A DNA stretch of 64,000 nucleotides from Vitrella brassicaformis CCMP3155. Lineage: Eukaryota; Protista; Chromerida. The notes under the pieces were generated by a model. The model searched no databases and had not been told where the DNA came from. It was given only the letters and a program-made list of their open reading frames with translations. Below, one piece after another: positions 1 to 64,000 of this stretch. Each line of letters starts with the position of its first letter. The first letter of the stretch is position 1. The DNA lies in NCBI GenBank assembly GCA_001179505.1, contig CDMY01000718.1, forward strand, positions 124,001-188,000, given 5' to 3'. The translations under genes were made by a program, and so were the position numbers.

Positions 1-96
1 CAGCCACACACACAGACACACTAAGCCCTTCCAGCTCTCTCTCTTTCTCTCTCTCTCTCTGTGTGTCTGTACTCGTCTCTCGCTCCTGCATCGCAC

Positions 97-1123
97 CTTT
101 CGCCACAGTCCCTTCCTGCTTCTGGACCAGTAGACGCCCCTCTGCAGCGCTATCGCCACACGAATGGACTCGACGCTCGAGTACACAAGGCCCAGGGCAA
201 TGCCGCCGGGGTCGCTCACTACAGTGGTGAAGAGGCCGTCAGGACGGTCGGTGCTGCAATGGGAAAGAGAAGGAAGGAGTGCCTCCGTCCTGTCATGTGT
301 TTCATGTCGGCTCACGTCAGACAGCTGGTGAAGCATTCAACGGCATCCAAGGGCGGGGATGGCGAGGGGGATGAGCCACCCGATGCTGGCGCACTGCCGC
401 CGTTGGCTGTCGGCAGCAGTGACGAGAAACAGACAGAAGGCTGGCCCTCTGCACCCCACAACAGAGAAAACAGAGGTGTGAGAGGAGACCATATTCCATC
501 GGCTCATCCTCCTCACCTTCCATGGGCACGGCCGCCCCAGCCATGACGTGGACGTCCTTCCCCTGCAGTGTCGCCACCAAATCACCATCCACACCCGCCC
601 CTTCAACCACCAGCTGCATGTAATCCTCCTGCACGTCCTTGCCTCGCGCGGTCTTCAGTGAGGCCACCAGCGCCATCCAGTCGATGCCTTCCCGCCGACT
701 CGTCAGCTTGACCCAGCCCACTTTGCCCCGCAGCGCACCGACCAGACCAGGCAGGTGGTCACTCTCCCCAGGTGACACCTCCACAGCCAACGCGATTCGC
801 TTCACTGCCTCTGGCGGCACGCCGTCCATAAGCCGCTCCAGCACGCCGACCCACTCGCCCCTCTGCGCCTCATCTGCCGTCATCTCCACCATGGCTGCCC
901 CGCCATCCAGGCACTTGATGGCGCTGTCCATGCCTTCGTCAGTCATGCTGAAGGGACCCACCCAGCAGCGGAGAGGACGGCAAAGGGCGAGGATGACGTC
1001 CTGCGCGGCGTTGCGGATGGCCACTTGGCATAAGGCGAACGAGGATGCGCGTGTGAGCCATTCAGTGAGTCGCTGCGGAAGAGGGAGAGCAAGGGATGAA
1101 AGATCCACGACGGGAATCAACAT
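97..1123 (-). CDS. HIS4: HIS4-type histidine biosynthesis protein, 5' part (N-terminal region plus phosphoribosyl-AMP cyclohydrolase/HisI domain); gene runs off the window start
   Basis: Hand-spliced exon 253..97 reads TDRPDGLFTTVVSDPGGIALGLVYSSVESIRVAIALQRGVYWSRSRKGLWRK, the PRA-CH/HisI signature as found in fungal-type HIS4. The upstream exon starts MLIPVVDL (ATG at 1123) and contains CLDGGAAMV, like the HIS4 N-terminal region. Downstream HisE/HisD parts are outside the window, so trifunctionality is inferred. Confidence 0.85.
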
Positions 1124-1422
1124 AATCAGACGAAAAGAGGGGTGGGCACGCAAGCAGACGGACACGACTGGTGTTTGCTTTCTCCAAGGCAGCGGTTTCA
1201 GGGAGCACCCTAGGCGCCGAAGTGACACATTCTAGAATTATATGGGAACAGGATAGAAGTGAAAATGAATGTGTCACTTCGCACACTAGGTGAGTTCGAT
1301 CCCGGGATGGTGACAGAAAACGGGTCTCTTTCTGTCTGTTCTGTCTGGGCCTTTCTGAACCGCTGCGCATTCATGTGTTTGAAAAAACTGCAGAAGAGAA
1401 CGGAAGCGGCCAGCACTGCATG

Positions 1423-2450
1423 TCATTTCCCGTCAGTCCAGAGGGGCAAACGCTGGATGTACAGCGCCGAGCGATTGAGATCCGTCGGCTCCAGGACCAT
1501 CTCGCGACTGCATGCCGACACACAGACACCCACAGATGCAGACGAAGGACAGGACTTTTTTCACACCATCCTCCCATTCCACACGTACCCCTTGCAGTCG
1601 TCGTATTGCTTCTTGGAGGGCATCTTGGCCTTCATGTAGGTCAGCTTGAACGCACACTCACGGGCCCTCACTCCCTCGTGGCACAGCTGCCGCTGACTCC
1701 TGAAGGCGCGCACTTTCCCCGTGTCGACATTGATAACGGCAGCAAACACATTCACTGACACGTGGCGCACAGCCGGCGGGCGCTTGTTCGGCTGCTTGTC
1801 GCCCCCATAGGAGCAGCCGTCGAGCAGCCTGGGGAAGATGGCCAGTCGAGGGGCGTGGGATGGGTCTCCGTCACAAGCCACATTGGCCATCATCAGGTCC
1901 GCTTTGTCCTCATAGATCATCAATGGCCTTGCCGATCTGTCGTCGAGATTCAGGAAGTCCATGCGGGCGGCGTCTCGCTTGTGCCGGTGGTCGTTTCCTT
2001 CGCCGCCATCCAAGTTGCGCAGGAGGCTCTGCAGCAGGGGATGCCCGTCGAGCACCGAAGGCGACCATGTCGGCCTAAGCTTGCGGGGGATGGGGCTGTC
2101 GAGATGATCTCCAGGTCGCTTGACTGGCAGCACTGGTGGGCTGCGTGACACCACTGGCTCATGGTGACAAAGGGGAGAGGAAGCAGCCAGTGCCTGACGG
2201 TGACACGTGCAGAAACAGAGACAACATCAAAGCGCTTGTCTTCACGCCTTTCGCACGTCTGACCGTGGCAGTGGACTGCGATGCCGATGTGCCCTTGCTG
2301 TGCAGCACCTTCTTGCCCAAAGCGACGCCACGATGAGTCGCTTGTCGTGGCAGGATTGGGTAGCCGCGAGCAACATCCTGTGGCTGAGGGGCTACAGGTG
2401 GCACTGCAGGGGTGCAAGGAGCAACATCCCTTGGGTGAGGGATGAACAGG
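1423..2450 (-). CDS. Multi-exon hypothetical protein
   Basis: Long GC-rich exon about 2128..1560 (PPVLPVKRPG...YDDCKGYVWNGRM) and last exon REMVLEPTDLNRSALYIQRLPLWTDGK* (stop 1423-1425), with GT-AG boundaries. No domain recognised; 5' end uncertain. Confidence 0.55.
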
Positions 2451-3289
2451 GACTCATCACACCTGCACGCCATCACCAAACCATCACAAACACCGCCCAT
2501 TACACTGAGTTGGTGTGCTGTCAGAGTGTGCTTCTGCCTCTTGCTCAGTGACACTCACCCCAGTGTGCAGTCGCTGCATTGGCAGAGATCACCTATTTTG
2601 TCGCGATTGCAGAAAGAAAGCAACATTGTCACGTGAGTGAGGCAAGCAGCTCAGCGTGAATAGGGCGAGTGTCGTTGTGCTGTGTGCAGGAATACCTCCT
2701 GTCTGTTCCTGTCAGTGGGAATGACTTCCGTCTTGCTTTCCATTGCTATACTATTTGGATCAATAGTCCTGCATCCAAAGAGTATGGCAATGCAGACGCA
2801 TCCTTTGGCCTCTTTTTCCTTGTGCTTTCCTCCCGTGTCAAAAGCTCCCATAACTGTTTCACCTGCTCCCTGACAACCCCTGCTCTGTTTCACGGTGACT
2901 CGACGATGCGTTGGCGAAAGAGACGAGAAGCAGGGCTCTCAGACGTCCACAAGGAGAGAAACAGTCCTGCGGACACTACGCACCGCACTTCGAACGACGC
3001 TATGTCAGTTCGGTACGCTCATCGGCAGGAGGATGGCCACACCGGGTGCCTGCCACGCCCTTCCTTGTGTTGGGTGTGTGTTTTCAGGCGGCCAAGACGC
3101 TCTTTTGTTCGGACGTTGGGCTGCAGACCGGGAGCTGGGTGCCCGCTCCGGCGGGCGCTCTTGGTCGGGCGGCGTGTGCTCGGTGGCTTTCTCCATCCGT
3201 TTCTTTGCCGGCGGGCCATGGCTCGCTCTTTTGCGATGTGTGATGATGATTCGTCATGTGTTGTGGGTGTGACATGATGTGTGACATGG

Positions 3290-4684
3290 ATGGCGAGGAG
3301 GGCAGCTCACACGCACACACGTTCACCTGCACACGGATTCTATCAACGCCTGTGTTCACTCTGTCTGTTGACGTGTGTGTGTGCCTCTGTCCCAGGTTGC
3401 GTATGGATGGATGGATGGTGTCTGTGCACCCGATGTACCCCGATGTACCCCGATATACCCCGATATACCCCGATGCACTGTCTCGTCTGTCCGACGCCTA
3501 ACCCGAACAGGTGTTCGGACGTTCGCCTATGTCGCCTACCTCCGCCGTAGGAGGAAGCATCTTCTGTGCACAGGTACGTTGCCCACCCACACCACACCAC
3601 GCCACAACACACTCGTATACCTGGCTTCTTGTTGTGTTGACGTGTGTGATGGGCGTTCAGATGCCTCGATGGAGGGTGTGCAGAGGGGGTGGTCGCCTTG
3701 TGTGGTGTGGTGTGGTGTGGTGGTGGTGGGTTCTTGTCTGTGTCAAAGGCTCGGTGGAGTCGCACACAGGGGGGACAGAGTTGATGGTCTCGCTGTGTCG
3801 GCAGCCGTCCTCTGGGGGTGAGAACATCCCGCCCCACTGTGGCGTGGCATTCGTACCTGTCAGAGGTACGTATGCATATGCAGTGAGGTGGCTTTTGCTC
3901 TGTGCTCTGTCTCGCCGTTCGCCCGTACATACCCGATACGCCCGAAAGGCGTCCTCCTGAACACAAGTGAGCCACACCATCCAACACCACACCACACCGC
4001 ACACACGGCCGTCTGTCATATTTTCTGTGCGTCTGTGTGTCAGGGCCTCGGTGAGGTAGTGTTCGGGAGGGAGATGTGCTGCGGGACGCTCCGGGCCATC
4101 TCAGCCGACCCGTGTCCAACTCGCCACAAAGTAAGCCAGCAAGCAAGGAAGGCATTCGAGTCAACGCCGTCCACGTATCGTTCACTGCGTGCGTGAATGG
4201 TTGTGCAGGTGCCTCGATGGAGGTGTGTGGTGTGACGGGGAAACGCCGATCCCGAAAGTGGGTGGATGTAAGCACGTATTTGGTTGTCCCCTGAGCAAGT
4301 AAGCCCTCCACTGGCATACCCACACCCACTGCACCCCCCTGTGCGTATGTGTGTGTGTGATGTCTGATGTGTCTGTGTTCCCATGTGTGTGTGTGTGGTA
4401 GTCTCTCGTTGGAGAGCGCTCTGTGCGTGGGGCTTTTGGTGAGCACTACCGGCGCCGCAGCCGAGCTCGTTGGATGGATGTCGTGCCGTCTTGGTGCCAT
4501 GTGTCCCCGATGGGGGACGGCAACAAGCCAGAGGATCCTTTGTGAACTCCCCCCCGAGACGGGGGCGGAAGGGCGCTATGGGTCGCTGAGTGCCGATACT
4601 GCGCACCGTGTGGTGAGCAAAGGGGAGGGAGGGAGGGATGTGGGTGTGCGTGTGGGTGTGCGTGTGAGCTGCCCTCCTCGCCAT
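3290..4684. mobile_element. Putative non-autonomous TIR-bounded (MITE-like) element, copy 1
   Basis: Perfect 29-bp inverted repeat: ATGGCGAGGAGGGCAGCTCACACGCACAC at 3290-3318, reverse complement at 4656-4684. Subterminal 10-bp tandem repeats and short hairpins near the left end; no credible coding capacity. No clear target-site duplication seen. Confidence 0.55.
3431..3478 (+). repeat. 10-bp tandem repeat (CGATRTACCC, about 5 units)
   Basis: Directly visible: cgatgtaccc cgatgtaccc cgatataccc cgatataccc cgatgcac. Confidence 0.9.
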
Positions 4685-4857
4685 TCGTGTTGTCATGTGT
4701 GAGTGGGTGGGGGTGTGTGTGTGTGGATGGACACGGGAGACGGTTGAATGAGACAGAGGGACATCTTAAGTGTGTGTGCGTGCGAATGACACACACACAC
4801 GGATGGGCTGCTGAATGGCCGATGAGTGCATTCGAATGAATGGGCCAAGAGCGCCGG

Positions 4858-4927
<70 letters not shown>

Positions 4928-4928
4928 G
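4858..4928 (+). repeat. Compound (CA)n(GA)n microsatellite
   Basis: Directly visible. Many similar microsatellites occur in introns across the window. Confidence 0.95.
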
Positions 4929-5677
4929 GGGCACATGCGCAGTGCACGCCCTCTCCCTCCGTCCCCCTCTGCACACACAGCCCACCCCTGCGCACATCCG
5001 TGTGTGGGAAGGTGCCTGCCTGCGTGCCGTGCACTCCTGCGCACGCGCATTCACGAAATTCGCGAACCCTACGCATAACTAGGATTTAGATCAGCACGTC
5101 AGCCGCCGCCCCGGCCCCCCTGCAATGGGGAAAAGCCCTCAAGATCAGAGGGTGTTTACAGTTGCGAGCTTGAGTGGTGCTAGGGGTCGCTAACGGCAGA
5201 TGCCCTCTCCGAAAACACAACGGCACCAGAGAGGCTCACACACAGAGAGGCCACACACGAAGCGAGAAGCAGCCACAAGGCCTCTCACATGACATCTCTC
5301 TCTGTTTGTGCGCTCGTCTGATCACAGAGATGGTGCTCGATCTCAAGGGCTCGGCCATGCCGTCAAGGGCCCTAGCAAGGCGTTTCTGACCTCTTGATGA
5401 AGGTGCGATTCTGAGCTGGAGAGGCCTGTATGTTATTTACTTCAACTAGTTTCGGGGTGGGATACCCTTTTCAGCAACTTCGGATTCTTCTCATGACCCG
5501 CACACACAACGCCATTCCCTCTGCTTGGTAAGGCCTGATAGCCCATAGTCACATTATCTTGACGTCACACCGCTCAGCTTCTGGCCTGCACCTTTTTCTT
5601 TTTGCGCGTCTTTCTCAGCTGCGACCCGCCCCCCAGTCTCTTTCTGTGCATGTGCGGCGCGGCTGCGACACACACAG

Positions 5678-6788
5678 TACCTGGCTTCTTGTTGTGTTGA
5701 CGTGTGTGATGGGCGTTCAGATGCCTCGATGGAGGGTGTGCAGAGGGGGTGGTCGCCTTGTGTGGTGTGGTGTGGTGTGGTGGTGGTGGGTTCTTGTCTT
5801 TGTCAAAGGCTCGGTGGAGTCGCACACAGGGGGGACAGAGTTGATGGTCCCGCTGTGTCGGCAGCCGTCCTCTGGGGGTGAGAACATCCCGCCCCACTGT
5901 GGCGTGGCATTCGTACCTGTCAGAGGTACGTATGCATATGCAGTGAGGTGGCTTTTGCTCTGTACTCTGTCTCGCCATTCGCCCGTACATACCCGATACG
6001 CCCGAAAGGCGTCCTCTTGAACACAAGTGAGCCACACCATCCAACACCACACCATCCAACACCACACCACACCGCACACACGGCCGTCTGTCATATTTTC
6101 TGTGCGTCTGTGTGTCAGGGCCTCGGTGAGGTGGTGTTCGGGGGGGAGATGTGCTGCGGGACGCTCCTGGCCATCTCAGCCGACCCGTGTCCAACTCGCC
6201 ACAAAGTAAGCCAGCAAGCAAGGAAGGCATTCGAGTCAACGCCGTCCACGTATCGTTCACTGCGTGCGTGAATGGTTGTGCAGGTGCCTCGATGGAGGTG
6301 TGTGGTGTGAGGGGGAAACGCCGATCCCGAAAGTGGGTGGATGTAAGCACGTATTTGATTGTCCCCTGAGCAAGTAAGCCCTCCACTGGCATACCCACAC
6401 CCACTGCACCCCCCTGTGCGTATGTGTGTGTGTGATGTGTGATGTGTGATGTGTGATGTGTGTGTTCCCATGTGTGTGTGTGTGTGTGGTAGTCTCTCGT
6501 TGGAGAGCGCTCTGTGCGTGGGGCTTTTGGTGAGCACTACCGGCGCCGCAGCCGAGCTCGTTGGATGGATGTCGTGCCGTCTTGGTGCCATGTGTCCCCG
6601 ATGGGGGACGGCAACAAGCCAGAGGATCCTTTGTGAACTCCCCCCCGAGACGGGGGCGGAAGGGCGCTATGGATCGCTGAGTGCCGATACTGCGCACCGT
6701 GTGGTAAGCCAAGGGGAGGGAGGGAGGGATGTGCACGTGTGGGTGTGCGTGTGAGCTGCCCTCCTCGCCATTCGTGTTGTCATGTGTG
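5678..6788 (+). repeat. Direct-repeat copy 2 of 3618-4701 (left-truncated copy of the TIR element)
   Basis: Near-identical to 3618-4701 over about 1.1 kb, differing by substitutions and microsatellite-unit indels. Retains the right-hand inverted repeat (6743-6771) but lacks the left one. Confidence 0.9.
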
Positions 6789-6959
6789 TGGTGCATTTTG
6801 TGTGTGCATTGAAGAGACCTCTTTTTGATGTGTCCGTCTTTGAATCAACCACGGTGGAGTCTGACGGTACAGTACCTCTCACATGTCACAGCAGACGAAG
6901 GATTGAGCTGGGTGGAATACCGAGCGGGAAGCTGTAAGAAGGCTGTATGATGGCTTAGA

Positions 6960-9895
6960 TCAGGGGAGGCCGTTCGCACACAAACATCAACAGACCGACG
7001 TCGTCAACAAAGACGCTCCTGGCTACTCTGGCCATTGATTCGGCCGGGCCCCCAGCCCAAGTCAATCCGTCCTCCCTGGCACATCTCCTAAGCCTGCTCA
7101 TCCCCGCTCATCTCATTCCCCATGATCCTTCTTTCCGCAGTCCCCCTCATCTTGTTTGTGTTGGTGCAGGGCGGCCGCCTCGTGCCACAACATGGCGGCC
7201 ATCTCCTGCACGCCGCCAGGCACGTGTACGGCAAGGCAATCGGAAGCCCTCTCGTCCACTCAAGCCGCCACCATCTGCGCATCCACTCGAGCAACGAGAC
7301 CGGCGTCTCGGCTGCTGTCAAGATGGAGGATTGGGTGAGGGAGAGTGCCGCAGTGCAGGCGCGCTTCATGGAGACGAGTCGGCGCTTCCATGCGCATAAG
7401 GTGCAGCCCTTCACAGCAATCAAGGAGCTGGGCAATGCAGCACTGGAGTCAGTTGACGAGGACTGGGCCATTGGGCAGGGATACGCCAACAAAGCCGGAG
7501 ACGGCAAGGCACTTCTCGCTGAGAGCAGTCTGCTAGAGGAGAAGGACCACTTCAACGTGGGGGATGAGGAGTATTGGGTCGCCTTCCAGTCTGCAGACGC
7601 CCACTCTGCGGCTCTGCGCAATTCTTTCACCCTCTTCTACCATGACAGGGACGTGCATGAAATCGCACTCAAGAAATGGTGAGACGCATGCACTGACACG
7701 GCTAAGTACTCATCTGTAGATGGCTTGGCTGCTCGATGCAGGTGGGAAGTGCAGAGGGATCAAGGAAAGGGCGAAGTGAAGGCTCACTTCAAGCGGAATG
7801 CCGCCGAGGCGAGAGAGGAGACAGGCATCTCGAAGGCAGAATTGGATGGCCTGCAGAAGAAGCAGTACGACGATAAGATGAACCGATGGTACAATAAGGC
7901 CCTCGGAGCTGTCAGCAACTTCACTAAGAAGGACCACGCCGATCACGATGAGAAAAGCCTGGCTTTTGCCGAAGCGCACATCGAATCGCTCATCGGCGTG
8001 TTCACCTTCGTCCTTCAAAAAGAGGCCATCAACGCCTACGAAAATGCGAATCCCCGAAGCATCGGCCCGCCCAAATTCACCGTGCCTCTGACAGGTGAAC
8101 AGGCCTAGCTTTTGCACGTGAGAGTGGAGCAAATGCGATCAAGAGCTGTGAATGTGTCAGACATTGCTCAAATGAGCCAAGGGCCCAACCAGGCCATGCT
8201 TACAGGTAAGACATGCACAAATTGGTCGATGGCTCATTAAAGAGTCAGGGAACATTGTGCTCTTCTGTAGGCTTCGCAGACATGCTCGTGCTCCTGCATT
8301 TGGCAGCGGTGAGCGGACGGAGACACGATACATGGCCTAGAAACAACGAGGGGCTGACCCTTTCTCTGCGTGTCTCGTCACATCAGAGTCGCTTCAACTG
8401 CGAGCCGGTCCACAAGAATGGGAGCCCCTCGGACAAGGATGTCACCCTGTGCATGGACAAGGGAGCCGACCACAACACCCTCTACACCATCAAGCGGCCA
8501 GACAACGCCACAGACACAAAGAGGCCGACCTTCCGACTGACATTTGTGATGGTCCGCAAGTTCAACAACGAGCCCCCATGCCATATCACATCACAGAACC
8601 ACCTGCCCGCTGACTACACGTGGCCGGAAGACCGCCTGAACATCGTCATGTGCGATAAGCACCTCAAGACATCCCCGAAGCCCCTTTTATTTCTCAAGAC
8701 TCAAGAGGGAAAACCCGTCTACAGACTGGCGACGAAGGATGGCCTGATGATGTATCCCAAGGTCCACGGTCTTGCAGAGAGCGTCGACCAGCTGCCCCCC
8801 GCCGACCAGTCACTGCTGAAACACGAGTGGGCTTTCTGTCCACTCTGCGATCTGCACATCCACCAGCAGGGTGCGGCGGCCCATGGTGGCAAGCCTGCAC
8901 ATCACAGCCTAATTCAGAGGGAGAGACGCGCGATTGTGCCGAGCCTTCATCACGGTAAAGAGACACAGTGAGACTACACGCCAATATCTCAGCATCTGCC
9001 CGTTCAGGTAACTCGTTCGGGCAGCTGTTGAGCATGACAGACGCACCCATAAGTACTCGGCAAACAAGATGGAGACACCACCAATATACATGGTCTATGT
9101 CGTTTTTGAGCAGAGTGCAAGGGGCACAGTGAGTGCGGCCCATCGCAAATGTGTCTCGCCATACCTGACAAAAAAGCCAAGACCTTCGATGCCAAGACGG
9201 CAGACTGGGAGCATTTCGACTGGTCCGGATTCCACCAGTGCTCACATCCCTCATCGTCGCCATGCTTCTGCCAACGTGAGCCGACGGCATCCGGGCTGTT
9301 TGACACATATGTGGCAGATGGGAGGAAAGTGACATCCGTGTGTGTGTGTGTGTGTGTGTCTGTGCTTGAGTGCAGGTGTACATCAGTGCAGCAAGGTGGC
9401 CTTGCCACTCATGGTTGGGTCGGAGGTTGATGACGACGGCGACAACTTTTGCGTCAGCGAAGTAAACGAAATAAACCCGACTACCAAGATGGCCAAGGTG
9501 CTTGAGTGCAAGCAGTGCCAGTATTCTGGCGGTCGCTACCCTGTTTGCGCAGCCCTGGTGAGCGGCTCATGCATCAGCCAGACCACCCAGTGAGTGTCTG
9601 TCTTGTGACATCGGTCCATCAGGGGGAGCAGTCATTAGGCACCCACTGGACGATCGAGGATGTGCCAGAGTCCGACCCCAAGAAGAGGGAGCTGTTTCAG
9701 TGGAGCAGCCGGGTGACAACACAGCGTGCTGTCGCTAAGGACGGCTGGTGGATGCCTTACCGTCTCCAGACACCGCCACAAGACCCCAACTCCCTAATGG
9801 CCTACCACCACCATCCTGATGCATTCATCGACTGCAAAAGTCCCATCCACCACCACCACCACCACCACCACAAGGGACACACACGCACAGCTTAG
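6960..9895 (+). CDS. Multi-exon hypothetical protein with a possible degenerate GHKL/MORC-like ATPase fold, a U1/matrin-like C2H2 finger and a C-terminal His tract
   Basis: ORFs 7122-7682, 7725-8108 and 8213-8971 join in frame via GT-AG introns (7679-7741, 8095-8270). Contains PFTAIKELGNAALES, CPLCDLHIHQQGAAAHGGKPAH (C-x2-C-x11-H-x5-H) and a terminal HHHHHHHH from a (CAC)n run. The gene is well supported; the domain calls are tentative and the start is uncertain. Confidence 0.6.
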
Positions 9896-10160
9896 CATGG
9901 CGAGAACCAGTGAGAGTGATTGTTTTCGGTGGTGTGGCATTGCATTTCGAGTGATTGACTTTGTGGCTGAGAGACAGACATTGTTTCCATAAAAGTTGGA
10001 CATCCCTTGTGCGTGCAATCATGCGAAGTCGTTCGGTCATCACGCAGTGACACGTACATAAAAGACACTAGGCAGACTCACGGAGCCATCCAGGCTACTG
10101 CTATATACGCTTAAAGGTCTACATCCACATGCACACACCATATGGCCATTATCCCATCCC

Positions 10161-11409
10161 TCAGTCGCTGGTGACATCCATGTCTACCGCCTCGCCATTC
10201 TCCCTCTCGCCATCTTCCTCCCCCTCTCCCTCTCCGTCCTCATCGGCCCCCTGCTCCTCTGTCTCATGCTCTTCCTCACTCGCACCGTCGACGGGATCGA
10301 AGAACGGCATCCACCGCCCGTCCACCACCCGGTAGCTGCCCTCCTCCACGTGCTTCGCCTTGCCCTTCCCTTTGCCCCCTCCACCCTCCTTGCTGCCGGT
10401 GTTGGTGTTTGACGCGTTGACGCAGATGGCCTCCTTGCCCTCTGCGTCGCGCATCGGCCTGGCCCGGCCCTTGGCGTCCTCTATCGTCGCGTTGGGGTAG
10501 TCGGCGTGGTACGAGAGGTGGCCGGTGATGGTCTCGCCGCCCTCCTCGGTGATGTTGGCCTCCACCTGCAGCTCGCACTCAAAGGCGAAGGTCTCGTTGA
10601 GGTCCGCCTGGCGGTCTCGGCCGCTCAGCGTCATGCTCTGCGACGACGCGCGGTAGGTGGGCGCCTTGGCGAAGGGAATCGCATAGAAGGTGCCCCGCAA
10701 AAAGTGAGGGAAATGAGGGATGAGCACACGGCGACCTGAACGAAACCAAGACAACAGGATGATGTGTTGCGTGTGCCTGTGCCCCTGTGTGCGCCTGATT
10801 CGTACCGAAGTCAATGTGTGCCTTGAGCTCGCCGGGCAGCTCCTCGACGTGGTAGGTCATGTCGCCACTGCCGTCGGTCTTGACGGCCTTGATCCGCCTG
10901 GAGAAGCCCCTGTCGTCATCCCTCTCGAGCGTGAGCAGCCACCTGCCGTCGTTGAGCCGCTCGTCCTTGTCACTGTCGGGATGGTTCTGGCCCTTGGCGA
11001 GCTGCTGGGTGCGGTCGGGGTCGATGATCCACTCACCCTGGTCGTCCTCCTCATCGGACCCACCACCCTCTCCATCTCCATCTCCCTCTCCCTCCTCATC
11101 TTCGTCTTGCTGGTCGCCATCGTAGTCTTCGTCCCCGTCGCTGCCGTCGCTGCCATCGCTGCCATCGGCCGATTGGCCGTTCTCGGCGGGGGGAGGGCCG
11201 CTCTGGTCATCACCATCGGCCATCTCTGTATGCATGTACAGTCACACACAAGGACACGGATGCAAACGCTCTGACTCACAGCGGATGGATCCACAGCCAT
11301 GCAGATCTTGGCTCTACGTGACGACATGCGTACCCTCGTCTTGTTCTTCGTCGTCCTGGTGACCGTTCTCGAGGAGGTTGCCCTCGTGCTGGTTGAGGAC
11401 AGATGGCAT
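10161..11409 (-). CDS. Acidic (D/E/G-rich termini) hypothetical protein, 3 exons
   Basis: Spliced as MPSVLNQHEGNLLENGHQDDEEQDE|EMADGDDQ...HIDFG|TFYAIPFAK...DMDVTSD*, with strongly GC3-biased codons and GT-AG introns. No family recognised. Confidence 0.75.
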
Positions 11410-11675
11410 CCCTGAGCCAATTGCACCTGACGCGTCGTGACTGATGTTGCCCTGACACACGTCGTTGGCCGCCAGCATCATTCGCTGCATTCAACACACG
11501 CCAAGAAACATCGATACTCCGGATGCCACTTTTTGTGTTGGCCATCCCCTCCATCGCACCTGGACGCCCTGTGCCAGTTCCTTGACGACGACAACGCCGA
11601 GAAGATCTGCGCCGTGATGCGAGCTCAAAATGCATCTGCGAGCTAAGCCGAGGGAGAGAAGAAGGGAAGGAGAAA

Positions 11676-14600
11676 ATGCCGATTGAGGGCCGGAATCGTG
11701 TGAAGGAGGGGTTCGTCACCCTGAGGAGAGGCAGATTCTGGAGGTGGGCAAGTGCAAAACGAGAAGCAGATTGAAACATGAATGTACGGCGTCGTACGGT
11801 CCGTTCAGGCAACGATATGCGGTTGTGGAGGGCAACGAAGCCACCCTCAGATACTACCGCTCGCCGAGGGTATGCAAACACGTAGTGATGGCTGTCACGT
11901 TCTCACGTGTGGCTGTCTGCGCGTTCAGGACACCATCCCCGCTGCAGAGTATGACCTGAGGCGTGTGGTGTTCGCCGACGGGGGCACAGACCGCACTTGC
12001 TTCATTCTGGTGAGCAATCACGCAGTGCCAGGATTCGCCTGCACCACAGTGCTGATCTCTGGCTCCCCTGCCTGGTCCCTTGTCGTGCAGAAAATGATTG
12101 ATCCAGAGACGCATGAAGAGCTTCAGGTGACATCCACGCACCGCTCACACACGAGGCTCCTCTATGCACCATCTGCGTTGTGCGTTGTGTGTTGTGTGTT
12201 GTGTGTGGTCAGCTGCGTTTCGACCGGCCCGACGAGTACGATGAGTGGATGCTGGCGCTGTGCCACTCGTCCAAGCTCCTCGCACCCCCACCCTCACACA
12301 AACCACCCACCACCGCCAGCAGCACCGCACGAGGGGGTGCCGCCACCATGCCGTCATGCCTCGAGATGTCCTGCCAGAACAGACACGTGCCACCACCGAT
12401 GGCTGCATGGTCCGTCCAGAGAAGAAACACGTAGATGTCTTTGGCATGTGTCCATGTGTGTGTTGTGTGAGTGTTTGCAGTGTGTCCGAGGTGCAGCGGT
12501 GGATATCGTGTGTGGACTGGCGGCTCGTCAAGGCCGACCAGGGGACCCGGCTGTTCCTGAAGAGGGCGGATGTGGACGAGGGCATGCTGCCCGACCCCAC
12601 CGTGGCCAACGACAAACAGAAACACATGATTTTCGCCAAACAGGTGCCTAGAGAGGAAAGAGAAAGAGAATGCCGAGTCGCCTGAATTGTGGCGGATCTT
12701 TCTTCGTATGTGTGTCAGGGCGTGTCATTTTTGCTCGATGAGGACAGCGCCAACATGTGGTCCGTGCTCGCCTCGTTCATGCTCTTCTGGCCGCTCGTCG
12801 CCGTCTTCTTCTCCTGGACACAGGCGGCCGTCATCACCCTCATGCTGGTCCTCCTGATGGCCAAGCGCTTCCACCGCTTCTGGACGTGGCTTCTCAACAC
12901 TTACCACAGACTCACCACCCGCAAAACAGACGCCAAGGGTGCCAAAGGACGCCCCAAGACGGACAGGAAGAAGGCGGCGCCGCGACGGAGGCCGGCTGGC
13001 GCTGGTGTGGAGGGTGGGCTTGGGATGGGGCGGCCCGTGGCACAGCCGCCGTGCGAGAAGCCTTTTGTTGTCAAGGCCACGTGTGTGGTTAGCGGGGTGC
13101 CGGATCTCGTAAGGGCGGTTCTCACCGAACCGAAGCTCAGGTCAGGAGACGAGTACAATTGGGAGATGGAGACGGATGGGTGCATAATACCCTGTCTTTC
13201 CTTCCTTCCTTCCTTGTTTGTGTGCAGGTGTGAGTGGGACCCGTTGGCCACTCGCTGTGAGTGCGTGGAGCGCCGCAGCCCCTACGACCAGACACTCGCC
13301 CTGCACGCACTGCAGACGCTGCCCAACGGACGAACCACGCTCAGGTCAGTCAGAGACTACTCACTGCATGAAGGCGAGAAGAATGTTCATTCTGTGTCCA
13401 GGCGGTCTCTGCTTCGCCAGCTGGTGTTGCGCTGTGACGAGAGGACCTACGTCGTGATCGAGAAGCTGCTGCCGCCTCTCAATGCCGATGAGGGTGACAC
13501 CAGGAACGACAACGGCTGGCAGGTACGTCCAAAAGACCGGTATACACACACGGGTCACTTTGACACGCCTTCCGCTGTGTATCTGTGTGTGCAGTGGGTG
13601 GACTATGATTACCCCCTGAGCGGCCCCCCCGATCCATCCCTCACGCCCACCTACCCCTTCCGCGCCTACCTGATCGAGTCATGCCCCCCCGACCTCTCAT
13701 TCCCTTCCCCGTCACCAGCAGCCCTCCCCCTCACCACAACCATCACCCGCCTGACGTCCTTCATCTTCTTCCCCAGCCGATCCATCGCTCTCGAGGAGGC
13801 GTTGGGTGTGGGTATCGGCAGGGACATCACCTGCCCCATCGCTCTTGGGGGGCTGCTCTTCACCCTCCCACCTTCTCAGTGGACGCCATTGACCATCCTG
13901 GCGGCCGCGAACGGCGGCCCTCTGCAGCCGCCCGGCCACTCCATCCCCGCCGATGCGCTGAGAGAGGCCGAGAACAACAGCACCACGAGTGAGGATGCGC
14001 CTGGTGAGGGTCGTGAGGTGTTCTATGACCCTGTGGAGGCCCCCAGTGGCGGCGGGTACATGAACTTCCGCGGATGGGTGGAGGGACTGGAGGGCTTGAA
14101 GAGTGTTGTGGCCTTCCGGGCTCCTCTCGCCGGTGTCGTGCCCATGGTCGCGCACACCAGAGGCGGCGACAAGTGAGAAGGATAGCTCAGCAGCCAGCAA
14201 ACTTAGGTACAGCTTCCACATGGCATGTCTTCCTTGGTTCTCTTCTCTTCTCCGTTCAGGATGTCCGACCGGTTTGGTCTGCAGGGCGGCCGTGGTGGCC
14301 GTTTGTCGGACGATGTGAGCACCACCACTGCGCTGCATCTGGAGGACACAGACGAGAATGACTCCACCAGCCAGACACCGCAAGAAGACAAGGACGACGG
14401 GGAGCGACAACCACAGCCACACCCACAGCCACATGTGCACGAACACGCACAGCCGGCGGCTGGTGAGTGGGAGACGGGGAGGGCGCTGACACGGATCATG
14501 GCGAGTGTCCTTCATATGCCTCTCGGTAGATGTCCAAGCGCACGTCCGCGGTGCCGCTGCACATGCGCATGTAGATGCACTTGCCGAGGGCCATACGTCG

Positions 14601-15763
14601 GTCACGAGCGCATCGACCACACCAGTGCCCCCTTCGCCCCCTCGCACAGCACAGGAGACCCGCGCACACCAGCTGACCAACATGGTAAACACTTGAACCG
14701 CTGAAATTTGCCCAGCTGCTGTCGCTCATCGATGGATGGATGAGTGTGTGTCCCTGCAGGCCTTTGCCAAGCGGGAGAAGCTGTTAGAGTTTGCGTTGGG
14801 CGAGGAGGGCTGGACCGACTGCGGCATCAGGGAGGGCGTCCAGGTACGCAAAGACGACGACAGAGAGAGGGAGAATGCTCGGACGACAGAGCTCGCACCA
14901 CTGCCCTGTCCGTGATGTGTGTGTGTTGTGTTCCATGCAGCTGGGTCGCCATGACATTCCCCATGGCCCAGCGGCAGTCCGCGGCCGTCTCAACTTCGGC
15001 ACCGCATTCACGGCCAAACAGGTGGCCGACTACATCCTGCTCCTGGACAGAAAGCACGAGTGGGACGGCATGTTTGACAAAGGTCGGTTACTGAAGACGA
15101 CAGAACAACAAGGAGTGCGTCACAGGCACTCACTCCTCTCGTCTGTCTGTTCATTGAAGGTCATCTTCTCCATGTGTTTTGCGAGCATCTGTTCGTCGTC
15201 TACCAGGCCTTCAAGCCTCAGCTGGGCGTGGCTGGCCGGGACTTTGTGTTGCTGGGCCACCGCTTTGAAGACCCGAGCGGCCGTGTGACCATCACCACCA
15301 CATCCATCGACTGGGGCAAACCGCCAGAACACGCCCTTGTGCGGGCTGACCTACACGTAAGGGCAATGAGAGAACGGACTTACCAGGAACACAGGAAGAG
15401 ACTAAGTACGTGTGTGTGGGTGCAGGTGGCTGGCTACGTATTGCAGCCGCTGCCGGACGGAACCCTGCACGTGACGTACGTCAACCATGTCGACGTACGT
15501 CAAGCAGATGCAAAACACACACGTGCACGGAGCCAGCGAGGCATCCATTGCACTGTTGGTTGGTGCTGGTTGGCTGCTTCATCCATCTGTCTGTTCAGGT
15601 CAAGGGCAACATTCCCTCGTTCGTGATCCGCATGGTGCAGACCAAGCAGCCCCTCACACTCGCACACATCAAGCGCATACTCGACACCCACGGCCCCCCA
15701 CCGCCACTCAGGCCCGAAAGCATCATGGCCGAGATGCCGCCACCTACTGAAGTGGTGGCGTGA
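11676..15763 (+). CDS. PH domain - transmembrane hairpin - tandem START (lipid transfer) domain protein
   Basis: N-terminal exons give a PH fold (KEGFVTLRRGRFWR-QRYAVVEG...LRFDRPDEYDEWMLAL). A hydrophobic segment follows (MWSVLASFMLFWPLVAVFFSWTQAAVITLMLVLLM). START-like 1: CEWDPLATRCECVE. START 2: RKHEWDGMFDKG, GRDFVLLGHR, GYVLQPLPDGTLHVTYVNHVD-VKGNIPSFVI. Stop at 15763. Confidence 0.85.
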
Positions 15764-16523
15764 TCGACATGAAGAGGAGAGGAGAGGGGACGGGCAGGGG
15801 GAGGGTTTGTTCGTTGCTGCTATAATTTTTCGACCCGTGTGTGTTGAATCGCATCAGTCAGTCATTATGCGCTGTGGATGGGCCGATGCAATTCGTGAGG
15901 TGTTGCTTTGTGGATGTGCACGGTGGGTCGGGTGGCTCTGCTGTCGAGGACGCGGATTGAGAGCAGAGTGTCAACTGCTCTGGGTCTAGGTCTCCGAGGG
16001 CGTTGGCATCCGTCGCGTCATGCAAGATACACGGAGCCACAGAGACATGATCGCAGTCAATTTTCCCACTGTCGTTTGCAATGACAAGTGTGTGTGGACT
16101 GATTGCTTTATTGATGGACGTCTACAACTGTCTTCTCTACTGAGTGGATGGATATTGACCATAAAAGCATTTTTCCTCCCCCTAAAGTTCAACACGGTGT
16201 GTACCCCCTCAGCATTTCTTATTGTCCCACAGTGATGGTCAAGCGACGAGAGACACACAGGCGTACGCCTCGCTCACTGCGCTCACTGCACAGCCAACGT
16301 CCGTCCAAGAGTATCGAAACAGCTTCTTCGTTCATTCAGACTGCGAGCACCGAGGACAGAATGAGGGATCAAGGATGTCAAATAATGACACGCATCCTTT
16401 GCATCATCACTACACGCACATGCTCACAGAGGCACCCGAGAAGAAAGAGAATATTCGTCATCCCACAATGGGTGGATTGATTGCTTTACTGATGGAGTGT
16501 CTGTATTGTCTCTTTTGTGTGCA

Positions 16524-17804
16524 CTAGAAATTTGAGCCGCACCTAGGACTAGAATTTCTGCACAGGACTTGCTGCTGGGGCAGGTGTCTTTTCAGAATAT
16601 GCGGGAGGGGCAGCTTGGGTGTAGCCGCCGACGGGCTGCATGGGCTGAGGGGGAAGAGGCTGCTGCTGATAGAGTGTGACAGCAGGGTATTGATACTGCG
16701 GCCCTGTCTCCTGGCCGCCCATTGCCGGAATGAACGGCCGATTCTCCGCAATGAATTGCTGCACACAGACATCAATATATCTCTTGTTGACGAGCAAGTC
16801 AAGTCAAGGAGCAACTACCAGTGAGCCGCAGGCAGGAGAGAATATTAGGGCGTAACTGCAGCAGTCAGTCTTCATCAGCACGCCATCTGATAACCACATA
16901 TGACGGTGTATGCCAGTCAGATGCCTTTTTGGAGATCCGTACCGCAAGGATCAGTCAATTGGCCTTTTGTACGCCCACAATAGCACACCGGGTTGGTGCA
17001 GCCTGTATAAGGACAACATCAGCAGCGTGTATCTCTCATCCATATAGCCGATGTGTCTCCATCCTTTCCCTGTCTGTCTTACCGATCTGAACAATGTCAG
17101 TGACTTCTGCGAATCTGAGAGTCTTTGAGCACAAGAAGGTCCTGAGTACATAGCCTACAATACAGTGTAACCGCCATGCATATAAAATGAACGACCGACA
17201 AGCTTTCTTCTCTCCCACTCTCCTCCTTTCCATGTGTGTATGTACCAAAGTGTGTCCTCTCAACGTTTCGAGGTGCCGATGCCACGGATATGACAATGAG
17301 GATGGCCAGTCTGCAAAGAGCAGCCGAGATTGACACGGAGACACCGTGTGTTTTCATTGGTATGTCTCCCATCTCTGTTTGCTTACATTATGAGCACATG
17401 AGACATAGACACCAGCACAACCGCTGCGTCGGCCGCCGTAGTACCGATCACAAGGGCGAGTATGGCCAGAAAAGGGATGGCTATCAGGAACTAGACACAC
17501 ACACACAACAGAGAGAGAGAGAGAGAGAGAGACGTCGCGATTCATGTCCGCAGAGCGCATGACAAAGCAAGCAGATACGGATGCAGGTGGGTGTCCCTCT
17601 TGTGCGTGCGTGTACCTTCCAGAATGCCGTGTACTTGATGTCGTACGTCTGATAGTCGGGGCAACACACATATGAAGAGAGAATGGCTTGAGCTGACAAC
17701 GCTATATTGCATGCGACCACTCGTACCTTCTGTAGTGACGGCATTTGTTGCTGGCCTCCATACTGCACGCCCATCGGCAGCCCCACAGCATAAGTCGGTT
17801 GCAT
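16524..17804 (-). CDS. Small membrane protein, paralog A (2 TM, PH-like/bPH-like region, Pro/Gln-rich tail)
   Basis: Exons homologous in order and splice position to 18622-19924: MQPTYAVG..., TYDIKYTAFW, hydrophobic exons, YVLRTFLCSKTLRFAEVTDIVQI, QFIAENRPFIPAM...PVQKF*. The PH-like call is tentative. Confidence 0.7.
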
Positions 17805-18489
17805 CCCGGCTCCGAGAAGACTCTCGAATGGGGGCTGCTCGTAGTCTTTTCGTGGACAGAAAGCCGGGCTTGTGTGTTTCTCCTCTCGTCCGCCACAAAC
17901 GGCCTCTGCTCCTTCCTCTTTCTTCCGATCTGCGAGCTCGCACATGAAGGGCGATTGACATGTGCCACATGTCGTTCGTTCATTCATTCATGCATTCATT
18001 CATTCATTCACTCATTCGGGCGTCCTCATGAACACACAAGGCATTCATTCAGACGATGCAAGCAGCACTGCAGAACACCCTGCAATGACCAGGGCGGCGA
18101 GTCCGGCTCACCAAGGTTTCCCGGCTACTCCCTGGGTTTCACATGCCCCGTATTTTAGAAGCGCGGGGGAAAAGCGCCCGGCCCTTGTTTCTATCCCGTC
18201 GGGCGACGGCTGGCTGGTTGTGCTCGTGTGTGTGTGTGTGTGTGTGCATGTTGATCCAGAGCACACTGCAGTCAACTTAAGTGGCTGACTAATTCACCGA
18301 CACACACAAACGATGCATGCACACCATCCGTCCCCCTTTCCGCGTGAATGAAAGACTTGCGTGATTGTGCGTCTGCCTCCACAGACACGCAGGCATCTGC
18401 CTCTGCCACCGTTCATCAAGTCTCACTACGCCGGACAGAAATTCACCATCCGACGTCGAATGCGGGCTGCGTTAGCCCGTCTCTCAGTC

Positions 18490-18625
18490 AGAAGGGGCAA
18501 GTCTGAGTCAGCTGCTGATCGGCGCTCTCGAGTTTGCGGATTGGGCCATCGTGGCCAAGCTCACCATTGGAGCACACGCCATAGTCTTCCTCGGTGACTT
18601 ACACCCACTCGCACGCCACGCCTAG
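18490..18625 (+). pseudogene. Truncated paralogous exon of the 20222-20903 membrane protein gene
   Basis: Translates LSQLLIGALEFADWAIVAKLTIGAHAIVFLGDLHPLARHA*, versus LSQLLIGALVFVDWAIVAKLTIAICALVFLLNSHPLARLC at about 20601-20720. It ends where paralog B's stop begins. Confidence 0.65.
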
Positions 18626-19924
18626 AATTTCTGCACTGGACCTGCTGCCGTCGCTGCTGTTGAGTAACGGGGCGGGGCTGGGGAGCTTTCAAAATAGCCG
18701 GGAGGGCCCGGAGGAGTGGCCGATGGGGCTGGGTGGAAAGGTTGGATGTAGCCGCCGACGGGCTGCATTGGCTGAGGAGGAAGAGGCTGCTGCTGATAGA
18801 GTGTGACAGCAGGGTATTGATACTGTGCTCCTGTCATCTGGCCGCTCATTGCCGGAATGAACGGCCGATTCTCCGCAATGAATTGCTGCACACAGACATG
18901 AATATCTCTCTTGATGACGAGCAAGTCAAGTCAAGGAGCAACTACCAGTGAGCCGCAGGCAGGAGAGAATATTAGGGCGTAACTGCAGCAGTCAGTCTTC
19001 ATCAGCACGCCATCTGATAACCACATATGACGGTGTATGCCAGTCAGGTGCCTTTTAGAGATCCGTACCAGACGGATCAGTCAATTGGCCCTTTGTGCGC
19101 CCACAATAGCACACCGGCTGGCACATCCCTGCATAAACAAACATCAGCGGCAGGTATGTATCATGCACCATGCACGTAGCCAGTGTCTCCGTCTTTTCCC
19201 GGTCTGTCTTACCGATCTGGGCAATGTCAGCCACTTGAGAGAATCTGAGAGTCTTTTGACAGCAGAAGGTTCTGAGTACGTAGCCTAAGGTTGGATCACA
19301 GGACAGTGCCACACAAAATGAACTAACAGGTTTTCTCTCCTCCACCCCTCCCTCATTCAGCTTGTGTGTACCAAAGGAGGTTTTCTCCACTTTTCGAGGT
19401 GACGATGCCACAACTACTATCGAGACGACGACCACTCTGGAGAGAGTGATAGTGAGTAGGGGAGAGAGTAATAGAGAAAGGCTGCCCTCTGTTCATTGGT
19501 CATTCGGTCATTCTCTCATCTTTGACTTACATAATGAACCATGACGGCCCGGCATGTATCACCACAACCAGTCCCCCGCCGGCGCTCAAGGCGATCACGA
19601 GGGCGACCACGACCAGAAAGGGGAGGACCACCAGGAACTACACACAGAGCGAATGATGATGAAGGAGAGCAGTTGGCTACGCGCTTGCAAGATGTGGGTG
19701 TCCCTCTTGTGCGTGCGTGTACCCGCCAGCATGCCGTGTACTTGATGTCATACGTCTGTCGAGAGACGCGGTGAAACAGATATGCGATGCACAAGAGAGA
19801 ATGGCTTGAGGTGACATTCGGTATTGCATGCGACTGCCTGTACCTTGTCCAAAAACGGTGTTTGTGGCTGGACTTCAACGGCATATGGCATCCCCACGGC
19901 ATAAACTGGCTGTTCTGGCTGCAT
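18622..19924 (-). CDS. Small membrane protein, paralog B (2 TM, PH-like region, Pro/Gln-rich tail)
   Basis: Spliced MQPEQPVYAVG...FLDK|TYDIKYTACWR|FLVVLPFLVVVALVIALSAGGGLVVVIHAG...|...YVLRTFCCQKTLRFSQVADIAQI|...QFIAENRPFIPAM...PVQKF*. Tandem duplicate of 16524-17804. Confidence 0.7.
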
Positions 19925-20221
19925 CAGGCCCGTCCTCACTGTCACAAGTCACCGAATGGGGCCTCCTCTTGCTCGCCTGATTGACAAAAGCCGGGCTTGT
20001 GCGTTTCTGCTCTCGTCCGCTATACAGTGGCTCACCTTCTCGTCCGTCGGAATCCGCTTTCTCTTCTGGGTCGCACCCCTCTAAGCTCGCAATGCAGGAG
20101 AAATCGCAGGGAGGAGAAACTGCTCCCTGGAAAAAGGCCTCTTCTTGCCAGATCTGGGTCTGCACGACGTCTGCAGGATGGGCACATCTCTTTGAGGTGA
20201 GGAGTTGGCGATTTTGTTGAG

Positions 20222-20903
20222 GTGCTCTCGAATGCGGCAGCCTCTGATGACAGCCAGACCTCAGCTAGGTCATCACAGTACCTGCAAAGGAGTGTCTGTG
20301 TACAAATCTCTTCAAAGTTCGCTGAGGACTGCGCCAGAGAGGAAGATCAAGGCGTGCAGATTCCATTTCCTTGTCTGCGTGTTCACCGATTGATTGCCTT
20401 TGTGTGTGTGTCTGTGTGTGAGTGTGTGTCCTCCAGGGTCGTAGCGTGACTCATACTGAGGCTTGGTGCATCTTCAGCTTCCAGGCTGAACGAAAGTACG
20501 CGGAGCAACCAATGCACGGAGTGCCGGTTGTCTCTTCTTCCTCCTCAGGTCCTCTCCATCTGTCAGCCAGCCAGCCATGCATCGGTCACAAGAGGTCCTT
20601 CTCAGTCAGCTGCTGATCGGCGCTCTCGTGTTCGTCGACTGGGCCATCGTGGCCAAGCTCACCATCGCCATATGCGCCCTGGTCTTCCTCCTCAACTCCC
20701 ACCCCCTGGCCCGCTTGTGTGCCGTTATCACCTGCGGCATCGTGCTGATACTGAATCGGCTGAAGGAGCATTTCCAGCGGCAATCTACTAGGGCCGAGGA
20801 GGAAAGTGCGGGCGAGCCGAGAGCTCAGAGGAATGACAGCAATAATGGGTGGGAGAAGGTGGAGAGGGAGGGGGCATCGGACGAAGAGAGGAAGGACCGG
20901 TAG
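20222..20903 (+). CDS. Small multi-TM hypothetical protein
   Basis: Last exon (ORF 20577-20903) has hydrophobic helices and a charged tail. Upstream exons and start are uncertain. Confidence 0.55.
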
Positions 20904-21225
20904 CGAGCCAGACAGGATGGGATGTGATGTGATGAGAGGGCGGGTATCCATATGGTCTCGGTGCCCTTGTGTGTGTACATACTCGGACCAGTGAGTGACA
21001 CAAGAGATCTTATGACGGGCTGTGATGCGACCTCCATGTACCATGCTGTAATTAATGAGACTGATGACTGACCCAAATGTGGCCGCCGTCAAAGGTGGAT
21101 TGGCGCATACAGTCGCCAAGCACTGACACGCATCCATTTCGACAGGCTACATCAAACAAAGAGGTAAGAAGACTCACTGTGTTTGCAATAAAAGCCAGAA
21201 AAGGCTCCAGATACACGGCACTCAC

Positions 21226-21884
21226 TCATATGTCCTCAACAGACAGCACTCTGACCTGCTCTGGCCGGTAGACCACTATCTCCCCACCTGACCAATACCC
21301 ATGCACAATGGCGCCGTCATACCCCTCAGCCGAGAGCGACTCGTACGTCTCATTGGAAGAATCCGCCCGCCACACCGTCTTGGGCTTGCTCATGGTGATC
21401 TCCGCCGTAACCATGCATCCCTTCTGCTTGGCCTTGCGCTCGGTCTCGTTCTGCCGGATAGCGAAGTAGATGCCGCACCCAGCGGCCCCCGACGCACTGG
21501 GCTGCATGACGCCCGACTGCTTGATCTGCAGGCCGCGCTCGGTAGAGGTCTGATGGTAGCCAATGCAGCGGCCGGCGGTACAGATGGCTCTCAGGGTGGG
21601 GCAGTTGCTGGCGCGATGGTCGCTGTCTTTGGTGCGGCAGACTCGGCAGTAGTGCTGGGAGTGGTCCTGAAGCAATAAAAGCAGCACACGGGAGGTCGGT
21701 GTGGCGCTGTTTTGGTCATCTGTCTGCACCAATGCGTACCTCTGTGCAACCAGTAGCCTGTCAGACACACGGAAACACACACACCGACCGACCGACCGAC
21801 CGACCGACAGACAGACAGAGGAGTGAGGGAGATGCCGATACGCGCCCGTCTATCTATCAGATCTCTCACCCTGCAGCGCGGCAT
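21226..21884 (-). CDS. Zinc-module + GIG2/PARP-like ADP-ribosyltransferase ART-a (157 aa; exons 21884-21870, 21757-21740, 21666-21226)
   Basis: Spliced MPRCR|ATGCTE|DHSQHYCRVCRTKDSDHRASNCP, then GYHQTS (His), GAAGCGIYFA (Tyr), EGYDGAIV...GGEIVVYRPEQV (Glu). This H-Y-E diphtheria-toxin-like ART pattern has GIG2-like spacing. All splice sites are GT-AG and in frame. Confidence 0.85.
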
Positions 21885-22685
21885 GGTCCTCAGTCAGTCG
21901 TCAGGAACCTCCACGCGAGCATCTTTCCCCTTTAGGAATACAGAGGAGTGCAGGAATACCATCCGGTGACGTCGTCTGAAAAAACGCACACACAAGCACA
22001 TAGAGGGCGGCGTGTGGAGGGGAGTGGGGATCATGAGCTGCTGTTCAGTCTCATTTGCAACCTCAGCTCGCAGACGGGCGATCCCTTTCTTTGGCTCGAC
22101 AAAACGGGACAAACGGCAAGGCATTAGGCGTTCAGACGCAGCCTCATGAACCGCAGCATCCATGGCGTCGATTTGAGCGAGAAGCGATGAGTCATTTTGT
22201 CGTCACATCGCTTCACTCTTCCAACCAGGAGGAAGACAGGTCGTGCCATTTGTATCACTGCACGACAAGACAAGCGACAGGACGTGTGTAAGAGAAAGGA
22301 GGCGGCGGGACTCGCACCCGCATTGTGATCGGTTGGCGGATGATCTTCAGGCAGTTGTGCTACACCTCCTTGAATGCTCCGTCTTACGACTTGCCGTGTT
22401 GTGATGCAAGTGCTGTCAGTCAGCTGTCAGCGGGTGCTGTGTCCCTTTTATCGACACGCTGACTTCGGTGTGCCTGACAGTGTCTGTGTGCGTCGACCCA
22501 TGTGAAGCTGTGCAGATCCACCGAGCCATTCTCCCCTTTCTCTCCTTCCCTTCCAGTCAGTCCAGTTCTTGTCGTTGATGTCGGACTTTCCACTAGCGAA
22601 CAATCGTGATTTCATGTGAATCGTGGTCACTTTGCGTGGACATGGAAAAGCGGCGAAAAACACCGCACGGAGAGCTGGCCATCCA

Positions 22686-23315
22686 TCACATGTCCTGTAC
22701 AGATAGCACTCTGACCTGCTCTGACTTATACACGACAACCTCCACACCCGACCTAAACCCATGCACTATCACCCCGTCATACCCCTCAGCTGCCAGGGAC
22801 TCGTAAGTCACGTTGGGGACCTTTCCCCGCCACACATGCTTGGGCCTCCTAAGGGAGATCTCCGCCGTCACCATGCAGCCATGGTTGTGGGCCTTGCGCT
22901 GAGTCTCGTTTGGCCGGATGGCGAAGTAGATGCCGCACCCAGCGGCCCCCGACGCACTGGGCTGCATGACGCCCGACTGCGTGATCTGTTGGCCGCGATC
23001 GGGAGACGTCTGGTGGTAGCCGACACAGCGGCCGGAAGTGTACTTAGCTGTGAGGGTGGGGCAGTTCATGGCGCGGTGGTCGCTGTCCTTGGTGCGGCAG
23101 ACACGGCAGTAGCGCTTGGCGTGGTTCTGAAGCACCGAATGGACATGGTACACATGAGTGCGGTGTTGCGCTGCTGCTGTGGCCGTCCGTCAATCTCCAC
23201 CAATGCGTACCTCTGTGCAACCAGCAGCCTATCAGACACACACACACACACACACACACACAAGGCGTGTGTTCTGCGCTGATCTGTTCCTCTCCCTCAC
23301 CCTGCAGCGCAGCAT
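22686..23315 (-). CDS. Zinc-module + GIG2/PARP-like ADP-ribosyltransferase ART-b (157 aa; exons 23315-23301, 23228-23211, 23126-22686)
   Basis: Tandem paralog of ART-a with identical exon lengths (15/18/441 nt): MLRCR|AAGCTE|NHAKRYCRVCRTKDSDHRAMNCP...GYHQTS...GCGIYFA...EGYDGVIV...GVEVVVYKSEQV*. Confidence 0.85.
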
Positions 23316-23407
23316 TGTCCCCAGTTGGCCTTGGCTCACGCTGCTCCACATTAACGTCATCTTCCTTCCAAAGTAGGAATGCCGTCCTGTCGTCGCGACC
23401 ACCGTAC

Positions 23408-24669
23408 TCACTCCTTCATATCGAGACTGCCAAATCGCGGATGGCCGCTGAGGTCCCGCCACCACTTCATCGTCACCACACGGCCAAAGTCGCCCGAGCC
23501 GTCCCTCTTGGCGACCATCCCTTACAGCACCTCTGGATGGGACGAGTCCGTCTCCAACCACACCTGCAGACAGTGAAGGAGAGGACGATAGTGACGACAG
23601 ACAGTTGCTGCGCTACAGAGGGCCTTGTCACCTGCCGTATGCCGCCCTGGCTGTGTGGCTTGAGGTAGGCGGCCGTTCTGCTCGCCAGCGATCGGACGAA
23701 GAGCATGCCATCGGTGCCGCCGTCAAGGGCGCCGCTGTCCTCGTAATCCCTGACGCATGACAGCAACGCACAGCTGTCCACAAAGTCTCTTTAATGGCCC
23801 TCTGCTGTGGGCCTCGCACACACAGACGCAGAGAAGGCAAGTGCACTGTCGACTCGTCAACAGTGCATCTCTTCTTACCTGACAATCAGGTCATAGCGCT
23901 CGTCGTCTGGCGGCTCGAATGTCAGCATGTCGGCCTGCAGGCACCTCTACCGCTCGGCCAAGGACAAAGTGGCCGCATTCTCCGAAGCCAACCGAACATC
24001 GTGTGGGCTCAAATCAATCGCTGTGCACCTGAGAGAACGAACTCATGACACACAGAGGCTTACATGGCCATCGTCTTTCTCTCTGTGGATTGTTCACCCA
24101 CCTCGCTGTGGGCGCTTGTTTGAGCAGCGCCAGGGTGCCGGCCCCCACATCCACCAAGTGAATCACCGACCGCCGCACTTCTTCCAAAATGAGCTAAACC
24201 AGCTCCTCCGTCTCGGGCCTGCACACACAGACAGGCCGGCACACATACATAGACGCCCCCATCTCTCTGCCTGTGTGTGTCTGTGTGTACCGTGGGATGA
24301 TGTGGTGGAAGTCCCACCGCCCCACCACATACTGCACCGGCATCCCCTCCAGCCGCCTGAGGGATAACGAATCGAACAGCCGCCGCTGCCACTCGGTGAG
24401 TGGTGTTCTCTGAGTCAGAAGCCTCTTGGGCACATGGAGTGTGTCGGATGACAGCAGGTGGGCCATCAGACACCTGGCCGACACTTCAGGCTCAGACATG
24501 CCGGCAGAGCCGACACTTTCTGTGACGCTGCCGCGATGAGTGCATCTGCTGAAACACCGTCTGCATCGTCAAGGGCGGACAGCAGCCGGCGCCGTGAGCG
24601 ATTTCGTGGCGTTGGAAGAGTGAAGCGCGATGGATGGTCCAAGATCTGAGCTCGCAGCGTCGGTTTCAA
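23408..24669 (-). pseudogene. hemK: HemK/PrmC-family (release factor glutamine) methyltransferase pseudogene
   Basis: Recognisable blocks: RRLEGMPVQYVVGRWDF, RPETEELV, YDLIVS, DYEDSGALDGGTDG...YLKP, DLSGHPRF. In-frame stops at 24194-24196 (TAG), 23947-23949 (TAG) and 23522-23524 (TAA). The SAM-binding loop is shortened to DVGAGTL and no NPPY motif was found. Confidence 0.8.
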
Positions 24670-24734
24670 CGACGACCCTAATCTCCATCCAGTTGCTCGC
24701 TGTTCCTGCCCGTGTCACTGTGCAGTGAGGGACG

Positions 24735-26953
24735 ATGTCTGACACTGCTGCTGCTGCTGCGGACGGCGGCCGGCAGGCGAGGTGAATGAATGAGAGGTGT
24801 CAGGGGCCTGATTGTTTGTCAGCTCATCGTTCACTCGTCTGTGTGAGAGATAATAGGCCAAGCGAGGCCGCTCCGCCGAGCCATCTGCAGCTGCTGCAAG
24901 CGATGAGGATCAGCGACGCGCCGAAAGGGAGAGGGAACTCAGGCAGACCATCACAGACACGGTAGAGCAAATGACTCAGACAGTCTGAATGAAGCACCTG
25001 ACTCACTGTCGGCTATCTGTGTGTCTTTGCCTTTGCGCAGGATGGTCTTGTCAACTGCATCACGGCCTTTCTGCCGCTCTATCTGCTCGGCCTGCTGTCC
25101 AACACGGCCTGGGAGCACACAGCGCCCACACACACACACCTCACCATCGACAGCACCAACAGCAACGAGCGGTCGGTGTGGCAGCGGGTCCCTCTCGCTC
25201 TCGTCACCCAATGGGCCAACAAACTCACTCGGCTGACGACAATTACTCTCCGCTACCCCGTGGGTAAGGCTCTGTGGTGCATCGACGTCTTCATCACCGT
25301 GATCGAGGGCCATGTTGCCGGCCGGCGGGCTGCCAACATGAATGGCGGCACCCTGCGGACCATCACATTGCAACGGACCGTGCGATTGGCTGAGAGGGAG
25401 ATGAGTACCGTCGGCCGACCACAGCAGCTACCCCCTGACCAGATCGCGCCTTTCGTCCCGCCTCCATCGCTCGATGCGCTCACGACCGTCACCGGCGTCC
25501 TCGCCGATCATCGCGGCCTGGCTGACAGAGGGTGGCGGATGCCGTCACTCGAGACAGTGGAGCAGCAGAGGTGGGGGGCCGATGAGCTGGGCAGCTTCAT
25601 CAGCTCGTCACAGTCACTGCACCACGTGGGCGGGAGGCTGTGGGCAGTCGGCGAGCACTGGGCGGCGGTGTTCGAGCGCATGCCTGAGGCAGCTGCTGGG
25701 CAGAGAGGTCCCCTTGCAGGTCTGCAGAGCATCGGCACCATCGAGCTGGCGGCCGGCGATGCTAGCATCGACCGGGCGCGTGCAGCGGTGGACAGACTGC
25801 AGGTAACTCACCAGCAATAGATGCACGCGACAGACAGGTCTGGACGGTGCAATCTTACCATATGTGTGTGTGCTGTTGCTGTGTGCTGTAGGCGGTGCTC
25901 ACATCGCGTGGCTGCCGCCAGTCACTCACTCAGCTGACGGTGGCGATCCAACGCAGCCATATCGACAGTCGTGTCCTTCCCCTCCTGCAGTCCCTCGAGT
26001 CGCTGCACAGCTCGTGCTGCCGAGCCGACGCCAACGTCGCCTTCGAGTTCCGATGTGTCGACGGTTTCGACCTGTCGCTGTTCTACAGCGACCACTTTCC
26101 CCTCAACCCCTCCCCCCTCGTCATGATGGCCATCCAGGCGGCCGCAAGGAACGCGGGACAGCTCAACTACGACATCAGCCAGCATGATCTCACTCACCCC
26201 GTCGACAGCCCCAGCCAGGCGGCCGTCGACATCGCCAAGACACTCACATTCGACAACGTGGAGGACGTGTGGGTCCGCAATGCCTTTGGCTTCGTCCCCC
26301 CTCCCAACACCCCCTCGCCCCGCCCCGCCATCATCCAACACCTGCAGCAGCTCCCAAGAGCCCGAGAATTGATCATCGACAGTGCTCTTGGCGGTGCTGC
26401 GGGTCAGCTGCTGGCAGAGAAGATGCCGAACAAGGTGGAGTCGCTGTGGTTCTTCTCAGCTGTGAGTGCAGAGGACGGGAGGGGCGTGTTAGAGGGGCTG
26501 GGGGTGGGGAGGGAGGTGGGCAAAGTCGACGTCGGTGACTGGGAGGTCAGTCTCACTGAGGGTCCATTGGACGGCTGGCGATCGGCTAGCTTCCCGTCGA
26601 TCCAAAACATAGACATATGGGTGCCAGGTATGCAATTTCTGCAACAAAGGATACTGGCTGGCTCATCTTGTGTGTGTGCATTGCTGCCGTGTGTGTGTGT
26701 TGTTCCTTCCTCAGTGCCCGACGGCTTGGACCCCCCTGCTGCTGCCGAGCGCATCCGCGACGGCATCTCAGCCATCGCCGGTGCCGTGCGAGGCCTGCAG
26801 CATTTGACCGCGCGTGTGTTTAATGGCGTCGACGCCGTTCGCGATGCCATTGAACAGCTGCTCCCCACCGGCACGGAGCTTAGCAACAACTTCACTATCA
26901 ACGCACGGGACCTTGATGACATCATTTACCTGACTGCAACGCGTCGCTTCTAG
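24735..26953 (+). CDS. Member of the expanded Vitrella-type F-box/LRR-like hypothetical family
   Basis: Spliced ...ERERELRQTITDT|DGLVNCITAFLPL...QWANKLTRLTTITLRYP...LADRGWRMPSLETV...LTSRGCRQSLTQL...FDLSLFYSDHFP...LTATRRF*. I recognise these motifs as typical of a large Vitrella family; function unknown. Confidence 0.75.
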
Positions 26954-27349
26954 AGGGTGAGACCGTCCATGGCTCCTGGCGCCTCTCTCTCTGTCTCTCC
27001 CGTCCCTCATTCATAGCATCCCCCCCTGCCACACCTGACCGACTGATTGATTTGTGGCCGGCAGCAGTGAAGGCATCCATCCATCCATTTGTGCACTCAG
27101 TGGTGAGTCCGTCGTCCGTCGAGTGAGGGCCGGCAGAAGGCAAGGACTAGAGGAGACGCCACGTGGCTGGGGTCCTGTATTTCTGGGTGTTTGCATGTCG
27201 GTCGACTCAAAGGTGAATGTGTATCATGATGTCTAGCTTTTAAACCGCTCAACGAACACATCACCAGTGCATTGGACAAAGAATTTATTCAAACACCGAC
27301 AATGTACTGAGTCCATCACTTAACAAACAAACACTCATTCCCGCCCTGG

Positions 27350-28211
27350 TCACTCCTCACTCGCACGACCCACCCCCGCCCCCCCTCTGTTGACATGTGC
27401 CCAGAAGTCCGCTGCCATATTGAGGGCGAAGAAGTCAGCACACGAGCCACTCGACCAGTAGGGCGACTCGCCAATGGTGTCCGGCCTACTCTGCGCCCTC
27501 GACAGTGTCGCCTTTCTCTGTCGGCCATGACACAATCAGATGTGCGACATGAGGTCACAGACAACCAGCGCGTCAACGGCCTGCACCCGCTGCCAGATGA
27601 TTCCCTGCCGTGATGTGCCCGAGGGCTGTGCTGTACTGTGCTGTGCTGTGTTGAGCGGAGGTGCTGCAGATGAGACTGCCTTATGGCTGTAGGTTTTGTT
27701 TTCGGGCCAACATGTGGTGCTGAGTGTGGCCCGAATCATGCGTGTGATTGTGCTGAGTCGAGGCGCGTTTTCGACAGGATTGCACGCAGTATGTGATGTC
27801 GAGATTGCACGTCAGGTCAGTAATGGCGGACAAAATCTCCCTTCCCTCATTCTGGAGGGACAAGATAGTTTCGTGGACAGTTTCTTTCTCGAGGTCGGAT
27901 AGAGAAATAGATCGTAGTTGATTCAAAATGGTAATGGATGGTAAGGGAGTTTCTGTGCGCGCACGGCGTCTTCAGCTGTTTTCCGATGTTACGTAGAAAA
28001 ATGTCTCTTCATGTCTCTTCATGTGGACCGCATGTATAAGTCTGTTTCTTGGACGGATGTGTCCATGGATATCACAGAATCGTCTCTCCAGCTCCATGAA
28101 TGGCCAGAAGATCCCAGCAGCATGACACTCTTGTGTACGTGCGTACGTACGTACGCAGAACGGCAGGGAGAGGGAGAGAAAAAAGGATTGTATCGGCAGC
28201 ACCACCACCAT
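27350..28211 (-). CDS. Possible multi-exon hypothetical protein (weak)
   Basis: Several short protein-like segments on the minus strand (FMELERRFCDIHGHIRPRNRLIH; LSDLEKETVHETILSLQNEG; ESPYWSSGSCADFFALNMAADFW). I could not build a full spliced model. Confidence 0.3.
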
Positions 28212-29089
28212 AAAAACACAGACAGATGTCAGGCAATCCAGCGAGGCGTCCCGCGTGAGGAGCGATAGGCGACACGCATGGAGTCATGGACGCCTACCTA
28301 CAAGTGATCTGAAGACAAACTATCAGGCACTCAGGGCCGCAGAGACGTCAAAGAAAAGGCCAGAAGCCAAAGGCCAGCCACACACAAAGACAGACAGAGA
28401 GTGGTGCGATCATCGATGACCTAGACACGCTGATGGCGCTCTCACGTTGATGGCCCCAGAGCACAATGCATCGCCAGCCACCACCGTGCAGACAACGCAA
28501 TGCAATCAGCCAGCAGCCACTCATTGCGAGTGTGTGTGTGTGTGTGTGTGTGAGGGGGGGGGCCGCCGCCCCTCTCATCCACCGCGCCACACCTAGAGGG
28601 CACATACGCATTCACCTATTGTAACCGACTTGCGAGTGGAGGAGAGTGGAAGGAAGGGCAACACAGACAAACAGACAGACAGAGTTGCATGGCAGAGGGC
28701 CCCAGTCAGACGTCACCCACTACAGCACACCCACCTCTCCAATGACACATAGAGGGATACGTACGCGCACACATACGACAAACAAAGACAGAACGAACAC
28801 TCACACCGCCCCCCTGCAGACGCCACCCAACTCCTGTCTCTCTCTCTCTCTCGAGCGGCGCGCACTCCCCCTTCCAAGACAGACAGACAGACAGACAGGC
28901 GAGAGATGAGGTGTGTGCAGAAGAGCCCGAGCCCGATAAAACTCCTCGCCCATTCCCCCTCTCCACACACGCACACACAGAGAGGTTGGGATTTGTGTGT
29001 TGGGATATCAGCAAGACGATCCACGAAGGCAGGCAGGCAGGCAGCGCATTGCTATCGATCCTTGCCGTGTATGGCCACATGGATGCGCT

Positions 29090-32000
29090 GCGGATGAGAA
29101 TAAAGGCAGCGCCACATATGACACGTATCACCATGCACAGCACACACACAGGCAGCTGTGGACACGCACACGCGACAATGCAGCGAGTGGATCGTATGTA
29201 TCATGTATGTCTCGGAAAGAGGAGCCAGCAAGCAGCAGAAAGGAAACGCCCTCATCCCCCGGTGGGCCCATTCCCGGTGGGGTATGCAACCGCCCCACAT
29301 CGCACGCAGCAAATCTCTCGCTCGACCAAACAACCAGCAGCGCCATGGACCCAGAGGATGTCCCGCCATAAACGACGATCCGCCTGGCGAGGAGGCGATG
29401 CCCGTGAGCGCATCACCGCCTCGCTGCCTTTCGAAAAAGACCAAATATGTGTGTAATGTGTGTACGCAGATGCGCAGAATTAGCCAGACATCACAAATGC
29501 CGTATGCACACCTCATGTCGAGTGTGTCGACAGGGGGCTACGACTCAGAAATTATCCCCCTAACCATGACAACGGTACGCTACGTGTTCCTTCTCTCCCC
29601 CACTCCCCGCCACTCACCGCCGCCCACCGCCCCACGCACACAAAAATCAGCCGTACGTACTTTCGTGTCCCTTACGCACACATCTACATGCGCCTCGTCG
29701 TCCCTTAGGCAATACTGCACAATCACAAGACAAACCACACAACACAACACAACACAACCTGCCTGCCCGACAGCGACACGACACCACACGAGCCGACCGA
29801 CCGATGACGCATATTTGTTTAGGCACACACGTCCACACGTGTGAATCCTTGTGTGGTAAATCCTCCCTCCCCCAACCCCTCCATCCCTCTCTCCGTCGCC
29901 ACCACGCGCACACAACGGCACCATTCCCTCTCTCGTGTGCCGCCACACACCCACACACACACCCACGTAGCCCACACACATTCGCCCACAGTCACTGTTC
30001 TGCATACGGATCAGACTCGCTCAGAGAGGCAGCTTGAAAGTGTCTGGCCATGCATGCACTCCATCGAGCGGACACCAACATGCACCAGTCACGGGGACAA
30101 CTGTGTCCGGCAGCAGTCACCGAATCATGCAGTGTGTTTGTAGGTGTACGTACGTATGTATCCATGTATGTGAAGCACATGCCCTGCCCCCTTTGAAAGA
30201 CACCCACACACATGGACAGGCAAATACTGACACACGCAGAGCCCCATTGAGACGTCATACGTGTCAAGACCGACGAAATAAGCGTTGATGGGACAGTTGG
30301 CTTGTCTATCTCTCCTTCTCTCCCCGTGCAGCTACTGTCCGATACAAAAATGCATGTGCAACGCACGGATGTGTGTGTGTGTGTGTGTGGGGGGGGGGGG
30401 GGNNNNNNNNNNNNNNNNNNNNNNNNNNNNNNNNNNNNNNNNNNNNNNNNNNNNNNNNNNNNNNNNNNNNNNNNNNNNNNNNNNNNNNNNNNNNNNNNNN
30501 NNNNNNNNNNNNNNNNNNNNNNNNNNNNNNNNNNNNNNNNNNNNNNNNNNNNNNNNNNNNNNNNNNNNNNNNNNNNNNNNNNNNNNNNNNNNNNNNNNNN
30601 NNNNNNNNNNNNNNNNNNNNNNNNNNNNNNNNNNNNNNNNNNNNNNNNNNNNNNNNNNNNNNNNNNNNNNNNNNNNNNNNNNNNNNNNNNNNNNNNNNNN
30701 NNGGGGGGGGGGGGGGGGGCACCGACAAGACACACACAGGACACACGCACAACCCCCGCATGTACGTAACAAGATTCCACTGCAGGGCCACACTGCAACT
30801 GGATGAATAAAGACCAGATAATGGAAGCTCACCGCAGCCCCTGTCCCTCACGCAGCACGTCACGAATGTACGTTCGTACTGCGTTGTTCGGACAGACAGA
30901 CAGACAGACAGGCAGACCGACAGAGGAAACTAAGGCATTGCAGGCGGGTCTGTTACACAAGAAGGTAGTGATACGCACGAGCACTACACAGAAGAAGAGA
31001 GCGCCCCATCAAGACGTCATATGTGTAAAGACCGACGACATATGCACCTCTGCTGATTGTGATTGGACAGTTGGTTGGCTCGTCTATCTCTCTCTCTCCC
31101 CTCCATCCAGCCACCATCAGAGATGAACGAATGAATGAACGCATGTGAGCACCGACGAGACACACATATGCCCACCCAAGACACCCCCCCGGCATGGCCG
31201 CACTGCCGCTGGATGAAGAAAAACCAGATCATGGAAGCACCGCAGCAACCGTTCATCACGCAGCACCCCACAAATGTACCTTCTTACTGAGCTGATCAGA
31301 CAGATAGACAGAGGACAGACAGACAGACAGACGAAAGAAAGACAGATATACAGACAGGCCGACAGGCAGACAATGAGGTTGGATTACACACCTGCCAGCA
31401 TACATACCATCCCTGTAAGTCAACAAATATGTGCGCCCTCTGACGGACAACATGTACTAGACAGAACACACACGCGACCAACAGCCGACCTCTGAAAGGC
31501 ACCCGACGGCAATGGCTGCTCACACGGTGTATGTATGATGTGTGAGGCTCCTGCGTGGCGTCTCACTCACACGAGCCGTCACGCAGCCAGGCCCACCCCC
31601 ACTTCCGCTCTCCACACACCACACCACACACACTCACACTCCACATCAACGCATAGGAATACCACAGAGAGCTAGTCGACACGGATTTTGTAGCACCTAA
31701 TCTACTTACTCACGTCACAGCAGCCTGGCCTGATACCACACGAGCGACCAAGGGCTCACACTCTTCGCGAATGAGAGTCCTTGGGCGGCCGTGTGTCGTG
31801 GGAAAAAACACACCACCAACACGCTCCGTGAAGAAAAACCAGCCAGTCATGACTACACGTATTACACATCCATACACGCATATGCTCAACGCATGCAGGT
31901 GAGACAAAGAGAACTCACTTCCCGCTGCTCGCCATGGTGCGCTCTCAATTGCTCGTGAGTATCTGCATACGCACACGCCCACACACACAGGCAAGGCGGC

Positions 32001-32240
32001 CTCCGAACAGGAGAGGTGCATTTAGATGTGTTACAGGAGAGGTCGCCCATTCCCCTCACAGAGAGCAATGGACACGCACATGCAGCAACGCAGCGTATGG
32101 ATCATGTCTCTCCATCATGTGCTAGGGAAGCAGACAGCATTACCAAGCTCAGCTTCCCTCAGACAAAAATCGGCCGTCCGTTTATCCATCCATCCTCTAC
32201 GTGAGTGTCGTCCCTTACGCAATGGTACAAAACACAGACA
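29090..32240. repeat. Degenerate non-coding internal repeat region
   Basis: Recurring blocks: GACACGCACA..GCAGCG..TGGATC (about 29160, 32070); CAAAAATC.GCCGT...GTCCCTTA.GCAAT (about 29641, 32163); ACAGTTGG..GTCTATCTCTC (about 30293, 31068); GGATGAA.AAA.ACCAGAT.ATGGAAGC (about 30801, 31211). Confidence 0.55.
30403..30701. other. Assembly gap (299 N) flanked by poly-G runs
   Basis: Directly visible. Confidence 1.
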
Positions 32241-33011
32241 ACCTTCCTACCCGACACGTACACACATGAATGAGTGTGCGTGCTAGAGCCACCCTCCCGC
32301 CCTCCCTCCCTCCATCGCCACACTCACACGTAGGCTACGCACACGCACACGGACGACATGACCACCTGTGTGTACGATGCAGCAGAAGCCAAGCAGTGAG
32401 GTAGTTGGAAGTCAGTGTGCGCCTCCGCTGCAGAGTTCACACACATACAGGTGAGTCTCTTTCGCACAGCCAGTCAAGATCACGAATATCAGTACGACCC
32501 AGTAGCTATATCCCACCGCAAACCCAATGTGTGGCGGAGGGCGGCGGAATGCACGCGAACGAGCAACAATCCAGCGAGTATGTACGTCGTGGACTGGGGA
32601 GGGGATCGTCGGGGAGCGTTGCGGCAAAACAGGCAGGCCCCGCCAGTCCTGCTGGTGGATGGCTGAGACATCTCCATCCATTTGAGCAATCGTAGCCATA
32701 GACACCTCTGTCGCCCTCCTGTGCCCCCTCCCCCCCCCTATCCCAAGTAAGCAATCAATCATCACGTCACGCAGCGATCCACGCCATGCAATCGCCTCAC
32801 TCACTCGCTCACTCACTCAACCACTCGTTCATTCCACCAGCCAGTCCATCCACTGACGCGCCTGTCTGCCCCCCACCAGACACAAACCTCCCAGCCACGC
32901 CCACGCACGATGCCCTCTGTCCGGCTACCCACCCACCCGTCCTGCGCCTCATCCCATCCCATCCCGCCCCACCAGCAGCATCACGCACCCACCTCCCCAC
33001 AGTCACTGGAC

Positions 33012-36000
33012 CTAGTCGCTGTCTTCGTCCAGCCGCCAGTTCTTCTTGAAGACCTTGTCGGCGTCGAGATGAGGTTCATGGTCATCCTCGTACAGGTCTG
33101 CAACCAATGACAGGACAGCAGAGCGGCTCCATTTGTCGGTGCTCACGCTCCATTTGTCGGTGCTCACACGGGTTCCTTACTTGGGGGGTTACGTGGTGGA
33201 TGCAAGCCCAGGCCACCGAGGGGGAACCAATCCGCCGCATAGCCGCCCTCGCCCATAGCCTGGACGACACAATGAAAGCGCCCGATACACGGCCGCTGTG
33301 TAAACGTGGTTCATCAATTGCTACCTCACTGACCGGTAAGTGCTGGGTGTCGTCCGCCGGCCAAGAGGACAGTGGCGGCCGTGGCGGCAGTGGCGATGGA
33401 GCAGAGACGTGCGACGGCTGAATGAGAAACACGCGCACCATTTTTGTCGATGGCAAATGTGCCTTTGCTGGGAGGCTTGCCTGTGAGGCGCTATGTCCTT
33501 GTGCGTTGCCGCTCAGTGGCTGCTGATAGCGACGAGCTCTGAAGGGAGACCAGACAAGAACACAGGCACAGTGGTGTGGTGTGGATGTGGTGTGGCTGCT
33601 TCGCCTCACCGGTGCTGCCGATGGTGGGGAGGCAGCAGAGGGCTGTCGAACTCGCCGCCCGACGGCTCTCCCTGGACAACGAAGGACAGGGGAAATGGCA
33701 ATGAATGCATCCTTCCTGTCCCATTCATCCTTCGCGTGTGCTGTCACCGTGCTCTCAGCAGCAGAGGGGTGGTGCAGTGGTGGGGCGAGGGACATGCCTG
33801 CAAACAAGACCAATCATGAGACCACTCAGGCGGCCTGGATGGCGACAATGGCAGCCTCCATCTCTGTGTGCACCCATACCTCCATCTCTGTGTGCCTTCA
33901 TACCCGCAACCGCAGCTGCAGCTGCCCCAGGACCCTGCAAACACGACACAAGGGAATGCGACAAATGCCGGTGTGATGGTGGACGGCTGTACGCCCGCCA
34001 ATTCCCTCACTGACAGGTGGGAGGTGGGGGCTCTGTGCGGGCATCATGGGCTGACCGCCATCTGCAGACAGCACCCAGTACAGAAAGCATCCAGATGCCG
34101 TATTTGCGCGTCTTGTGTGGGGTGAGGTGACCTGACCTTGGCTGGCAGGGGCACGCAACGTCGACAGCATTTGGTATCTGATGATGGCGTCTTCAAACGC
34201 CGCCTCCACCCCTGAGTCGCCGCGGGACAGATCCACGTCCACACGCACAGCAAGATCATTGACCAGCCGCATGTCCACCCCGTTGTAGTTGATTCCGAAA
34301 AGACCCGGCCGCACAACAAACCACAGCTCCTCTCGGTCAGCAGCCGTATCCACGGATACGCCTGGGTGGCCCTCCCGCAGACTGTTCGCATAGCCGACAA
34401 GATCGGCGAACGACGAAGGCGGGCGCTGAAAGACAAATGCGTTTGTCCGCATCCCTGTGTGAGCACGTGTGCGTGTGCGTCACTCATACCTCCTGTGCCC
34501 TCGGCGTCTTGCGAGGTAGTGCCTGGCTCGCGCGTCTCTGTCGCACCTGGCTGTCATGGGATGGGGGGCATGCTGGCCCACTGTGGGTCCATCCTGATCA
34601 AAGCACAGACCAGTGCACATGGTGTCGTCAGGGGCATGACAGGTGTCTCGGCATCGCACCAGGCATGTCAGCTGCACGTTGCCGCTCCTGCTGGTGGTAG
34701 TAGTAGTGGTGGCTCTGCTGCTGCTGTGGCGAAGCTGGAGCATGGGGAGTGGGACGAACAGGGTGCCACATCCACAACACAAGCAGGGAATCGGAGGTTC
34801 ACGGCTTTCTCTGCGTGAAGCTCACTCACCATGAGGATAATGGGCGGTTCTCTGTGGTTGGACGGTCGACATCTGGGGGGTCATCATGGCAGCACCTGCA
34901 TCAAGAAGATTGCAATGAATGAATGTGCTGGCGCGTGTGCAGTCGAATTCAGCGGCCGACCTGCTTGTGGGGTGGAGAGTCTGGGCGTCTGTGCGCTGGG
35001 TGTAGGATAATCCTGGCCGTACTCACTGTGTGCAGCAGCCGCAGCTCCAACAACAGGTGGGCTCTGCGGAGACACGGCCATGGACTTTGTTTCCCTCCCT
35101 GTGTTTGCTCCCCCCTACCTGCTGGTACGCCACCATGAATTCGTCAATCCACTCGTCGCTCGCGTCGAAGTCGTTCAGCCCCGGCACCTGACTAGCGATC
35201 TGCAACGCCGTGGCCCTGATGGCCTCCCTGTTCACCGCCATTGGAGGCGTGTAGTCCCTCAGCTGCCTCTCGAGTTCCGCAATCCAGCTGTCCTGTTGTG
35301 TGGGCCCTGCTGGCTCATCGCCGTACCCCGGCCGATGAATCCATCCGCTATCTCCTCGTCATGCGGTTGCTGTGGAGCAGGAGCAGTCTCCTGGCAAGTG
35401 CCGGGGGATGAAGATGCGTTGGGTTGTAGGGCTGGGGGGAGGGTGAGGGATATCGGCAGAGGGTGGGGATGAGGTGGATGCGTCGGGAGAGGGGAATGGG
35501 GAGCAGCACCAGCAGCGGCAGGAGGGGAACCTACAGAGCAATCAGACCGCACACCCAGATTACCATGCGCACACAAATATTACGAAGTAGGTGGGGGACG
35601 CCTTACCCATGACGGCACGGACTTGCGGATGCGGCACAGCCGGCTGGTGGGCGGTCATAGAAGGTGGCGGAGCAACACCGTATCGACGCGCCTTGGAGCG
35701 CTTCCGCTGAGAGGCGCGGAAGAGCAACAAAACATCCGTCAGCACGCAGGCACACACATGACGTATCTATGGGCGCACCGACATGCTCACCTTGACACGG
35801 TTGCTGGCTTGGTTCTGCCCATCCTCACCACTCCTGGCCGACTTGGCAGCGCGCCCCTGCAGAAATGAAACTGCACAGAGTGTCTGCTGCACGTATGCGC
35901 TATGCCCTGTGGTGCATCTCGGTGTCGTGCCTGGGTGTCGCTAATAGTGACGGTGCTGTCGGCTGTCCTTTTGTGGGGCCTCGCTGCAGGGGCAGGCAAC

Positions 36001-37413
36001 GGAGGGGCAGCCTGAAGCAGGCAGATGAAACACACATCAACTAAGAAGCTCGTTGGGGTGCGCATGTGTGCATGGATTCACTCCCACCATTGCATTCCCA
36101 GGCAGCCCGGCCTACCTCCTCTTTCCTCCTCTGCCTGTCCAGAATTTCTCTCTGCCTCTCCTCCGACAGCTGGTCAGAGTGTCGCCTCTTCATGTGCTCG
36201 GTGTGGCTGCCCTCCATCATCAGCTCGCCACAGACGCCACCCTCGACAGGGAATTCACAGCAGATGACGCCGTGGTTGTGCACCTTTTCCTCGACGGGCC
36301 TGTACTCGATGCTGTACTGGTGCTGCCAATCGTAGAAGACTCCCAGCTTGCACTGGGGGTACACGTCTGCCTGAGCGGGGTCGTCGGTCACCTCTCGCGT
36401 GTCGGTGTCCTCACACACGACTCGAATGTAGCCCGTTGGTGAGTCGACTTCGCTGGTGCTTTGAAGTCGAGGCGGACGGAGGGATACTCCTTTCCTCTGC
36501 CGCCCTTGCTTGGCACCAGGTCCGGTTTGGAGGCGCGCCAGATCTCCGCCACCGTGCATGTGATGATGACTCGCTCGTTGAACCGCCTGCTGACCAGCTG
36601 TTGGTTGAGCCGCACCTCGACGGCGGCCACCTCATCCCAACGGACCCGCCATGGGTCCCTCGTGTCGTAGACCACACGGTGACGGCCATCCTCCGAGTCG
36701 TAGACGAGCACGATTTTGGCCCAGCTGCGGAGCTCTCTGAAGTTGGCCTTGACGAACTCGAACATCTCTCCTGCAGACACGGGCACATGGACAAGTGGGA
36801 CACCTTGTGGGTGGTGTGCTTCCTACCTGCTGAGGGAAGGTAGTGGCCGCCCTGCTTGCCGGCGGCCGCAGCAGCCGAAAGCCCTTGTTGGTCTCCTGCT
36901 GGCGGACCGCCCAGCGACGGCGGGGTGCCATCTGTAGGCAGATGGCACAGGCAAAAGAACACATGGATGGGACACCAACGTGCTTCTGAGGGCAAAACCT
37001 CACCAGGGGCAGAAGGACGCATTGCAGCATCTGAACGACAGCACACATTGACCAAGCGAATGCGTCAAGTACATTTCAGGGTTCTTGATCTGGCGCCGTC
37101 ACTTGTCACTCACCTGCATGGCCGTGCTGCAGCTCGTCTGCCGTGTTTGCGCCGCCTGTGGCGACGTTGCCATCCACTGACAGACAAGACACGGGGGACG
37201 ACAGGCACACAGAGGCGTGCATGAGGTGGCTCTGTCCACGGTGTCGTGTGAGCGACTCACCTGGGAGGTCCTGCGTTTCGGCCTGTTGAAGCAGATCTGA
37301 TGGATCAGCAGCTGAAGCCTGGGGGTGGGTGACACGGACAGAAGAGGATGGCTGGGAATCGACAGACTGCATTGAAAGTACCACACTCGTGCAGCACGCT
37401 CCTGCAGCAACAC
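33012..37413 (-). CDS. Large multi-exon protein with a C2H2-like finger and a CENP-B/Tc5-pogo-type HTH domain
   Basis: Exon about 35290-35119 reads IAELERQLRDYTPPMAVNREAIRATALQIASQVPGLNDFDASDEWIDEFM, matching the CENP-B HTH pattern (I R x x A x x I A ... F x A S x x W). CEFPVEGGVCGELMMEGSHTEHMKRRH at about 36250-36170 is C2H2-like. Last exon ends ...WRLDEDSD* at 33012. The 5' limit is uncertain and no DDE domain was seen. Confidence 0.6.
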
Positions 37414-38822
37414 TCACACGCCGCGAAAAAAGTGCTAGGAAAGCCGAGGCTCACATAGGTAGGCCTACATTGGTGGACCTAGCGCGCATGAACCACTTCA
37501 CTGCATGCGCACAATAGGTCTTGATCAAGTGAGTCCGCCACGAGATCAAAGGACGACTGCAGAGGCCAACACAACACAGCTGACTGCGTTCCCTTCCCTC
37601 TGTCTCCCCCCCTCTTCTAACCATGAGTAGATTGCGAGTGGCCACTGACCTTTCGCTTCGGGTCCATCTCCTCTCGTAACGCACGTGTGAGCGATTGGGC
37701 ACGACGCCATTCCCATGGTTGTGCGAGATAGACGGCTGACCCAACGCGAAGGTCACTTCCGCCACTGGTCGGATCAGCCAGCAGACGTAACCACCACAAG
37801 GCACTCTCCGTCACCATCTGCACTGACAACGAAGACAAAATCACTCATGACGTGTTGATCAGTGTGGGCCGGCCGACCTCTTTCCTTCTGTCGCGCTGCC
37901 GTCTATCCCTCCTCACTTCCTCGAGACGCCCCTCAGTGCCGCACGAGACAGACCTCATTGCCACAAGCGACGACTGAGGGCCATCAGCCGTGGCAGCCGA
38001 TAGATGGGGAAAGGAAGACAATAGAGAGCACCCCCGGACGGCAGCAGGCACCGAGTGTCCAGGCCATCAGCTGCAGCTGATGGCGTGGGCGGGAAGGTCA
38101 CCATGCCATCAGCCACCGTCACTTGTCAGTAGCACCGGCACCGCCATCAGCACTGATCCATCACACCTGCAGTAACGAAACAGAGCACATCAGCTCTGAT
38201 TAACACATCAGTGCAGGTCGGCTTAGTATCGTCGTGTCGTTGCTGTCTGGTCCCCTCCTCTCTTCGAGAGATCTCCGTGTGCTGAATGCATTCCACTGGG
38301 CGCCTGATGGCCGTGGCGCCCAATGCGGAAGCCTTTTGAAGGCGTCCACTGACACCGACAGACACCGAGCTCCCCGTCCATCCATCAAGGGCGGTGGGAG
38401 TCGTCAACACGCCGCTTGAGTGGCAAGATGGCACCGTTGGCAGCACGAGATGGGGCCGGACAGTGCGACAAAAAGAGTGGCGGCCGGACCGCCTGGCCGA
38501 CACGATGGAATAATGCGTCGCCGAGCAGCGTGAGGACGGGATGGGCCGACCGCTCAGAAGGCGCGGCATCGTCTCCAGCACCTCGAGGGATGTGGGAAAG
38601 GTCACATAGATGGGCGATGCCCAACTCGCAGGAATAAGCATGCCTGTATCGTCGGGGCGCCCTTGTAAACGGAAAACCGCCCAGAAAGAGGATGGACAAA
38701 ATCGATGCGTGTAGGCGGCCTTTCATTCGAAGATCCACGATGGGTGAGAGCAAATGGAAGGGCGTCCGTCGAGATCTGGATTGCATTTCTAGGCTCGCAA
38801 GGGGATCGCTGGGCAAGGAGAA

Positions 38823-38884
38823 GGATGAATTTCTCGTTCCGATGAGCTTAGGCGCGGCGCAGGGGCCGCTGCTCCGACCGATTT
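38823..38884. promoter_or_regulatory. Conserved 62-bp non-coding element, copy 1
   Basis: 61/62 identical to 42855-42916; looser similarity extends about 40 bp to the left in both copies. Function is inferred only. Confidence 0.5.
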
Positions 38885-38979
38885 GGAAGAAACGATGAAC
38901 GGCAGAAGCGAAGGAGCCCTCGCCCTCTGTCAATGTCGGTGGTCAAGGCGGCGGCATCACCTCTCACGTCAAGCGGCAG

Positions 38980-39912
38980 ATGGCACTGGTCAAGGGGGAG
39001 GTCAGCAGAATCAACAAGGAGATCGCTGCGGCCCGTCCTCAGCGCTCTGCTCGACAAGGCCTTCCCTCGTCGGTGACTGCCCGTCTGCTCACCTGTGTTT
39101 ATCTGAATGTAAGCTGGAGGGAAGGGGACAACATCACGACGCAGCAGTCGCTCTTTTGCCCTCTTATTCTGTGTGAGTGCGTGTGGGTGCATGTGACAGG
39201 TTTGACGAGTAGCTGCCGCTGCTTGCTGCTGAAGTACTCTGGTAGGTCTGCTCGCCACGGTGTGCGCAAAGGCTAGTGCTTTCTATGCAGGCGGTCATGT
39301 GTCGGATCTGCATAGTGACTTGGAAGTTTGGGCGGCTGGATGGTGCTTCCCCTCGGGCTGGGCACTATCGCCGTCGGGCGGGCGCTACCGGCTACGTGCC
39401 CACAGCCAACGATCTGGTCATGTTCGACTGGCGCGTGTGGCGTGACGGATTCGAGGGGACGGGCGCGTGCAGCATCCCTGAGGGAGGAAGCCTGTCACTT
39501 GGTGAGGCCGTCACATGCATTTATGCACGTGAGCGGCATGCATGTATGTATGTATGTGCATATTTCAGGGATCCCGATGGCAGCGGTGCCACGTTGCGGC
39601 GTCCAGAGAGCAGCCACATTGGCCATGCTGGCACGCCTCGGGATGACACCGACATTGCCGACAGGTACGTGATCACGTACGCATGGACAGGACACGCAGA
39701 CAGATACATATGTGACACATCTAACTGGCGTGCGCCTTTGCAGGGTTGTGGTTGTCGGTGTGCTGGAGGACCTATCCCGTCCGGGCGAGTACTTCTACGA
39801 GCTGGACGCGTTAGTGCCCTTCATCTGCCCCCCGACATCTGCCGCACAAGCGTCAACTTCTCCACCACAGACAAGAATGGTCGCAGATTACTGGTTGCTA
39901 ACATACAATTGA
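38980..39912 (+). CDS. Multi-exon hypothetical protein
   Basis: Exon-like segments MALVKGEVSRINKEIAAA..., FGRLDGASPRAGHYRRR...FDWRVWRDG..., VVVVGVLEDLSRPGEYFYELDAL..., separated by GT-AG introns. No domain recognised. Confidence 0.45.
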
Positions 39913-41003
39913 TAGATTTGTAAGGAGAATATGATCAGACAGGCAGGTATCGGCTCAGACAGACAGACTGGCACATGAGGATGATTTTGTGCACGCATGA
40001 CACAAATCAATTGCCAGGAACGTGTGTGCAGCAGCGCTGCTCACATCAGCGAATGCATGGGTTCAGTAGATAAATGTATCAGTAGGTGATTTCTTTGTGG
40101 CGGTCAAAATTTGTCACTTGTTCTGACTCTCAGTGATCTTACATTGCAGTGGTGCGTGTCGTGCATGAGCGACGGAGTAGACTTAGCGGTGGTGTTCGTG
40201 TGAACGGAGTGCTCTGTATGGTGGCCAGAATGTTTGAAAGAGTGGTTGAGTGCACGCGTGAATGACCGAGGTCCATGACACATCGATGAAGGCATGGACA
40301 ACGCAACACGCAGCACGACAACCAACGCGTGTGAATGTGTGGCTTTCATCCTTCGTCTGTGTGCGGCCGTGCCTGACGGGTGCACCAAGGAGAGATGGGC
40401 ACACTCTCGTGTGCACCCGTCAGAGGCAGACAGCGCACAGGCGGGAGATCAAACGCCACACAGCAGTACTCCGCACGCAATCAGCCAGCCAATAATGCCT
40501 TTCTGCCTCATCACTGCCCGCTCCACACCCACTCAGCACCTGACTCAGTGACTTGGTCGTCATGCATGTCGACCCACGTGATGATAGAAAAACGCATCAC
40601 AAGCCTCCCATTGAAAGTGTGCCGACTGAGGGCATTGCCCTCCATCCATCCATCCTCCCACCATCCCTCGCGCCATAACAAACTCACGAGAAACGCACAC
40701 GACGACACGACACAATCAGCTCGCCGGCAAGACACGCATGAACAAGTCAATCGCACTCTCTCTCTCTCTCTCCCTCTCTCTCTCTGTCTGTGTGTGTGTG
40801 TGTGTCGGTGTCTGTGTGTGCGCAGAGTAGTGCGCAGCCGGGGGAGGCATCGAGCATCACATCGATGTGTAGAGAAGCAAAAATCGATCGCGTGTATATC
40901 GAGAAAGGCACGTACAGTGCGACACCACCCCCTCTCCCCCATCTCTGGCACCATGTGTGTGTGCGTACACGGATGAATGGATGGATGGATGTGTGTCAGT
41001 AAG

Positions 41004-42667
41004 TCATTCAGAGGTCGGTGGGAAGATGTCGTCCAAATAGAGCACCTCTCTCACCAGTGGCAGCAGCCGCCGGCTGCAGCAGCAGAGAGCGACACAAAAG
41101 CACTCGTGGGCTACTTGTTTCCTGAAGCATCTCTCCTGCCCCTTGCCTTGCGTCTTACTTGAGGCATTTCTTCCACGTGACCAGGAAAACCGGCTTGCGC
41201 TTGTCGCTTTTCTCGCTCTTGGTTTCTTGCAGCAGATCCTCGAAGTCGGAATCCTGAAGGTAGACACCAGAGTGGACACATCGGGTGTCTGCATGCACAC
41301 GTGCAGCCTACCCCCGTCAGGAGAATGATCGCTGGGACCTCTGGATTGTTGGCCATTTTCTCTATCTTGCGGGCGATAGCGATGTCCGTACCCTTCTGTT
41401 TGCCATTAGACTTCAACCTGCAATGCACACACGGGTGGAGCACCAACCAGATGATGCGCATCCGCGTGTCGCTGGTTGCCTTACTCAGACAAGTGGGGTG
41501 CGAAGCCCATGCCCTTGATGCCCTTGTAGTACTTGCCGAGAGCTTGTTGGGCGACTGGACCTCTGAGGGCCTCGGGCTCCGTGCCGAAGTAGTCGGTAAA
41601 GTACGGCGTCACCTTGCAGTTGAACTTGTCTTGGATGGCGTCCACCGTTATCTTGAAGTCTTTCCCCTTGATGTAGCGCTTCGTCGCCTCTAGGAATCCC
41701 ATCTCCAAGGTGCCTCCATCGATGACCAGAGCACACTCGCCGCGACTGCACACACACACACACACACACACACGCACAGAGAGAGAGAGAGAGAGAGGGA
41801 GAGAAAATCGGTCGTCATGACGATTAGTCACTTCCCTGTTGGTTCCTATCTGTTTGTGTGTCGGTTTTCCCTGCCTGTCAGTCTGTCTGTGTGCGTGCGT
41901 GTGGTACCTGCCGACGATGGCCGTTGGTGTGGATGCAGTAACAGATGAAGAAGGGCTGGAGGGATAAACTGGAAATCTGCACACGCACAGCAGCAAGACA
42001 AGCAGCAGTGACTGCGTGTCCCCGGGGGACCTCACTTGTCCCCGTCTCACCCGGGAGCCCTATTGTACGCCATCGATGAGCCACGGGCATTGCTGCCACA
42101 CCACAGCCACACGCAGACAGTGAGCGACCCATGTGCCTGCAGTATGCAATCGTTACCGCTGAACGATTCTTTGCTCTATCATTGAGTGGAGGTTGAAACA
42201 TTTAACACCGTAATCGCATCCAGAGCCTGCGACGGAAAGGCATCCAACCAGTCTGCCTGATGTGCGCCCAGCACTAATTGCCTTCTGCTTACCGTCTGGT
42301 TTGATAAACTTGCATAGTTCGGCGTTGGGCTTGGCGACTTCCAGTACCACCGAGGGCGGCCGCGCGTGGACGTACGTGCAATTAACTCCTTTAGCACACT
42401 TGCCCTGACACAAGCAAGAGGGAACAACGGAGGTCAGCTGCAGCACACCGTCGCACCTGAAGCCAGAATATGCACCGCACCTCCTCACGTCCGTGAGCAA
42501 ATGTGTATCCCTGCACCGACACACGATCCTGACACATACACCACACAGCAACAAACACACTGCGTCGTGGGCATCTGCGAACGGAGCTGACGTCTCACTT
42601 GTCCATTCGCAACGGGGCAGACACGCCCCTCGCGCGACGAGAACGAGGCTGGAAAGGAGGAGGCCAT
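41004..42667 (-). CDS. CCCH zinc-finger + NYN (LabA/DUF88 PIN-like) ribonuclease
   Basis: CIFWLQ|GKCAKGVNCTYVH (C-x7-C-x5-C-x3-H) and CKFIKPDG|SGCDYGVKCFNLH, plus a degenerate first finger (TFAHGREEVR). Then LVIDGG, QKGTDIAIA, IILLTG|DSDFEDLL and VLYLDDIF*, the NYN acidic motifs. Confidence 0.8.
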
Positions 42668-42854
42668 CGACGAGCGTTCGAAGCAAAAGCAACCTTATGG
42701 GCGGCAGAACGACGCAGATCTTTCCACAGGGAAGATGAAATGGTAGACCTACAACACACACACATAGGAAAAGCGTTCAAAGCAGCAGGAAGTCCTGTGA
42801 GCTGTGTTGTTGCATTCTCTAGCTCGCAAGGCGATCAGGGGGGGAGGGGGGACG

Positions 42855-42916
42855 GGATGAATTTCTCGTTCCGATGAGCTTAGGCGCGGCGCAGGGGCCA
42901 CTGCTCCGACCGATTT
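42855..42916. promoter_or_regulatory. Conserved 62-bp non-coding element, copy 2, upstream of the CCCH-NYN gene
   Basis: 61/62 identical to 38823-38884. Confidence 0.5.
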
Positions 42917-45878
42917 TGTGGAAGGAAAGGACGAATGACAACAGCATCACCTCTCGCCTCGCCATGCCTCGCCGCAGTCAAGCAGCGAGGCGACAGCGAC
43001 AAGGAGGTCGTTGAGGAGGCAGGTCGAAGCGGACGGGCGGCAGTGCAGACCTCGAGCAACTGCCGCGTATGAGATGAAAGGGAGTCCGACGCTCAGCGTC
43101 AACGGGGTGGACCGTCCATCTTCAGCGCTCTCTGGTGGCCATGCACACCCATTCGCAGGCTGTTCATCCATGCATGAGTCAACGATGACGACAAAAGACA
43201 CAGACTCACACACACATGCATCAAAGAGAGCGTCGTGGCATGTATATCTACCATCACTGTTGCCCTTGGCACTTTGCTTGATGGATGCACTGGGACTCAA
43301 TCTGGAAATGAAGACGCTTGCATGATCACCAAGTCACTGTTCACGAAGAAAGCTCGTTTCAATACAGCAAGACCCCATCGCCAGACCAGGCAGCTGCAGG
43401 CATGTCAGACGATAGCGCCAAGGCGTTCGGTCCGACCCGCAATCAGCACGCCACCCAACCTAACAAGAAGAACATTGTGTGTGTCACTGCTGCAGCGCTT
43501 CCGGCGATGGGTGTCGATACGATGATCTGCTTCGAATTGTCTACACGTGCACAGCTTGTCCATGGATGAGTCACAAAACAGTAGAGCCAGTGCGATGGTC
43601 TCACAGCAAAAGGCAAGAAGGAAAAGAAGGGTTTCGTCTACACATACTCGACAAGACGACAAGTGCTTCCACACTGAATTGCACGCAACGGTCTCATACA
43701 AAGCCCATACCATTACAGATACGTACAGAATGGATTGGCTGGGAGGGCGGCCCACACACATCGCACACGAGCATGAACCCGTCCCTGTGTAGCTCAGCTT
43801 GCAGGAATGCAGGTGTTCCGACCAGCGCCCCTCTCCTCCAAATCTCCATCGAGAACGGCGGAGTAAAGTGACGTGGTGGACCCAATCAAATCGACCGACA
43901 AGTGGAGAGGCAGGCTCTTCTCCAACAGCCCTGAAAAATCCACAAGAGATCGGTTGCAAACGATGGGATATCCGTGTCCTCTTACTTGGCTTGGCAGAAC
44001 ACAACCCATTCGCATCGTACTCAATAGAGCCGTGTGCCCCTGTAGTACTGCCTCATTCGAGGCCCTACAATCCATTACATGCGATGATTGGGCCGTTCTG
44101 GAGAAGGAGAGAAGGTGCACTCTCTTTTCTCTTACTTGTACTCAGAGGCTGCCCATCGTTCGTTCGCGTGTCTCTGACGACCGCGTAACGCTCATTCGTG
44201 CGTTCGATGGCATTCGTATTCGATTGCTCATTTGCATATACGTTGCTCGTTGCATCGTGTCTCCAAGAGCGCCCTCCATCGAGGGACTGGAATGACAAAG
44301 AGATCAGAGAAGTGTGTCGGCTTGACGGCCATCAATTTATCGCTTACTTGCTCAGGGAGACATCATCTCCCCTTCTTTGTTCTTTGGCTGCTAATTCGTT
44401 CGGTCGTTCGGTCGTAAGCGTGTTTCATTCGAAAGCGTTGTTGTTCGTTCGTACTCGTTTGCTCGCATCCCGTTTCGCCCTCGTGCCTGAAGAAGTGGCA
44501 GTACGTAGACCAATGAAATTCGTCTGCTCTTCCTCAGCGAATTCATTCGAGTGATGCAACACGAGTATATAGTCGAGTGAGAAAGGACAGGTGGGAGGTC
44601 GCTGGCCGAAACCGGCCGCGCCAGCCTCTGTCCTCCCTATGCTACCTCCATCGAAGCACTTGCACAGAGAAGAACCCAACGAGAGCGCATCGACGCGGCC
44701 CAGCATCCATTGCCTCCATCGAGGCGCCGGCCAGGACCAAACGAACCACGAAGGGGGACGAAAGCCTGAAGAAGAAAGAAAACAAGACAGCCGTGCAGGT
44801 GTGCGAAAGAGACGTGCAGCAGCGTGTATGTGTGGGCCACCCTCCTCATCCATCTATCCATTCACGCGTCACAATACGGCATGCTGGCAGCACAAATGCA
44901 TCCATCATTCATGATAGGTCGATGAAAAAAGACAAGAGAACGCAAACAAATAGAGGGGACGGCAGAACCACTGCCGATGTCCTTTCGTCCGAGGTGTTCG
45001 GCAGTCGATAAATGTGTGCTGATCCTTTGGTGGAAGTCCTTCATTGATGCCATTTGATGGCGCCCACGATGGAATGCATGATGGATAAATCACATCGAAG
45101 GCGCATTTTCCGCGTCTTTCTCTCACTTGTGCTGAGGAAACACCTGAGTGGAAATCGTGTGAGACGATAACGGGACGATACACGACTGCATCGAGCCCCC
45201 AGAGCGAATGAAGTGGGGGTGTGTGTAATCGTGTCGCTGTCGCTTACATGCTGCAAGGAGACACCATGCCTTTCGTGTTGCAGGAAGCCTTCTCGCCAGC
45301 ACCACGTTCTTTGAGGCGCCAGAGGATGCGCGTACCGCAAAATACAGAGTCGTTAAAGTGAAGTCCCACATCCTCACTAGTGCAGAGGACCATCCCATCA
45401 AATCCCCTGAGCATCACGTCCAGCGAGCACTGCATACTTGCTGCATACTATTGGCTGCATACAAACGACAACCGATTCAATATCAATGCGGCGCTTGTCT
45501 TCCTCTCACCTGTGCTTAGAGGAATGGAGAGAGGACTGACGATGAGATGACGGAGGGTCAACGTCTGGACTGACGCAACCACCTCCATCGAGACACTTGC
45601 ACAGAGAAGAGCGCAACCAAAACGAGCCCGAAAGGAGGGAAAACCCGCCCGCTCCTCGGCCCCAGGCCCCAGATCATCGTCTCGACCGGGTGTCGAGTTC
45701 GTCCATCAAAAGCGACGGCTGGCCAGTCGCTCCTGCACGGAACACAGCGCCCCCTGTACGTTTGCAGCGCCTTCCCCCTGTCACACGTTGGTTTTTTGGA
45801 AACGAAGCAAGAAACGGAGCGACAATGAAGCCAAAACAACGCTCTGGAGAGGGCAGCATCCTTCGGCGTCATTCCGCT

Positions 45879-46952
45879 ATGACCCCATCAACGGTCCTCC
45901 CTGCTTTTCTTGTGTTTGTTCTGCTCCCCGCCGAACCAGCCTTGTCCGCAACGGAAGCAAACTTTTGCGCCGACTTCGACACCACTTGCGGCGTGGGAAC
46001 GTGAGGGGGCCGCTGGATGTGTACATATGCTGCAGCGATCTTTTCTCTCATGTGCGTGTCGGCCCTCAGGTGGTCTGATGACATTGCTGGCGGCAACGAT
46101 TGCCCCACAACTCTGAGTGACTTCTGGGCTGGACAAAGCAGTACGAGACACGCACTGACTTGTTCTTCAGCAATTAGTGCTTTATCCTCTCTCTCAGATG
46201 AGCACCGCGGCAAGTATAAGAACTGCCTTGTTCATTGGCTGACGGAAGCTGAGACAGAGACCAACTCCGACATCAAAGCAGCATATTGTTTGTATGCAAA
46301 TGGAGCGCCACCGTGCAAGTAGGCGAACTTTCGAGTGCAGCTTCCAATCGAAACCATGTCTGCGCTGCTGTGCTGCAGTGAGAGGTATTGCGTCGAGTGG
46401 TCTGAGATATGCGGCACTGGATCAGGTATGACAGGAAGGACACGTGAAGATGGACCATCTTGTGTGACTCTTGTCAGGTCCTTCCTGCAACGCATGGTTC
46501 TCTGCTGACCATTATGACGACCTGAGAGCCACACAACCAGCAGACAGGCCTCACCCAGGTACACACGAGGCGGATTCAGATGACACAGGAGTGTCTGTCT
46601 GATATGTATCTGCCCTCACAGGAGAACCAACATATTGGTGCAACTACCGGCCCATCGGTACGCTGAAAACATGCGAACAGGCGGTGTCTTTAATGCCGGC
46701 GTGATTGATGCAGGCGGCAACGATCCCCCAGTTCTCCGCCGACTGTTGCGCCCACTGTCTTCTTCTACAGAATTGGATGCAATTGACAAGGAATTGCATA
46801 CTATCGATCCATCCTTGCCTCCACTGCACACGCGGGGCGACCTCTTGATCAATGTGACGGCTGTGGCTGTGTGGGCAGATGGACTTGTAGAGCCTCTGAA
46901 AATGAGAGAGCAACGCAAAGATGACGACTTGAGTGGAGGGACGAACGAATAG
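45879..46952 (+). CDS. Putative secreted Cys-containing hypothetical protein
   Basis: MTPSTVLPAFLVFVLLPAEPALSA resembles a signal peptide. Short Cys-bearing exons follow (NFCADFDTTCG; GNDCPTT; KNCLVHW...AAYCLY). Last exon ends LSGGTNE* at 46952. Confidence 0.55.
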
Positions 46953-47205
46953 ATGATTATATCTGTTTGCATGGGCGAGACTGCGCGTTGTGAGCGCCTT
47001 TATGTTGCTTTATGTTGCTTTGAAATCGTCACGGCATTGCGAATTGCTTGTCCGATGTATAAGATCGATACCTCCATACACAAAACCACTGAGACTGTCG
47101 ACTCAAAGGCACAAGCTCATCGAAGACCACTGCCTTAAAAACACACGAGGCCCCCGCCAAGCCCCTACACCGTCCCTGTGTACTCGCATGGATGGCCTGC
47201 CTGTC

Positions 47206-48825
47206 TCACGCATGGCTGATAGGTATCTCTGCCCCCGTCGCCATGTCACGGATCTTCCTCAGCCTGACCTGCGCCCAGTTGAAGACGATGTACTCATCTC
47301 CAGTGGGCATGCCCGTCAGATGCACCGAGTCGTATCCTTGTGCTTTGAGGCTCGTGTGGGTGTACTGGCCGGCCCCCAAGAGGGCGGAAATCTTGAGGCT
47401 GTTGCCCAGGTACACTCGCGCCTCGATCATGCAGCCTGGACTGTGAGCCTTGCCCATGGTGGCCTGTTCGGACGCCGCACTGACGAGACACATCGACACA
47501 GGCGCAGATGAGACGGAGACAGCTGATGGTGACTGTATGGTTTCCGTGGTTTCGTCTGCTTACAAGTAGATGCCGCCCCCAACGATGCCCGTCGATCCCC
47601 GCATCATCTTCCGGCCCGAGGCGATGGCCTGAGCGGAGGCCGCGGATGTCTGATGGTAGAGTGTGATGCCCTTGGGGCACTCGGTGGCCCAGTGGTCGCT
47701 GTCCTTGTCTCCACACAGACGGCAGTAGTGCTTGTGCGCTTTCTTGCAGCCCTTGACACGACATTGCACCGTGCAGTTCCTGGTCAGGTGGTCGTTGATC
47801 TTGCCGCACCGTCGGCACTTGTGTTGGGAGTGGTCGATGCGGCAGCCTCGGACGCCGCACGACTGGCGACGGGGCGACGGGGAGCGGCGGCGGTGGCGAG
47901 GCGAATCACCGCCCTGCTGCTGGTGCTGCTGCCCCGATATGCAGAGGTTGTTGAAGAGCATGGCTGCGGCCAGCACACGCGGGTCACACACATGGGCGGC
48001 CTGAACGGGACATTCAAATCCACGGTGAGAGGCGGAGGAAGTGCCTGCAGTGGTGGTGCGTACCGGAGCTGCATTGGTGTTCTGGCTGGTCTGCTGATTG
48101 GTGTTCTGATCGGCCGTCTGGTCGGTGTTGTCCTGCTGGCCAGCTCCCGTGGCGGGCGCAGGGGCTGGCGGAGGCGGCTGCATCATTGACGTCAGCAGCT
48201 GTGTCGCAAGCAGCTGGAACAACACACACCATCGGCCAGCCTTCGCATCCACTGAGTGCATGCGCATGTGCGTACCTGCATTATCAGGGGCTGCATCATC
48301 GGGTTGGCGCCACCCGGGGAGCCAGACGAGCAGCCAGACGACCGACGAGACCTGCGGGACGATGTAGCCTGACAGCCACACACAACAGACAGCAGCACCA
48401 GCCATCAATGCATTGAATGCGGCCTTCCCATCCCCCCGTACCGTGCTATCGTCCGATTCGTTGCCGTCATCATCACTTCCGCCCGAGTCAGCGGCCGATC
48501 GCGCCCGACTCGACGAGGCCTTCCGCAGCTTGGGGCATGCAGACGAATAGTGATCAGAGTCCTGCACACAGACAAACACACAGAGAGGCGGTCGCGTCGC
48601 ATCATCGGCCTTGGTTCATGTCGGCACAGGACCGCGTCGCCGCAGGTTTTGCAGTAGTGCTTGCCCGTCTTCTGGCAGTTGGGGTGAGTGCAGGAAGGGA
48701 TCCTGCAGCCGCCGGAGCGACTCGGAGCCTGACAGACAGAGAAGGACGCAGATCAAGCAGCGAAGAAGATGTGTCCAGGATGCGCGAGCTGTCCGTCATG
48801 AGCCAATCTTCCACACCTGCGACAT
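47206..48825 (-). CDS. Triple zinc-module + GIG2/PARP-like ADP-ribosyltransferase ART-c
   Basis: Module 1: CRIPSCTHPNCQKTGKHYCKTCGDA|DSDHYSSACP. Low-complexity S/Q/P linker. Module 2: CGVRGCRIDHSQHKCRRCGKINDHLTRNC. Module 3: CRVKGCKKAHKHYCRLCGDKDSDHWATECP. ART domain: LYHQTS...GIVGGGIY|FA...QGYDSVHL...GDEYIVFNWAQV. The start (MSQ|AP.. at 48825) is a hand prediction. Confidence 0.85.
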
Positions 48826-49155
48826 TCGAGGATGCCGCCGCCTGCCAGACACCTCCAAAACGTCCGAAAAAAGGAAAGAGCTTTCCCTTGTGCGAGCTAG
48901 TCTCGTAAATCCTGTTCCTGCTGTATTCCTTTCCTGCCACTCAAGGAATACTTTCCTTCACTTGACGTCGAGGCTCGTTTGTGCGCTTCCTTTGTCGCCC
49001 TGGCGTCAAAGCTCGTTTCTGTGCTTTTTTTCCCATCTCGCCTCTTTCCCTTTGCCGGCCAAGGCAACAAGGACTACCACAACACGCCCCCTTCCTTCGT
49101 GCGTGCAAAGGACCGGGTTGAGCTTCTGGTAAGACTGGGCAACGGAGGCAGCAAC

Positions 49156-52100
49156 ATGACCTGCCGCGTCCCTGGCTGCAAGGAGGCTCACAAGGCCCAC
49201 TATTGCAAATGGTGCAAGAACCAGAACTCCAACCACTTCGCGCGTGACTGCTGGCATGGGCCCGGTGGACAGAGCGCGTCGACATACTCGGTACGCAGGC
49301 GACAGGATAGACAGACAGCGCCCTCAATGCCGTTCCCTCTTTCCTGCATGTGTTGTCTGCAGGGTGGCTCACCCGACAAGAGCCCACAGCGCAGCACATC
49401 ACGCGCCAGGGAGCGCAGCCGTTCAGGGCAGCCGAAGGGCCGCGTTGGTTGCCGCGTTCCAGGGTGCACTTTCCCCAACTGCCTCAAGACGGGACACCAC
49501 CATTGCAAGAATTGTGGCGACAAGGTAGCTACCAAGGACGCCCCATGGTGCTGATTCATCTGTTCCTTTGCCTGTGTTTGGCCTGGCCGCAGGATTCCGA
49601 TCACTTCTCGTCGGCATGCCCCAAGCTGCAGAAGCCCGGCGGGCAATACACGACCACCTCGCGCTTGGTGAGTGGCCATAATGCTAGAGGGCCTCGTTGC
49701 AGGACTGCATTTGGTGTGTCTGACGATGCTGTTTCGTTTCAGGTGCATTCGTCGCACCTCCTGTCGTCGCTCTATAACGGTTCACCTCACGCCGTCAAGA
49801 CAATCCTCGCCAACTATGCGACGGATTATGGGCGCGCAAAGGAGCCCAAGGACGTCACCGGTCTGCTGAGCACGCTGCAGTCGGCCATGGGCGGCCGAGG
49901 GGGCAGCTTCCATGGCATGGAGAGGGTGCTGACCTCTACCTTCATCAACGAGACGCTGCCCGTCCTGTGCGGCATCCTCTCCAAGGGCGACCTCAGCTTC
50001 CCCCTACAGCCGCCATCCAGCCACTCACACAGCGGCACGGAGGCACACATGACTGCCCGCCAGTGCTTTGCCCTCATCGGTGCGGGCTTCCTCTGTCTGC
50101 ACCAGCCCGGCGACGGCAGTCTCAACTTCGACCGCCTGTTCGACAACAGCACACCCTCTGGCAAGGCCAAGCTGCAGTGCTTCATCCACTACCTGGACAC
50201 CATGGCGCGGGCGATCAAGGAGGGCAACACCGCCGAGACGGAGCGTGTGGTCGTGTTCCAAGCCCTCAGCAGCCCCGAGGCGGGTATCCACGACTGGGCG
50301 ACATCGACCGCCCCACTGGTGGATGTGCGCTTCGTGCAAGGCACCCAAGCGTCCATCTTCGACGCGCCGGCCATCCGAGGCGACTTCGCCAATGCCCACA
50401 TCGCCGGCGGAACACTGGGAAAGGGTACGCACACAAAGACGAGAGACAGACAGGTTGATGTGCATCGATTTACATTTGTCTTTGCCGTCTCCGTCTCTCT
50501 CTCTCTCTCTCTGTGTGTGTGTCTGTGTGTCTGTGCCTGTTTGTGTGTGTGTGTGTCAGGTGCGGTGCAGGAGGAGATCTTGTTCTCAATTGAGCCGGAG
50601 TGCCTTCTCGCCCGCCACCTCTTCCCCAGAGCCATGCAGCCCACTGAGGCCTTCATGATCGTCGGCTCCAAGACGTTCAGCAAAACATCTGGCTACGGCC
50701 GCGAGACCCTCCGCTTCAGCGGCCCTGCCCACGACACGGCGGCCACGAGGCGCGTCGATGGCCATCCGGTTCTGAACAAGTACATCGTGGCCTTTGATGC
50801 GGTCAACTTCGGCAAGCACGGGAGTGATCAGCAGTACGACAAGACGCATGTGGTGCGAGATCTCAAGAAGGCACACACGGCATTCCATTGCAATGGCCTC
50901 ACGATCGTCGGAGGACTGCCCTTCGCGACGGGTGAGTGAGGCACACACAGATGGCCATCGTGTCTTGTCTGCACATCTGCGTCGGTTCGTGTGTCTGCGT
51001 GTGTCTGTCCAGGCAATTGGGGCTGTGGCGTGTTTGGTGGCGACCCCCAGTGGAAGCTTCTCATCCAGTGGTGCGCTGCGAGTCTCGCCGGCCGCCCGCT
51101 GCACTACTACCCGCGAGACGAGCGCAGCCTTATGGGCGCCGAGCGCTTCATCCACAGCCTGAAGGCCGCTGGGTGCGACACTGTGGGCGGGCTGGTCCAG
51201 CTGATGTGTGACAGGCGCACACAGAGGGCCATCGCGGGGCGGAATCGAATGTCGGCATTCGAGGCCATCAAAGCGATCGTCACGGACCGGAGCAGACCAC
51301 CCCCACCACCCGTGGTAAGCTGCCCCTCCATACTGTCTGCATCAATCTCATTGGGTTTCTGTGCGTTTGTGTGCCAGCCTCGCAGCTCACTGCCTGCATC
51401 CCACATGCAGCACTACTCCCCTTCCCCCCCCATGCAGCACTACTCGCCCCAGCTCGCATTGCCGGACCGGGCGGCAGCGCCACCTACGACAGGCCGAGAG
51501 GAAAGCCAAGGCGACACGGTGAGCCGTCTGCCAAACCTGAGATCCTGTGGTCATGCCTGTCTGTCTGTCCCCAGGCAGCCCTCGCTGCGTCTCCCATGTT
51601 GTCGGCCGTCACTGCAGACGAAAAGCATGCAAAAGATGACAATCCAAGAGAGGTCCGTCGAGACATGACACACACTTCTATGTGACCGATTGGTGTGTGT
51701 TGTGCGATGCTCTGGCTGCCAGGTTGGCTACGCTCCTCTGGTCGACACGACCGACAACGAGTCGTCGAGCATGGGTGCCTCGGATAGCGACGACAAAATG
51801 GACGTCGACGCGAGTGACGCGACCAACGCGGGCGCCACGGTGGAGGAGACCACACCCCTCCTCTCCATGCAAGACACGACCAGCCACACGTAAGGAGCAT
51901 GCACAGAGCCCATAGACGTGTGGTCAAGGCGTAGGTCTGGCTTCTCTGCGTGTCGTATGTTGTCAGAATTCATTACGTGTTCGAGTACGTGCCGAGGATG
52001 TATACCTTCCCCTCTGAGGTGGTACTCAAAGGCTCCTTCGACGGCTGGCTTGGCCATCACCCGATGTCTTGGTCGCCCAAGCACAGGTGCTTCGTCTACG

Positions 52101-52279
52101 GCATGCCGCTGCCCCCGGGCAGGTACATGTACAAGTTCATCGTGGATGACAGGTGGGTGTGTTCCAGCACGCAGCCAACAGGCGAAGATGGAGCTGGCAA
52201 TACCAACAATGTCGTCACCATCTCACTTGACCGCCAATGTCTGACCTGCGGGGTGGTACATGGGGGGAGGGGGTGCTAG
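49156..52279 (+). CDS. PARG: Poly(ADP-ribose) glycohydrolase PARG-1: 2 zinc modules + PARG catalytic domain + C-terminal CBM48/AMPK-beta-like glucan-binding domain
   Basis: MTCRVPGCKEAHKAHYCKWCKNQNSNHFARDCW; CRVPGCTFPNCLKTGHHHCKNCGDK|DSDHFSSACP. PARG signatures DFANAHIAGGTLGK|GAVQEEILF, SGYG, RDLKKA, AT|GNWGCGVFGGD. Final exon from 51967: SEVVLKGSFDGW...LPPGRYMYKFIVDDRW...NTNNVV. Confidence 0.92.
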
Positions 52280-52825
52280 GCGGGATGGCCTGTGTGCGGA
52301 TCGTAGCATGGGATCAGTTTGGATTCGTCGAATTGGGCTGGGAGACGTGCTGGCTGGGGGGTGCAGTGTGAAATCAGTGATGGCTCCGTAGGTGCGTGAG
52401 GATGGGCGGGTTCTTGTAACTAGATGGGCGAGCAGAGAGCGGGAGAAGAGGACGAACGGCATCAAATGTGACATGGCTGCTGTGCGTATCGTAGTGTGGG
52501 ATCAGTCGTAGAGTCGTAGATAGATGAGGGCGGATTCTCACAGGCAGTCGGTGCCCTCTGCGTTTTTTCTACGAGACACTTTGGTTAAATCCATGTTCGT
52601 GTGTGTCCCATGCATGGGCTGTGTCGTGTGATTTTGAATTGAAGTACGCGTAGTTTGACGCACTCTGAGTCTGTGCTTTTTGTAAGGCCCTTTGACTTGT
52701 GCATGTGAGGCTTTTCCATTAAGAGTGACGGCGAGCAGCGGACTAGACATCGAAAGTGAGCGCAACACAAAAGCGGCCGCATCAAGAATATATACATCAA
52801 TTCCTCCACCCGAACAGAGACACGC

Positions 52826-52979
52826 AGCATCAATCAAGTCACACGACCGTCAGCACCTCCACGTCACTGGCACTAAAATCTCGATGGCCACCGAACACTG
52901 CACACGCAGCAGGCCCCCTCGCCCCTTGATAGCCATCAGGCACATGACTCCTCTTCATGAAGTGACGACAGTAGCGCAC
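52826..52979 (-). pseudogene. 3' remnant of the TLDc gene (duplicate of 57668-57821)
   Basis: Near-identical DNA to the end of the TLDc CDS (VPDGYQGARGPAACAVFGGHRDFSASDVEVLTVV). The rest of the domain is absent. Confidence 0.8.
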
Positions 52980-53139
52980 TCCTGTTGATAATGGACCAGT
53001 GTATAGGTGTTTATGGCGTGTATACAGACTTGACATAAGACACTGATGTCTTTCCCTGACCGGTCCAAAGGCACAGAAACCTATCTTCTTGACTTCTCTG
53101 CACGCCTCATTGTCCACTTGCCTCCTTGCACCAAAACTT

Positions 53140-54141
53140 CTAGACGAAAAAGCTCATAAACACGCGCCCGATGAAGCCCAGAAGCTTGATGCAGCCAGGG
53201 AGCACGACCTCTGGGATGAGCTGCACAAACACAATCCCGACAACGAAGTCGAGAATCAAGATCTCGATGAATAAGTCGAAGATCAACATCTCGATGATCA
53301 CCTCGAGAATCACGCGCTCGACAAAGAACTCGAGCAGCACGCGCTGGACAAAGAATTTGCCGAGCTGCACGACGCCCTCCGTGACGGGGCGCGGTAGTCG
53401 TGTAGTGCCAACAAAGAAGATGAGACTCCTACAACACACACACAACACACACACACACACACACAAACATGACAGGCAGGATTTGACACTTGTTTGGTTG
53501 GCTGTCTGCTGCATTGGTCACTTGAATGCCGCGACTCCTCTCGGGGCCAATTCGCCTGCCTTTCCATGGAGAAATCGGTATAAGAGGCGAATCCTCTTGA
53601 TTAGGCGGGTTTCGCCGCGGTCGTCCTTGCAATCTCGATCATAAGCCTGACGCTTCTTGCTGTCTTTCAGTAGCTACACACCACGCACACAATCAATGCA
53701 CACCGCCACACACGCATGGCGTTGCTCACTTCGTATGCGGTGCGAAGGTCAATGAATTTCTCGTGCGCTCTTGGGTCACCGGGGTTCTTGTCGGGATGCA
53801 CTTGCTTGGACTTCTCGAAATACCCCTGCCATGATGACACAGACAGATAGACAGAAGATAGACCACACACCAAGAGGACTGACTGACTGACTGACCTGCT
53901 TCAGCTCTGCATCCGTGGCGTCCCTCGGCACCCCAAGAATGCGATAGCAGGAACAGGCGTTTCGACAGCCTCCTTGACCCAATGCAGGCGCCACTAGCAG
54001 GAGCGATAGCACAGAGAACAGACTCCGAAGAGAGCTGCATGCACACACATTGGTGCCTCGCGCGAAGCCTCAGGCGCCTGGGCAAGCGAGTCATACGTAC
54101 CTCGGACACTTGGACAAAAACGGCGTTGTATCACACGTCAT
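53140..54141 (-). CDS. J-domain (DnaJ/Hsp40) protein with N-terminal signal/anchor and hydrophobic C-terminus
   Basis: Spliced MTCDTTPFLSKCPS|SLRSLFSVLSLLLVAPALG...CYRILGVPRDATDAELKQ|GYFEKSKQVHPDKNPGDPRAHEKFIDLRTAYE|LLKDSKKRQAYD. HPD motif present. Confidence 0.88.
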
Positions 54142-54847
54142 TCGTTCGCTGCGCTGACAAACACGCAATCCGCTCTCCGATGCAGTACAGGTGTTTGTGT
54201 TGCAGTGCTACTGCAGTGTTGCAGTGATGCACACACAAGCAGGGGAAGAGAGAAATCGTCTCCTGGCGGGGAGCCCCTTTTGGGCCCGTGTATCGTGCAT
54301 ACCTGCCACATTGACGATACCGCTGCTTCCTGAACGCCGAGGAATGGGGGGTATCCAGAAAAGAACTGCAAGCTCGCAGATCTGAAGGGGGGGGGATGAG
54401 GGAGAGAAACCGCTGATGCTGAAGGGAGAGAACGAACGATGTCAAAACGTTGTGTTGCTGCGCCTTGTTTGCACCCTTGTTTGCAGACCCTTGGATCCTC
54501 AAAGATCTGCGCTGTGTTCGGCTCTTCAGAGGTCAAAGGCAGAGTATCGCTTCGATTGTGTCCAAGACGACACAAAGGCCAGCAGGCAACGAGAAGCAGT
54601 GACACATTCGCCGGGGATCCGATGCTCTCGAGGATAGGACAAGCCGACAGGATGCCACAGGAATACGGATCACAGGAATACATTGACAGGTATATGCCTG
54701 TTGCCTGTTCTGGTGCATTTCCTCAGCTGCTGAGCCGTCTTGGTCCGCTCGCCATCTCCCGCGCTTCATTCTTTGGTCCGCGAAGCGAAGAGAGCGAGAA
54801 GAAGCACAGAGGACCATACTTCCTGATCTGCCGTGCAAAACACAGCC

Positions 54848-57286
54848 ATGGTGAGAGCGACCCTACCAGCGTCCAGCGATCGGATTGCACCCCTCCACTC
54901 ATGTCTTGTCCCATCGTCCGTGTGTGCAGTGGTGGCTTGGCAAGACTTGCCGCGTCCCTGGCTGCACGGAGAAGCACAAGGCGCACTTCTGCAAATGGTG
55001 CAAGAACCAGAACTCCAACCACTTCGCGCGTGACTGCTGGTATGGGCCCGGTGGGAAAATGGCAGCGAACAACAAGCACTCGGTAAGCGAACGCACTCGC
55101 AGACCTACACCGCATTACTATGTGAGTCATGCCGCTCTACGTGTTGCCTCCCATGTACGCTGTAGGCTTTGCCTCGCCAGTCGCCGGCCCATCACGGCTT
55201 ACCTGCCACCGTCAAGGCCATCCTCGCTCACCTCGCGACGGATCACGGCCGCGCCAAAGAGCCCAAGGACGTCATTCGTCTGCTGGGCTGGCTGCAGTCG
55301 GCCATGGGCGGCCAGGGGATCTCATCGACCAGCTTCCGTGGCGTGGAGAAGGTACTGACCTCCACCTTTATCAACGAGACGCTGCCCGTCCTGTGCGACG
55401 TCCTGTCCAAGAGCGACCTCAGCTTCCCCCTGCAGCCGCCATCCAGCCACTCACACAGCGGCACGGAGGCACACATGACTGCCCGCGAGTGCTTCGTCCT
55501 CATCGGTGCGGGATTCCTCTGTCTGCACAAGCACGGCCACTCGGGCAGCCTCAACTTCGACCGCCCCTTCGACAACCACACACCGTCTGGCAAGGCCAAG
55601 CTGCAGTGCTTCATCCACTACCTGGACACCATGGCGCGGGCAATCAAGGAGGGCAACACCGCCGAGACAGAGCGTATGGTCATCTTCCGAGCCCTGCATA
55701 GCCCTGCGGCGGGGCTTCAGGAGTGGGCGAGGTCGACAACCCCTCTGATGGACGTGCACTTGATGAATGGGAAGGATGCGTCCATCTTCGACTCGAAGGG
55801 CATCAGGGGCGACCTTGCCAATGCCCACATCGGTGGCGGGACGCTGGGAAATGGTACGCAGACACAAACAGGCACAGACACGCACTGATCCATGTGGACC
55901 TGTCTGTGCCTTGCTGCGTCTGTGTGAGTATTTCAGGTGCGGTGCAGGAAGAGATTTTGTTTTCCATCGAGCCGGAGTGCCTCGTCGCCCGCCACCTCTT
56001 CCCCAGAGCCATGCAGCCCACAGAGGCCTTCATGATCGTCGGCTCCAAGACGTTCAGCCGCACATCGGGATACGGCCGCGAGACCCTGCGCTTCGCCGGC
56101 TCGGCACACGACACCGCCACCATGAAACATACCAACGGCCATTCCGTCCTGGGCAAGACCGTTGTGGCCTTTGATGCGGTCAACTTCGGCAAGCACGGGG
56201 GCGATCAGCAGTACGACGAGAGGTGCGTGCTGCGGGAGCTTAACAAGGCACACACGGCATTCCATTGCAATGGCCTCACGATCGTCGGAGGACTGCCCTT
56301 CGCGACGGGTGAGTGAGGCACACACAGAATGGCCATCGCTTCTTGTCTGCACACCTGCGTCGATTCGTGTGTCTGCGTGTGTGTCTGTCCAGGCAATTGG
56401 GGCTGCGGTGTGTTTGGTGGCGATCCCCAGTGGAAGTTTCTTATCCAGTGGTGCGCTGCCAGTCGGGCGGGTCGACGGCTGCACTACTACCCAAGAGACG
56501 AGAAGAGCCTCGTGGGCTCCAAGAACTTCATGCACGACCTGAAGAACGCTGGGTGCTCCACGGTGGGCCATTTGGTGCAGCTGATGTGCGATGGGCGCAC
56601 ACGTGGGGCGATCGGGCGTCGCGTGTCGGCCTTCGATGCCATCAGAGGAGCCCTCGCACAACAAACCAGACCAGCCTCTCGACAGATGGTACACCTACCA
56701 CCCTGCACACCTGTCGCCGTGTATCACCGTGGATGCTTTGGTGTGCGTGTGTGTGTGTGTCGCAGTCCCACAGTCTACCCCCCCGCAGGCAGCAGCCACG
56801 CAAACGCACACTGAGCAACTCGCCGCCAGCGCCACCCACGAGACGACACCACGGTGGGATAATCGACACCAACAAAGCGGAAGCCAAGGAAAGGGAGACG
56901 ACACTGCTCGCGTCTGCACAGAAGAGTGGCGACAGCAAGTAAGCACCCACAGAGACGCACACACCGCAGAGAGGGGAGCGAACGGATCCTGGCCGTGTCT
57001 GTGTGCCTATGGTGGTGGTGTCAGGATCGATCACATTTTCCAGTACGTACCGGTGAAGCGCACTCGTCCCTCTGAGGTGTTGCTGGCCGGATCCTTCGAC
57101 GGCTGGCACGGCCGCTACCCGATGTTCTGGTCTGCCGAGCACAACTCCTTCGTGCTGCCCATGCCGCTGCCTGCCGGCAGACACATGTACAAGTTCATCG
57201 TCGATGGCGTCTGGACGTGTGCGGGCCGGCAGCCAAGTGCTCGAGATTCGTCTAACAATCTCAACAATGTGGTGAACGTCGGATAG
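54848..57286 (+). CDS. PARG: Poly(ADP-ribose) glycohydrolase PARG-2: 1 zinc module + PARG catalytic domain + C-terminal CBM48-like domain
   Basis: M|WWLGKTCRVPGCTEKHKAHFCKWCKNQNSNHFARDCW; DLANAHIGGGTLGN|GAVQEEILF (GGG-x6-QEE); SGYG; RELNKA; GNWGCGVFGGD. Last exon from 57025: SEVLLAGSFDGW...LPAGRHMYKFIVDGVW...NLNNVVNVG*. Confidence 0.92.
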
Positions 57287-57671
57287 ACAGACACACTGAC
57301 AGACATGGAGGGAGGGATGGGCTGGTGTAGTGAGGCGATCGGCTCTGCGTGGGCTTCTACTCGTCACTTTCTAATGCAAAGACTTTGGTTAGGTCCACGC
57401 GTGTGTGTGTGTGTGTGTGTGTGTGTTTGTGTCGTGTGTAAGGGAGTTTGGTCAACGCCTGTCTGCTGATCGTCAAGGAAGTCTGTACGATGCTGTTTTG
57501 CTTTGTTTTTGCTGCGCCTTCCCACGTGATGTTTGCAAATGTCCGTTTGAAAGACACAGTGTATGAAAGCTCTTCCTTCCTCGACAAGGCAAGTCGCATC
57601 AGTGCTATTCCGACAGTCACACTATCTGGCACAAGTACGAATGACAAGCGTGGGGAAGATAGAGAAGAGCA

Positions 57672-58666
57672 TCAATCAAGTCCCACGACCGTCAGCACCT
57701 CCACGTCACTGGCACTAAAATCTCGATGGCCACCGAACACTGCACACGCAGCAGGCCCCCTCGCCCCTTGATAGCCATCAGGCACATAACTCATCTCGAT
57801 GAAGTGCCGGCAGTAGCGCACGCAAGAATTCCCGCCGTCACGGCCCAAGCTTAGATCACTGATCGTCAGCGCTCCCGTGCCCTCGGGCGCCTCTATCCCA
57901 GCGACGCGCACGGTCTGCCCGCCGGGAATGCGAATCTTCATTGGGGCTTCGAAGTGGCCGGCGAGCGAGAAATGCCACCCGTCAGATTCGTATTCGCTGA
58001 CTCCCGTTGGATCCTGCGGCAACTTGATGCCTTCACTTGTATAGGCGCCGAACACGCAGCCGCCCGATTTGATGACGAGCACCAGCCCCTTAGCGTCGCC
58101 CACACACCGAATGAGGTCGAGGTATTGGCCGCCGTCAGTTCTGCAGCATGGCACACACTCGAACAGCAGATCAGAACAGAGCAGTCAGGTGTGTGTTCTC
58201 TGTTGTACGCGTATATGTACCTTCTGTCGTAGGAGGAGTGCCTATAGAGCCGCTTGAGCTCTCTGCCGTTCAGCCAGCTGCGAAGGGTATCGCGCTGCTC
58301 GTCTGTCAGGAACGACACAACGGCAGCGGCCTGCGGTACGGCCTTCCTCCGGACTCCACCACGAGCCCGCAGCTGCTTGACGATGCCACCGATATTTTCG
58401 GCCGTGGCCAGCATATTGCTCAATGTTTCCAATGCTGCTTCAGCAAAATCTAATGCAACCGAGATCATCTCCGCGACTTCCTCAACGATGCGCCGTCTTG
58501 TCGCGCCAGTCACCTTGTTGCGCGACCTTCTCATGATGAGCCGGCTGGGCAGCAGAGGGGCACAATGCTGGCTGTGTTGGGGATGGGCAAGGAACGCCAA
58601 CGCTGCGGTCGATGAGGCCAGCAGAGGGATAATGATGATCAGTGACGCCACGACGGATGGACTCAT
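57672..58666 (-). CDS. TLDc-domain protein with N-terminal hydrophobic segment and helical region
   Basis: FLTDEQRDTLRSWL...LKRLYR, DLIRCVGDAKGLVLVIKSGGCVFGAYTSEG, HFSLAGHF and VFGG..DFSASDVEVL follow the TLDc motif order. Start uncertain. Confidence 0.8.
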
Positions 58667-58845
58667 CGCCGGCAGAGATCGATGATGTCGCCTTGCGCGA
58701 TGAGTAAGAGTGCTGCTGGATGCCCCCATTTGTGCCGTTTCTGTCATCGTTTCAACTTCGCGATCGCCACGAATCGCGAGCTTGAGCTCGTGGCCTCCCC
58801 CTTTCTTCTCCTTCCCTTTCCTCTTTCCTGAAGCCATTTGCACTT

Positions 58846-61262
58846 ATGGAGCTGTCGTTGTTCTCCCTCGGCCCTACAGCCTCGCTGCGCATTCTGCTCC
58901 TCCTGTCAACCAGCCACTCATCAGCTGCGGCATTTCACGGCTCACCGAGCGCCAACGTCACTGCAAGAGGCACGGCGCCAAAGGCCAGCGAAGGGCCGGT
59001 GAGAGGCTGCGAGACGGCCGGGCTGTACGGCTTCGACATGCCTTGGAAGGTGCGTGGTGACCAGCTGCGGCAGAGCGGCCTCATGGTTATGGAAGAGAAC
59101 TGGACAGGGGACGTCGAATCGTCTCTCATAAACGGGCCGTAAGGAAGATGAGAGTCACTTTGCAATGCTGGTTCACGGTTGGGTGGGTTGATGCAGGTCA
59201 TGGCTGCTGGGGGTTCTGGCACCAGCAAAACGGGCTGCGCCGGGTCAGTGGATGGAGTGAGACAGCTCGAGGTCCCGTTGTCGGTCTGTCTGTCTGTCTG
59301 TCTGGTTCTTTGCAGGCTGGTTTACACAGGGCGACTTTATCGCCTTCTATAACGATGACCCAGAACAGGCAGGCAAAACACACAGGGAAAAGAAACAGCA
59401 AATACACAGAGACATTGTTCTCGGCTGTTCATTTGACTCCCCCTCCTCTTGACAGAAGCCCGAGCACTTCCGTTTCCTTAAGTGTGACGAGCCAGTCGCC
59501 TCGAAGCCCACCCGCTATCCGCCAAGCTACATGAAGGCGTCGAAGGAGAGCGACTACCTCCTAGAGTTCGCATCATGGGACCCTTGCCGCAGAGAGCAGG
59601 TCAGCAGCAAGATAATGCGGGCAGAAAAGACCAGCGGTGTGCATTTGTCCGCGTGTGTGCGTGTGGCAGTATGATTATTGGTTGGGTATGGAAGAGCTGT
59701 ATAGCAGTGGTCAGCTGGAGGGCCTGCCGTATTGGGGTGTGTGCTACTGGGCGAGCGGCAGATCGGACACCGCCAACAGAGACCTCGGTACACGCAGAGA
59801 GACCCGTTGCAGCCCGCAGGGTAAATGTCGACGTCTCCTTTCGCTCTTCACAGGTCCCTGTCACTGCTGTGAGATGATCCTATCTGCGTGTCTCGAGTGC
59901 CTCTCGTGCTTCCGTCGCCCATCGCCGCCTAAGCAGGGCACCTTCAACACAAGAAGAGACAGCTGCATAAGGCGGAAACACAGTAATATATACACAAAGG
60001 GCCGGCAGCAGGAAAGAGAGGGCAATGGTTTCCTTTCTTGTTTCTTGCCAGTCGATCCTCGGACGAAGCGTCCATTTCCCAGCGATTGGTCGTGCCAGCT
60101 CTGTGGCGACTTCAAGCCCAACCAACCAGGTGGAAATGTGCCTCGCAGTCGATCATTGCGTGTGGCCGTATCCAATTTTGTCCAGGCTGTTTCAGTCTGG
60201 CTGAAAAGCTGCGAGAAAAGGTGGCTGAACAATCTTCCTTCCAATATTTGGTCTCATCTCTGCGTGTCTTCAGCTTCCGCCAGCCGCCCCGTCCCTTCCA
60301 GACGAAATGGGATTTGTCAAAGAGATCAGCTGCCAGCACATGTACGTGAGGCCGATTCCAACATGTGAATCCTTACAGACGGGTGACACCAAATGATGTC
60401 CATGTGTGTGCTTTCTAGGATAGAGGAGGACAGGATCATGTGCTCAATCCACACATTCAGACCCATGCAGCTGCTCACAGTACGCCGCTCCATCTGCATA
60501 AACAGATGCAGGGCCGTGGATTGTGTGCCCGTGTCGAGTACAGGTCCAGCAGTGGCGAAACACGAGCGACGCTGGCACAAATGAGACATCGTCTCATTCA
60601 TCATTCCTCGACAGAGAGGCATATAAGGCAGCCATTGACCAAGAAAGAAACAGCAAGGTTTCTCATGTCTCGATATTCACTTCAGGATTCATCCGCGAAA
60701 AGACAGGTGTCGCATGGCGACCTATCGGCGTTTCAGCCAGAGGGAGTAAGCTGTCCACCAAAACAAACGGATCAGCATGTCTTTCCTTGTGCAGGAGGGG
60801 AAGTATATAACGGTTGCCACAAGGCCAGACGCGGCAAGGAAGCTCAGATATGAACTCAGGTATGCAATTTGGTGGAGAAAAAGGCGCTTTGGCAGCCCTT
60901 GTCCCTGTCTGTCTGTCTGTCTGTGTTTGCATGTACTGTGTGTGATAGACTGAAGTTTTCCGAGTTCCACGAGGACGAGTGCGACCCGGCGTCGTCCGAC
61001 ACACCCAGCCACATTCATCTGCGGCTAGTCTTGCAGGTAGGGAGGCCCATCTGTTGTGGTGGTGTGTAATGGGCTGCATCGGTTGTGAGTCCGTGTCCGT
61101 GTGTGATAGGATGAGTGGGGATGGAGTGAGAGCGCAGAGGAGACCATACCCATGAGCGATGCAGCCAAGGACAAGGACAAAAAGCAGCCCTCCTTCTCTG
61201 CCATCAACGAAGCCATGCTCCAGTCAACAGCCGCACACATTTATGCGAGAAGAGAACTATGA
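58846..61262 (+). CDS. Large multi-exon hypothetical protein, possibly secreted
   Basis: Starts MELSLFSLGPTASLRILLLLSTSHSSAA. A chain of GT-AG-bounded exons follows (YDYWLGMEELY...YWGVCYWAS; DWSCQLCGD; LKFSEFHEDECD), ending DEWGWSESAEE...IYARREL* at 61262. No family recognised. Confidence 0.55.
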
Positions 61263-61526
61263 GCAGCGTGTTGGTGGTGTGGGCGTGAAGCGACAGGTGT
61301 TGTTGAGCGATTCACGAGGTACATGAACGCGTACATGAAGCTCTTGTCCTCATGCGTCATCCCACGTGCGATTGAAAACAGTTTTATGCACCCATCAGCC
61401 GGTCCCACCCACCGGCCCATCTCGCCATCGATAACCCAGCTGCATCAACATCAAAAACCCCCTCTGTGTCATCTTCTCTGTACACCACCACCGTCCAGCC
61501 AGCCACCGGCAGCCAGCTCTCATCAG

Positions 61527-61859
61527 TCAGTCGACATTGAAGGAAAAGTCAGGCTTCTTCTTCATCGCAGCCACCACCTGACACACAACACGACCGACAC
61601 ACACAACAGGCGCAGATGCATGCACGCTCGTCCTGTCCTTGTTGTACATCTGGTTCGTTCTTGGCATTGAACACGAAAATCAAGCCGATGAAGAGCAGGG
61701 GAGAGACCTGAATGCAACCCGCAACACACGCACGCACACACACAGGCACCCCCGCTCTCGGAGAATGGGTCACTTAGGACGGATCTGCGCACATCCATGT
61801 GTCGTGTTGTTACTCACCGCGAAGAGCAGCTTGACGATGAACCACAGGTACTCCAGCAT
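61527..61859 (-). CDS. 50-aa single-pass membrane microprotein (3 exons)
   Basis: MLEYLWFIVKLLFA|VSPLLFIGLIFVFNAKNEPD|VVAAMKKKPDFSFNVD*. Both introns are phase 0 GT-AG; divergent from SURF2. Confidence 0.6.
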
Positions 61860-62127
61860 CGCCTCGCCAGCAGCACGATGATGCAGGTGAGCCGTCACGG
61901 CGTCTTTTCGGCAGATGAAGGCTGTATAATGATCAAGCAGCCACGGAAAGACGCAGAGAGCCTCGTTTGTCGGTGAATCACACAAAAAGCTCGTCTGCCG
62001 ATCGGTTTCTGGGTGCCCTAAAATCTGCGAGCTTTGGTGCAGATCAGAAAGAGGGAGCTTCCCAGTTCCTTCCGTGGCTGCTTGATCATTAGGCAACCTT
62101 CATCTGCCAAAAACGCCATCTTCAACG

Positions 62128-63287
62128 ATGTCAGCAAAGGATGATGACCTGCTGGAGTTTGTGAGGCAGCATGAAGATCTGACCTATCTCGAGGACCGAG
62201 GGAAGATCAAATGCATCATCACTGACGTACGCGTGGCAGGAGACGAAGGACCACATCACACGCGAATGCCTTGTTTGTGTCATGGTCTGTTCGTCAGCAC
62301 GAGATGCCGCTGCGTCGTGATGTTGTAGATGCACATCTGAAGGCCAAGAAGTACCTTGCAGCCAAGAAGGGATGGCACCAGCACGACTACACCCAATACG
62401 AGCCGTACATCGTCCCACACAAGACCAACAAGTAGGCCAGCACACCCTGATCCACATGTCCGTCTGTGTGTGTCGTGCGTGTAGGTCAAAGCTCTACTGC
62501 ACGCTGACCGGTCACTCGCTGAATCGCAACCCCGATGAGGTGCAGCGAGAGGTCAACGGCCGCAGATACCGCAATGCACTCAAGGCATTCCAAGAACAGG
62601 AGGAGAAACAGCGGCGGAAGGACAGACGGAGGCAGGGTACGTCGCGCACATCCGTCCATCCATCCATCCATCCATCCATCTGCCAGATCTGAGTGGGGAT
62701 GGGCATGTGTGGCTGTCATGTCGTGCAGAGCGCCGTGAGGCTGCGGAGAGGCGGCGGGCTGAGGGAAAGGGCGATGATGTGGATTTGGACATGATGGACG
62801 AGGGTTCCGACAGCAACGATAGCGACGCTGACTCACAGGAGGATGAAGACCACGAAATGGGTGAGCTGAAGCGAAATGGAAGATGAGATGTGAGCCAGCC
62901 TGGATACACGCCTGTGTCATGTTTGCAGCTGACGGTGGCGATGAGGCTATGGAGGCCGCCAGCGATGAAGGTGCGGCGGCAGACGAGGATGGCGAGCCAC
63001 AGGAGGGATCAGCTGCCGCAGCCCAACCAGGTGCGCACATCATGTGGCAAGTACATCACGTCTTTCCATCTCACCTCTCTCTACTGTTTTTGCCTTCAGC
63101 AGCGCATCGACGGAGGCCAACTCGCCATCTGCTGGTGGAGAATGACGCCGATGTGCAATCGGCGAAACGGACGGTGCCTGTGGTGACAATGACTAAGCGG
63201 AAGGCGGGCACTACGAAGCAGCTGCAGAAGCTGCTAGAGATGAGATCACAGGGGGCTGCTGCTGGGTCGCAGACTGCCATGATGTGA
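62128..63287 (+). CDS. SURF2: Surfeit locus protein 2 homolog
   Basis: GKIKCIITD|HEMP...AKKY...DYTQYEPYIVPHK...KLYCTLTGHSLNRNPDEVQREVNGRRYRNAL, followed by an acidic tail: the SURF2 motif order. Confidence 0.88.
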
Positions 63288-63403
63288 TGGATGACTCCGT
63301 ATGTGCATGAGCAACTGATTTGGACACTATGTGTGGAAATACATTAACTCATAGCGCAACGGCAGGCAGAGTCTCGGTCTCTCATGAAATGAAGGACATT
63401 ACC

Positions 63404-64000
63404 CTACCCCCCTGCCGCAAAACAAAACTGTCCATTCGTAAATGCGCTCGGGAGCAATGACGCATCCTGACAAGGACGAGCTGCCATGTAAGAAAGAGAG
63501 AGAGAGAGAGAGATCACTCTCTCCTCGCCTCCATCAGCCAATGGATGGATCTCTCGCGTGCGTTGTTCGTTACCTCGTCCATTCACTGTGCTGCCTGCAG
63601 GCGGCCACGAGGTGATTTTGTGGAGTTCCATCTTCGAGGATGCGTCGGCTCCCTTCCCCAGACCAGATGTGTTCAGATCGGCGCTCGAGATCCGCACTCT
63701 CGCGTGCGGCGAAACCGTAGCGGCATTCGTCACCAGTAAGGAGCTCTCCGACGGACGGCCGGGAACCCTCTGTTCTCATTGTGTGTAATGTCTGCAGGCG
63801 ATTATCGTTTGTATGCGATGGAGTGGGGACCGGGGCAGCCGCAGAACCTAGGTAGGCTTCAAAGCGCAGAGAAGAAAGCGGATGACTTAAGGGCGTGACT
63901 ACATTCGACTGTGTGTGCGTGTGTACAGAGGCGTGCAGCCCTCGGCTGATAGAGAGTTTGAAGACCAAGAAGGTGCTGCAGGTGGCCTGCGGACACAAAC
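63404..64000 (-). CDS. Possible 3' exons of a gene entering from beyond the window end
   Basis: Exon-like Ser/Pro-rich segments bounded by AG/GT. No recognisable domain. Confidence 0.3.

Follow-up and report, generated by a model that had tools for sequence, protein, structure and literature searches.

In eukaryotes, the writers and erasers of ADP-ribosylation are normally encoded by unlinked genes and carry different targeting domains. PARP1, for instance, senses DNA breaks through zinc-binding fingers, and PARG is best known for cleaving the ribose-ribose bonds in polymers. Writer and eraser genes adjoin in bacterial DarTG-type toxin-antitoxin systems, in which the ART DarT and the macrodomain protein DarG are encoded in one operon, and in other writer-eraser operons. 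The Gig2 family comprises ARTs that are found only in non-amniote vertebrates and that are interferon-induced and antiviral in fish (bioRxiv 10.1101/693333). Here we analysed a window of 64,000 nucleotides from contig C718 of the chromerid alga Vitrella brassicaformis CCMP3155 (positions are counted from its first letter), which encodes three small ARTs that have the PARP fold and keep a complete H-Y-E triad, together with two canonical PARGs whose catalytic motifs are intact. We found no paper describing paired ART/PARG writer-eraser genes in Vitrella.

All five genes named in the original prediction were recovered. The ARTs, on the minus strand at 21226-21884 (ART1), 22686-23315 (ART2) and 47206-48825 (ART3), contain the motifs YHQT, GIYFA (which reads GIYF in ART3 once spliced) and E-[IVY]-[VI]-V-[YF]. 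The PARGs, on the plus strand at 49156-52279 (PARG-1) and approximately 54930-57286 (PARG-2), exceed the Pfam cut-offs for PARG_cat_N and PARG_cat_C and carry the motifs G-G-x-x-G-x-G-A-V-QEE and GNWGCGVFGGD. As had also been proposed, a single type of Cys/His module, located by regular expression and alignments, opens all five proteins. The description of these genes as one 36-kb cluster did not hold up: ART1 and ART2 belong to another ART subclade and are separated from ART3 by 24 kb that contain about 12 other annotated genes (an estimate from accession numbers) and a scaffold gap. Between this gap (N at 30403-30702, flanked by simple-repeat-rich DNA) and the nearest of the five genes lie 7.1 kb on the ART2 side and 16.5 kb on the ART3 side, so that none of the five is interrupted; it is only through the scaffold join that ART1 and ART2 are physically linked to the other three genes over a span of 36 kb. 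Open reading frames read across the gap were rejected as artefacts of translating N. The unit proper is formed by ART3 and PARG-1, which lie head-to-head, together with a duplicate, PARG-2.

The shared module has the consensus C-x4-C-x3-H-x2-H-x-C-x2-C-x6-H-x4-C, whose eight predicted ligands would probably coordinate two zinc ions. In an alignment of 25 copies seven of the ligand columns do not vary, and in a second variant (type B) an inserted Cys replaces the first His. The ART and PARG proteins that bear the module carry one to three copies, partly encoded by micro-exons of 9-18 nt. Type A modules are found in PARG-1 (49162-49251, plus strand), PARG-2 (54948-55037, plus strand), ART3 (two copies, 47773-47859 and 47677-47763, minus strand) and, split by introns, in ART1 (21601-21884, minus strand) and ART2 (23061-23315, minus strand). 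Type B modules are present in PARG-1 (49450-49640, plus strand), where a 68-nt intron follows CGD-K, and in ART3 (48520-48710, minus strand), where a 71-nt intron occupies the same codon position.

By its sequence the module is unclassified, with only its second half resembling a CCHC knuckle. That half, C-x2-C-x6-H-x4-C followed by Pro or a basic tail, is similar to retroviral and Lin28 knuckles and weakly matched MoMuLV NCp10 in a PDB profile search (E 0.03); UniProt labels ART3 'CCHC-type domain-containing'. The module differs from the knuckle in having a loop longer by two residues and an obligatory N-terminal half, C-x4-C-x3-[H/C]-x2-H, that supplies four extra ligands. Assignment to the CCHC zinc knuckle family (PF00098) was rejected on its spacing, C-x2-C-x4-H-x4-C, and on the lack of a profile match. 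No Pfam zinc finger, zf-CCHC included, matched the module at E < 1, and no fold match was significant, that to Lin28 among them. The weak resemblance to NCp10 and the non-significant one to Lin28 make nucleic-acid binding a candidate function. When a module profile was searched against Vitrella's own genome, 27 of 29 matches were at ART or PARG loci, and one diverged ART locus was detected through the module alone. Within this genome, the module is thus nearly restricted to these two gene families and does not occur broadly on unrelated proteins, a pattern that would have refuted the original prediction.

Sequence, triad and predicted fold all place the ARTs in the PARP-type H-Y-E superfamily, and transfer from NAD+ is predicted. 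None of the single ART sequences from the window reached the Pfam cut-off for PARP. A profile of ten ART paralogues searched against the PDB matched the PARP3 catalytic domain (E 1e-7, with H and Y aligned) and aligned to PARP4 over a region that includes the catalytic E. PF00644 was matched by 91 of the 150 best ART homologues; among these 150, H, T and Y never vary and E hardly does. The proposed Foldseek comparison, run with the ART1 model, gave PARP catalytic domains for all of the top 50 matches (probability 1.00). The fold and the NAD+-binding H-Y-E triad are those of the PARP family (PF00644; tankyrase and PARP2/3/4), but the Vitrella ART domain spans only ~120 aa, is fused to a novel zinc module and is accompanied by no helical regulatory, WGR, ankyrin or SAM domain.

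The suggested likeness to Gig2 was also upheld. When the Vitrella ART profile was searched, Gig2e of Astyanax (cluster P0013/P0154) ranked 13th among the matches, at E 4.6e-31; BLASTP gave E 8e-6, and the stretch with the H and Y motifs is 33-35% identical. Both are small, PARP-related and multigene, and have none of the usual PARP accessory domains, whereas in Gig2 the ART domain occurs in tandem, the C-terminal half is different, the zinc module is absent and no PARG partner has been reported. Membership of the interferon-induced, non-amniote Gig2 clade itself was rejected, as the host is a chromerid alga and the nearest relatives are from protists such as Effrenium. The Vitrella ARTs may be placed in one broad clade with many minimal protist ARTs and the antiviral Gig2 of fish, which would extend a Gig2-like minimal ART clade to a free-living relative of apicomplexan parasites.

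Both PARGs are of the canonical type, with what appears to be an intact catalytic site. Their Pfam PARG matches have E values of 1e-28 to 1e-29, and all five retrieved PARGs (P0160 to P0164) contain I(A/G)GGTLG(K/N)GAVQEE and GNWGCGVFGGD; in PARG-1, AGG replaces the GGG of the GGG-X6-8-QEE signature. In common with other eukaryotic PARGs, they have the PARG_cat_N plus PARG_cat_C macro fold, GGG-x-QEE and GNWGCG.FGGD, but they add N-terminal zinc modules and a C-terminal CBM48, and they form a seven-copy clade that is genomically paired with ART genes. No close relative of the module-bearing PARGs was found outside Vitrella, the next match having 27% identity. The CBM48, an AMPK-beta-type glucan-binding domain, is encoded on the plus strand at 51989-52225 in PARG-1 (Pfam PF16561, AMPK1_CBM, E 1e-19) and at 57047-57253 in PARG-2 (PF16561, E 4.5e-19), both above the cut-off. 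It is present at the C terminus of six of the seven clade members, and seven of the nine best CBM48 matches in the genome are on module-bearing PARG genes. The fusion would connect ADP-ribose turnover with storage glucan, a link for which we found no paper.

ART3 (392 aa; P0061, CEM31362.1) consists of three zinc modules, a low-complexity linker and an intron-split ART domain with an intact H-Y-E triad. Its first coding exon is a 9-nt micro-exon (48825-48817), ATGTCGCAG followed by GT, which is kept in all four head-to-head pairs in the genome. PARG-1 (808 aa; P0160, CEM31363.1) has ten exons and encodes module A, module B, PARG helical and macro domains and the C-terminal CBM48 (called by Pfam as PARG_cat_N, PARG_cat_C and AMPK1_CBM). 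The 330 bp between the two start codons (48826-49155) contain the 5' ends of both genes and are presumably a bidirectional promoter. This region has blocks conserved across all four head-to-head pairs and is almost identical to that of the pair at C718:239k. An inverted repeat with 60-nt arms (48517-48576 and 49578-49637, 80% complementary) spans the DSDH..ACPKL exon together with the end of the intron next to it in both genes, and module B of PARG-1 is alone among PARG-side type B modules in sharing the ART-side intron position. The repeat and the ART-type intron in PARG-1 suggest that the module was exchanged between ART3 and PARG-1. PARG-2 (648 aa; P0162, CEM31365.1) has one module A, the PARG domains and CBM48; its mapped part begins at 54930, with the initiator Met on an exon 5' of this position.

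Across the Vitrella genome we counted at least 25 ART and at least 12 PARG loci. The adjacency seen in the window recurs: of the seven PARGs with a module, five lie within ~1 kb of an ART3-type gene, in four cases head-to-head and in one case in tandem. By our own arithmetic, ~25 ART and 12 PARG loci in 72.7 Mb would yield ~0.03 such neighbours by chance, although the pairs arose by duplication and so are not independent events. Values of dN/dS were 0.23-0.44 at dS 0.3-0.8, and these genes are under purifying selection. The idea that writer and eraser have co-evolved could not be confirmed: for the five pairs, the ART tree and the PARG tree have poor support and show no clear congruence, and the sequences of the copies are mosaics. 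Five diverged PARGs have neither a module nor an ART neighbour and, together with one WGR locus, suggest that separate, ordinary PAR machinery exists elsewhere in the genome.

We think it probable that the window is part of a Vitrella lineage-specific expansion of opposing ART and PARG families, dedicated to reversible ADP-ribosylation through paired genes and a shared module. Functionally, an ART3-type writer would form a unit with a module-bearing PARG, the two being transcribed divergently from a common stretch of ~0.3-0.9 kb; ART3 and PARG-1 represent such a unit here, and PARG-2 would be a further copy of the eraser. The shared promoter region would co-express writer and eraser, and the common module would take both to the same substrate or site; given the knuckle-like half of the module, this may be nucleic acid in single-stranded form or a protein bound to nucleic acid. 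The ART would then attach ADP-ribose from NAD+ and the PARG would trim or remove it, so that the mark would be transient or spatially limited; CBM48 could tether the eraser to storage glucan or to a CBM48-binding partner. We infer that the enzymes are active, that they have a target in common, that they are co-regulated and that they may play a part in defence or stress. Opposing enzymes with one targeting module and, repeatedly, one promoter region would offer a genome-encoded hint as to the writer that each eraser counteracts and the target on which it does so, and a 157-aa ART, a 30-aa module and a PARG make a compact system for studying how ADP-ribosylation specificity is set.

The same arrangement could be a neutral by-product of segmental duplication and exon shuffling, in which an ancestral ART-PARG pair was copied several times within a single chromosome region and local inverted duplication and gene conversion carried the module from neighbour to neighbour, leaving enzymes with unrelated targets and an adjacency of no regulatory meaning. 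Most copies are indeed on one contig (C718), PARG identity is mosaic (70-84% in most segments, 95-96% in one), the inverted repeat covers a module exon and the trees are poorly resolved; the pairs may persist merely because they were copied jointly and have not yet separated. We nevertheless regard this explanation as unlikely, because dS of 0.3-0.8 with dN/dS of ~0.3 indicates long retention under constraint, head-to-head orientation is kept in four of the five pairs, blocks of the shared region are conserved in every head-to-head pair, and the module is confined to two opposing enzyme families despite the presence of other genes nearby.

A toxin-antitoxin-like or selfish addiction pair, by analogy with DarT/DarG, would cast the ART as a toxin, acting for example on nucleic acid, and the PARG as its antidote, with pairs multiplying as selfish or defence cassettes. 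This would fit the adjoining genes, the multi-copy, fast-evolving family, the relationship to Gig2 ARTs that are interferon-induced and antiviral (bioRxiv 10.1101/693333), and the reported efficiency of PARG as an ADPr-RNA hydrolase (PMC11920425). We consider it improbable, however, as the ART is PARP-like and not DarT-like, ART1, ART2 and many other ART paralogues have no adjoining eraser, and a non-systematic look around the pairs noticed no transposon or repeat boundaries. The parallel with DarTG drawn in the original prediction is reduced to an analogy, the ART matching PARP and not DarT and the eraser being a PARG and not a DarG macrodomain, and classification as a DarTG-type system was rejected, with the Vitrella genes also being spliced and divergently transcribed. 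What the two have in common is a recurrent arrangement in which a writer gene adjoins a macro-fold eraser gene; the Vitrella system differs in being eukaryotic and in the targeting module shared by writer and eraser, which DarTG lacks.

A conflict system seems to us similarly doubtful. Here the module would put writer and PARG on the same single-stranded nucleic acid (viral or transposon RNA or DNA, or the cell's own RNA ends), which would itself be reversibly ADP-ribosylated, and CBM48 would hold the eraser on starch or glucan granules, so that the place or time of the mark would follow storage or energy state. Finally, an amplified form of ordinary DNA-damage PAR metabolism, with the module as a break sensor and the enzymes in housekeeping repair, is highly improbable: an H-Y-E triad with Glu and a canonical PARG are hallmarks of poly(ADP-ribose) turnover, and the modules are predicted to bind zinc as the break-sensing fingers of PARP1 do, but the ARTs have no WGR, BRCT, helical regulatory or PARP-type zinc-finger domains, the separate WGR locus and the five diverged module-less PARGs could do the housekeeping, ~25 copies are atypical of repair PARPs, and a CBM48 on a repair enzyme would be left unexplained.

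ART1 and ART2 are tandem paralogues. ART1 combines a zinc module with a minimal PARP-like ART domain in 157 aa (exons 21884-21870, 21757-21740 and 21666-21226), and ART2 (exons 23315-23301, 23228-23211 and 23126-22686) has intact H-Y-E motifs and 73% amino-acid identity to ART1 in exon 3, with dN/dS of 0.34. Their module is complete only once micro-exons of 15 nt and 18 nt are spliced in, and both micro-exons and their GT/AG sites are conserved between the two genes. At C801 and C238, members of this subclade are head-to-head with a different ART and no PARG; as ART1 and ART2 likewise adjoin no PARG, some module-bearing ARTs have no eraser partner. The three-exon model of ART1, built from the ART1/ART2 alignment, agrees at every residue with a product in the MMETSP transcript set (P0151, 157 aa), and its AF2 model has a pLDDT of 92.4. 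The transcript collection contained no exact match for ART3 or PARG-1, and the sequencing runs that turned up consisted of DNA contigs only. The PARG-2 protein is identical to an entry in the MMETSP transcriptome, and the module-PARG-CBM48 fusion is thus transcribed as one unit.

In the Vitrella genome (72.7 Mb in 1064 contigs were searched; the window is positions 124001-188000 of contig C718), we located at least 25 loci for PARP-fold ADP-ribosyltransferases (ARTs) and 12 for PARGs, the ADP-ribose erasers. Seven of the 12 PARGs share 62-84% identity with PARG-1 of the window (49156-52279, plus strand), and copies of a Cys/His zinc module were detected at six of these seven. An ART3-type gene (ART3 itself is at 47206-48825, minus strand) adjoins five members of this module-bearing clade, with four pairs arranged head-to-head (the window, C718:53-56k, C718:238-241k and C238:97-100k) and one in tandem (C718:229-232k). 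The start codons of ART3 and PARG-1 are 330 bp apart, and conserved blocks, including the 9-nt first exon of the ART, are present in the intergenic region of all four head-to-head pairs. About 0.03 such neighbours would be expected by chance. The observed pairs, however, are related by duplication and are not independent, so what counts is that the arrangement has been kept under constraint (dS 0.3-0.8, dN/dS 0.23-0.44). We favour co-regulated, co-targeted and reversible ADP-ribosylation as a reasonably likely explanation. Neutral co-duplication of ART and PARG neighbours, which the shared descent of the pairs would suit and their retention under constraint would not, is a distinctly less probable one.

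The original prediction had combined three Gig2-like ARTs and two PARGs sharing the zinc module into one 36-kb system. The part comprising ART3 and PARG-1 holds as a recurring pair, with PARG-2 (~54930-57286, plus strand) as an extra copy. ART1 (21226-21884) and ART2 (22686-23315), both on the minus strand, are a separate tandem of a 157-aa subtype, and accession numbering suggests that about 12 other genes lie between ART2 and ART3. On contigs C801 and C238, this subtype is head-to-head with a different ART (P0004 type) and not with a PARG, arrangements that read from sequence as writer-writer, not writer-eraser, pairs. A toxin-antidote cassette, a reading to which the paired writer and eraser genes lend themselves and ARTs with no neighbouring eraser, such as ART1/ART2, do not, is improbable. 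In both places (L021:1908-3227 on C801 and L019:3568-4875 on C238), the ART1-type gene lies beside a diverged P0004-like ART with 35% identity and a type B-like module. Within 190 kb, contig C718 has seven loci for ARTs and six for PARGs. Since the ART1/ART2 subtype pairs elsewhere with an ART and some 12 genes intervene, the window shows a regional enrichment on C718, not a single cassette. The remaining five PARGs in the genome are only 30-40% identical to PARG-1, lack the module and have no ART nearby; together with the single WGR locus, they may represent ordinary PAR machinery, and amplification of DNA-repair PAR metabolism is a very unlikely source of the module-bearing genes.

Exact protein look-up matched ART1, ART3, PARG-1 and PARG-2 to CEM31347.1, CEM31362.1, CEM31363.1 and CEM31365.1, respectively, all entered on one 287,382-bp contig. 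An assembly gap (an N run at 30403-30702, among simple repeats) touches none of the five genes, with 7.1 kb separating it from ART2 and 16.5 kb from ART3. Because it falls between them, the linkage of ART1/ART2 to ART3 and the PARGs, and with it the 36-kb figure, rests on a scaffold join. ORFs listed across the N run were rejected as artefacts of translating N. Twenty long ORFs from the ART2-ART3 interval and its flanks had no Pfam match at E < 1e-3.

The N-terminal zinc module has eight ligands, seven of which (C3, C8, H15, C17, C20, H27 and C32) are invariant in 25 aligned copies. For the eighth, type A modules have a His placed three residues ahead of H15, and type B modules an inserted Cys. 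No Pfam model matches the module. Compared with the PDB, a module profile showed only a weak likeness, between its second half and the nucleocapsid knuckle of MoMuLV (E 0.03). Folded alone (pLDDT 81), the module had no significant Foldseek neighbour in the PDB, the best, non-significant, rows being Lin28 knuckles. It is probably an extended CCHC-type knuckle binding two zinc ions, and from this resemblance we would guess at a putative role in nucleic-acid binding.

Across the whole Vitrella genome, the module profile gave 29 matches out of 32 candidates, 25 of which sit, by position, in ART or PARG genes already located by the ART and PARG searches. Among the others, a match on C515 marks a divergent ART in which H and E motifs are present, and two (C718:18.8-19.6k) fall in a copy of the N-terminal part of ART3 that is cut short. 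This paralog (L014:4799-5667, C718:18.8-19.7k) has two modules and the same low-complexity linker and runs into a stop ahead of any ART domain; it has probably decayed. The last match, on C291, is an orphan with an unreadable downstream part and no ART or PARG domain detected within 5 kb; it consists of a type A module whose tail, CWYRP, is PARG-like (L013:5150-5266, C291:103.2k). Beyond Vitrella, the only occurrences of the module found were in P0010 and P0069, on two short contigs of environmental origin, and each time it precedes the same ART domain. The genes for P0069 and P0010 (ENA metagenome contigs L032, L033 and L034) are intronless and carry two module copies and one, respectively. 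A neighbour of P0010 encodes a Rieske TAT-signal domain, so its host may not be a eukaryote. Further searches were weak negatives given the limits of the methods: P0010 had no relative found among bacterial genomes, word-index searches for the module outside Vitrella returned only Vitrella proteins or the query, and the ESM Atlas gave no usable feature match, with structural neighbours at TM ~0.2. Within the sensitivity of these searches, the module is nearly restricted to ART and PARG proteins, with no broad spread on unrelated proteins.

A six-frame scan of the window found the predicted H-Y-E motifs (YHQT, GIYF(A) and E-x-[VI]-V-[YF]) at three minus-strand sites, the three ART genes. Searched singly against Pfam, these gave only a sub-threshold ART-PolyVal match. 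Run against the PDB, a profile built from ten Vitrella paralogs matched the catalytic domain of PARP3 (E 1e-7), H and Y falling in register; its alignment to PARP4 extended over the catalytic Glu. Among 1.84 billion representative proteins, the profile found 2095 relatives at E <= 1e-3 (993 at E <= 1e-10). In the best 150 of these, H, T and Y are invariant and E nearly so, and 91 have a PF00644 match. The AlphaFold2 model of ART1 (pLDDT 92.4) bears out a PARP fold, as all of its top 50 Foldseek matches in the PDB are PARP catalytic domains. A named close relative comes from the dinoflagellate Effrenium, and match number 13 (E 4.6e-31) is an Astyanax cluster named 'GCRV-induced gene 2e' by NCBI. 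Gig2 genes are interferon-induced ARTs, distant kin of PARPs (bioRxiv 10.1101/693333). Given the Gig2e match and the PARP-type profile and fold matches, this minimal clade of PARP relatives may therefore fairly be called 'Gig2-like', a name denoting apparent likeness of sequence and not orthology.

Zinc ligands or the start codon lie on coding micro-exons that are 15, 18 or 9 nt long (21740-21884, 23211-23315 and 48817-48825). Alignment of the ART1 locus with that of ART2 is good only from a short upstream block onwards. This block is a 15-nt exon (ATG-CCG-CGC-TGC-AGG|GTGAG); next come an 18-nt exon (GCT-ACT-GGT-TGC-ACA-GAG|GTACGC) and the main exon, and the spliced ART1 N-terminus is MPRCRATGCTEDHSQHYCRVC. 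This three-exon, 157-aa ART1 model is identical in every residue to P0151, an MMETSP transcript product. In the deposited annotation, CEM31347.1 (153 aa), the first micro-exon is absent and with it the first Cys, which P0151 has. Mapped to the window, ART3 (P0061, 392 aa) has seven exons, the first coding exon being 9 nt, and three modules. Sequencing runs were rejected as RNA evidence, being genomic contigs that cover introns and hold no splice or expression information; 'joints' in them reflect cross-mapping between paralogs.

Both PARGs proved to be as predicted, with PARG_cat_N and PARG_cat_C well above the Pfam cut-off and the QEE-containing signature (A/G)GGTLGxGAVQEE and the loop GNWGCGVFGGD intact; each also has a C-terminal AMPK1_CBM/CBM48 domain. 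Mapped back, PARG-1 (P0160, 808 aa) has 10 exons and PARG-2 (P0162, 648 aa) six. Since P0162 is found among MMETSP transcript products too, module, PARG and CBM48 of PARG-2 are on one mRNA. PARG-2 starts 2.6 kb downstream of PARG-1, with one annotated gene between them by accession numbering. CBM48 is present in six of the seven PARG-1-like PARGs, which supply seven of the nine best CBM48 matches genome-wide. One PARG of this clade (L017:4940-5994, C718:96.9-98.0k) has two tandem CBM48 domains and, by tblastn, no zinc module upstream. Just downstream of module-bearing genes on C718 are two similar ORFs (57675-58843, minus strand, and L014:7909-8811, plus strand; …RCVG(D/N)AK.LV…FG.(Y/F)…), with no Pfam match at E < 1e-3.

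A 60-nt inverted repeat (80% complementary) in ART3 and PARG-1 spans the exon encoding DSDH..ACPKL together with the neighbouring end of the intron. On the ART side, at least three pairs have a type B module interrupted by an intron after CGD-x; on the PARG side, PARG-1 alone has this intron. Because PARG-1 has both the repeat and the ART-type intron, these features fit a local inverted duplication that would have copied an ART module exon into PARG-1. Segment identity between the same two PARG copies ranges from ~70% to 96%; window positions 51147-51290 are 95-96% identical to L018:4039-4179 and L023:5652-5819, against 70-84% otherwise between copies. Since identities are mosaic in this way, gene conversion among PARG paralogs is likely. 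In ART and PARG trees of the five pairs, bootstraps are 28-56 at most PARG nodes, and copies are mosaic.

In literature searches, no publication was found that deals with ADP-ribosylation genes of Vitrella, a CBM48-bearing PARG or an expansion of PARPs in dinoflagellates. The parts are of known kinds (PARP-like ART, PARG, knuckle-like zinc module and CBM48); what is new is that ART and PARG have a module in common, that their head-to-head pairing recurs in a eukaryote, and that PARG is fused to CBM48. Among those of the top 150 ART homologues that come from other organisms, two have PBZ (PAR-binding) zinc fingers, others bear ankyrin, MOV10-like helicase or WWE domains, and one has a starch-binding CBM_20, so a glucan-binding theme also occurs on the writer side in other organisms.

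Follow-up and report, generated by a model that had tools for sequence, protein, structure and literature searches.

In eukaryotes, work on the writers and erasers of ADP-ribosylation mostly deals with genes that are not linked. In a 64-kb stretch of the Vitrella brassicaformis CCMP3155 genome (the window, meaning the whole stretch of DNA analysed), an ART gene (ART-c) and a PARG gene (PARG-1) lie head-to-head on opposite strands, and both encode the same kind of Cys/His module. The question raised by this locus is how a writer and an eraser came to share a module, and whether their adjacency reflects a common task. The original prediction put the two starts about 330 bp apart, and in fact 330 bp lie between the ATG of ART-c (48825, minus strand) and that of PARG-1 (49156, plus strand). 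With the exon tables given below, which use GT/GC-AG introns, the proteins CEM31362.1 and CEM31363.1 are matched residue for residue; the splicing is a predicted one, based on the deposited annotation and on conservation, and the spliced modules regain the ligand spacing of the intron-less copies. The 90%-identity clusters of the two proteins consist of genome-derived records only; MMETSP transcript records are limited to PARG-2 (P0007) and to a fragment resembling ART-D (P0165). The sequencing runs listed are genomic DNA except for a small one, putatively RNA, with hardly any overlap with the locus, and contigs aligned to the locus extend across introns and spacer without any splice junction.

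47206..48825, minus strand: ART-c gene, CEM31362.1 (P0001), 392 aa, 7 coding exons
48825-48817, 48728-48633, 48561-48442, 48368-48276, 48213-48064, 48000-47564, 47479-47206, minus strand: ART-c exons, stop included
49156..52279, plus strand: PARG-1 gene, CEM31363.1 (P0005), 808 aa, 10 coding exons
49156-49290, 49363-49524, 49593-49667, 49743-50424, 50560-50931, plus strand: PARG-1 exons 1-5
51013-51314, 51378-51518, 51575-51652, 51723-51889, 51967-52279, plus strand: PARG-1 exons 6-10
48826..49155, unstranded: inter-ATG spacer of 330 bp, candidate shared promoter, from alignment with cassettes B and E and a motif scan
48890-48917, 48964-48984, 49002-49024, 49054-49072: spacer blocks conserved in paralogous cassettes

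A bacterial-type scan of the spacer (sigma-70 promoter, terminator) gave no match and is not applicable to a eukaryote.

The module common to both proteins has about 30-34 residues with eight Cys/His ligands, and it is probably a two-zinc module. Its ligands are spaced C-x2-C-x5-6-H-x4-C after a C-x4-C..H/C..H half, and the second half resembles a CCHC knuckle. An assignment to the CCHC zinc knuckle family (PF00098) was rejected, as the C-x2-C-x4-H-x4-C spacing is absent and the zf-CCHC E-values of 0.24-1.4 are below the cut-off. The module has no family match in Pfam and no usable match in the protein atlas; Foldseek against the PDB returned the Lin28 and NCp7 knuckles as best hits with E-values of 1.8 or worse, a wide VIA-align search gave nothing at Z >= 2, and a PDB sequence search with ART-a likewise yielded no match. 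Genome-wide there are 32 module matches, of which 28 fall in ART/PARG loci; gene context is described for the loci apart from four module loci on contigs C291, C431, C515 and C702 and further ART loci.

48633..48728, minus strand: ART-c module 1, first half (CRIPSC..CGDA), phase 0-0 exon
48562..48632, minus strand: ART-c module 1 intron before DSDH, 71 nt, phase 0, homologous to the introns in module 1 of ART-B, ART-D and ART-E
48442..48561, minus strand: ART-c module 1, second half (DSDHYSSACPKLRK..), phase 0-0 exon
47773-47859, minus strand: ART-c module 2, short variant without intron
47677-47763, minus strand: ART-c module 3, short variant without intron
49162..49251, plus strand: PARG-1 module 1, short variant
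49450..49524, plus strand: PARG-1 module 2, first half (CRVPGC..CGDK), PARG-type, with the PARG modules in the DNA tree
49525..49592, plus strand: PARG-1 module 2 intron before DSDH, 68 nt, phase 0, aligning with the ART-E module 1 intron
49593..49667, plus strand: PARG-1 module 2, second half (DSDHFSSACPKLQK..), ART-type, phase 0-0 exon
48517..48576 (left arm) and 49578-49637 (right arm), unstranded: 60-nt inverted repeat, arms 80% complementary

No module in the window other than ART-c module 1 and PARG-1 module 2 is of the "long" variant. The two 29-mers by which their likeness had been recognized are found at 48664-48692 (minus strand) and 49465-49493 (plus strand) and share 25 of their 29 letters. 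A degenerate pattern that admits either of them occurs only at these two sites in the window, with 0 expected from 100 shuffles. The phase-0 GT-AG intron right before DSDH and the continuation ..SSACPKL, which had been claimed for both modules, are likewise present in each. Each arm of the inverted repeat takes in the last 15 nt of the intron together with the second-half exon.

As for the enzymes themselves, the following features were located.

47209..47661, minus strand: ART-c catalytic domain with motifs H (LYHQT), Y (GIYFA) and E (DEYIVF)
47480-47563, minus strand: phase-2 intron splitting the Y motif (GIYFA) of ART-c
49743..51314, plus strand: PARG catalytic region, exons 4-6, carrying ..AGGTLGKGAVQEE.. 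and GNWGCGVFGGD
51967..52279, plus strand: C-terminal CBM48 (AMPK-beta-like) exon of PARG-1, Pfam AMPK1_CBM 8e-20, joined in frame in P0005

The H-Y-E triad is invariant in 8 aligned sequences (YHQT, GIYFA, E(Y/I/V)VV), and the AlphaFold2 model of the ART-c catalytic domain (pLDDT 83.8) matches the ART domains of PARP4, PARP2, PARP1 and PARP3 in Foldseek with a probability of 1.0 and TM of 0.62-0.67. By modelled fold and triad ART-c is a minimal PARP-type (H-Y-E) ADP-ribosyltransferase, with predicted transferase activity. The gathering score of Pfam PF00644 (26.7 bits) is reached neither by ART-c (13.5 bits) nor by ART-D (24.1 bits), and a metagenomic relative (P0004) lies above it with 27.3 bits. 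The protein atlas places the Vitrella ART among small PARP-domain proteins from chordates and Nucleocytoviricota; a profile search collected 2310 cluster representatives, mostly of 100-300 aa, and named relatives are annotated as "PARP catalytic domain-containing". For PARG-1, Pfam detects PARG_cat_N (PF20811; 4e-9, 37.2 bits, cut-off 25.6) and, in separate exons, PARG_cat_C twice (PF05028; 2e-25 and 2e-13, 90.2 and 51 bits, cut-off 26.3), and the best match among solved PARG structures has an E-value of 4e-39 with QEE intact. Of the signature GGG-X6-8-QEE plus GNWGCGxFGGD loop, which we scored as present, QEE and GNWGCGVFGGD are found as such; in PARG-1 the first Gly of GGG is replaced by Ala (IAGGTLGKGAVQEE), giving AGG, unlike the GGG of its paralogs and of the solved PARG that matches best. 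From these sequence matches, PARG-1 belongs to the canonical PARGs; it has both the helical and the macro part and a predicted hydrolase activity.

The original prediction asked whether other ART/PARG loci are paired as well. They are: our search revealed four head-to-head cassettes, this locus included, and one that is rearranged.

Cassette A, this window: head-to-head, ATGs 330 bp apart
Cassette B, C718:237-241k: head-to-head, ATGs about 323 bp apart
Cassette C, C718:53-56k: head-to-head, ATGs about 750 bp apart
Cassette D, C718:229-232k: rearranged into tandem order
Cassette E, C238:96-100k: head-to-head, ATGs about 370 bp apart

In every cassette the homology to the others starts and stops at the two genes, and hence the copied unit is the two genes. 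Cassettes A and B match in a mosaic fashion along this unit, with identities ranging from 46% to 100%, and non-coding DNA is alignable between cassettes at 73-87%. By chance, about a quarter of adjacent gene pairs are divergent; the pairing at five loci is one ancestral event followed by duplication rather than five independent events. Single-exon trees (PARG exon 5, ART last exon) are largely unresolved. With dN/dS of 0.26-0.43 for both genes at dS of 0.2-0.75, ART and PARG are both, on sequence comparison, under purifying selection. The copies differ in their state: the annotation shows both genes of cassette C as intact (P0164, P0009), in cassette B the ART is interrupted by a nonsense codon and the PARG by a frameshift, and in cassette D the PARG has an in-frame stop and the ART looks intact. 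Unpaired copies are also found. Neither PARG-2 nor the PARG at C718:95k has an ART, or what is left of one, in its vicinity, the 7 kb examined for the C1064 ART contain no PARG, and about a dozen further loci bear ARTs of the same family with no PARG match nearby; on one metagenomic contig with a module-bearing ART relative, the divergent neighbour is a second ART, not a PARG.

With these copies at hand, the origin of the shared module can be considered more closely. ART-c module 1 and PARG-1 module 2 had been expected to be sisters, and genome-wide they are not, for it is with the first modules of ART-B and ART-E that ART-c module 1 clusters (support 95/88). The proposed exon shuffling or inverted duplication survives in part. 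The module family is common to both genes, the intron position is shared by four ART and two PARG modules, and the PARG-1 module 2 intron aligns with that of ART-E module 1 at z 5.0, where unrelated introns give z 0.4-2.4; what is ART-type in PARG-1 module 2 is only its second half. This second half has a DNA identity of 82-84% to the second halves of ART module 1 copies and of 49-56% to all other PARG modules. In AU tests, its placement with its positional counterparts is rejected (p 0.004 and 0.016), and the first half held with ART modules is still compatible (p 0.095); a further test, which joined the second half to the PARG modules as a whole, did not conflict with the free tree but was ill-posed, and the tests with positional counterparts took its place. 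The half-module trees use 75 and 45 columns, and the groups tested were chosen after the identities had been seen. PARG-1 module 2 is a chimera in which the first half is PARG-type and the second half ART-type, and ART-D module 1 is the reverse chimera, with a PARG-E-like first half (91%) followed by an ART-type intron and second half. The two chimeric modules therefore support exchange between the writer and eraser genes.

Our explanation, which as a whole we regard as fairly probable, is that this locus is one copy of a two-gene cassette multiplied in Vitrella brassicaformis, consisting of a minimal H-Y-E ART and a canonical PARG with C-terminal CBM48 that diverge across a spacer of 0.3-0.75 kb, each protein carrying one to three copies of the common eight-ligand module. 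The long, split module (ART module 1, PARG module 2) would have arisen by duplication at the DNA level with its intron carried along, leaving one inverted copy on each side of the spacer, and these copies and the paralogous cassettes would keep trading sequence via gene conversion or recombination. The common module would give the writer the same target as the eraser, perhaps single-stranded nucleic acid, and through their divergent layout the two would be co-regulated as a reversible ADP-ribosylation switch. Fully identical targeting is argued against, because PARG-1 has a CBM48 and the ART has none. Copies are gained and lost quickly, which would speak for a stress or conflict role and against housekeeping.

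The chimeras bear directly on another possibility, in which the intron is ancestral to the long module and was inherited vertically in each gene, with some losses and with no transfer between ART and PARG. PARG-E module 2, whose intron lies at this position and whose second half is PARG-type, and the intron-less module 2 of PARG-B and PARG-D would fit it. It does not account, however, for a PARG-1 module 2 whose second half is so much closer to ART than to other PARG copies, nor for an ART-D module 1 that joins a PARG-E-like first half to an ART intron and second half, and the grouping of PARG-1 with its positional counterparts is rejected by the AU test; it is thus already weakened and in our view improbable. 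Somewhat more room, though still on the unlikely side, is left for a neutral by-product, namely that an ART and a PARG were neighbours by chance, were duplicated segmentally and had their modules homogenised by gene conversion, so that adjacency and intron imply no functional coupling. Non-coding DNA is still alignable between cassettes, and the copies are therefore fairly young; moreover cassette B is disabled in both genes, cassette D is scrambled, and two PARG genes stand without a partner. Against it speak a copied unit whose limits coincide exactly with the gene pair in all cassettes, purifying selection on both genes (dN/dS 0.3-0.4), and short spacer blocks that in alignment and motif scan are still identical in the more diverged cassette E; the concentration of 28 of 32 module matches in ART/PARG loci is hard to explain without a common task of both enzymes.

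A further alternative is a toxin/antidote pair in the style of DarT-DarG, with an ART harmful alone, the adjacent PARG as obligatory antidote and dosage matched by a shared promoter. Writer adjoins eraser head-to-head in four cassettes, and copies are rapidly gained and lost as in conflict genes. Nevertheless several observations argue against a strict dependence behind the toxin/antitoxin-like co-expression of the original prediction: ART-D is apparently intact although the PARG next to it contains an in-frame stop, the C1064 ART (in the 7 kb examined) and about a dozen others of the family have no PARG nearby, and two PARG genes are unpaired. Other PARG paralogs could also work in trans, making pairing in cis needless, and against a mono-ART a PARG would be effective only in part, because canonical PARGs are not known to remove the protein-proximal ADP-ribose. 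We accordingly give this alternative little credence.

Compared with known systems, the duplicated cassette with a shared module combines familiar parts in its own way. The catalytic folds match those of eukaryotic PARP and PARG (H-Y-E PARP-type in ART-c; helical and macro parts with QEE in PARG-1), whereas the ART domain of ART-c has about 125 residues without helical regulatory, WGR or BRCT parts and is below the Pfam PARP cut-off, the PARG carries a CBM48, and the two genes are physically paired, bear a private zinc module in both and are multiplied as a unit. Bacterial DarT-DarG (ART toxin plus macrodomain antitoxin) and similar operons also place writer and eraser side by side, and as the target of DarT is nucleic acid, possible nucleic-acid binding by the knuckle-like module would fit likewise; in contrast, the Vitrella locus is eukaryotic, with introns and divergent transcription rather than an operon, its eraser is a PARG and not a DarG-type macrodomain, and writer and eraser do not strictly co-occur. 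A eukaryotic DarT-DarG analogue is nonetheless conceivable as a long shot, in which the zinc module would guide the ART to single-stranded nucleic acid of a virus or mobile element, the co-transcribed PARG with the same guide would reset or protect the cell's own molecules, and the system would diversify by swaps of guide exons. Human PARP9-DTX3L is head-to-head, and PARP14 has writer and macrodomain eraser in one protein. Components of ADP-ribosylation are thus linked there too, by bidirectional layout or fusion, but with other partner proteins and with no known common module, cassette multiplication or writer-eraser exon exchange. Minimal PARP-catalytic-domain proteins of 100-250 aa (fish Gig2-like interferon-induced, giant-virus, protist) are probable small relatives of the Vitrella ART, to which Vitrella adds a zinc module of its own and a PARG alongside. 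Among the papers listed by full-text searches on Vitrella and ADP-ribose, on head-to-head or bidirectional-promoter PARP/PARG pairs, and on ART/glycohydrolase neighbourhoods or lineage-specific expansions, of which only the first topic is specific to Vitrella, no title or abstract describes this arrangement; one candidate, PMC12957317, deals with a Crinkler-like protein associated with an ART and has no bearing on the Vitrella pair.

Altogether, in Vitrella a writer and an eraser are paired, bear the same otherwise unplaced module, are copied together and have exchanged module exons. They offer a natural system for asking what decides on the target that a PARG and a PARP-like enzyme have in common, a concrete candidate for a new ADP-ribosylation-linked zinc finger, and a clean case of exon-level recombination between functionally opposed genes.

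Exact-match splicing, with GT/GC-AG introns permitted, mapped seven coding exons for ART-c, the PARP-like ADP-ribosyltransferase gene or writer, and ten for PARG-1, the poly(ADP-ribose) glycohydrolase gene or eraser, and reproduced both deposited proteins residue for residue. As the original prediction held, the start codons lie 330 bp apart on opposite strands:

48825, minus strand, start codon of ART-c; CEM31362.1 (P0001), 392 aa, with the UniRef name "CCHC-type domain-containing protein"
49156, plus strand, start codon of PARG-1; CEM31363.1 (P0005), 808 aa, named poly(ADP-ribose) glycohydrolase

The small 5' exons concerned all have phase 0-0, a kind that can be relocated with the reading frame left intact. 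PARG-1 intron 4 consists for the most part of a (CT)n(GT)n microsatellite (at window 50473-50563).

In the exons of PARG-1, Pfam recognises PARG_cat_N (4e-9), PARG_cat_C (2e-25 and 2e-13) and, in the last of them, AMPK1_CBM (a CBM48 domain, 8e-20), and solved PARG structures align with the catalytic region at a best E-value of 4e-39; QEE and GNWGCGVFGGD are kept, while in the GGG motif Ala replaces the first Gly. ART-c stays under the Pfam PARP cut-off at 13.5 bits. Alignment with its paralogs and metagenomic relatives shows no variation in YHQT, in GIYFA or in the Glu of DEYIVF, and the AlphaFold2 model of residues 255-392 (pLDDT 83.8) matches the ART domains of PARP4, PARP2, PARP1 and PARP3 with a Foldseek probability of 1.0 and TM scores of 0.62-0.67. 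A profile search with this ART family returned 2310 cluster representatives, mostly of 100-300 residues, and the named relatives are from protists. PBZ is a poly(ADP-ribose)-binding zinc finger, and two relatives of the minimal ART domain (P0049 and P0088) are fusions to six PBZ repeats or to an AAA_11/AAA_12 helicase. Head-to-head ART/ART pairs are also seen, at contig positions C238:60.5k/61.6k and C801:1.9k/3.0k and on a JGI metagenome contig of 3360 bp (L056:1450-2979), where the same zinc module as in ART-c is found in one partner and another type of Cys-rich finger in its neighbour.

The arrangement is not confined to the window. A search of the 72.7-Mb, 1064-contig genome, which protein searches assign to Vitrella brassicaformis CCMP3155, with PARG and ART exons revealed five loci, here called cassettes, in which an ART-c-type gene adjoins a PARG of the same subfamily (C718 is the contig of the window, which covers C718:124001-188000):

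Cassette A, this window, head-to-head, start codons 330 bp apart
Cassette B, C718:237-241k, head-to-head, start codons about 323 bp apart
Cassette C, C718:53-56k, head-to-head, start codons about 750 bp apart
Cassette E, C238:96-100k, head-to-head, start codons about 370 bp apart
Cassette D, C718:229-232k, tandem and rearranged, start distance not applicable

DNA homology between the cassettes runs from just beyond the ART stop codon to the CBM48 exon, and the flanks are unrelated; the spacer is largely kept between A and B, and short identical blocks of it are found in E. Both genes are under moderate constraint (dN/dS 0.26-0.43 at dS 0.2-0.75). Moreover, A and B show a mosaic of identity, with 94-100% in the 5' half of the ART, 46-62% in the PARG module region and 86-99% in the PARG catalytic exons, which points to repeated gene conversion. 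In three DNA runs, the summed unitig depth over the module and conserved PARG exons (window 47268-48739 and 49844-51315) was 2-4x that of the flanks, with many variant unitigs, which fits near-identical paralogs elsewhere in the genome.

What the two enzymes have in common is a small module of 29-34 residues with the pattern C-x-V-x-G-C ... H/C ... H-x-C-x2-C-x5-6-H-x4-C, whose eight candidate metal ligands would presumably serve two zinc ions. The Pfam search gave the module no family, its second half having only sub-threshold zf-CCHC matches, and modelling two modules in tandem (pLDDT 81) led to no significant fold match, the insignificant top rows being the zinc knuckles of Lin28 and HIV NCp7. 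Eight modules lie in the window (one each in ART-a, ART-b and PARG-2, two in PARG-1 and three in ART-c), and a profile search of the genome gave 32 matches, 28 of which belong to loci of ART or PARG genes or to a remnant derived from an ART. The other four are on contigs without an ART or PARG match (C291:103164-103253, C431:2904-2960, C515:40488-40577 and C702:21957-22013). The 234-aa deposited protein P0003 (C718:18.8-19.6k) has a long module, an ART-c-like low-complexity linker and a copy of module 2 without an ART domain; it is what remains of an ART or else a protein of modules only. In cassette E, module 3 of ART-E (L051:2615-2704) has Ser for the second Cys of C-x2-C (CRLSG), and PARG-E (L051:6077-6094) has GRD for GGD in the GNWGCGVFGGD loop; both may be weakened sites.

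Module 1 of ART-c and module 2 of PARG-1 are indeed the same variant at the DNA level: both 29-mers quoted for them do occur, with 25 of 29 positions identical, where chance would give no such match. Both are cut by a phase-0 intron after CGD[AK] and before DSDH, and both continue with SSACPKL; an inverted repeat of 60 nt, 80% complementary, takes in the terminal 15 nt of both introns and the exons that follow them. Within the window, the long variant with the insert T-x-P-N-C-x-K-T-G occurs in these two modules only. ART-B, ART-D and ART-E have the split form in their module 1 too, and PARG-E has it in its module 2, yet the intron is absent from module 2 of PARG-B and PARG-D, which is equal in position to that of PARG-1.

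The two copies had been predicted to be sisters, which is trivially so in the window and does not hold genome-wide. A tree built from the protein sequences of 26 modules places module 1 of ART-c with the first modules of ART-B and ART-E (support 95/88), and PARG-1 module 2 falls among the long modules without a resolved position. In fact its two halves differ. The first half groups with PARG modules, at 75-76% identity vs 69% to ART-c, although forcing it to the ART copies costs a non-significant 9.25 log-likelihood units (p 0.095). The second half has 82-84% identity to the ART copies vs 49-56% to all other PARG modules, and a long branch in the tree (support 94/96) puts it on the side of the ART copies; tests that force it to join its positional counterparts reject this grouping (p 0.004 and 0.016), on 45 columns and with groups picked once the identities had been seen. 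The intron of this module aligns to that of ART-E module 1 with z 5.0, vs z 0.4-2.4 when unrelated introns taken from these two genes are aligned. Module 1 of ART-D is the reverse chimera, with a first half and upstream linker like PARG-E module 2 (91% identity) and an ART-type intron and second half. Taken together, these comparisons imply at least two transfers of sequence between a writer and an eraser gene at the split-module intron. Thus the proposed shuffling of a module exon between writer and eraser stands as exchange, supported as an ongoing, family-wide process, but not as a single event joining these two copies.

A bidirectional promoter is a plausible candidate in view of the head-to-head geometry, which four cassettes retain, and of the blocks conserved in the spacer. 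The toxin/antitoxin-like reading proposed along with it has no direct support, and strict dependence in cis is argued against by PARGs without a partner, ARTs without a partner and an ART that seems intact next to a PARG that is broken. The family shows decay as well. Cassette B (L048:2150-6100, C718:237.6-241.6k) looks like a decaying copy, with an in-frame stop in ART-B just ahead of module 2 (..SPRR*SCGVRGC..) and a frameshift close to the end of exon 5 in PARG-B, because of which the deposited P0104 and P0006 are truncated. In locus D (L050:2900-6600, C718:228.4-232.1k), PARG and ART are on one strand and PARG-D has a stop within GGDPQ-KL; the deposited P0002 merges the C-terminal exons of PARG-D with ART-D, and P0008 joins an unrelated upstream gene to PARG-D. 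Both genes of cassette C are annotated intact (P0164 and P0009). No ART remnant was found near PARG-2 or near the PARG at C718:95k. Upstream of PARG-2, window 54420-55054 is 78% homologous to the spacer of cassette C (L049:5419-6048), and this homology ends about 235 bp before the ART-C start; since window 52300-54940 also yielded no ART remnant, PARG-2 was copied without the ART. The C718:95k PARG is followed by two CBM48-like exons, not one (L052:5895-6152 and 6719-6994; C718:96.9-98.0k), and no zinc module was found upstream of it within the 9 kb examined.

As to the mechanism, the common module would direct both the small transferase of PARP type and the PARG to one target, for which single-stranded nucleic acid is a reasonable guess from the knuckle-like half, and divergent transcription would co-regulate both enzymes, so that the mark could be reversible. 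The CBM48 domain, absent in the ART, may give the PARG side a second localisation, directed to glucan or to a partner. The speed of duplication, conversion and decay hints at a role in stress or conflict. Our literature searches found no description of such an arrangement, and the ART/PARG cassette is best regarded as writer/eraser pairing in a new form, eukaryotic and cassette-like.

Follow-up and report, generated by a model that had tools for sequence, protein, structure and literature searches.

The genes described here raise the question of why an enzyme that removes ADP-ribose should carry a module of the kind that binds starch or glycogen, and whether the two parts are made as one protein at all. 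PARG is the main poly(ADP-ribose) eraser, and nearly all that is known of it, to our knowledge, concerns DNA damage, chromatin and stress granules; we know of no described link between ADP-ribosylation and a carbohydrate store. The locus (L004) lies in a 64-kb window, that is, the whole stretch of Vitrella brassicaformis CCMP3155 DNA that was analyzed, and was read through its gene calls and the public gene models (Table 1). CEM31363.1 (P0001, copy 1) and CEM31365.1 (P0003, copy 2) lie in tandem and belong to a PARG subfamily specific to Vitrella, in which one or more N-terminal zinc modules are followed by a canonical PARG catalytic domain, a disordered, fast-diverging linker and a C-terminal CBM48 in the last exon. 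The gene call for copy 1 contains PARG_cat_N, PARG_cat_C and AMPK1_CBM together, and a six-frame CBM profile scan found only two CBM exons in the window, one in each copy.

Table 1. Features of the two PARG-CBM48 genes and the adjacent gene (positions within the 64-kb window).
Feature	Position	Strand	Description and basis
Copy 1 gene, PARG-CBM48 (CEM31363.1 / P0001)	49156..52279	+	808 aa, 10 coding exons; exon-by-exon mapping of public protein
Copy 1 N-terminal exons, two Cys/His zinc modules	49156..49670	+	Pattern CRVPGC...H..C..C......H....C, read from sequence
Copy 1 exons for the PARG catalytic region (helical domain, macro fold)	49746..51314	+	AGG-x7-QEE and GNWGCGVFGGD; Pfam, exon map
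Copy 1 linker, three short exons	51378-51518, 51575-51655, 51723-51889	+	Rich in Pro and Ser at first, acidic further on; exon map of P0001
Copy 1 last exon, AMPK-beta-type CBM48, 17-aa tail and stop	51967..52279	+	Acceptor AG 51965-51966, stop 52277-52279; Pfam AMPK1_CBM, alignment
Copy 2 gene, PARG-CBM48 (CEM31365.1 / P0003)	54848..57286	+	648 aa, 7 coding exons; L004 gene call, exon map
Copy 2 exon, single zinc module	54930..55082	+	Read from sequence; RNA joints either side
Copy 2 PARG catalytic exons	55166..56688	+	GGG-x7-QEE, GNWGCGVFGGD; Pfam, alignment to 8adj, RNA joints
Copy 2 linker exon, basic, Pro-rich	56766..56938	+	Modelled as disordered; RNA joint
Copy 2 last exon, AMPK-beta-type CBM48 and stop	57025..57286	+	Acceptor AG 57023-57024, stop 57284-57286; Pfam AMPK1_CBM, RNA contigs, AF2 model
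Copy 1 neighbor, 392-aa gene model with the same zinc module	47206..48825	-	Head to head with copy 1; L004 call

In copy 2, it is near certain that PARG and the CBM48 are truly spliced into one product. Five of the six introns in the model were reproduced by RNA-like contigs with GT..AG joints (runs X1 and X2), flanking the zinc-module exon (54849>54929, 55081>55165), lying inside the PARG exons (55852>55936 and 56307>56392, both GT..AG) and leading from PARG to the linker (56687>56765, in both runs). Past 56939 a contig reads ATCGATCACA, which is the start of the CBM exon, straight after the linker exon; another contig piece begins at 57025, and a 639-nt X1 contig runs from the final PARG exon across the linker and on for another 325 letters. 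P0003 is also letter-for-letter identical to a 648-aa ORF from the MMETSP de novo transcriptome (Transcript_29407). As read from the sequence and exon map, exon phases fit at all junctions of both copies, with a phase-2 junction before the copy 1 CBM exon that is compatible with the exon upstream, and no in-frame ATG precedes the first beta-strand in the CBM exons. For copy 1, none of the linker and CBM joints was confirmed among the RNA contigs searched, and we infer the fusion there from the public gene model, the matching exon phases and the conservation between paralogs. The joining of the CBM exon to PARG, as proposed in the preliminary description, is borne out by RNA for copy 2 and supported for copy 1.

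It could still be argued that the fusion is an annotation artefact and that the CBM exon is a separate gene downstream of PARG, since at a paralogous locus the public annotation gives two separate models, a PARG of 484 aa and an AMPK1_CBM protein of 248 aa, and the RNA contigs do not cover the copy 1 junctions. The 484-aa model, however, is without the last PARG exon, so the split is likelier to be the error, and neither the fitting phases and missing start codons of the CBM exons, nor the contigs connecting PARG, linker and CBM in copy 2, nor the exact match of the transcriptome ORF to the copy 2 model, agree with a separate gene. The artefact is largely refuted for copy 2, and as an account of the fusion it is scarcely credible.

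The catalytic part of both proteins is recognizably that of a PARG. In exon-level ORFs of the two copies, PARG_cat_C scored 101 and 99 bits and PARG_cat_N 37 and 35 bits, against Pfam gathering cut-offs of 26.3 and 25.6 bits, respectively; the E-values for copy 1 were 5e-9 for PARG_cat_N and 8e-29 and 1.7e-14 for PARG_cat_C. P0003 matched solved PARGs with E-values of 7e-39 (8adj) to 1e-29, and its catalytic loop GGGTLGNGAVQEE fits the pattern GGG-X6-8-QEE, keeps both glutamates and aligns to GGGVLGHGCVQEE of 8adj, while the corresponding loop of copy 1, AGGTLGKGAVQEE, has Ala in place of the first Gly. The diphosphate-binding loop ATGNWGCGVFGGD is found in both copies. In an alignment of 13 PARGs, Q285, E286 and E287 of the catalytic loop are invariant, as are G406-G411, F413 and D416 of the diphosphate loop. 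With all catalytic signatures kept, the domain most likely hydrolyses (poly)ADP-ribose. Canonical eukaryotic PARGs (PF20811 plus PF05028; 8adj, 4a0d, 3uek) have in common with the Vitrella proteins a catalytic domain made of a helical part and a macro fold, with GGG-x-QEE in the catalytic loop and GNWGCGxFGGD in the diphosphate loop, but the Vitrella proteins add private N-terminal zinc modules, for which no Pfam family was matched in copy 1, and the C-terminal CBM48. Accessory domains seen on other PARGs were WWE (PF02825, in P0013 and P0037) and AKAP-like regions.

The preliminary description had recognized the terminal exons as CBM48 from the motifs GSFDGW, YKFIVD..W and NNVV, and this identification stands, with the exons in place, the motifs present in both copies and a match to AMPK1_CBM (PF16561) far beyond chance (71.0 bits, E 1e-19 for copy 1; 68.9 bits, E 4.4e-19 for copy 2; gathering cut-off 26.8 bits). 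The closest sequence match is the AMPK-beta CBM (E 4e-12), with the CBMs of SEX4 and LSF proteins weaker (E 1e-5 to 6e-5). The AF2 model of the copy 2 domain is all-beta with a pLDDT of 82.9, and its top Foldseek matches, 4yee, 1z0m and 4yef, gave TM-scores of 0.89-0.93 at an rmsd of 1.4-1.5 Å. These three entries are cyclodextrin-bound AMPK CBMs.

W100, K126, W133 and N150 are reported to be the critical sugar contacts of AMPK-beta, which no longer binds glycogen once W100 or K126 is mutated (PMC4032982; PMC6274970). Using the contact list for rat AMPK-beta1 (PMC4032982), these residues align to W34, K63, W70 and N87 of the Vitrella domain, which do not vary among the five Vitrella CBMs and correspond to W732, K761, W768 and N785 in copy 1 and W589, K618, W625 and N642 in copy 2. 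As the four contacts are kept, the CBM48 is proposed to bind alpha-1,4-glucan. The position of AMPK-beta L146 is occupied by Ser or Ala; in AMPK-beta this Leu also participates in cyclodextrin binding. Beyond the first Trp, the loop has two residues more than its AMPK-beta counterpart and holds an extra invariant Trp-Ser (W42, S43), and the Ser aligned with AMPK-beta S108, a regulatory phosphosite, is invariant in all five domains. The CBM of AMPK/SNF1 beta (1z0m, 1z0n, 4yee, 4yef) is thus the best match in sequence and structure and shares the four contacts, but it lacks the longer loop and added Trp, keeps L146, and is not placed C-terminally on a hydrolase. Identity as an AMPK/SNF1 beta subunit was rejected, as the C-terminal AMPKBI/ASC scaffold is absent (no Pfam match to PF04739 in the Vitrella proteins) and the CBM stands at the protein end, the chains terminating 0-17 residues past it.

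Retention of the domain in both duplicates, noted earlier, extends to five out of six proteins in the zinc-module PARG subfamily (P0001, P0003, P0005, P0250, where AMPK1_CBM scored 40.3 bits, and the L001 locus). No CBM exon was found at the P0004 locus, and at least one member can therefore do without the domain; the CBM dN/dS values of 0.30-0.52 indicate only moderate constraint. The linkers of the paralogs are disordered, 50-130 residues long and not alignable, with AF2 pLDDT under 50 across most of positions 500-545 in copy 2. There are at least nine PARG genes in Vitrella, with tandem duplicates as well as scattered copies along a single 287-kb contig. Zinc-module genes stand head to head with several subfamily members. 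The neighbor of copy 1 is such a gene, its minus-strand zinc modules lying at 47614-47862 and 48520-48746 (tblastn with the P0001 N-terminus); there was no Pfam match for its gene call and no Pfam or PDB match for its single exons.

Among 248 proteins, mainly matches listed in PARG searches, PARG and CBM48 were not found in one protein outside Vitrella, and the CBM-bearing entries were six proteins or transcript assemblies that all traced to Vitrella. No published description of a PARG-CBM48 fusion was found in the literature searched, in line with the novelty claimed at the outset, as far as these searches reach. This domain layout seems to be restricted to a single genus. Public gene models and automatic Pfam annotation already show both domains.

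There are CBM48s whose main role is regulation or protein contact, and AMPK1_CBM also occurs in fusions with non-carbohydrate proteins such as those with TROVE in giant viruses; both facts count against a starch tether, as does a basic PRRQQPRKR stretch in the copy 2 linker that could be a nuclear signal. Starch in Vitrella, however, contains amylose and is cytosolic, lying around the pyrenoid (bioRxiv 10.64898/2026.09.25.754361; PMC6668581). No signal peptide is apparent on reading the sequences, the N-termini opening directly with the zinc module and without a hydrophobic leader. Because the starch is cytosolic, the proteins are without signal peptides and the sugar-binding residues are conserved, the functional suggestion of the preliminary description, that PARG-CBM48 may be targeted to storage granules or tied to energy state, is made plausible. 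The whole reading, a spliced PARG-CBM48 with an active PARG and a glucan-binding CBM that tethers the eraser to starch, is given a probability of about 55%. The CBM48 would tether the eraser flexibly and raise its concentration at the sheath of cytosolic starch around the pyrenoid, where the PARG would strip ADP-ribose from granule-associated proteins, and the marks may perhaps be written by the zinc-module ART-like genes found head to head with several of these PARGs; both the location and the substrates are what we infer. A wider proposal is that of a reversible ADP-ribosylation cycle on the granules, written by zinc-module mini-ARTs and erased by CBM48-tethered PARGs, with granule-bound enzymes or even the glucan as targets, which if true would regulate starch build-up and breakdown similarly to plant glucan phosphorylation (GWD, SEX4); this is decidedly doubtful.

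The CBM48 may instead be a regulatory or sensor module, through which a glucan or oligosaccharide, an intramolecular contact or a protein contact switches PARG and couples de-ADP-ribosylation to carbon and energy status. The AMPK-beta CBM docks on the kinase lobe, and it is this type, rather than the SEX4/LSF type, that the Vitrella domain resembles by the E-values above. The invariant Ser at the S108 position would also fit, as would the finding that glycogen bound to the AMPK CBM inhibits the kinase (PMC6274970). Such a switch is nevertheless unlikely, as the AMPK scaffold domain AMPKBI is absent and a linker so long, disordered and unconserved is what tethers usually have and ill suits an allosteric interface of fixed geometry. 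It is also conceivable that the module was re-purposed for poly(ADP-ribose) or another non-glucan ligand, so that PARG would bind more tightly or act more processively. Poly(ADP-ribose) is itself a polymer with ribose-ribose glycosidic bonds, the ADP-ribose reader WWE on PARGs elsewhere (P0013 and P0037) offers a precedent, and the extra W42 and S43 could be accommodated by this reading, but the conserved residues coincide precisely with those that contact alpha-glucan, no observation here hints at poly(ADP-ribose) binding and we know of no CBM48 that binds it, making this very improbable.

The large number of PARG genes, their tandem and dispersed copies on a single contig, the head-to-head zinc-module genes and the relaxed dN/dS could also be signs of a fast-evolving, conflict- or defence-type writer-eraser system of ADP-ribosylation, in which the CBM would be only one among various exchangeable targeting modules, without a dedicated starch role. 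Retention of the same CBM with intact binding residues in five of six members does not sit well with interchangeable modules, and such a system is compatible with starch targeting, hence not a full alternative; as a replacement for the tether it is rather improbable.

The closest parallels in design to a tethered PARG are the glucan phosphatases: SEX4 and LSF combine DSP with CBM48 and laforin combines CBM20 with DSP. There too the enzyme that removes a modification is joined in one protein to a domain with affinity for starch or glycogen, which delivers it to the granule, and the CBMs of SEX4 and LSF1 are detectable relatives of the Vitrella domain. Membership of this group was rejected and the analogy is of design only, since the Vitrella catalytic domain is the PARG macro fold rather than a dual-specificity phosphatase and no DSPc match was found in the Vitrella proteins (Pfam). 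The CBM of SEX4 is packed tightly against the catalytic domain, whereas in the AF2 model of copy 2 a long disordered linker separates the two. ADP-ribose removal joins a short list of "eraser plus CBM" designs, earlier known for glucan phosphatases, and a PARG family with an intact-looking glucan-binding module suggests that ADP-ribosylation signalling may operate at the carbohydrate store. Partners of AMPK1_CBM elsewhere are starch synthase GT5, sucrose-phosphate phosphatase, alpha-amylase and giant-virus TROVE proteins, all outside ADP-ribosylation signalling; the same promiscuous module is placed on varied catalytic partners, and the Atlas model of the CBM has AMPK1_CBM clusters as structural neighbors at TM-scores of 0.80-0.88.

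The two tandem genes each combine PARG with a C-terminal AMPK-beta-type CBM48, and this architecture is real and expressed. Both domains had been proposed for both copies, and Pfam agrees, with exon-level ORFs of copy 1 (P0001) and copy 2 (P0003) matching PARG_cat_N and PARG_cat_C, and with AMPK1_CBM (PF16561) found in the terminal exons at E-values of 1e-19 (copy 1) and 4.4e-19 (copy 2). These exons were correctly placed at 51967-52279 and 57025-57286, as their borders are AG acceptors and stop codons, and scanning the window in six frames with a profile detected no CBM48 beyond them. The joined proteins analyzed are the public gene models, rather than exons joined anew from the window DNA.

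Features of the PARG-CBM48 genes, their surroundings and a split paralog locus (window positions unless stated)
Feature	Position	Strand	Remark
Copy 1 PARG-CBM48 gene, CEM31363.1 (P0001)	49156-52279	+	808 aa; public gene model
Copy 2 PARG-CBM48 gene, CEM31365.1 (P0003)	54848-57286	+	648 aa; public gene model
Cys/His zinc module, PARG copies 1 and 2	49156-49670 and 54930-55082	+	
Cys/His zinc module, head-to-head neighbor of copy 1	47614-47862, 48520-48746	-	
DnaJ gene	53140-54141	-	between the PARG copies
TLD-domain gene	57672-58414	-	weak match; downstream of copy 2
Assembly gap	30403-30702		run of N, 300 letters
P0002 split locus	L001:6001-9008 = CDMY01000718.1 239662-242669		

Read from the DNA, phases are compatible at every exon junction of both copies. 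The last PARG exon of copy 1 ends at 51314 in phase 0 with a GTAAG donor, and is followed in the model by three linker exons, the last of which ends at 51889 in phase 2, with the third codon base coming from the CBM exon at 51967. Copy 2 is arranged in the same way (56688, linker exon 56766-56938, CBM exon from 57025), and no in-frame ATG precedes the first beta-strand in either CBM exon. Sequencing runs X1 and X2 are RNA-like, containing ∼40% of the words sampled from 51200-57199 and showing GT..AG skips. Within copy 2 their contigs are joined from 54849 to 54929, 55081 to 55165, 55852 to 55936, 56307 to 56392 and 56687 to 56765, reproducing all but one of the six introns in the P0003 model. 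One X2 contig (56398-56687 / 56765-56939) continues into ATCGATCACA, the start of the CBM exon, and the first base of a second X2 contig piece is exactly 57025; in a 639-nt X1 contig, the last PARG exon and the linker exon are accompanied by 325 more letters. Additionally, all 648 aa of P0003, from first to last residue, are identical to an ORF from an MMETSP de novo transcriptome assembly. The contig joints and this ORF demonstrate that the CBM exon of copy 2 is joined to PARG, as the preliminary description had it, and a gene-model artefact was rejected for this copy. Copy 1 is weakly covered in X1 and X2, where none of its junctions was seen, and the evidence for its predicted fusion is the public model, together with compatible phases and a linker and CBM that resemble those of the paralog P0005. 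Overall, the PARG-CBM fusion is near certain.

The architecture is apparently specific to Vitrella. In a word-index search, PF16561 occurred in only three proteins among the best 120 of 621 PARG matches, all from Vitrella. phmmer, run exhaustively against 1.84 billion representatives, returned 4179 matches. Among the 248 proteins scanned with the CBM profile (the best 150 of these matches and others fetched), PARG and CBM were combined only in Vitrella proteins and in transcript assemblies traced to Vitrella. This result holds for the highest-ranking part of each match list, and a fusion with a weak PARG (<∼90 bits) may have escaped detection. The PARG and AMPK1_CBM families do not occur together in any ESM Atlas cluster, and a whole-protein feature search there gave no usable match. 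Searching metagenomes with the CBM alignment yielded, as the best 80 CBM48 loci, sequences of ≤53% identity, none of which had a PARG within 6 kb. A word-index search with the P0003 CBM region alone recovered only the query among 30 candidates scored, and is uninformative about relatives. The literature searched contained no paper tying PARG or ADP-ribosylation to CBM48 or to chromerids, and PARG appears nowhere in a 2026 preprint on the starch metabolism of myzozoans (bioRxiv 10.64898/2026.09.25.754361). The earlier statement that no PARG-CBM48 fusion had been described therefore stands, though what the architecture lacked was a description, not a record: both Pfam domains can already be seen in public entries.

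Retention of the CBM in both window duplicates, noted previously, extends to five of the six members of the Vitrella zinc-module PARG subfamily. P0005 (CEM31300.1, 699 aa), on CDMY01000718.1 like copies 1 and 2, carries PARG and CBM48, and the more divergent P0250 (CEL95779.1, 831 aa), on a different contig, carries two zinc modules, PARG and CBM48. P0002 (484 aa, CDMY01000718.1) is modeled to end inside the PARG macro domain, with a separate 248-aa AMPK1_CBM model starting 200 bp after it. As tblastn located the missing last PARG exon (L001:7768-8175) and then the CBM exon (8739-8996) in the usual order at this locus, the two models most likely represent a split annotation and are probably one gene. 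At the P0004 locus of the same contig, the CBM exon is absent within 6 kb downstream, where there is no assembly gap. The P0004 model (878 aa, L002:6001-11718) seems to merge an unrelated N-terminal region, and residues 1-94 of this region have a copy, 66-71% identical, at 34959-35283 in the window (minus strand). Three more Vitrella PARGs (P0010, P0127, and P0251) have neither zinc module nor CBM. The subfamily CBMs share 44-68% identity with the P0003 CBM, their pairwise dN/dS values lie at 0.30-0.52, and the linkers have diverged beyond alignment. Two apparent further members, P0125 (MMETSP Transcript_21124) and P0249 (JGI, 798 aa), were rejected as chimeric assemblies; they equal P0250 up to a conserved stretch, ...EPECLVARHLFPR (or an intron-containing piece), and P0003 thereafter. 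Containing both, they show that P0250 and P0003 are both expressed.

The zinc module (C-x-V-x-GC-x3-5-H-x3-4-C-x2-C-x7-H-x5-C) has no Pfam family, and is common to the PARGs and the head-to-head neighbor gene. Such a neighbor lies upstream of copy 1, the P0002 locus and P0005; upstream of copy 2 its position is taken by the DnaJ gene. Single-exon searches with the neighbor of copy 1 (47206-48576, minus strand) found no Pfam or PDB match, ART included. In a metagenomic protein of 636 aa (P0130, from a 2058-bp JGI contig), PARG is accompanied by at least two zinc modules, without CBM, indicating that the combination of zinc module and PARG is not confined to the strain sequenced.

Both signature loops of PARG, GGG-x7-QEE and GNWGCGxFGGD, remain intact, aligning with PARGs of solved structure (E 7e-39), with AGG in place of GGG in copy 1, and we infer that the PARG is active. 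The P0003 CBM is of AMPK-beta type, matching the AMPK beta2 CBM at E 4e-12 compared with 1e-5 to 6e-5 for LSF1/SEX4. Its W589, K618, W625, and N642 align with W100, K126, W133, and N150 of AMPK-beta, and these equivalents are invariant in all five paralog CBMs. In AMPK-beta the four residues are critical carbohydrate contacts (PMC4032982), and glycogen binding is lost in the W100G and K126Q mutants (PMC6274970). At the position of L146, the Vitrella CBMs have Ser or Ala. The CBM as modeled by AF2 (pLDDT 83) can be superposed on the cyclodextrin-bound CBMs of AMPK (TM 0.89-0.93, rmsd 1.4-1.5 Å), and the domain presumably binds alpha-glucan. In the full-length P0003 model the PARG core and CBM are confident and most of residues 500-545 have pLDDT < 50, which fits a linker acting as a flexible tether. 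The PARG-CBM proteins have no AMPKBI domain and are thus not kinase beta subunits. S598 of P0003 (window position about 57130), directly preceded by an invariant, family-specific Trp, is invariant in all five CBMs and aligns with AMPK-beta S108, a regulatory autophosphorylation site; from the alignment, this pair may point to regulation by phosphorylation or to a larger binding platform.

Zinc module, PARG, linker and CBM48 are carried by a single mRNA and protein. The PARG-CBM proteins begin directly with the zinc module, without signal or transit peptide, and the amylose-containing starch of Vitrella is cytosolic, tightly surrounding the pyrenoid (bioRxiv 10.64898/2026.09.25.754361; PMC6668581). 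In the simplest reading, the CBM-tethered PARG would act as an eraser on the surface of starch, analogous to SEX4, LSF, and laforin, and we give this starch-targeting mechanism about even odds. The linker of copy 2 contains a basic stretch that could act as a nuclear signal and, if so, would count against starch targeting of that copy. Alternatively, the CBM may be a glucan-sensing regulatory module, may bind PAR, or may serve generic targeting within a conflict system that evolves fast.

Many introns of the PARG-CBM48 and neighboring genes are made up of (TG)n or (TC)n runs. Intronic GT/CA-type microsatellites (53429-53475, 53877-53896, and 56741-56761) caused many contigs of all runs to break or be falsely joined, as from 53896 to 56741. 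This joint and those from 51618 to 51730 and 51758 to 51975, with sides of 20-29 letters and found in DNA-like runs, were discarded as repeat or microsatellite artefacts. One X1 contig matches up to 52279, the last stop-codon base of copy 1, followed by 255 unrelated letters, which could reflect a 3′UTR intron lacking a GT donor, or else a chimera or a paralog. The DnaJ gene is also expressed: X1 and X2 show five CT..AC joints in the interval 53220-54303.
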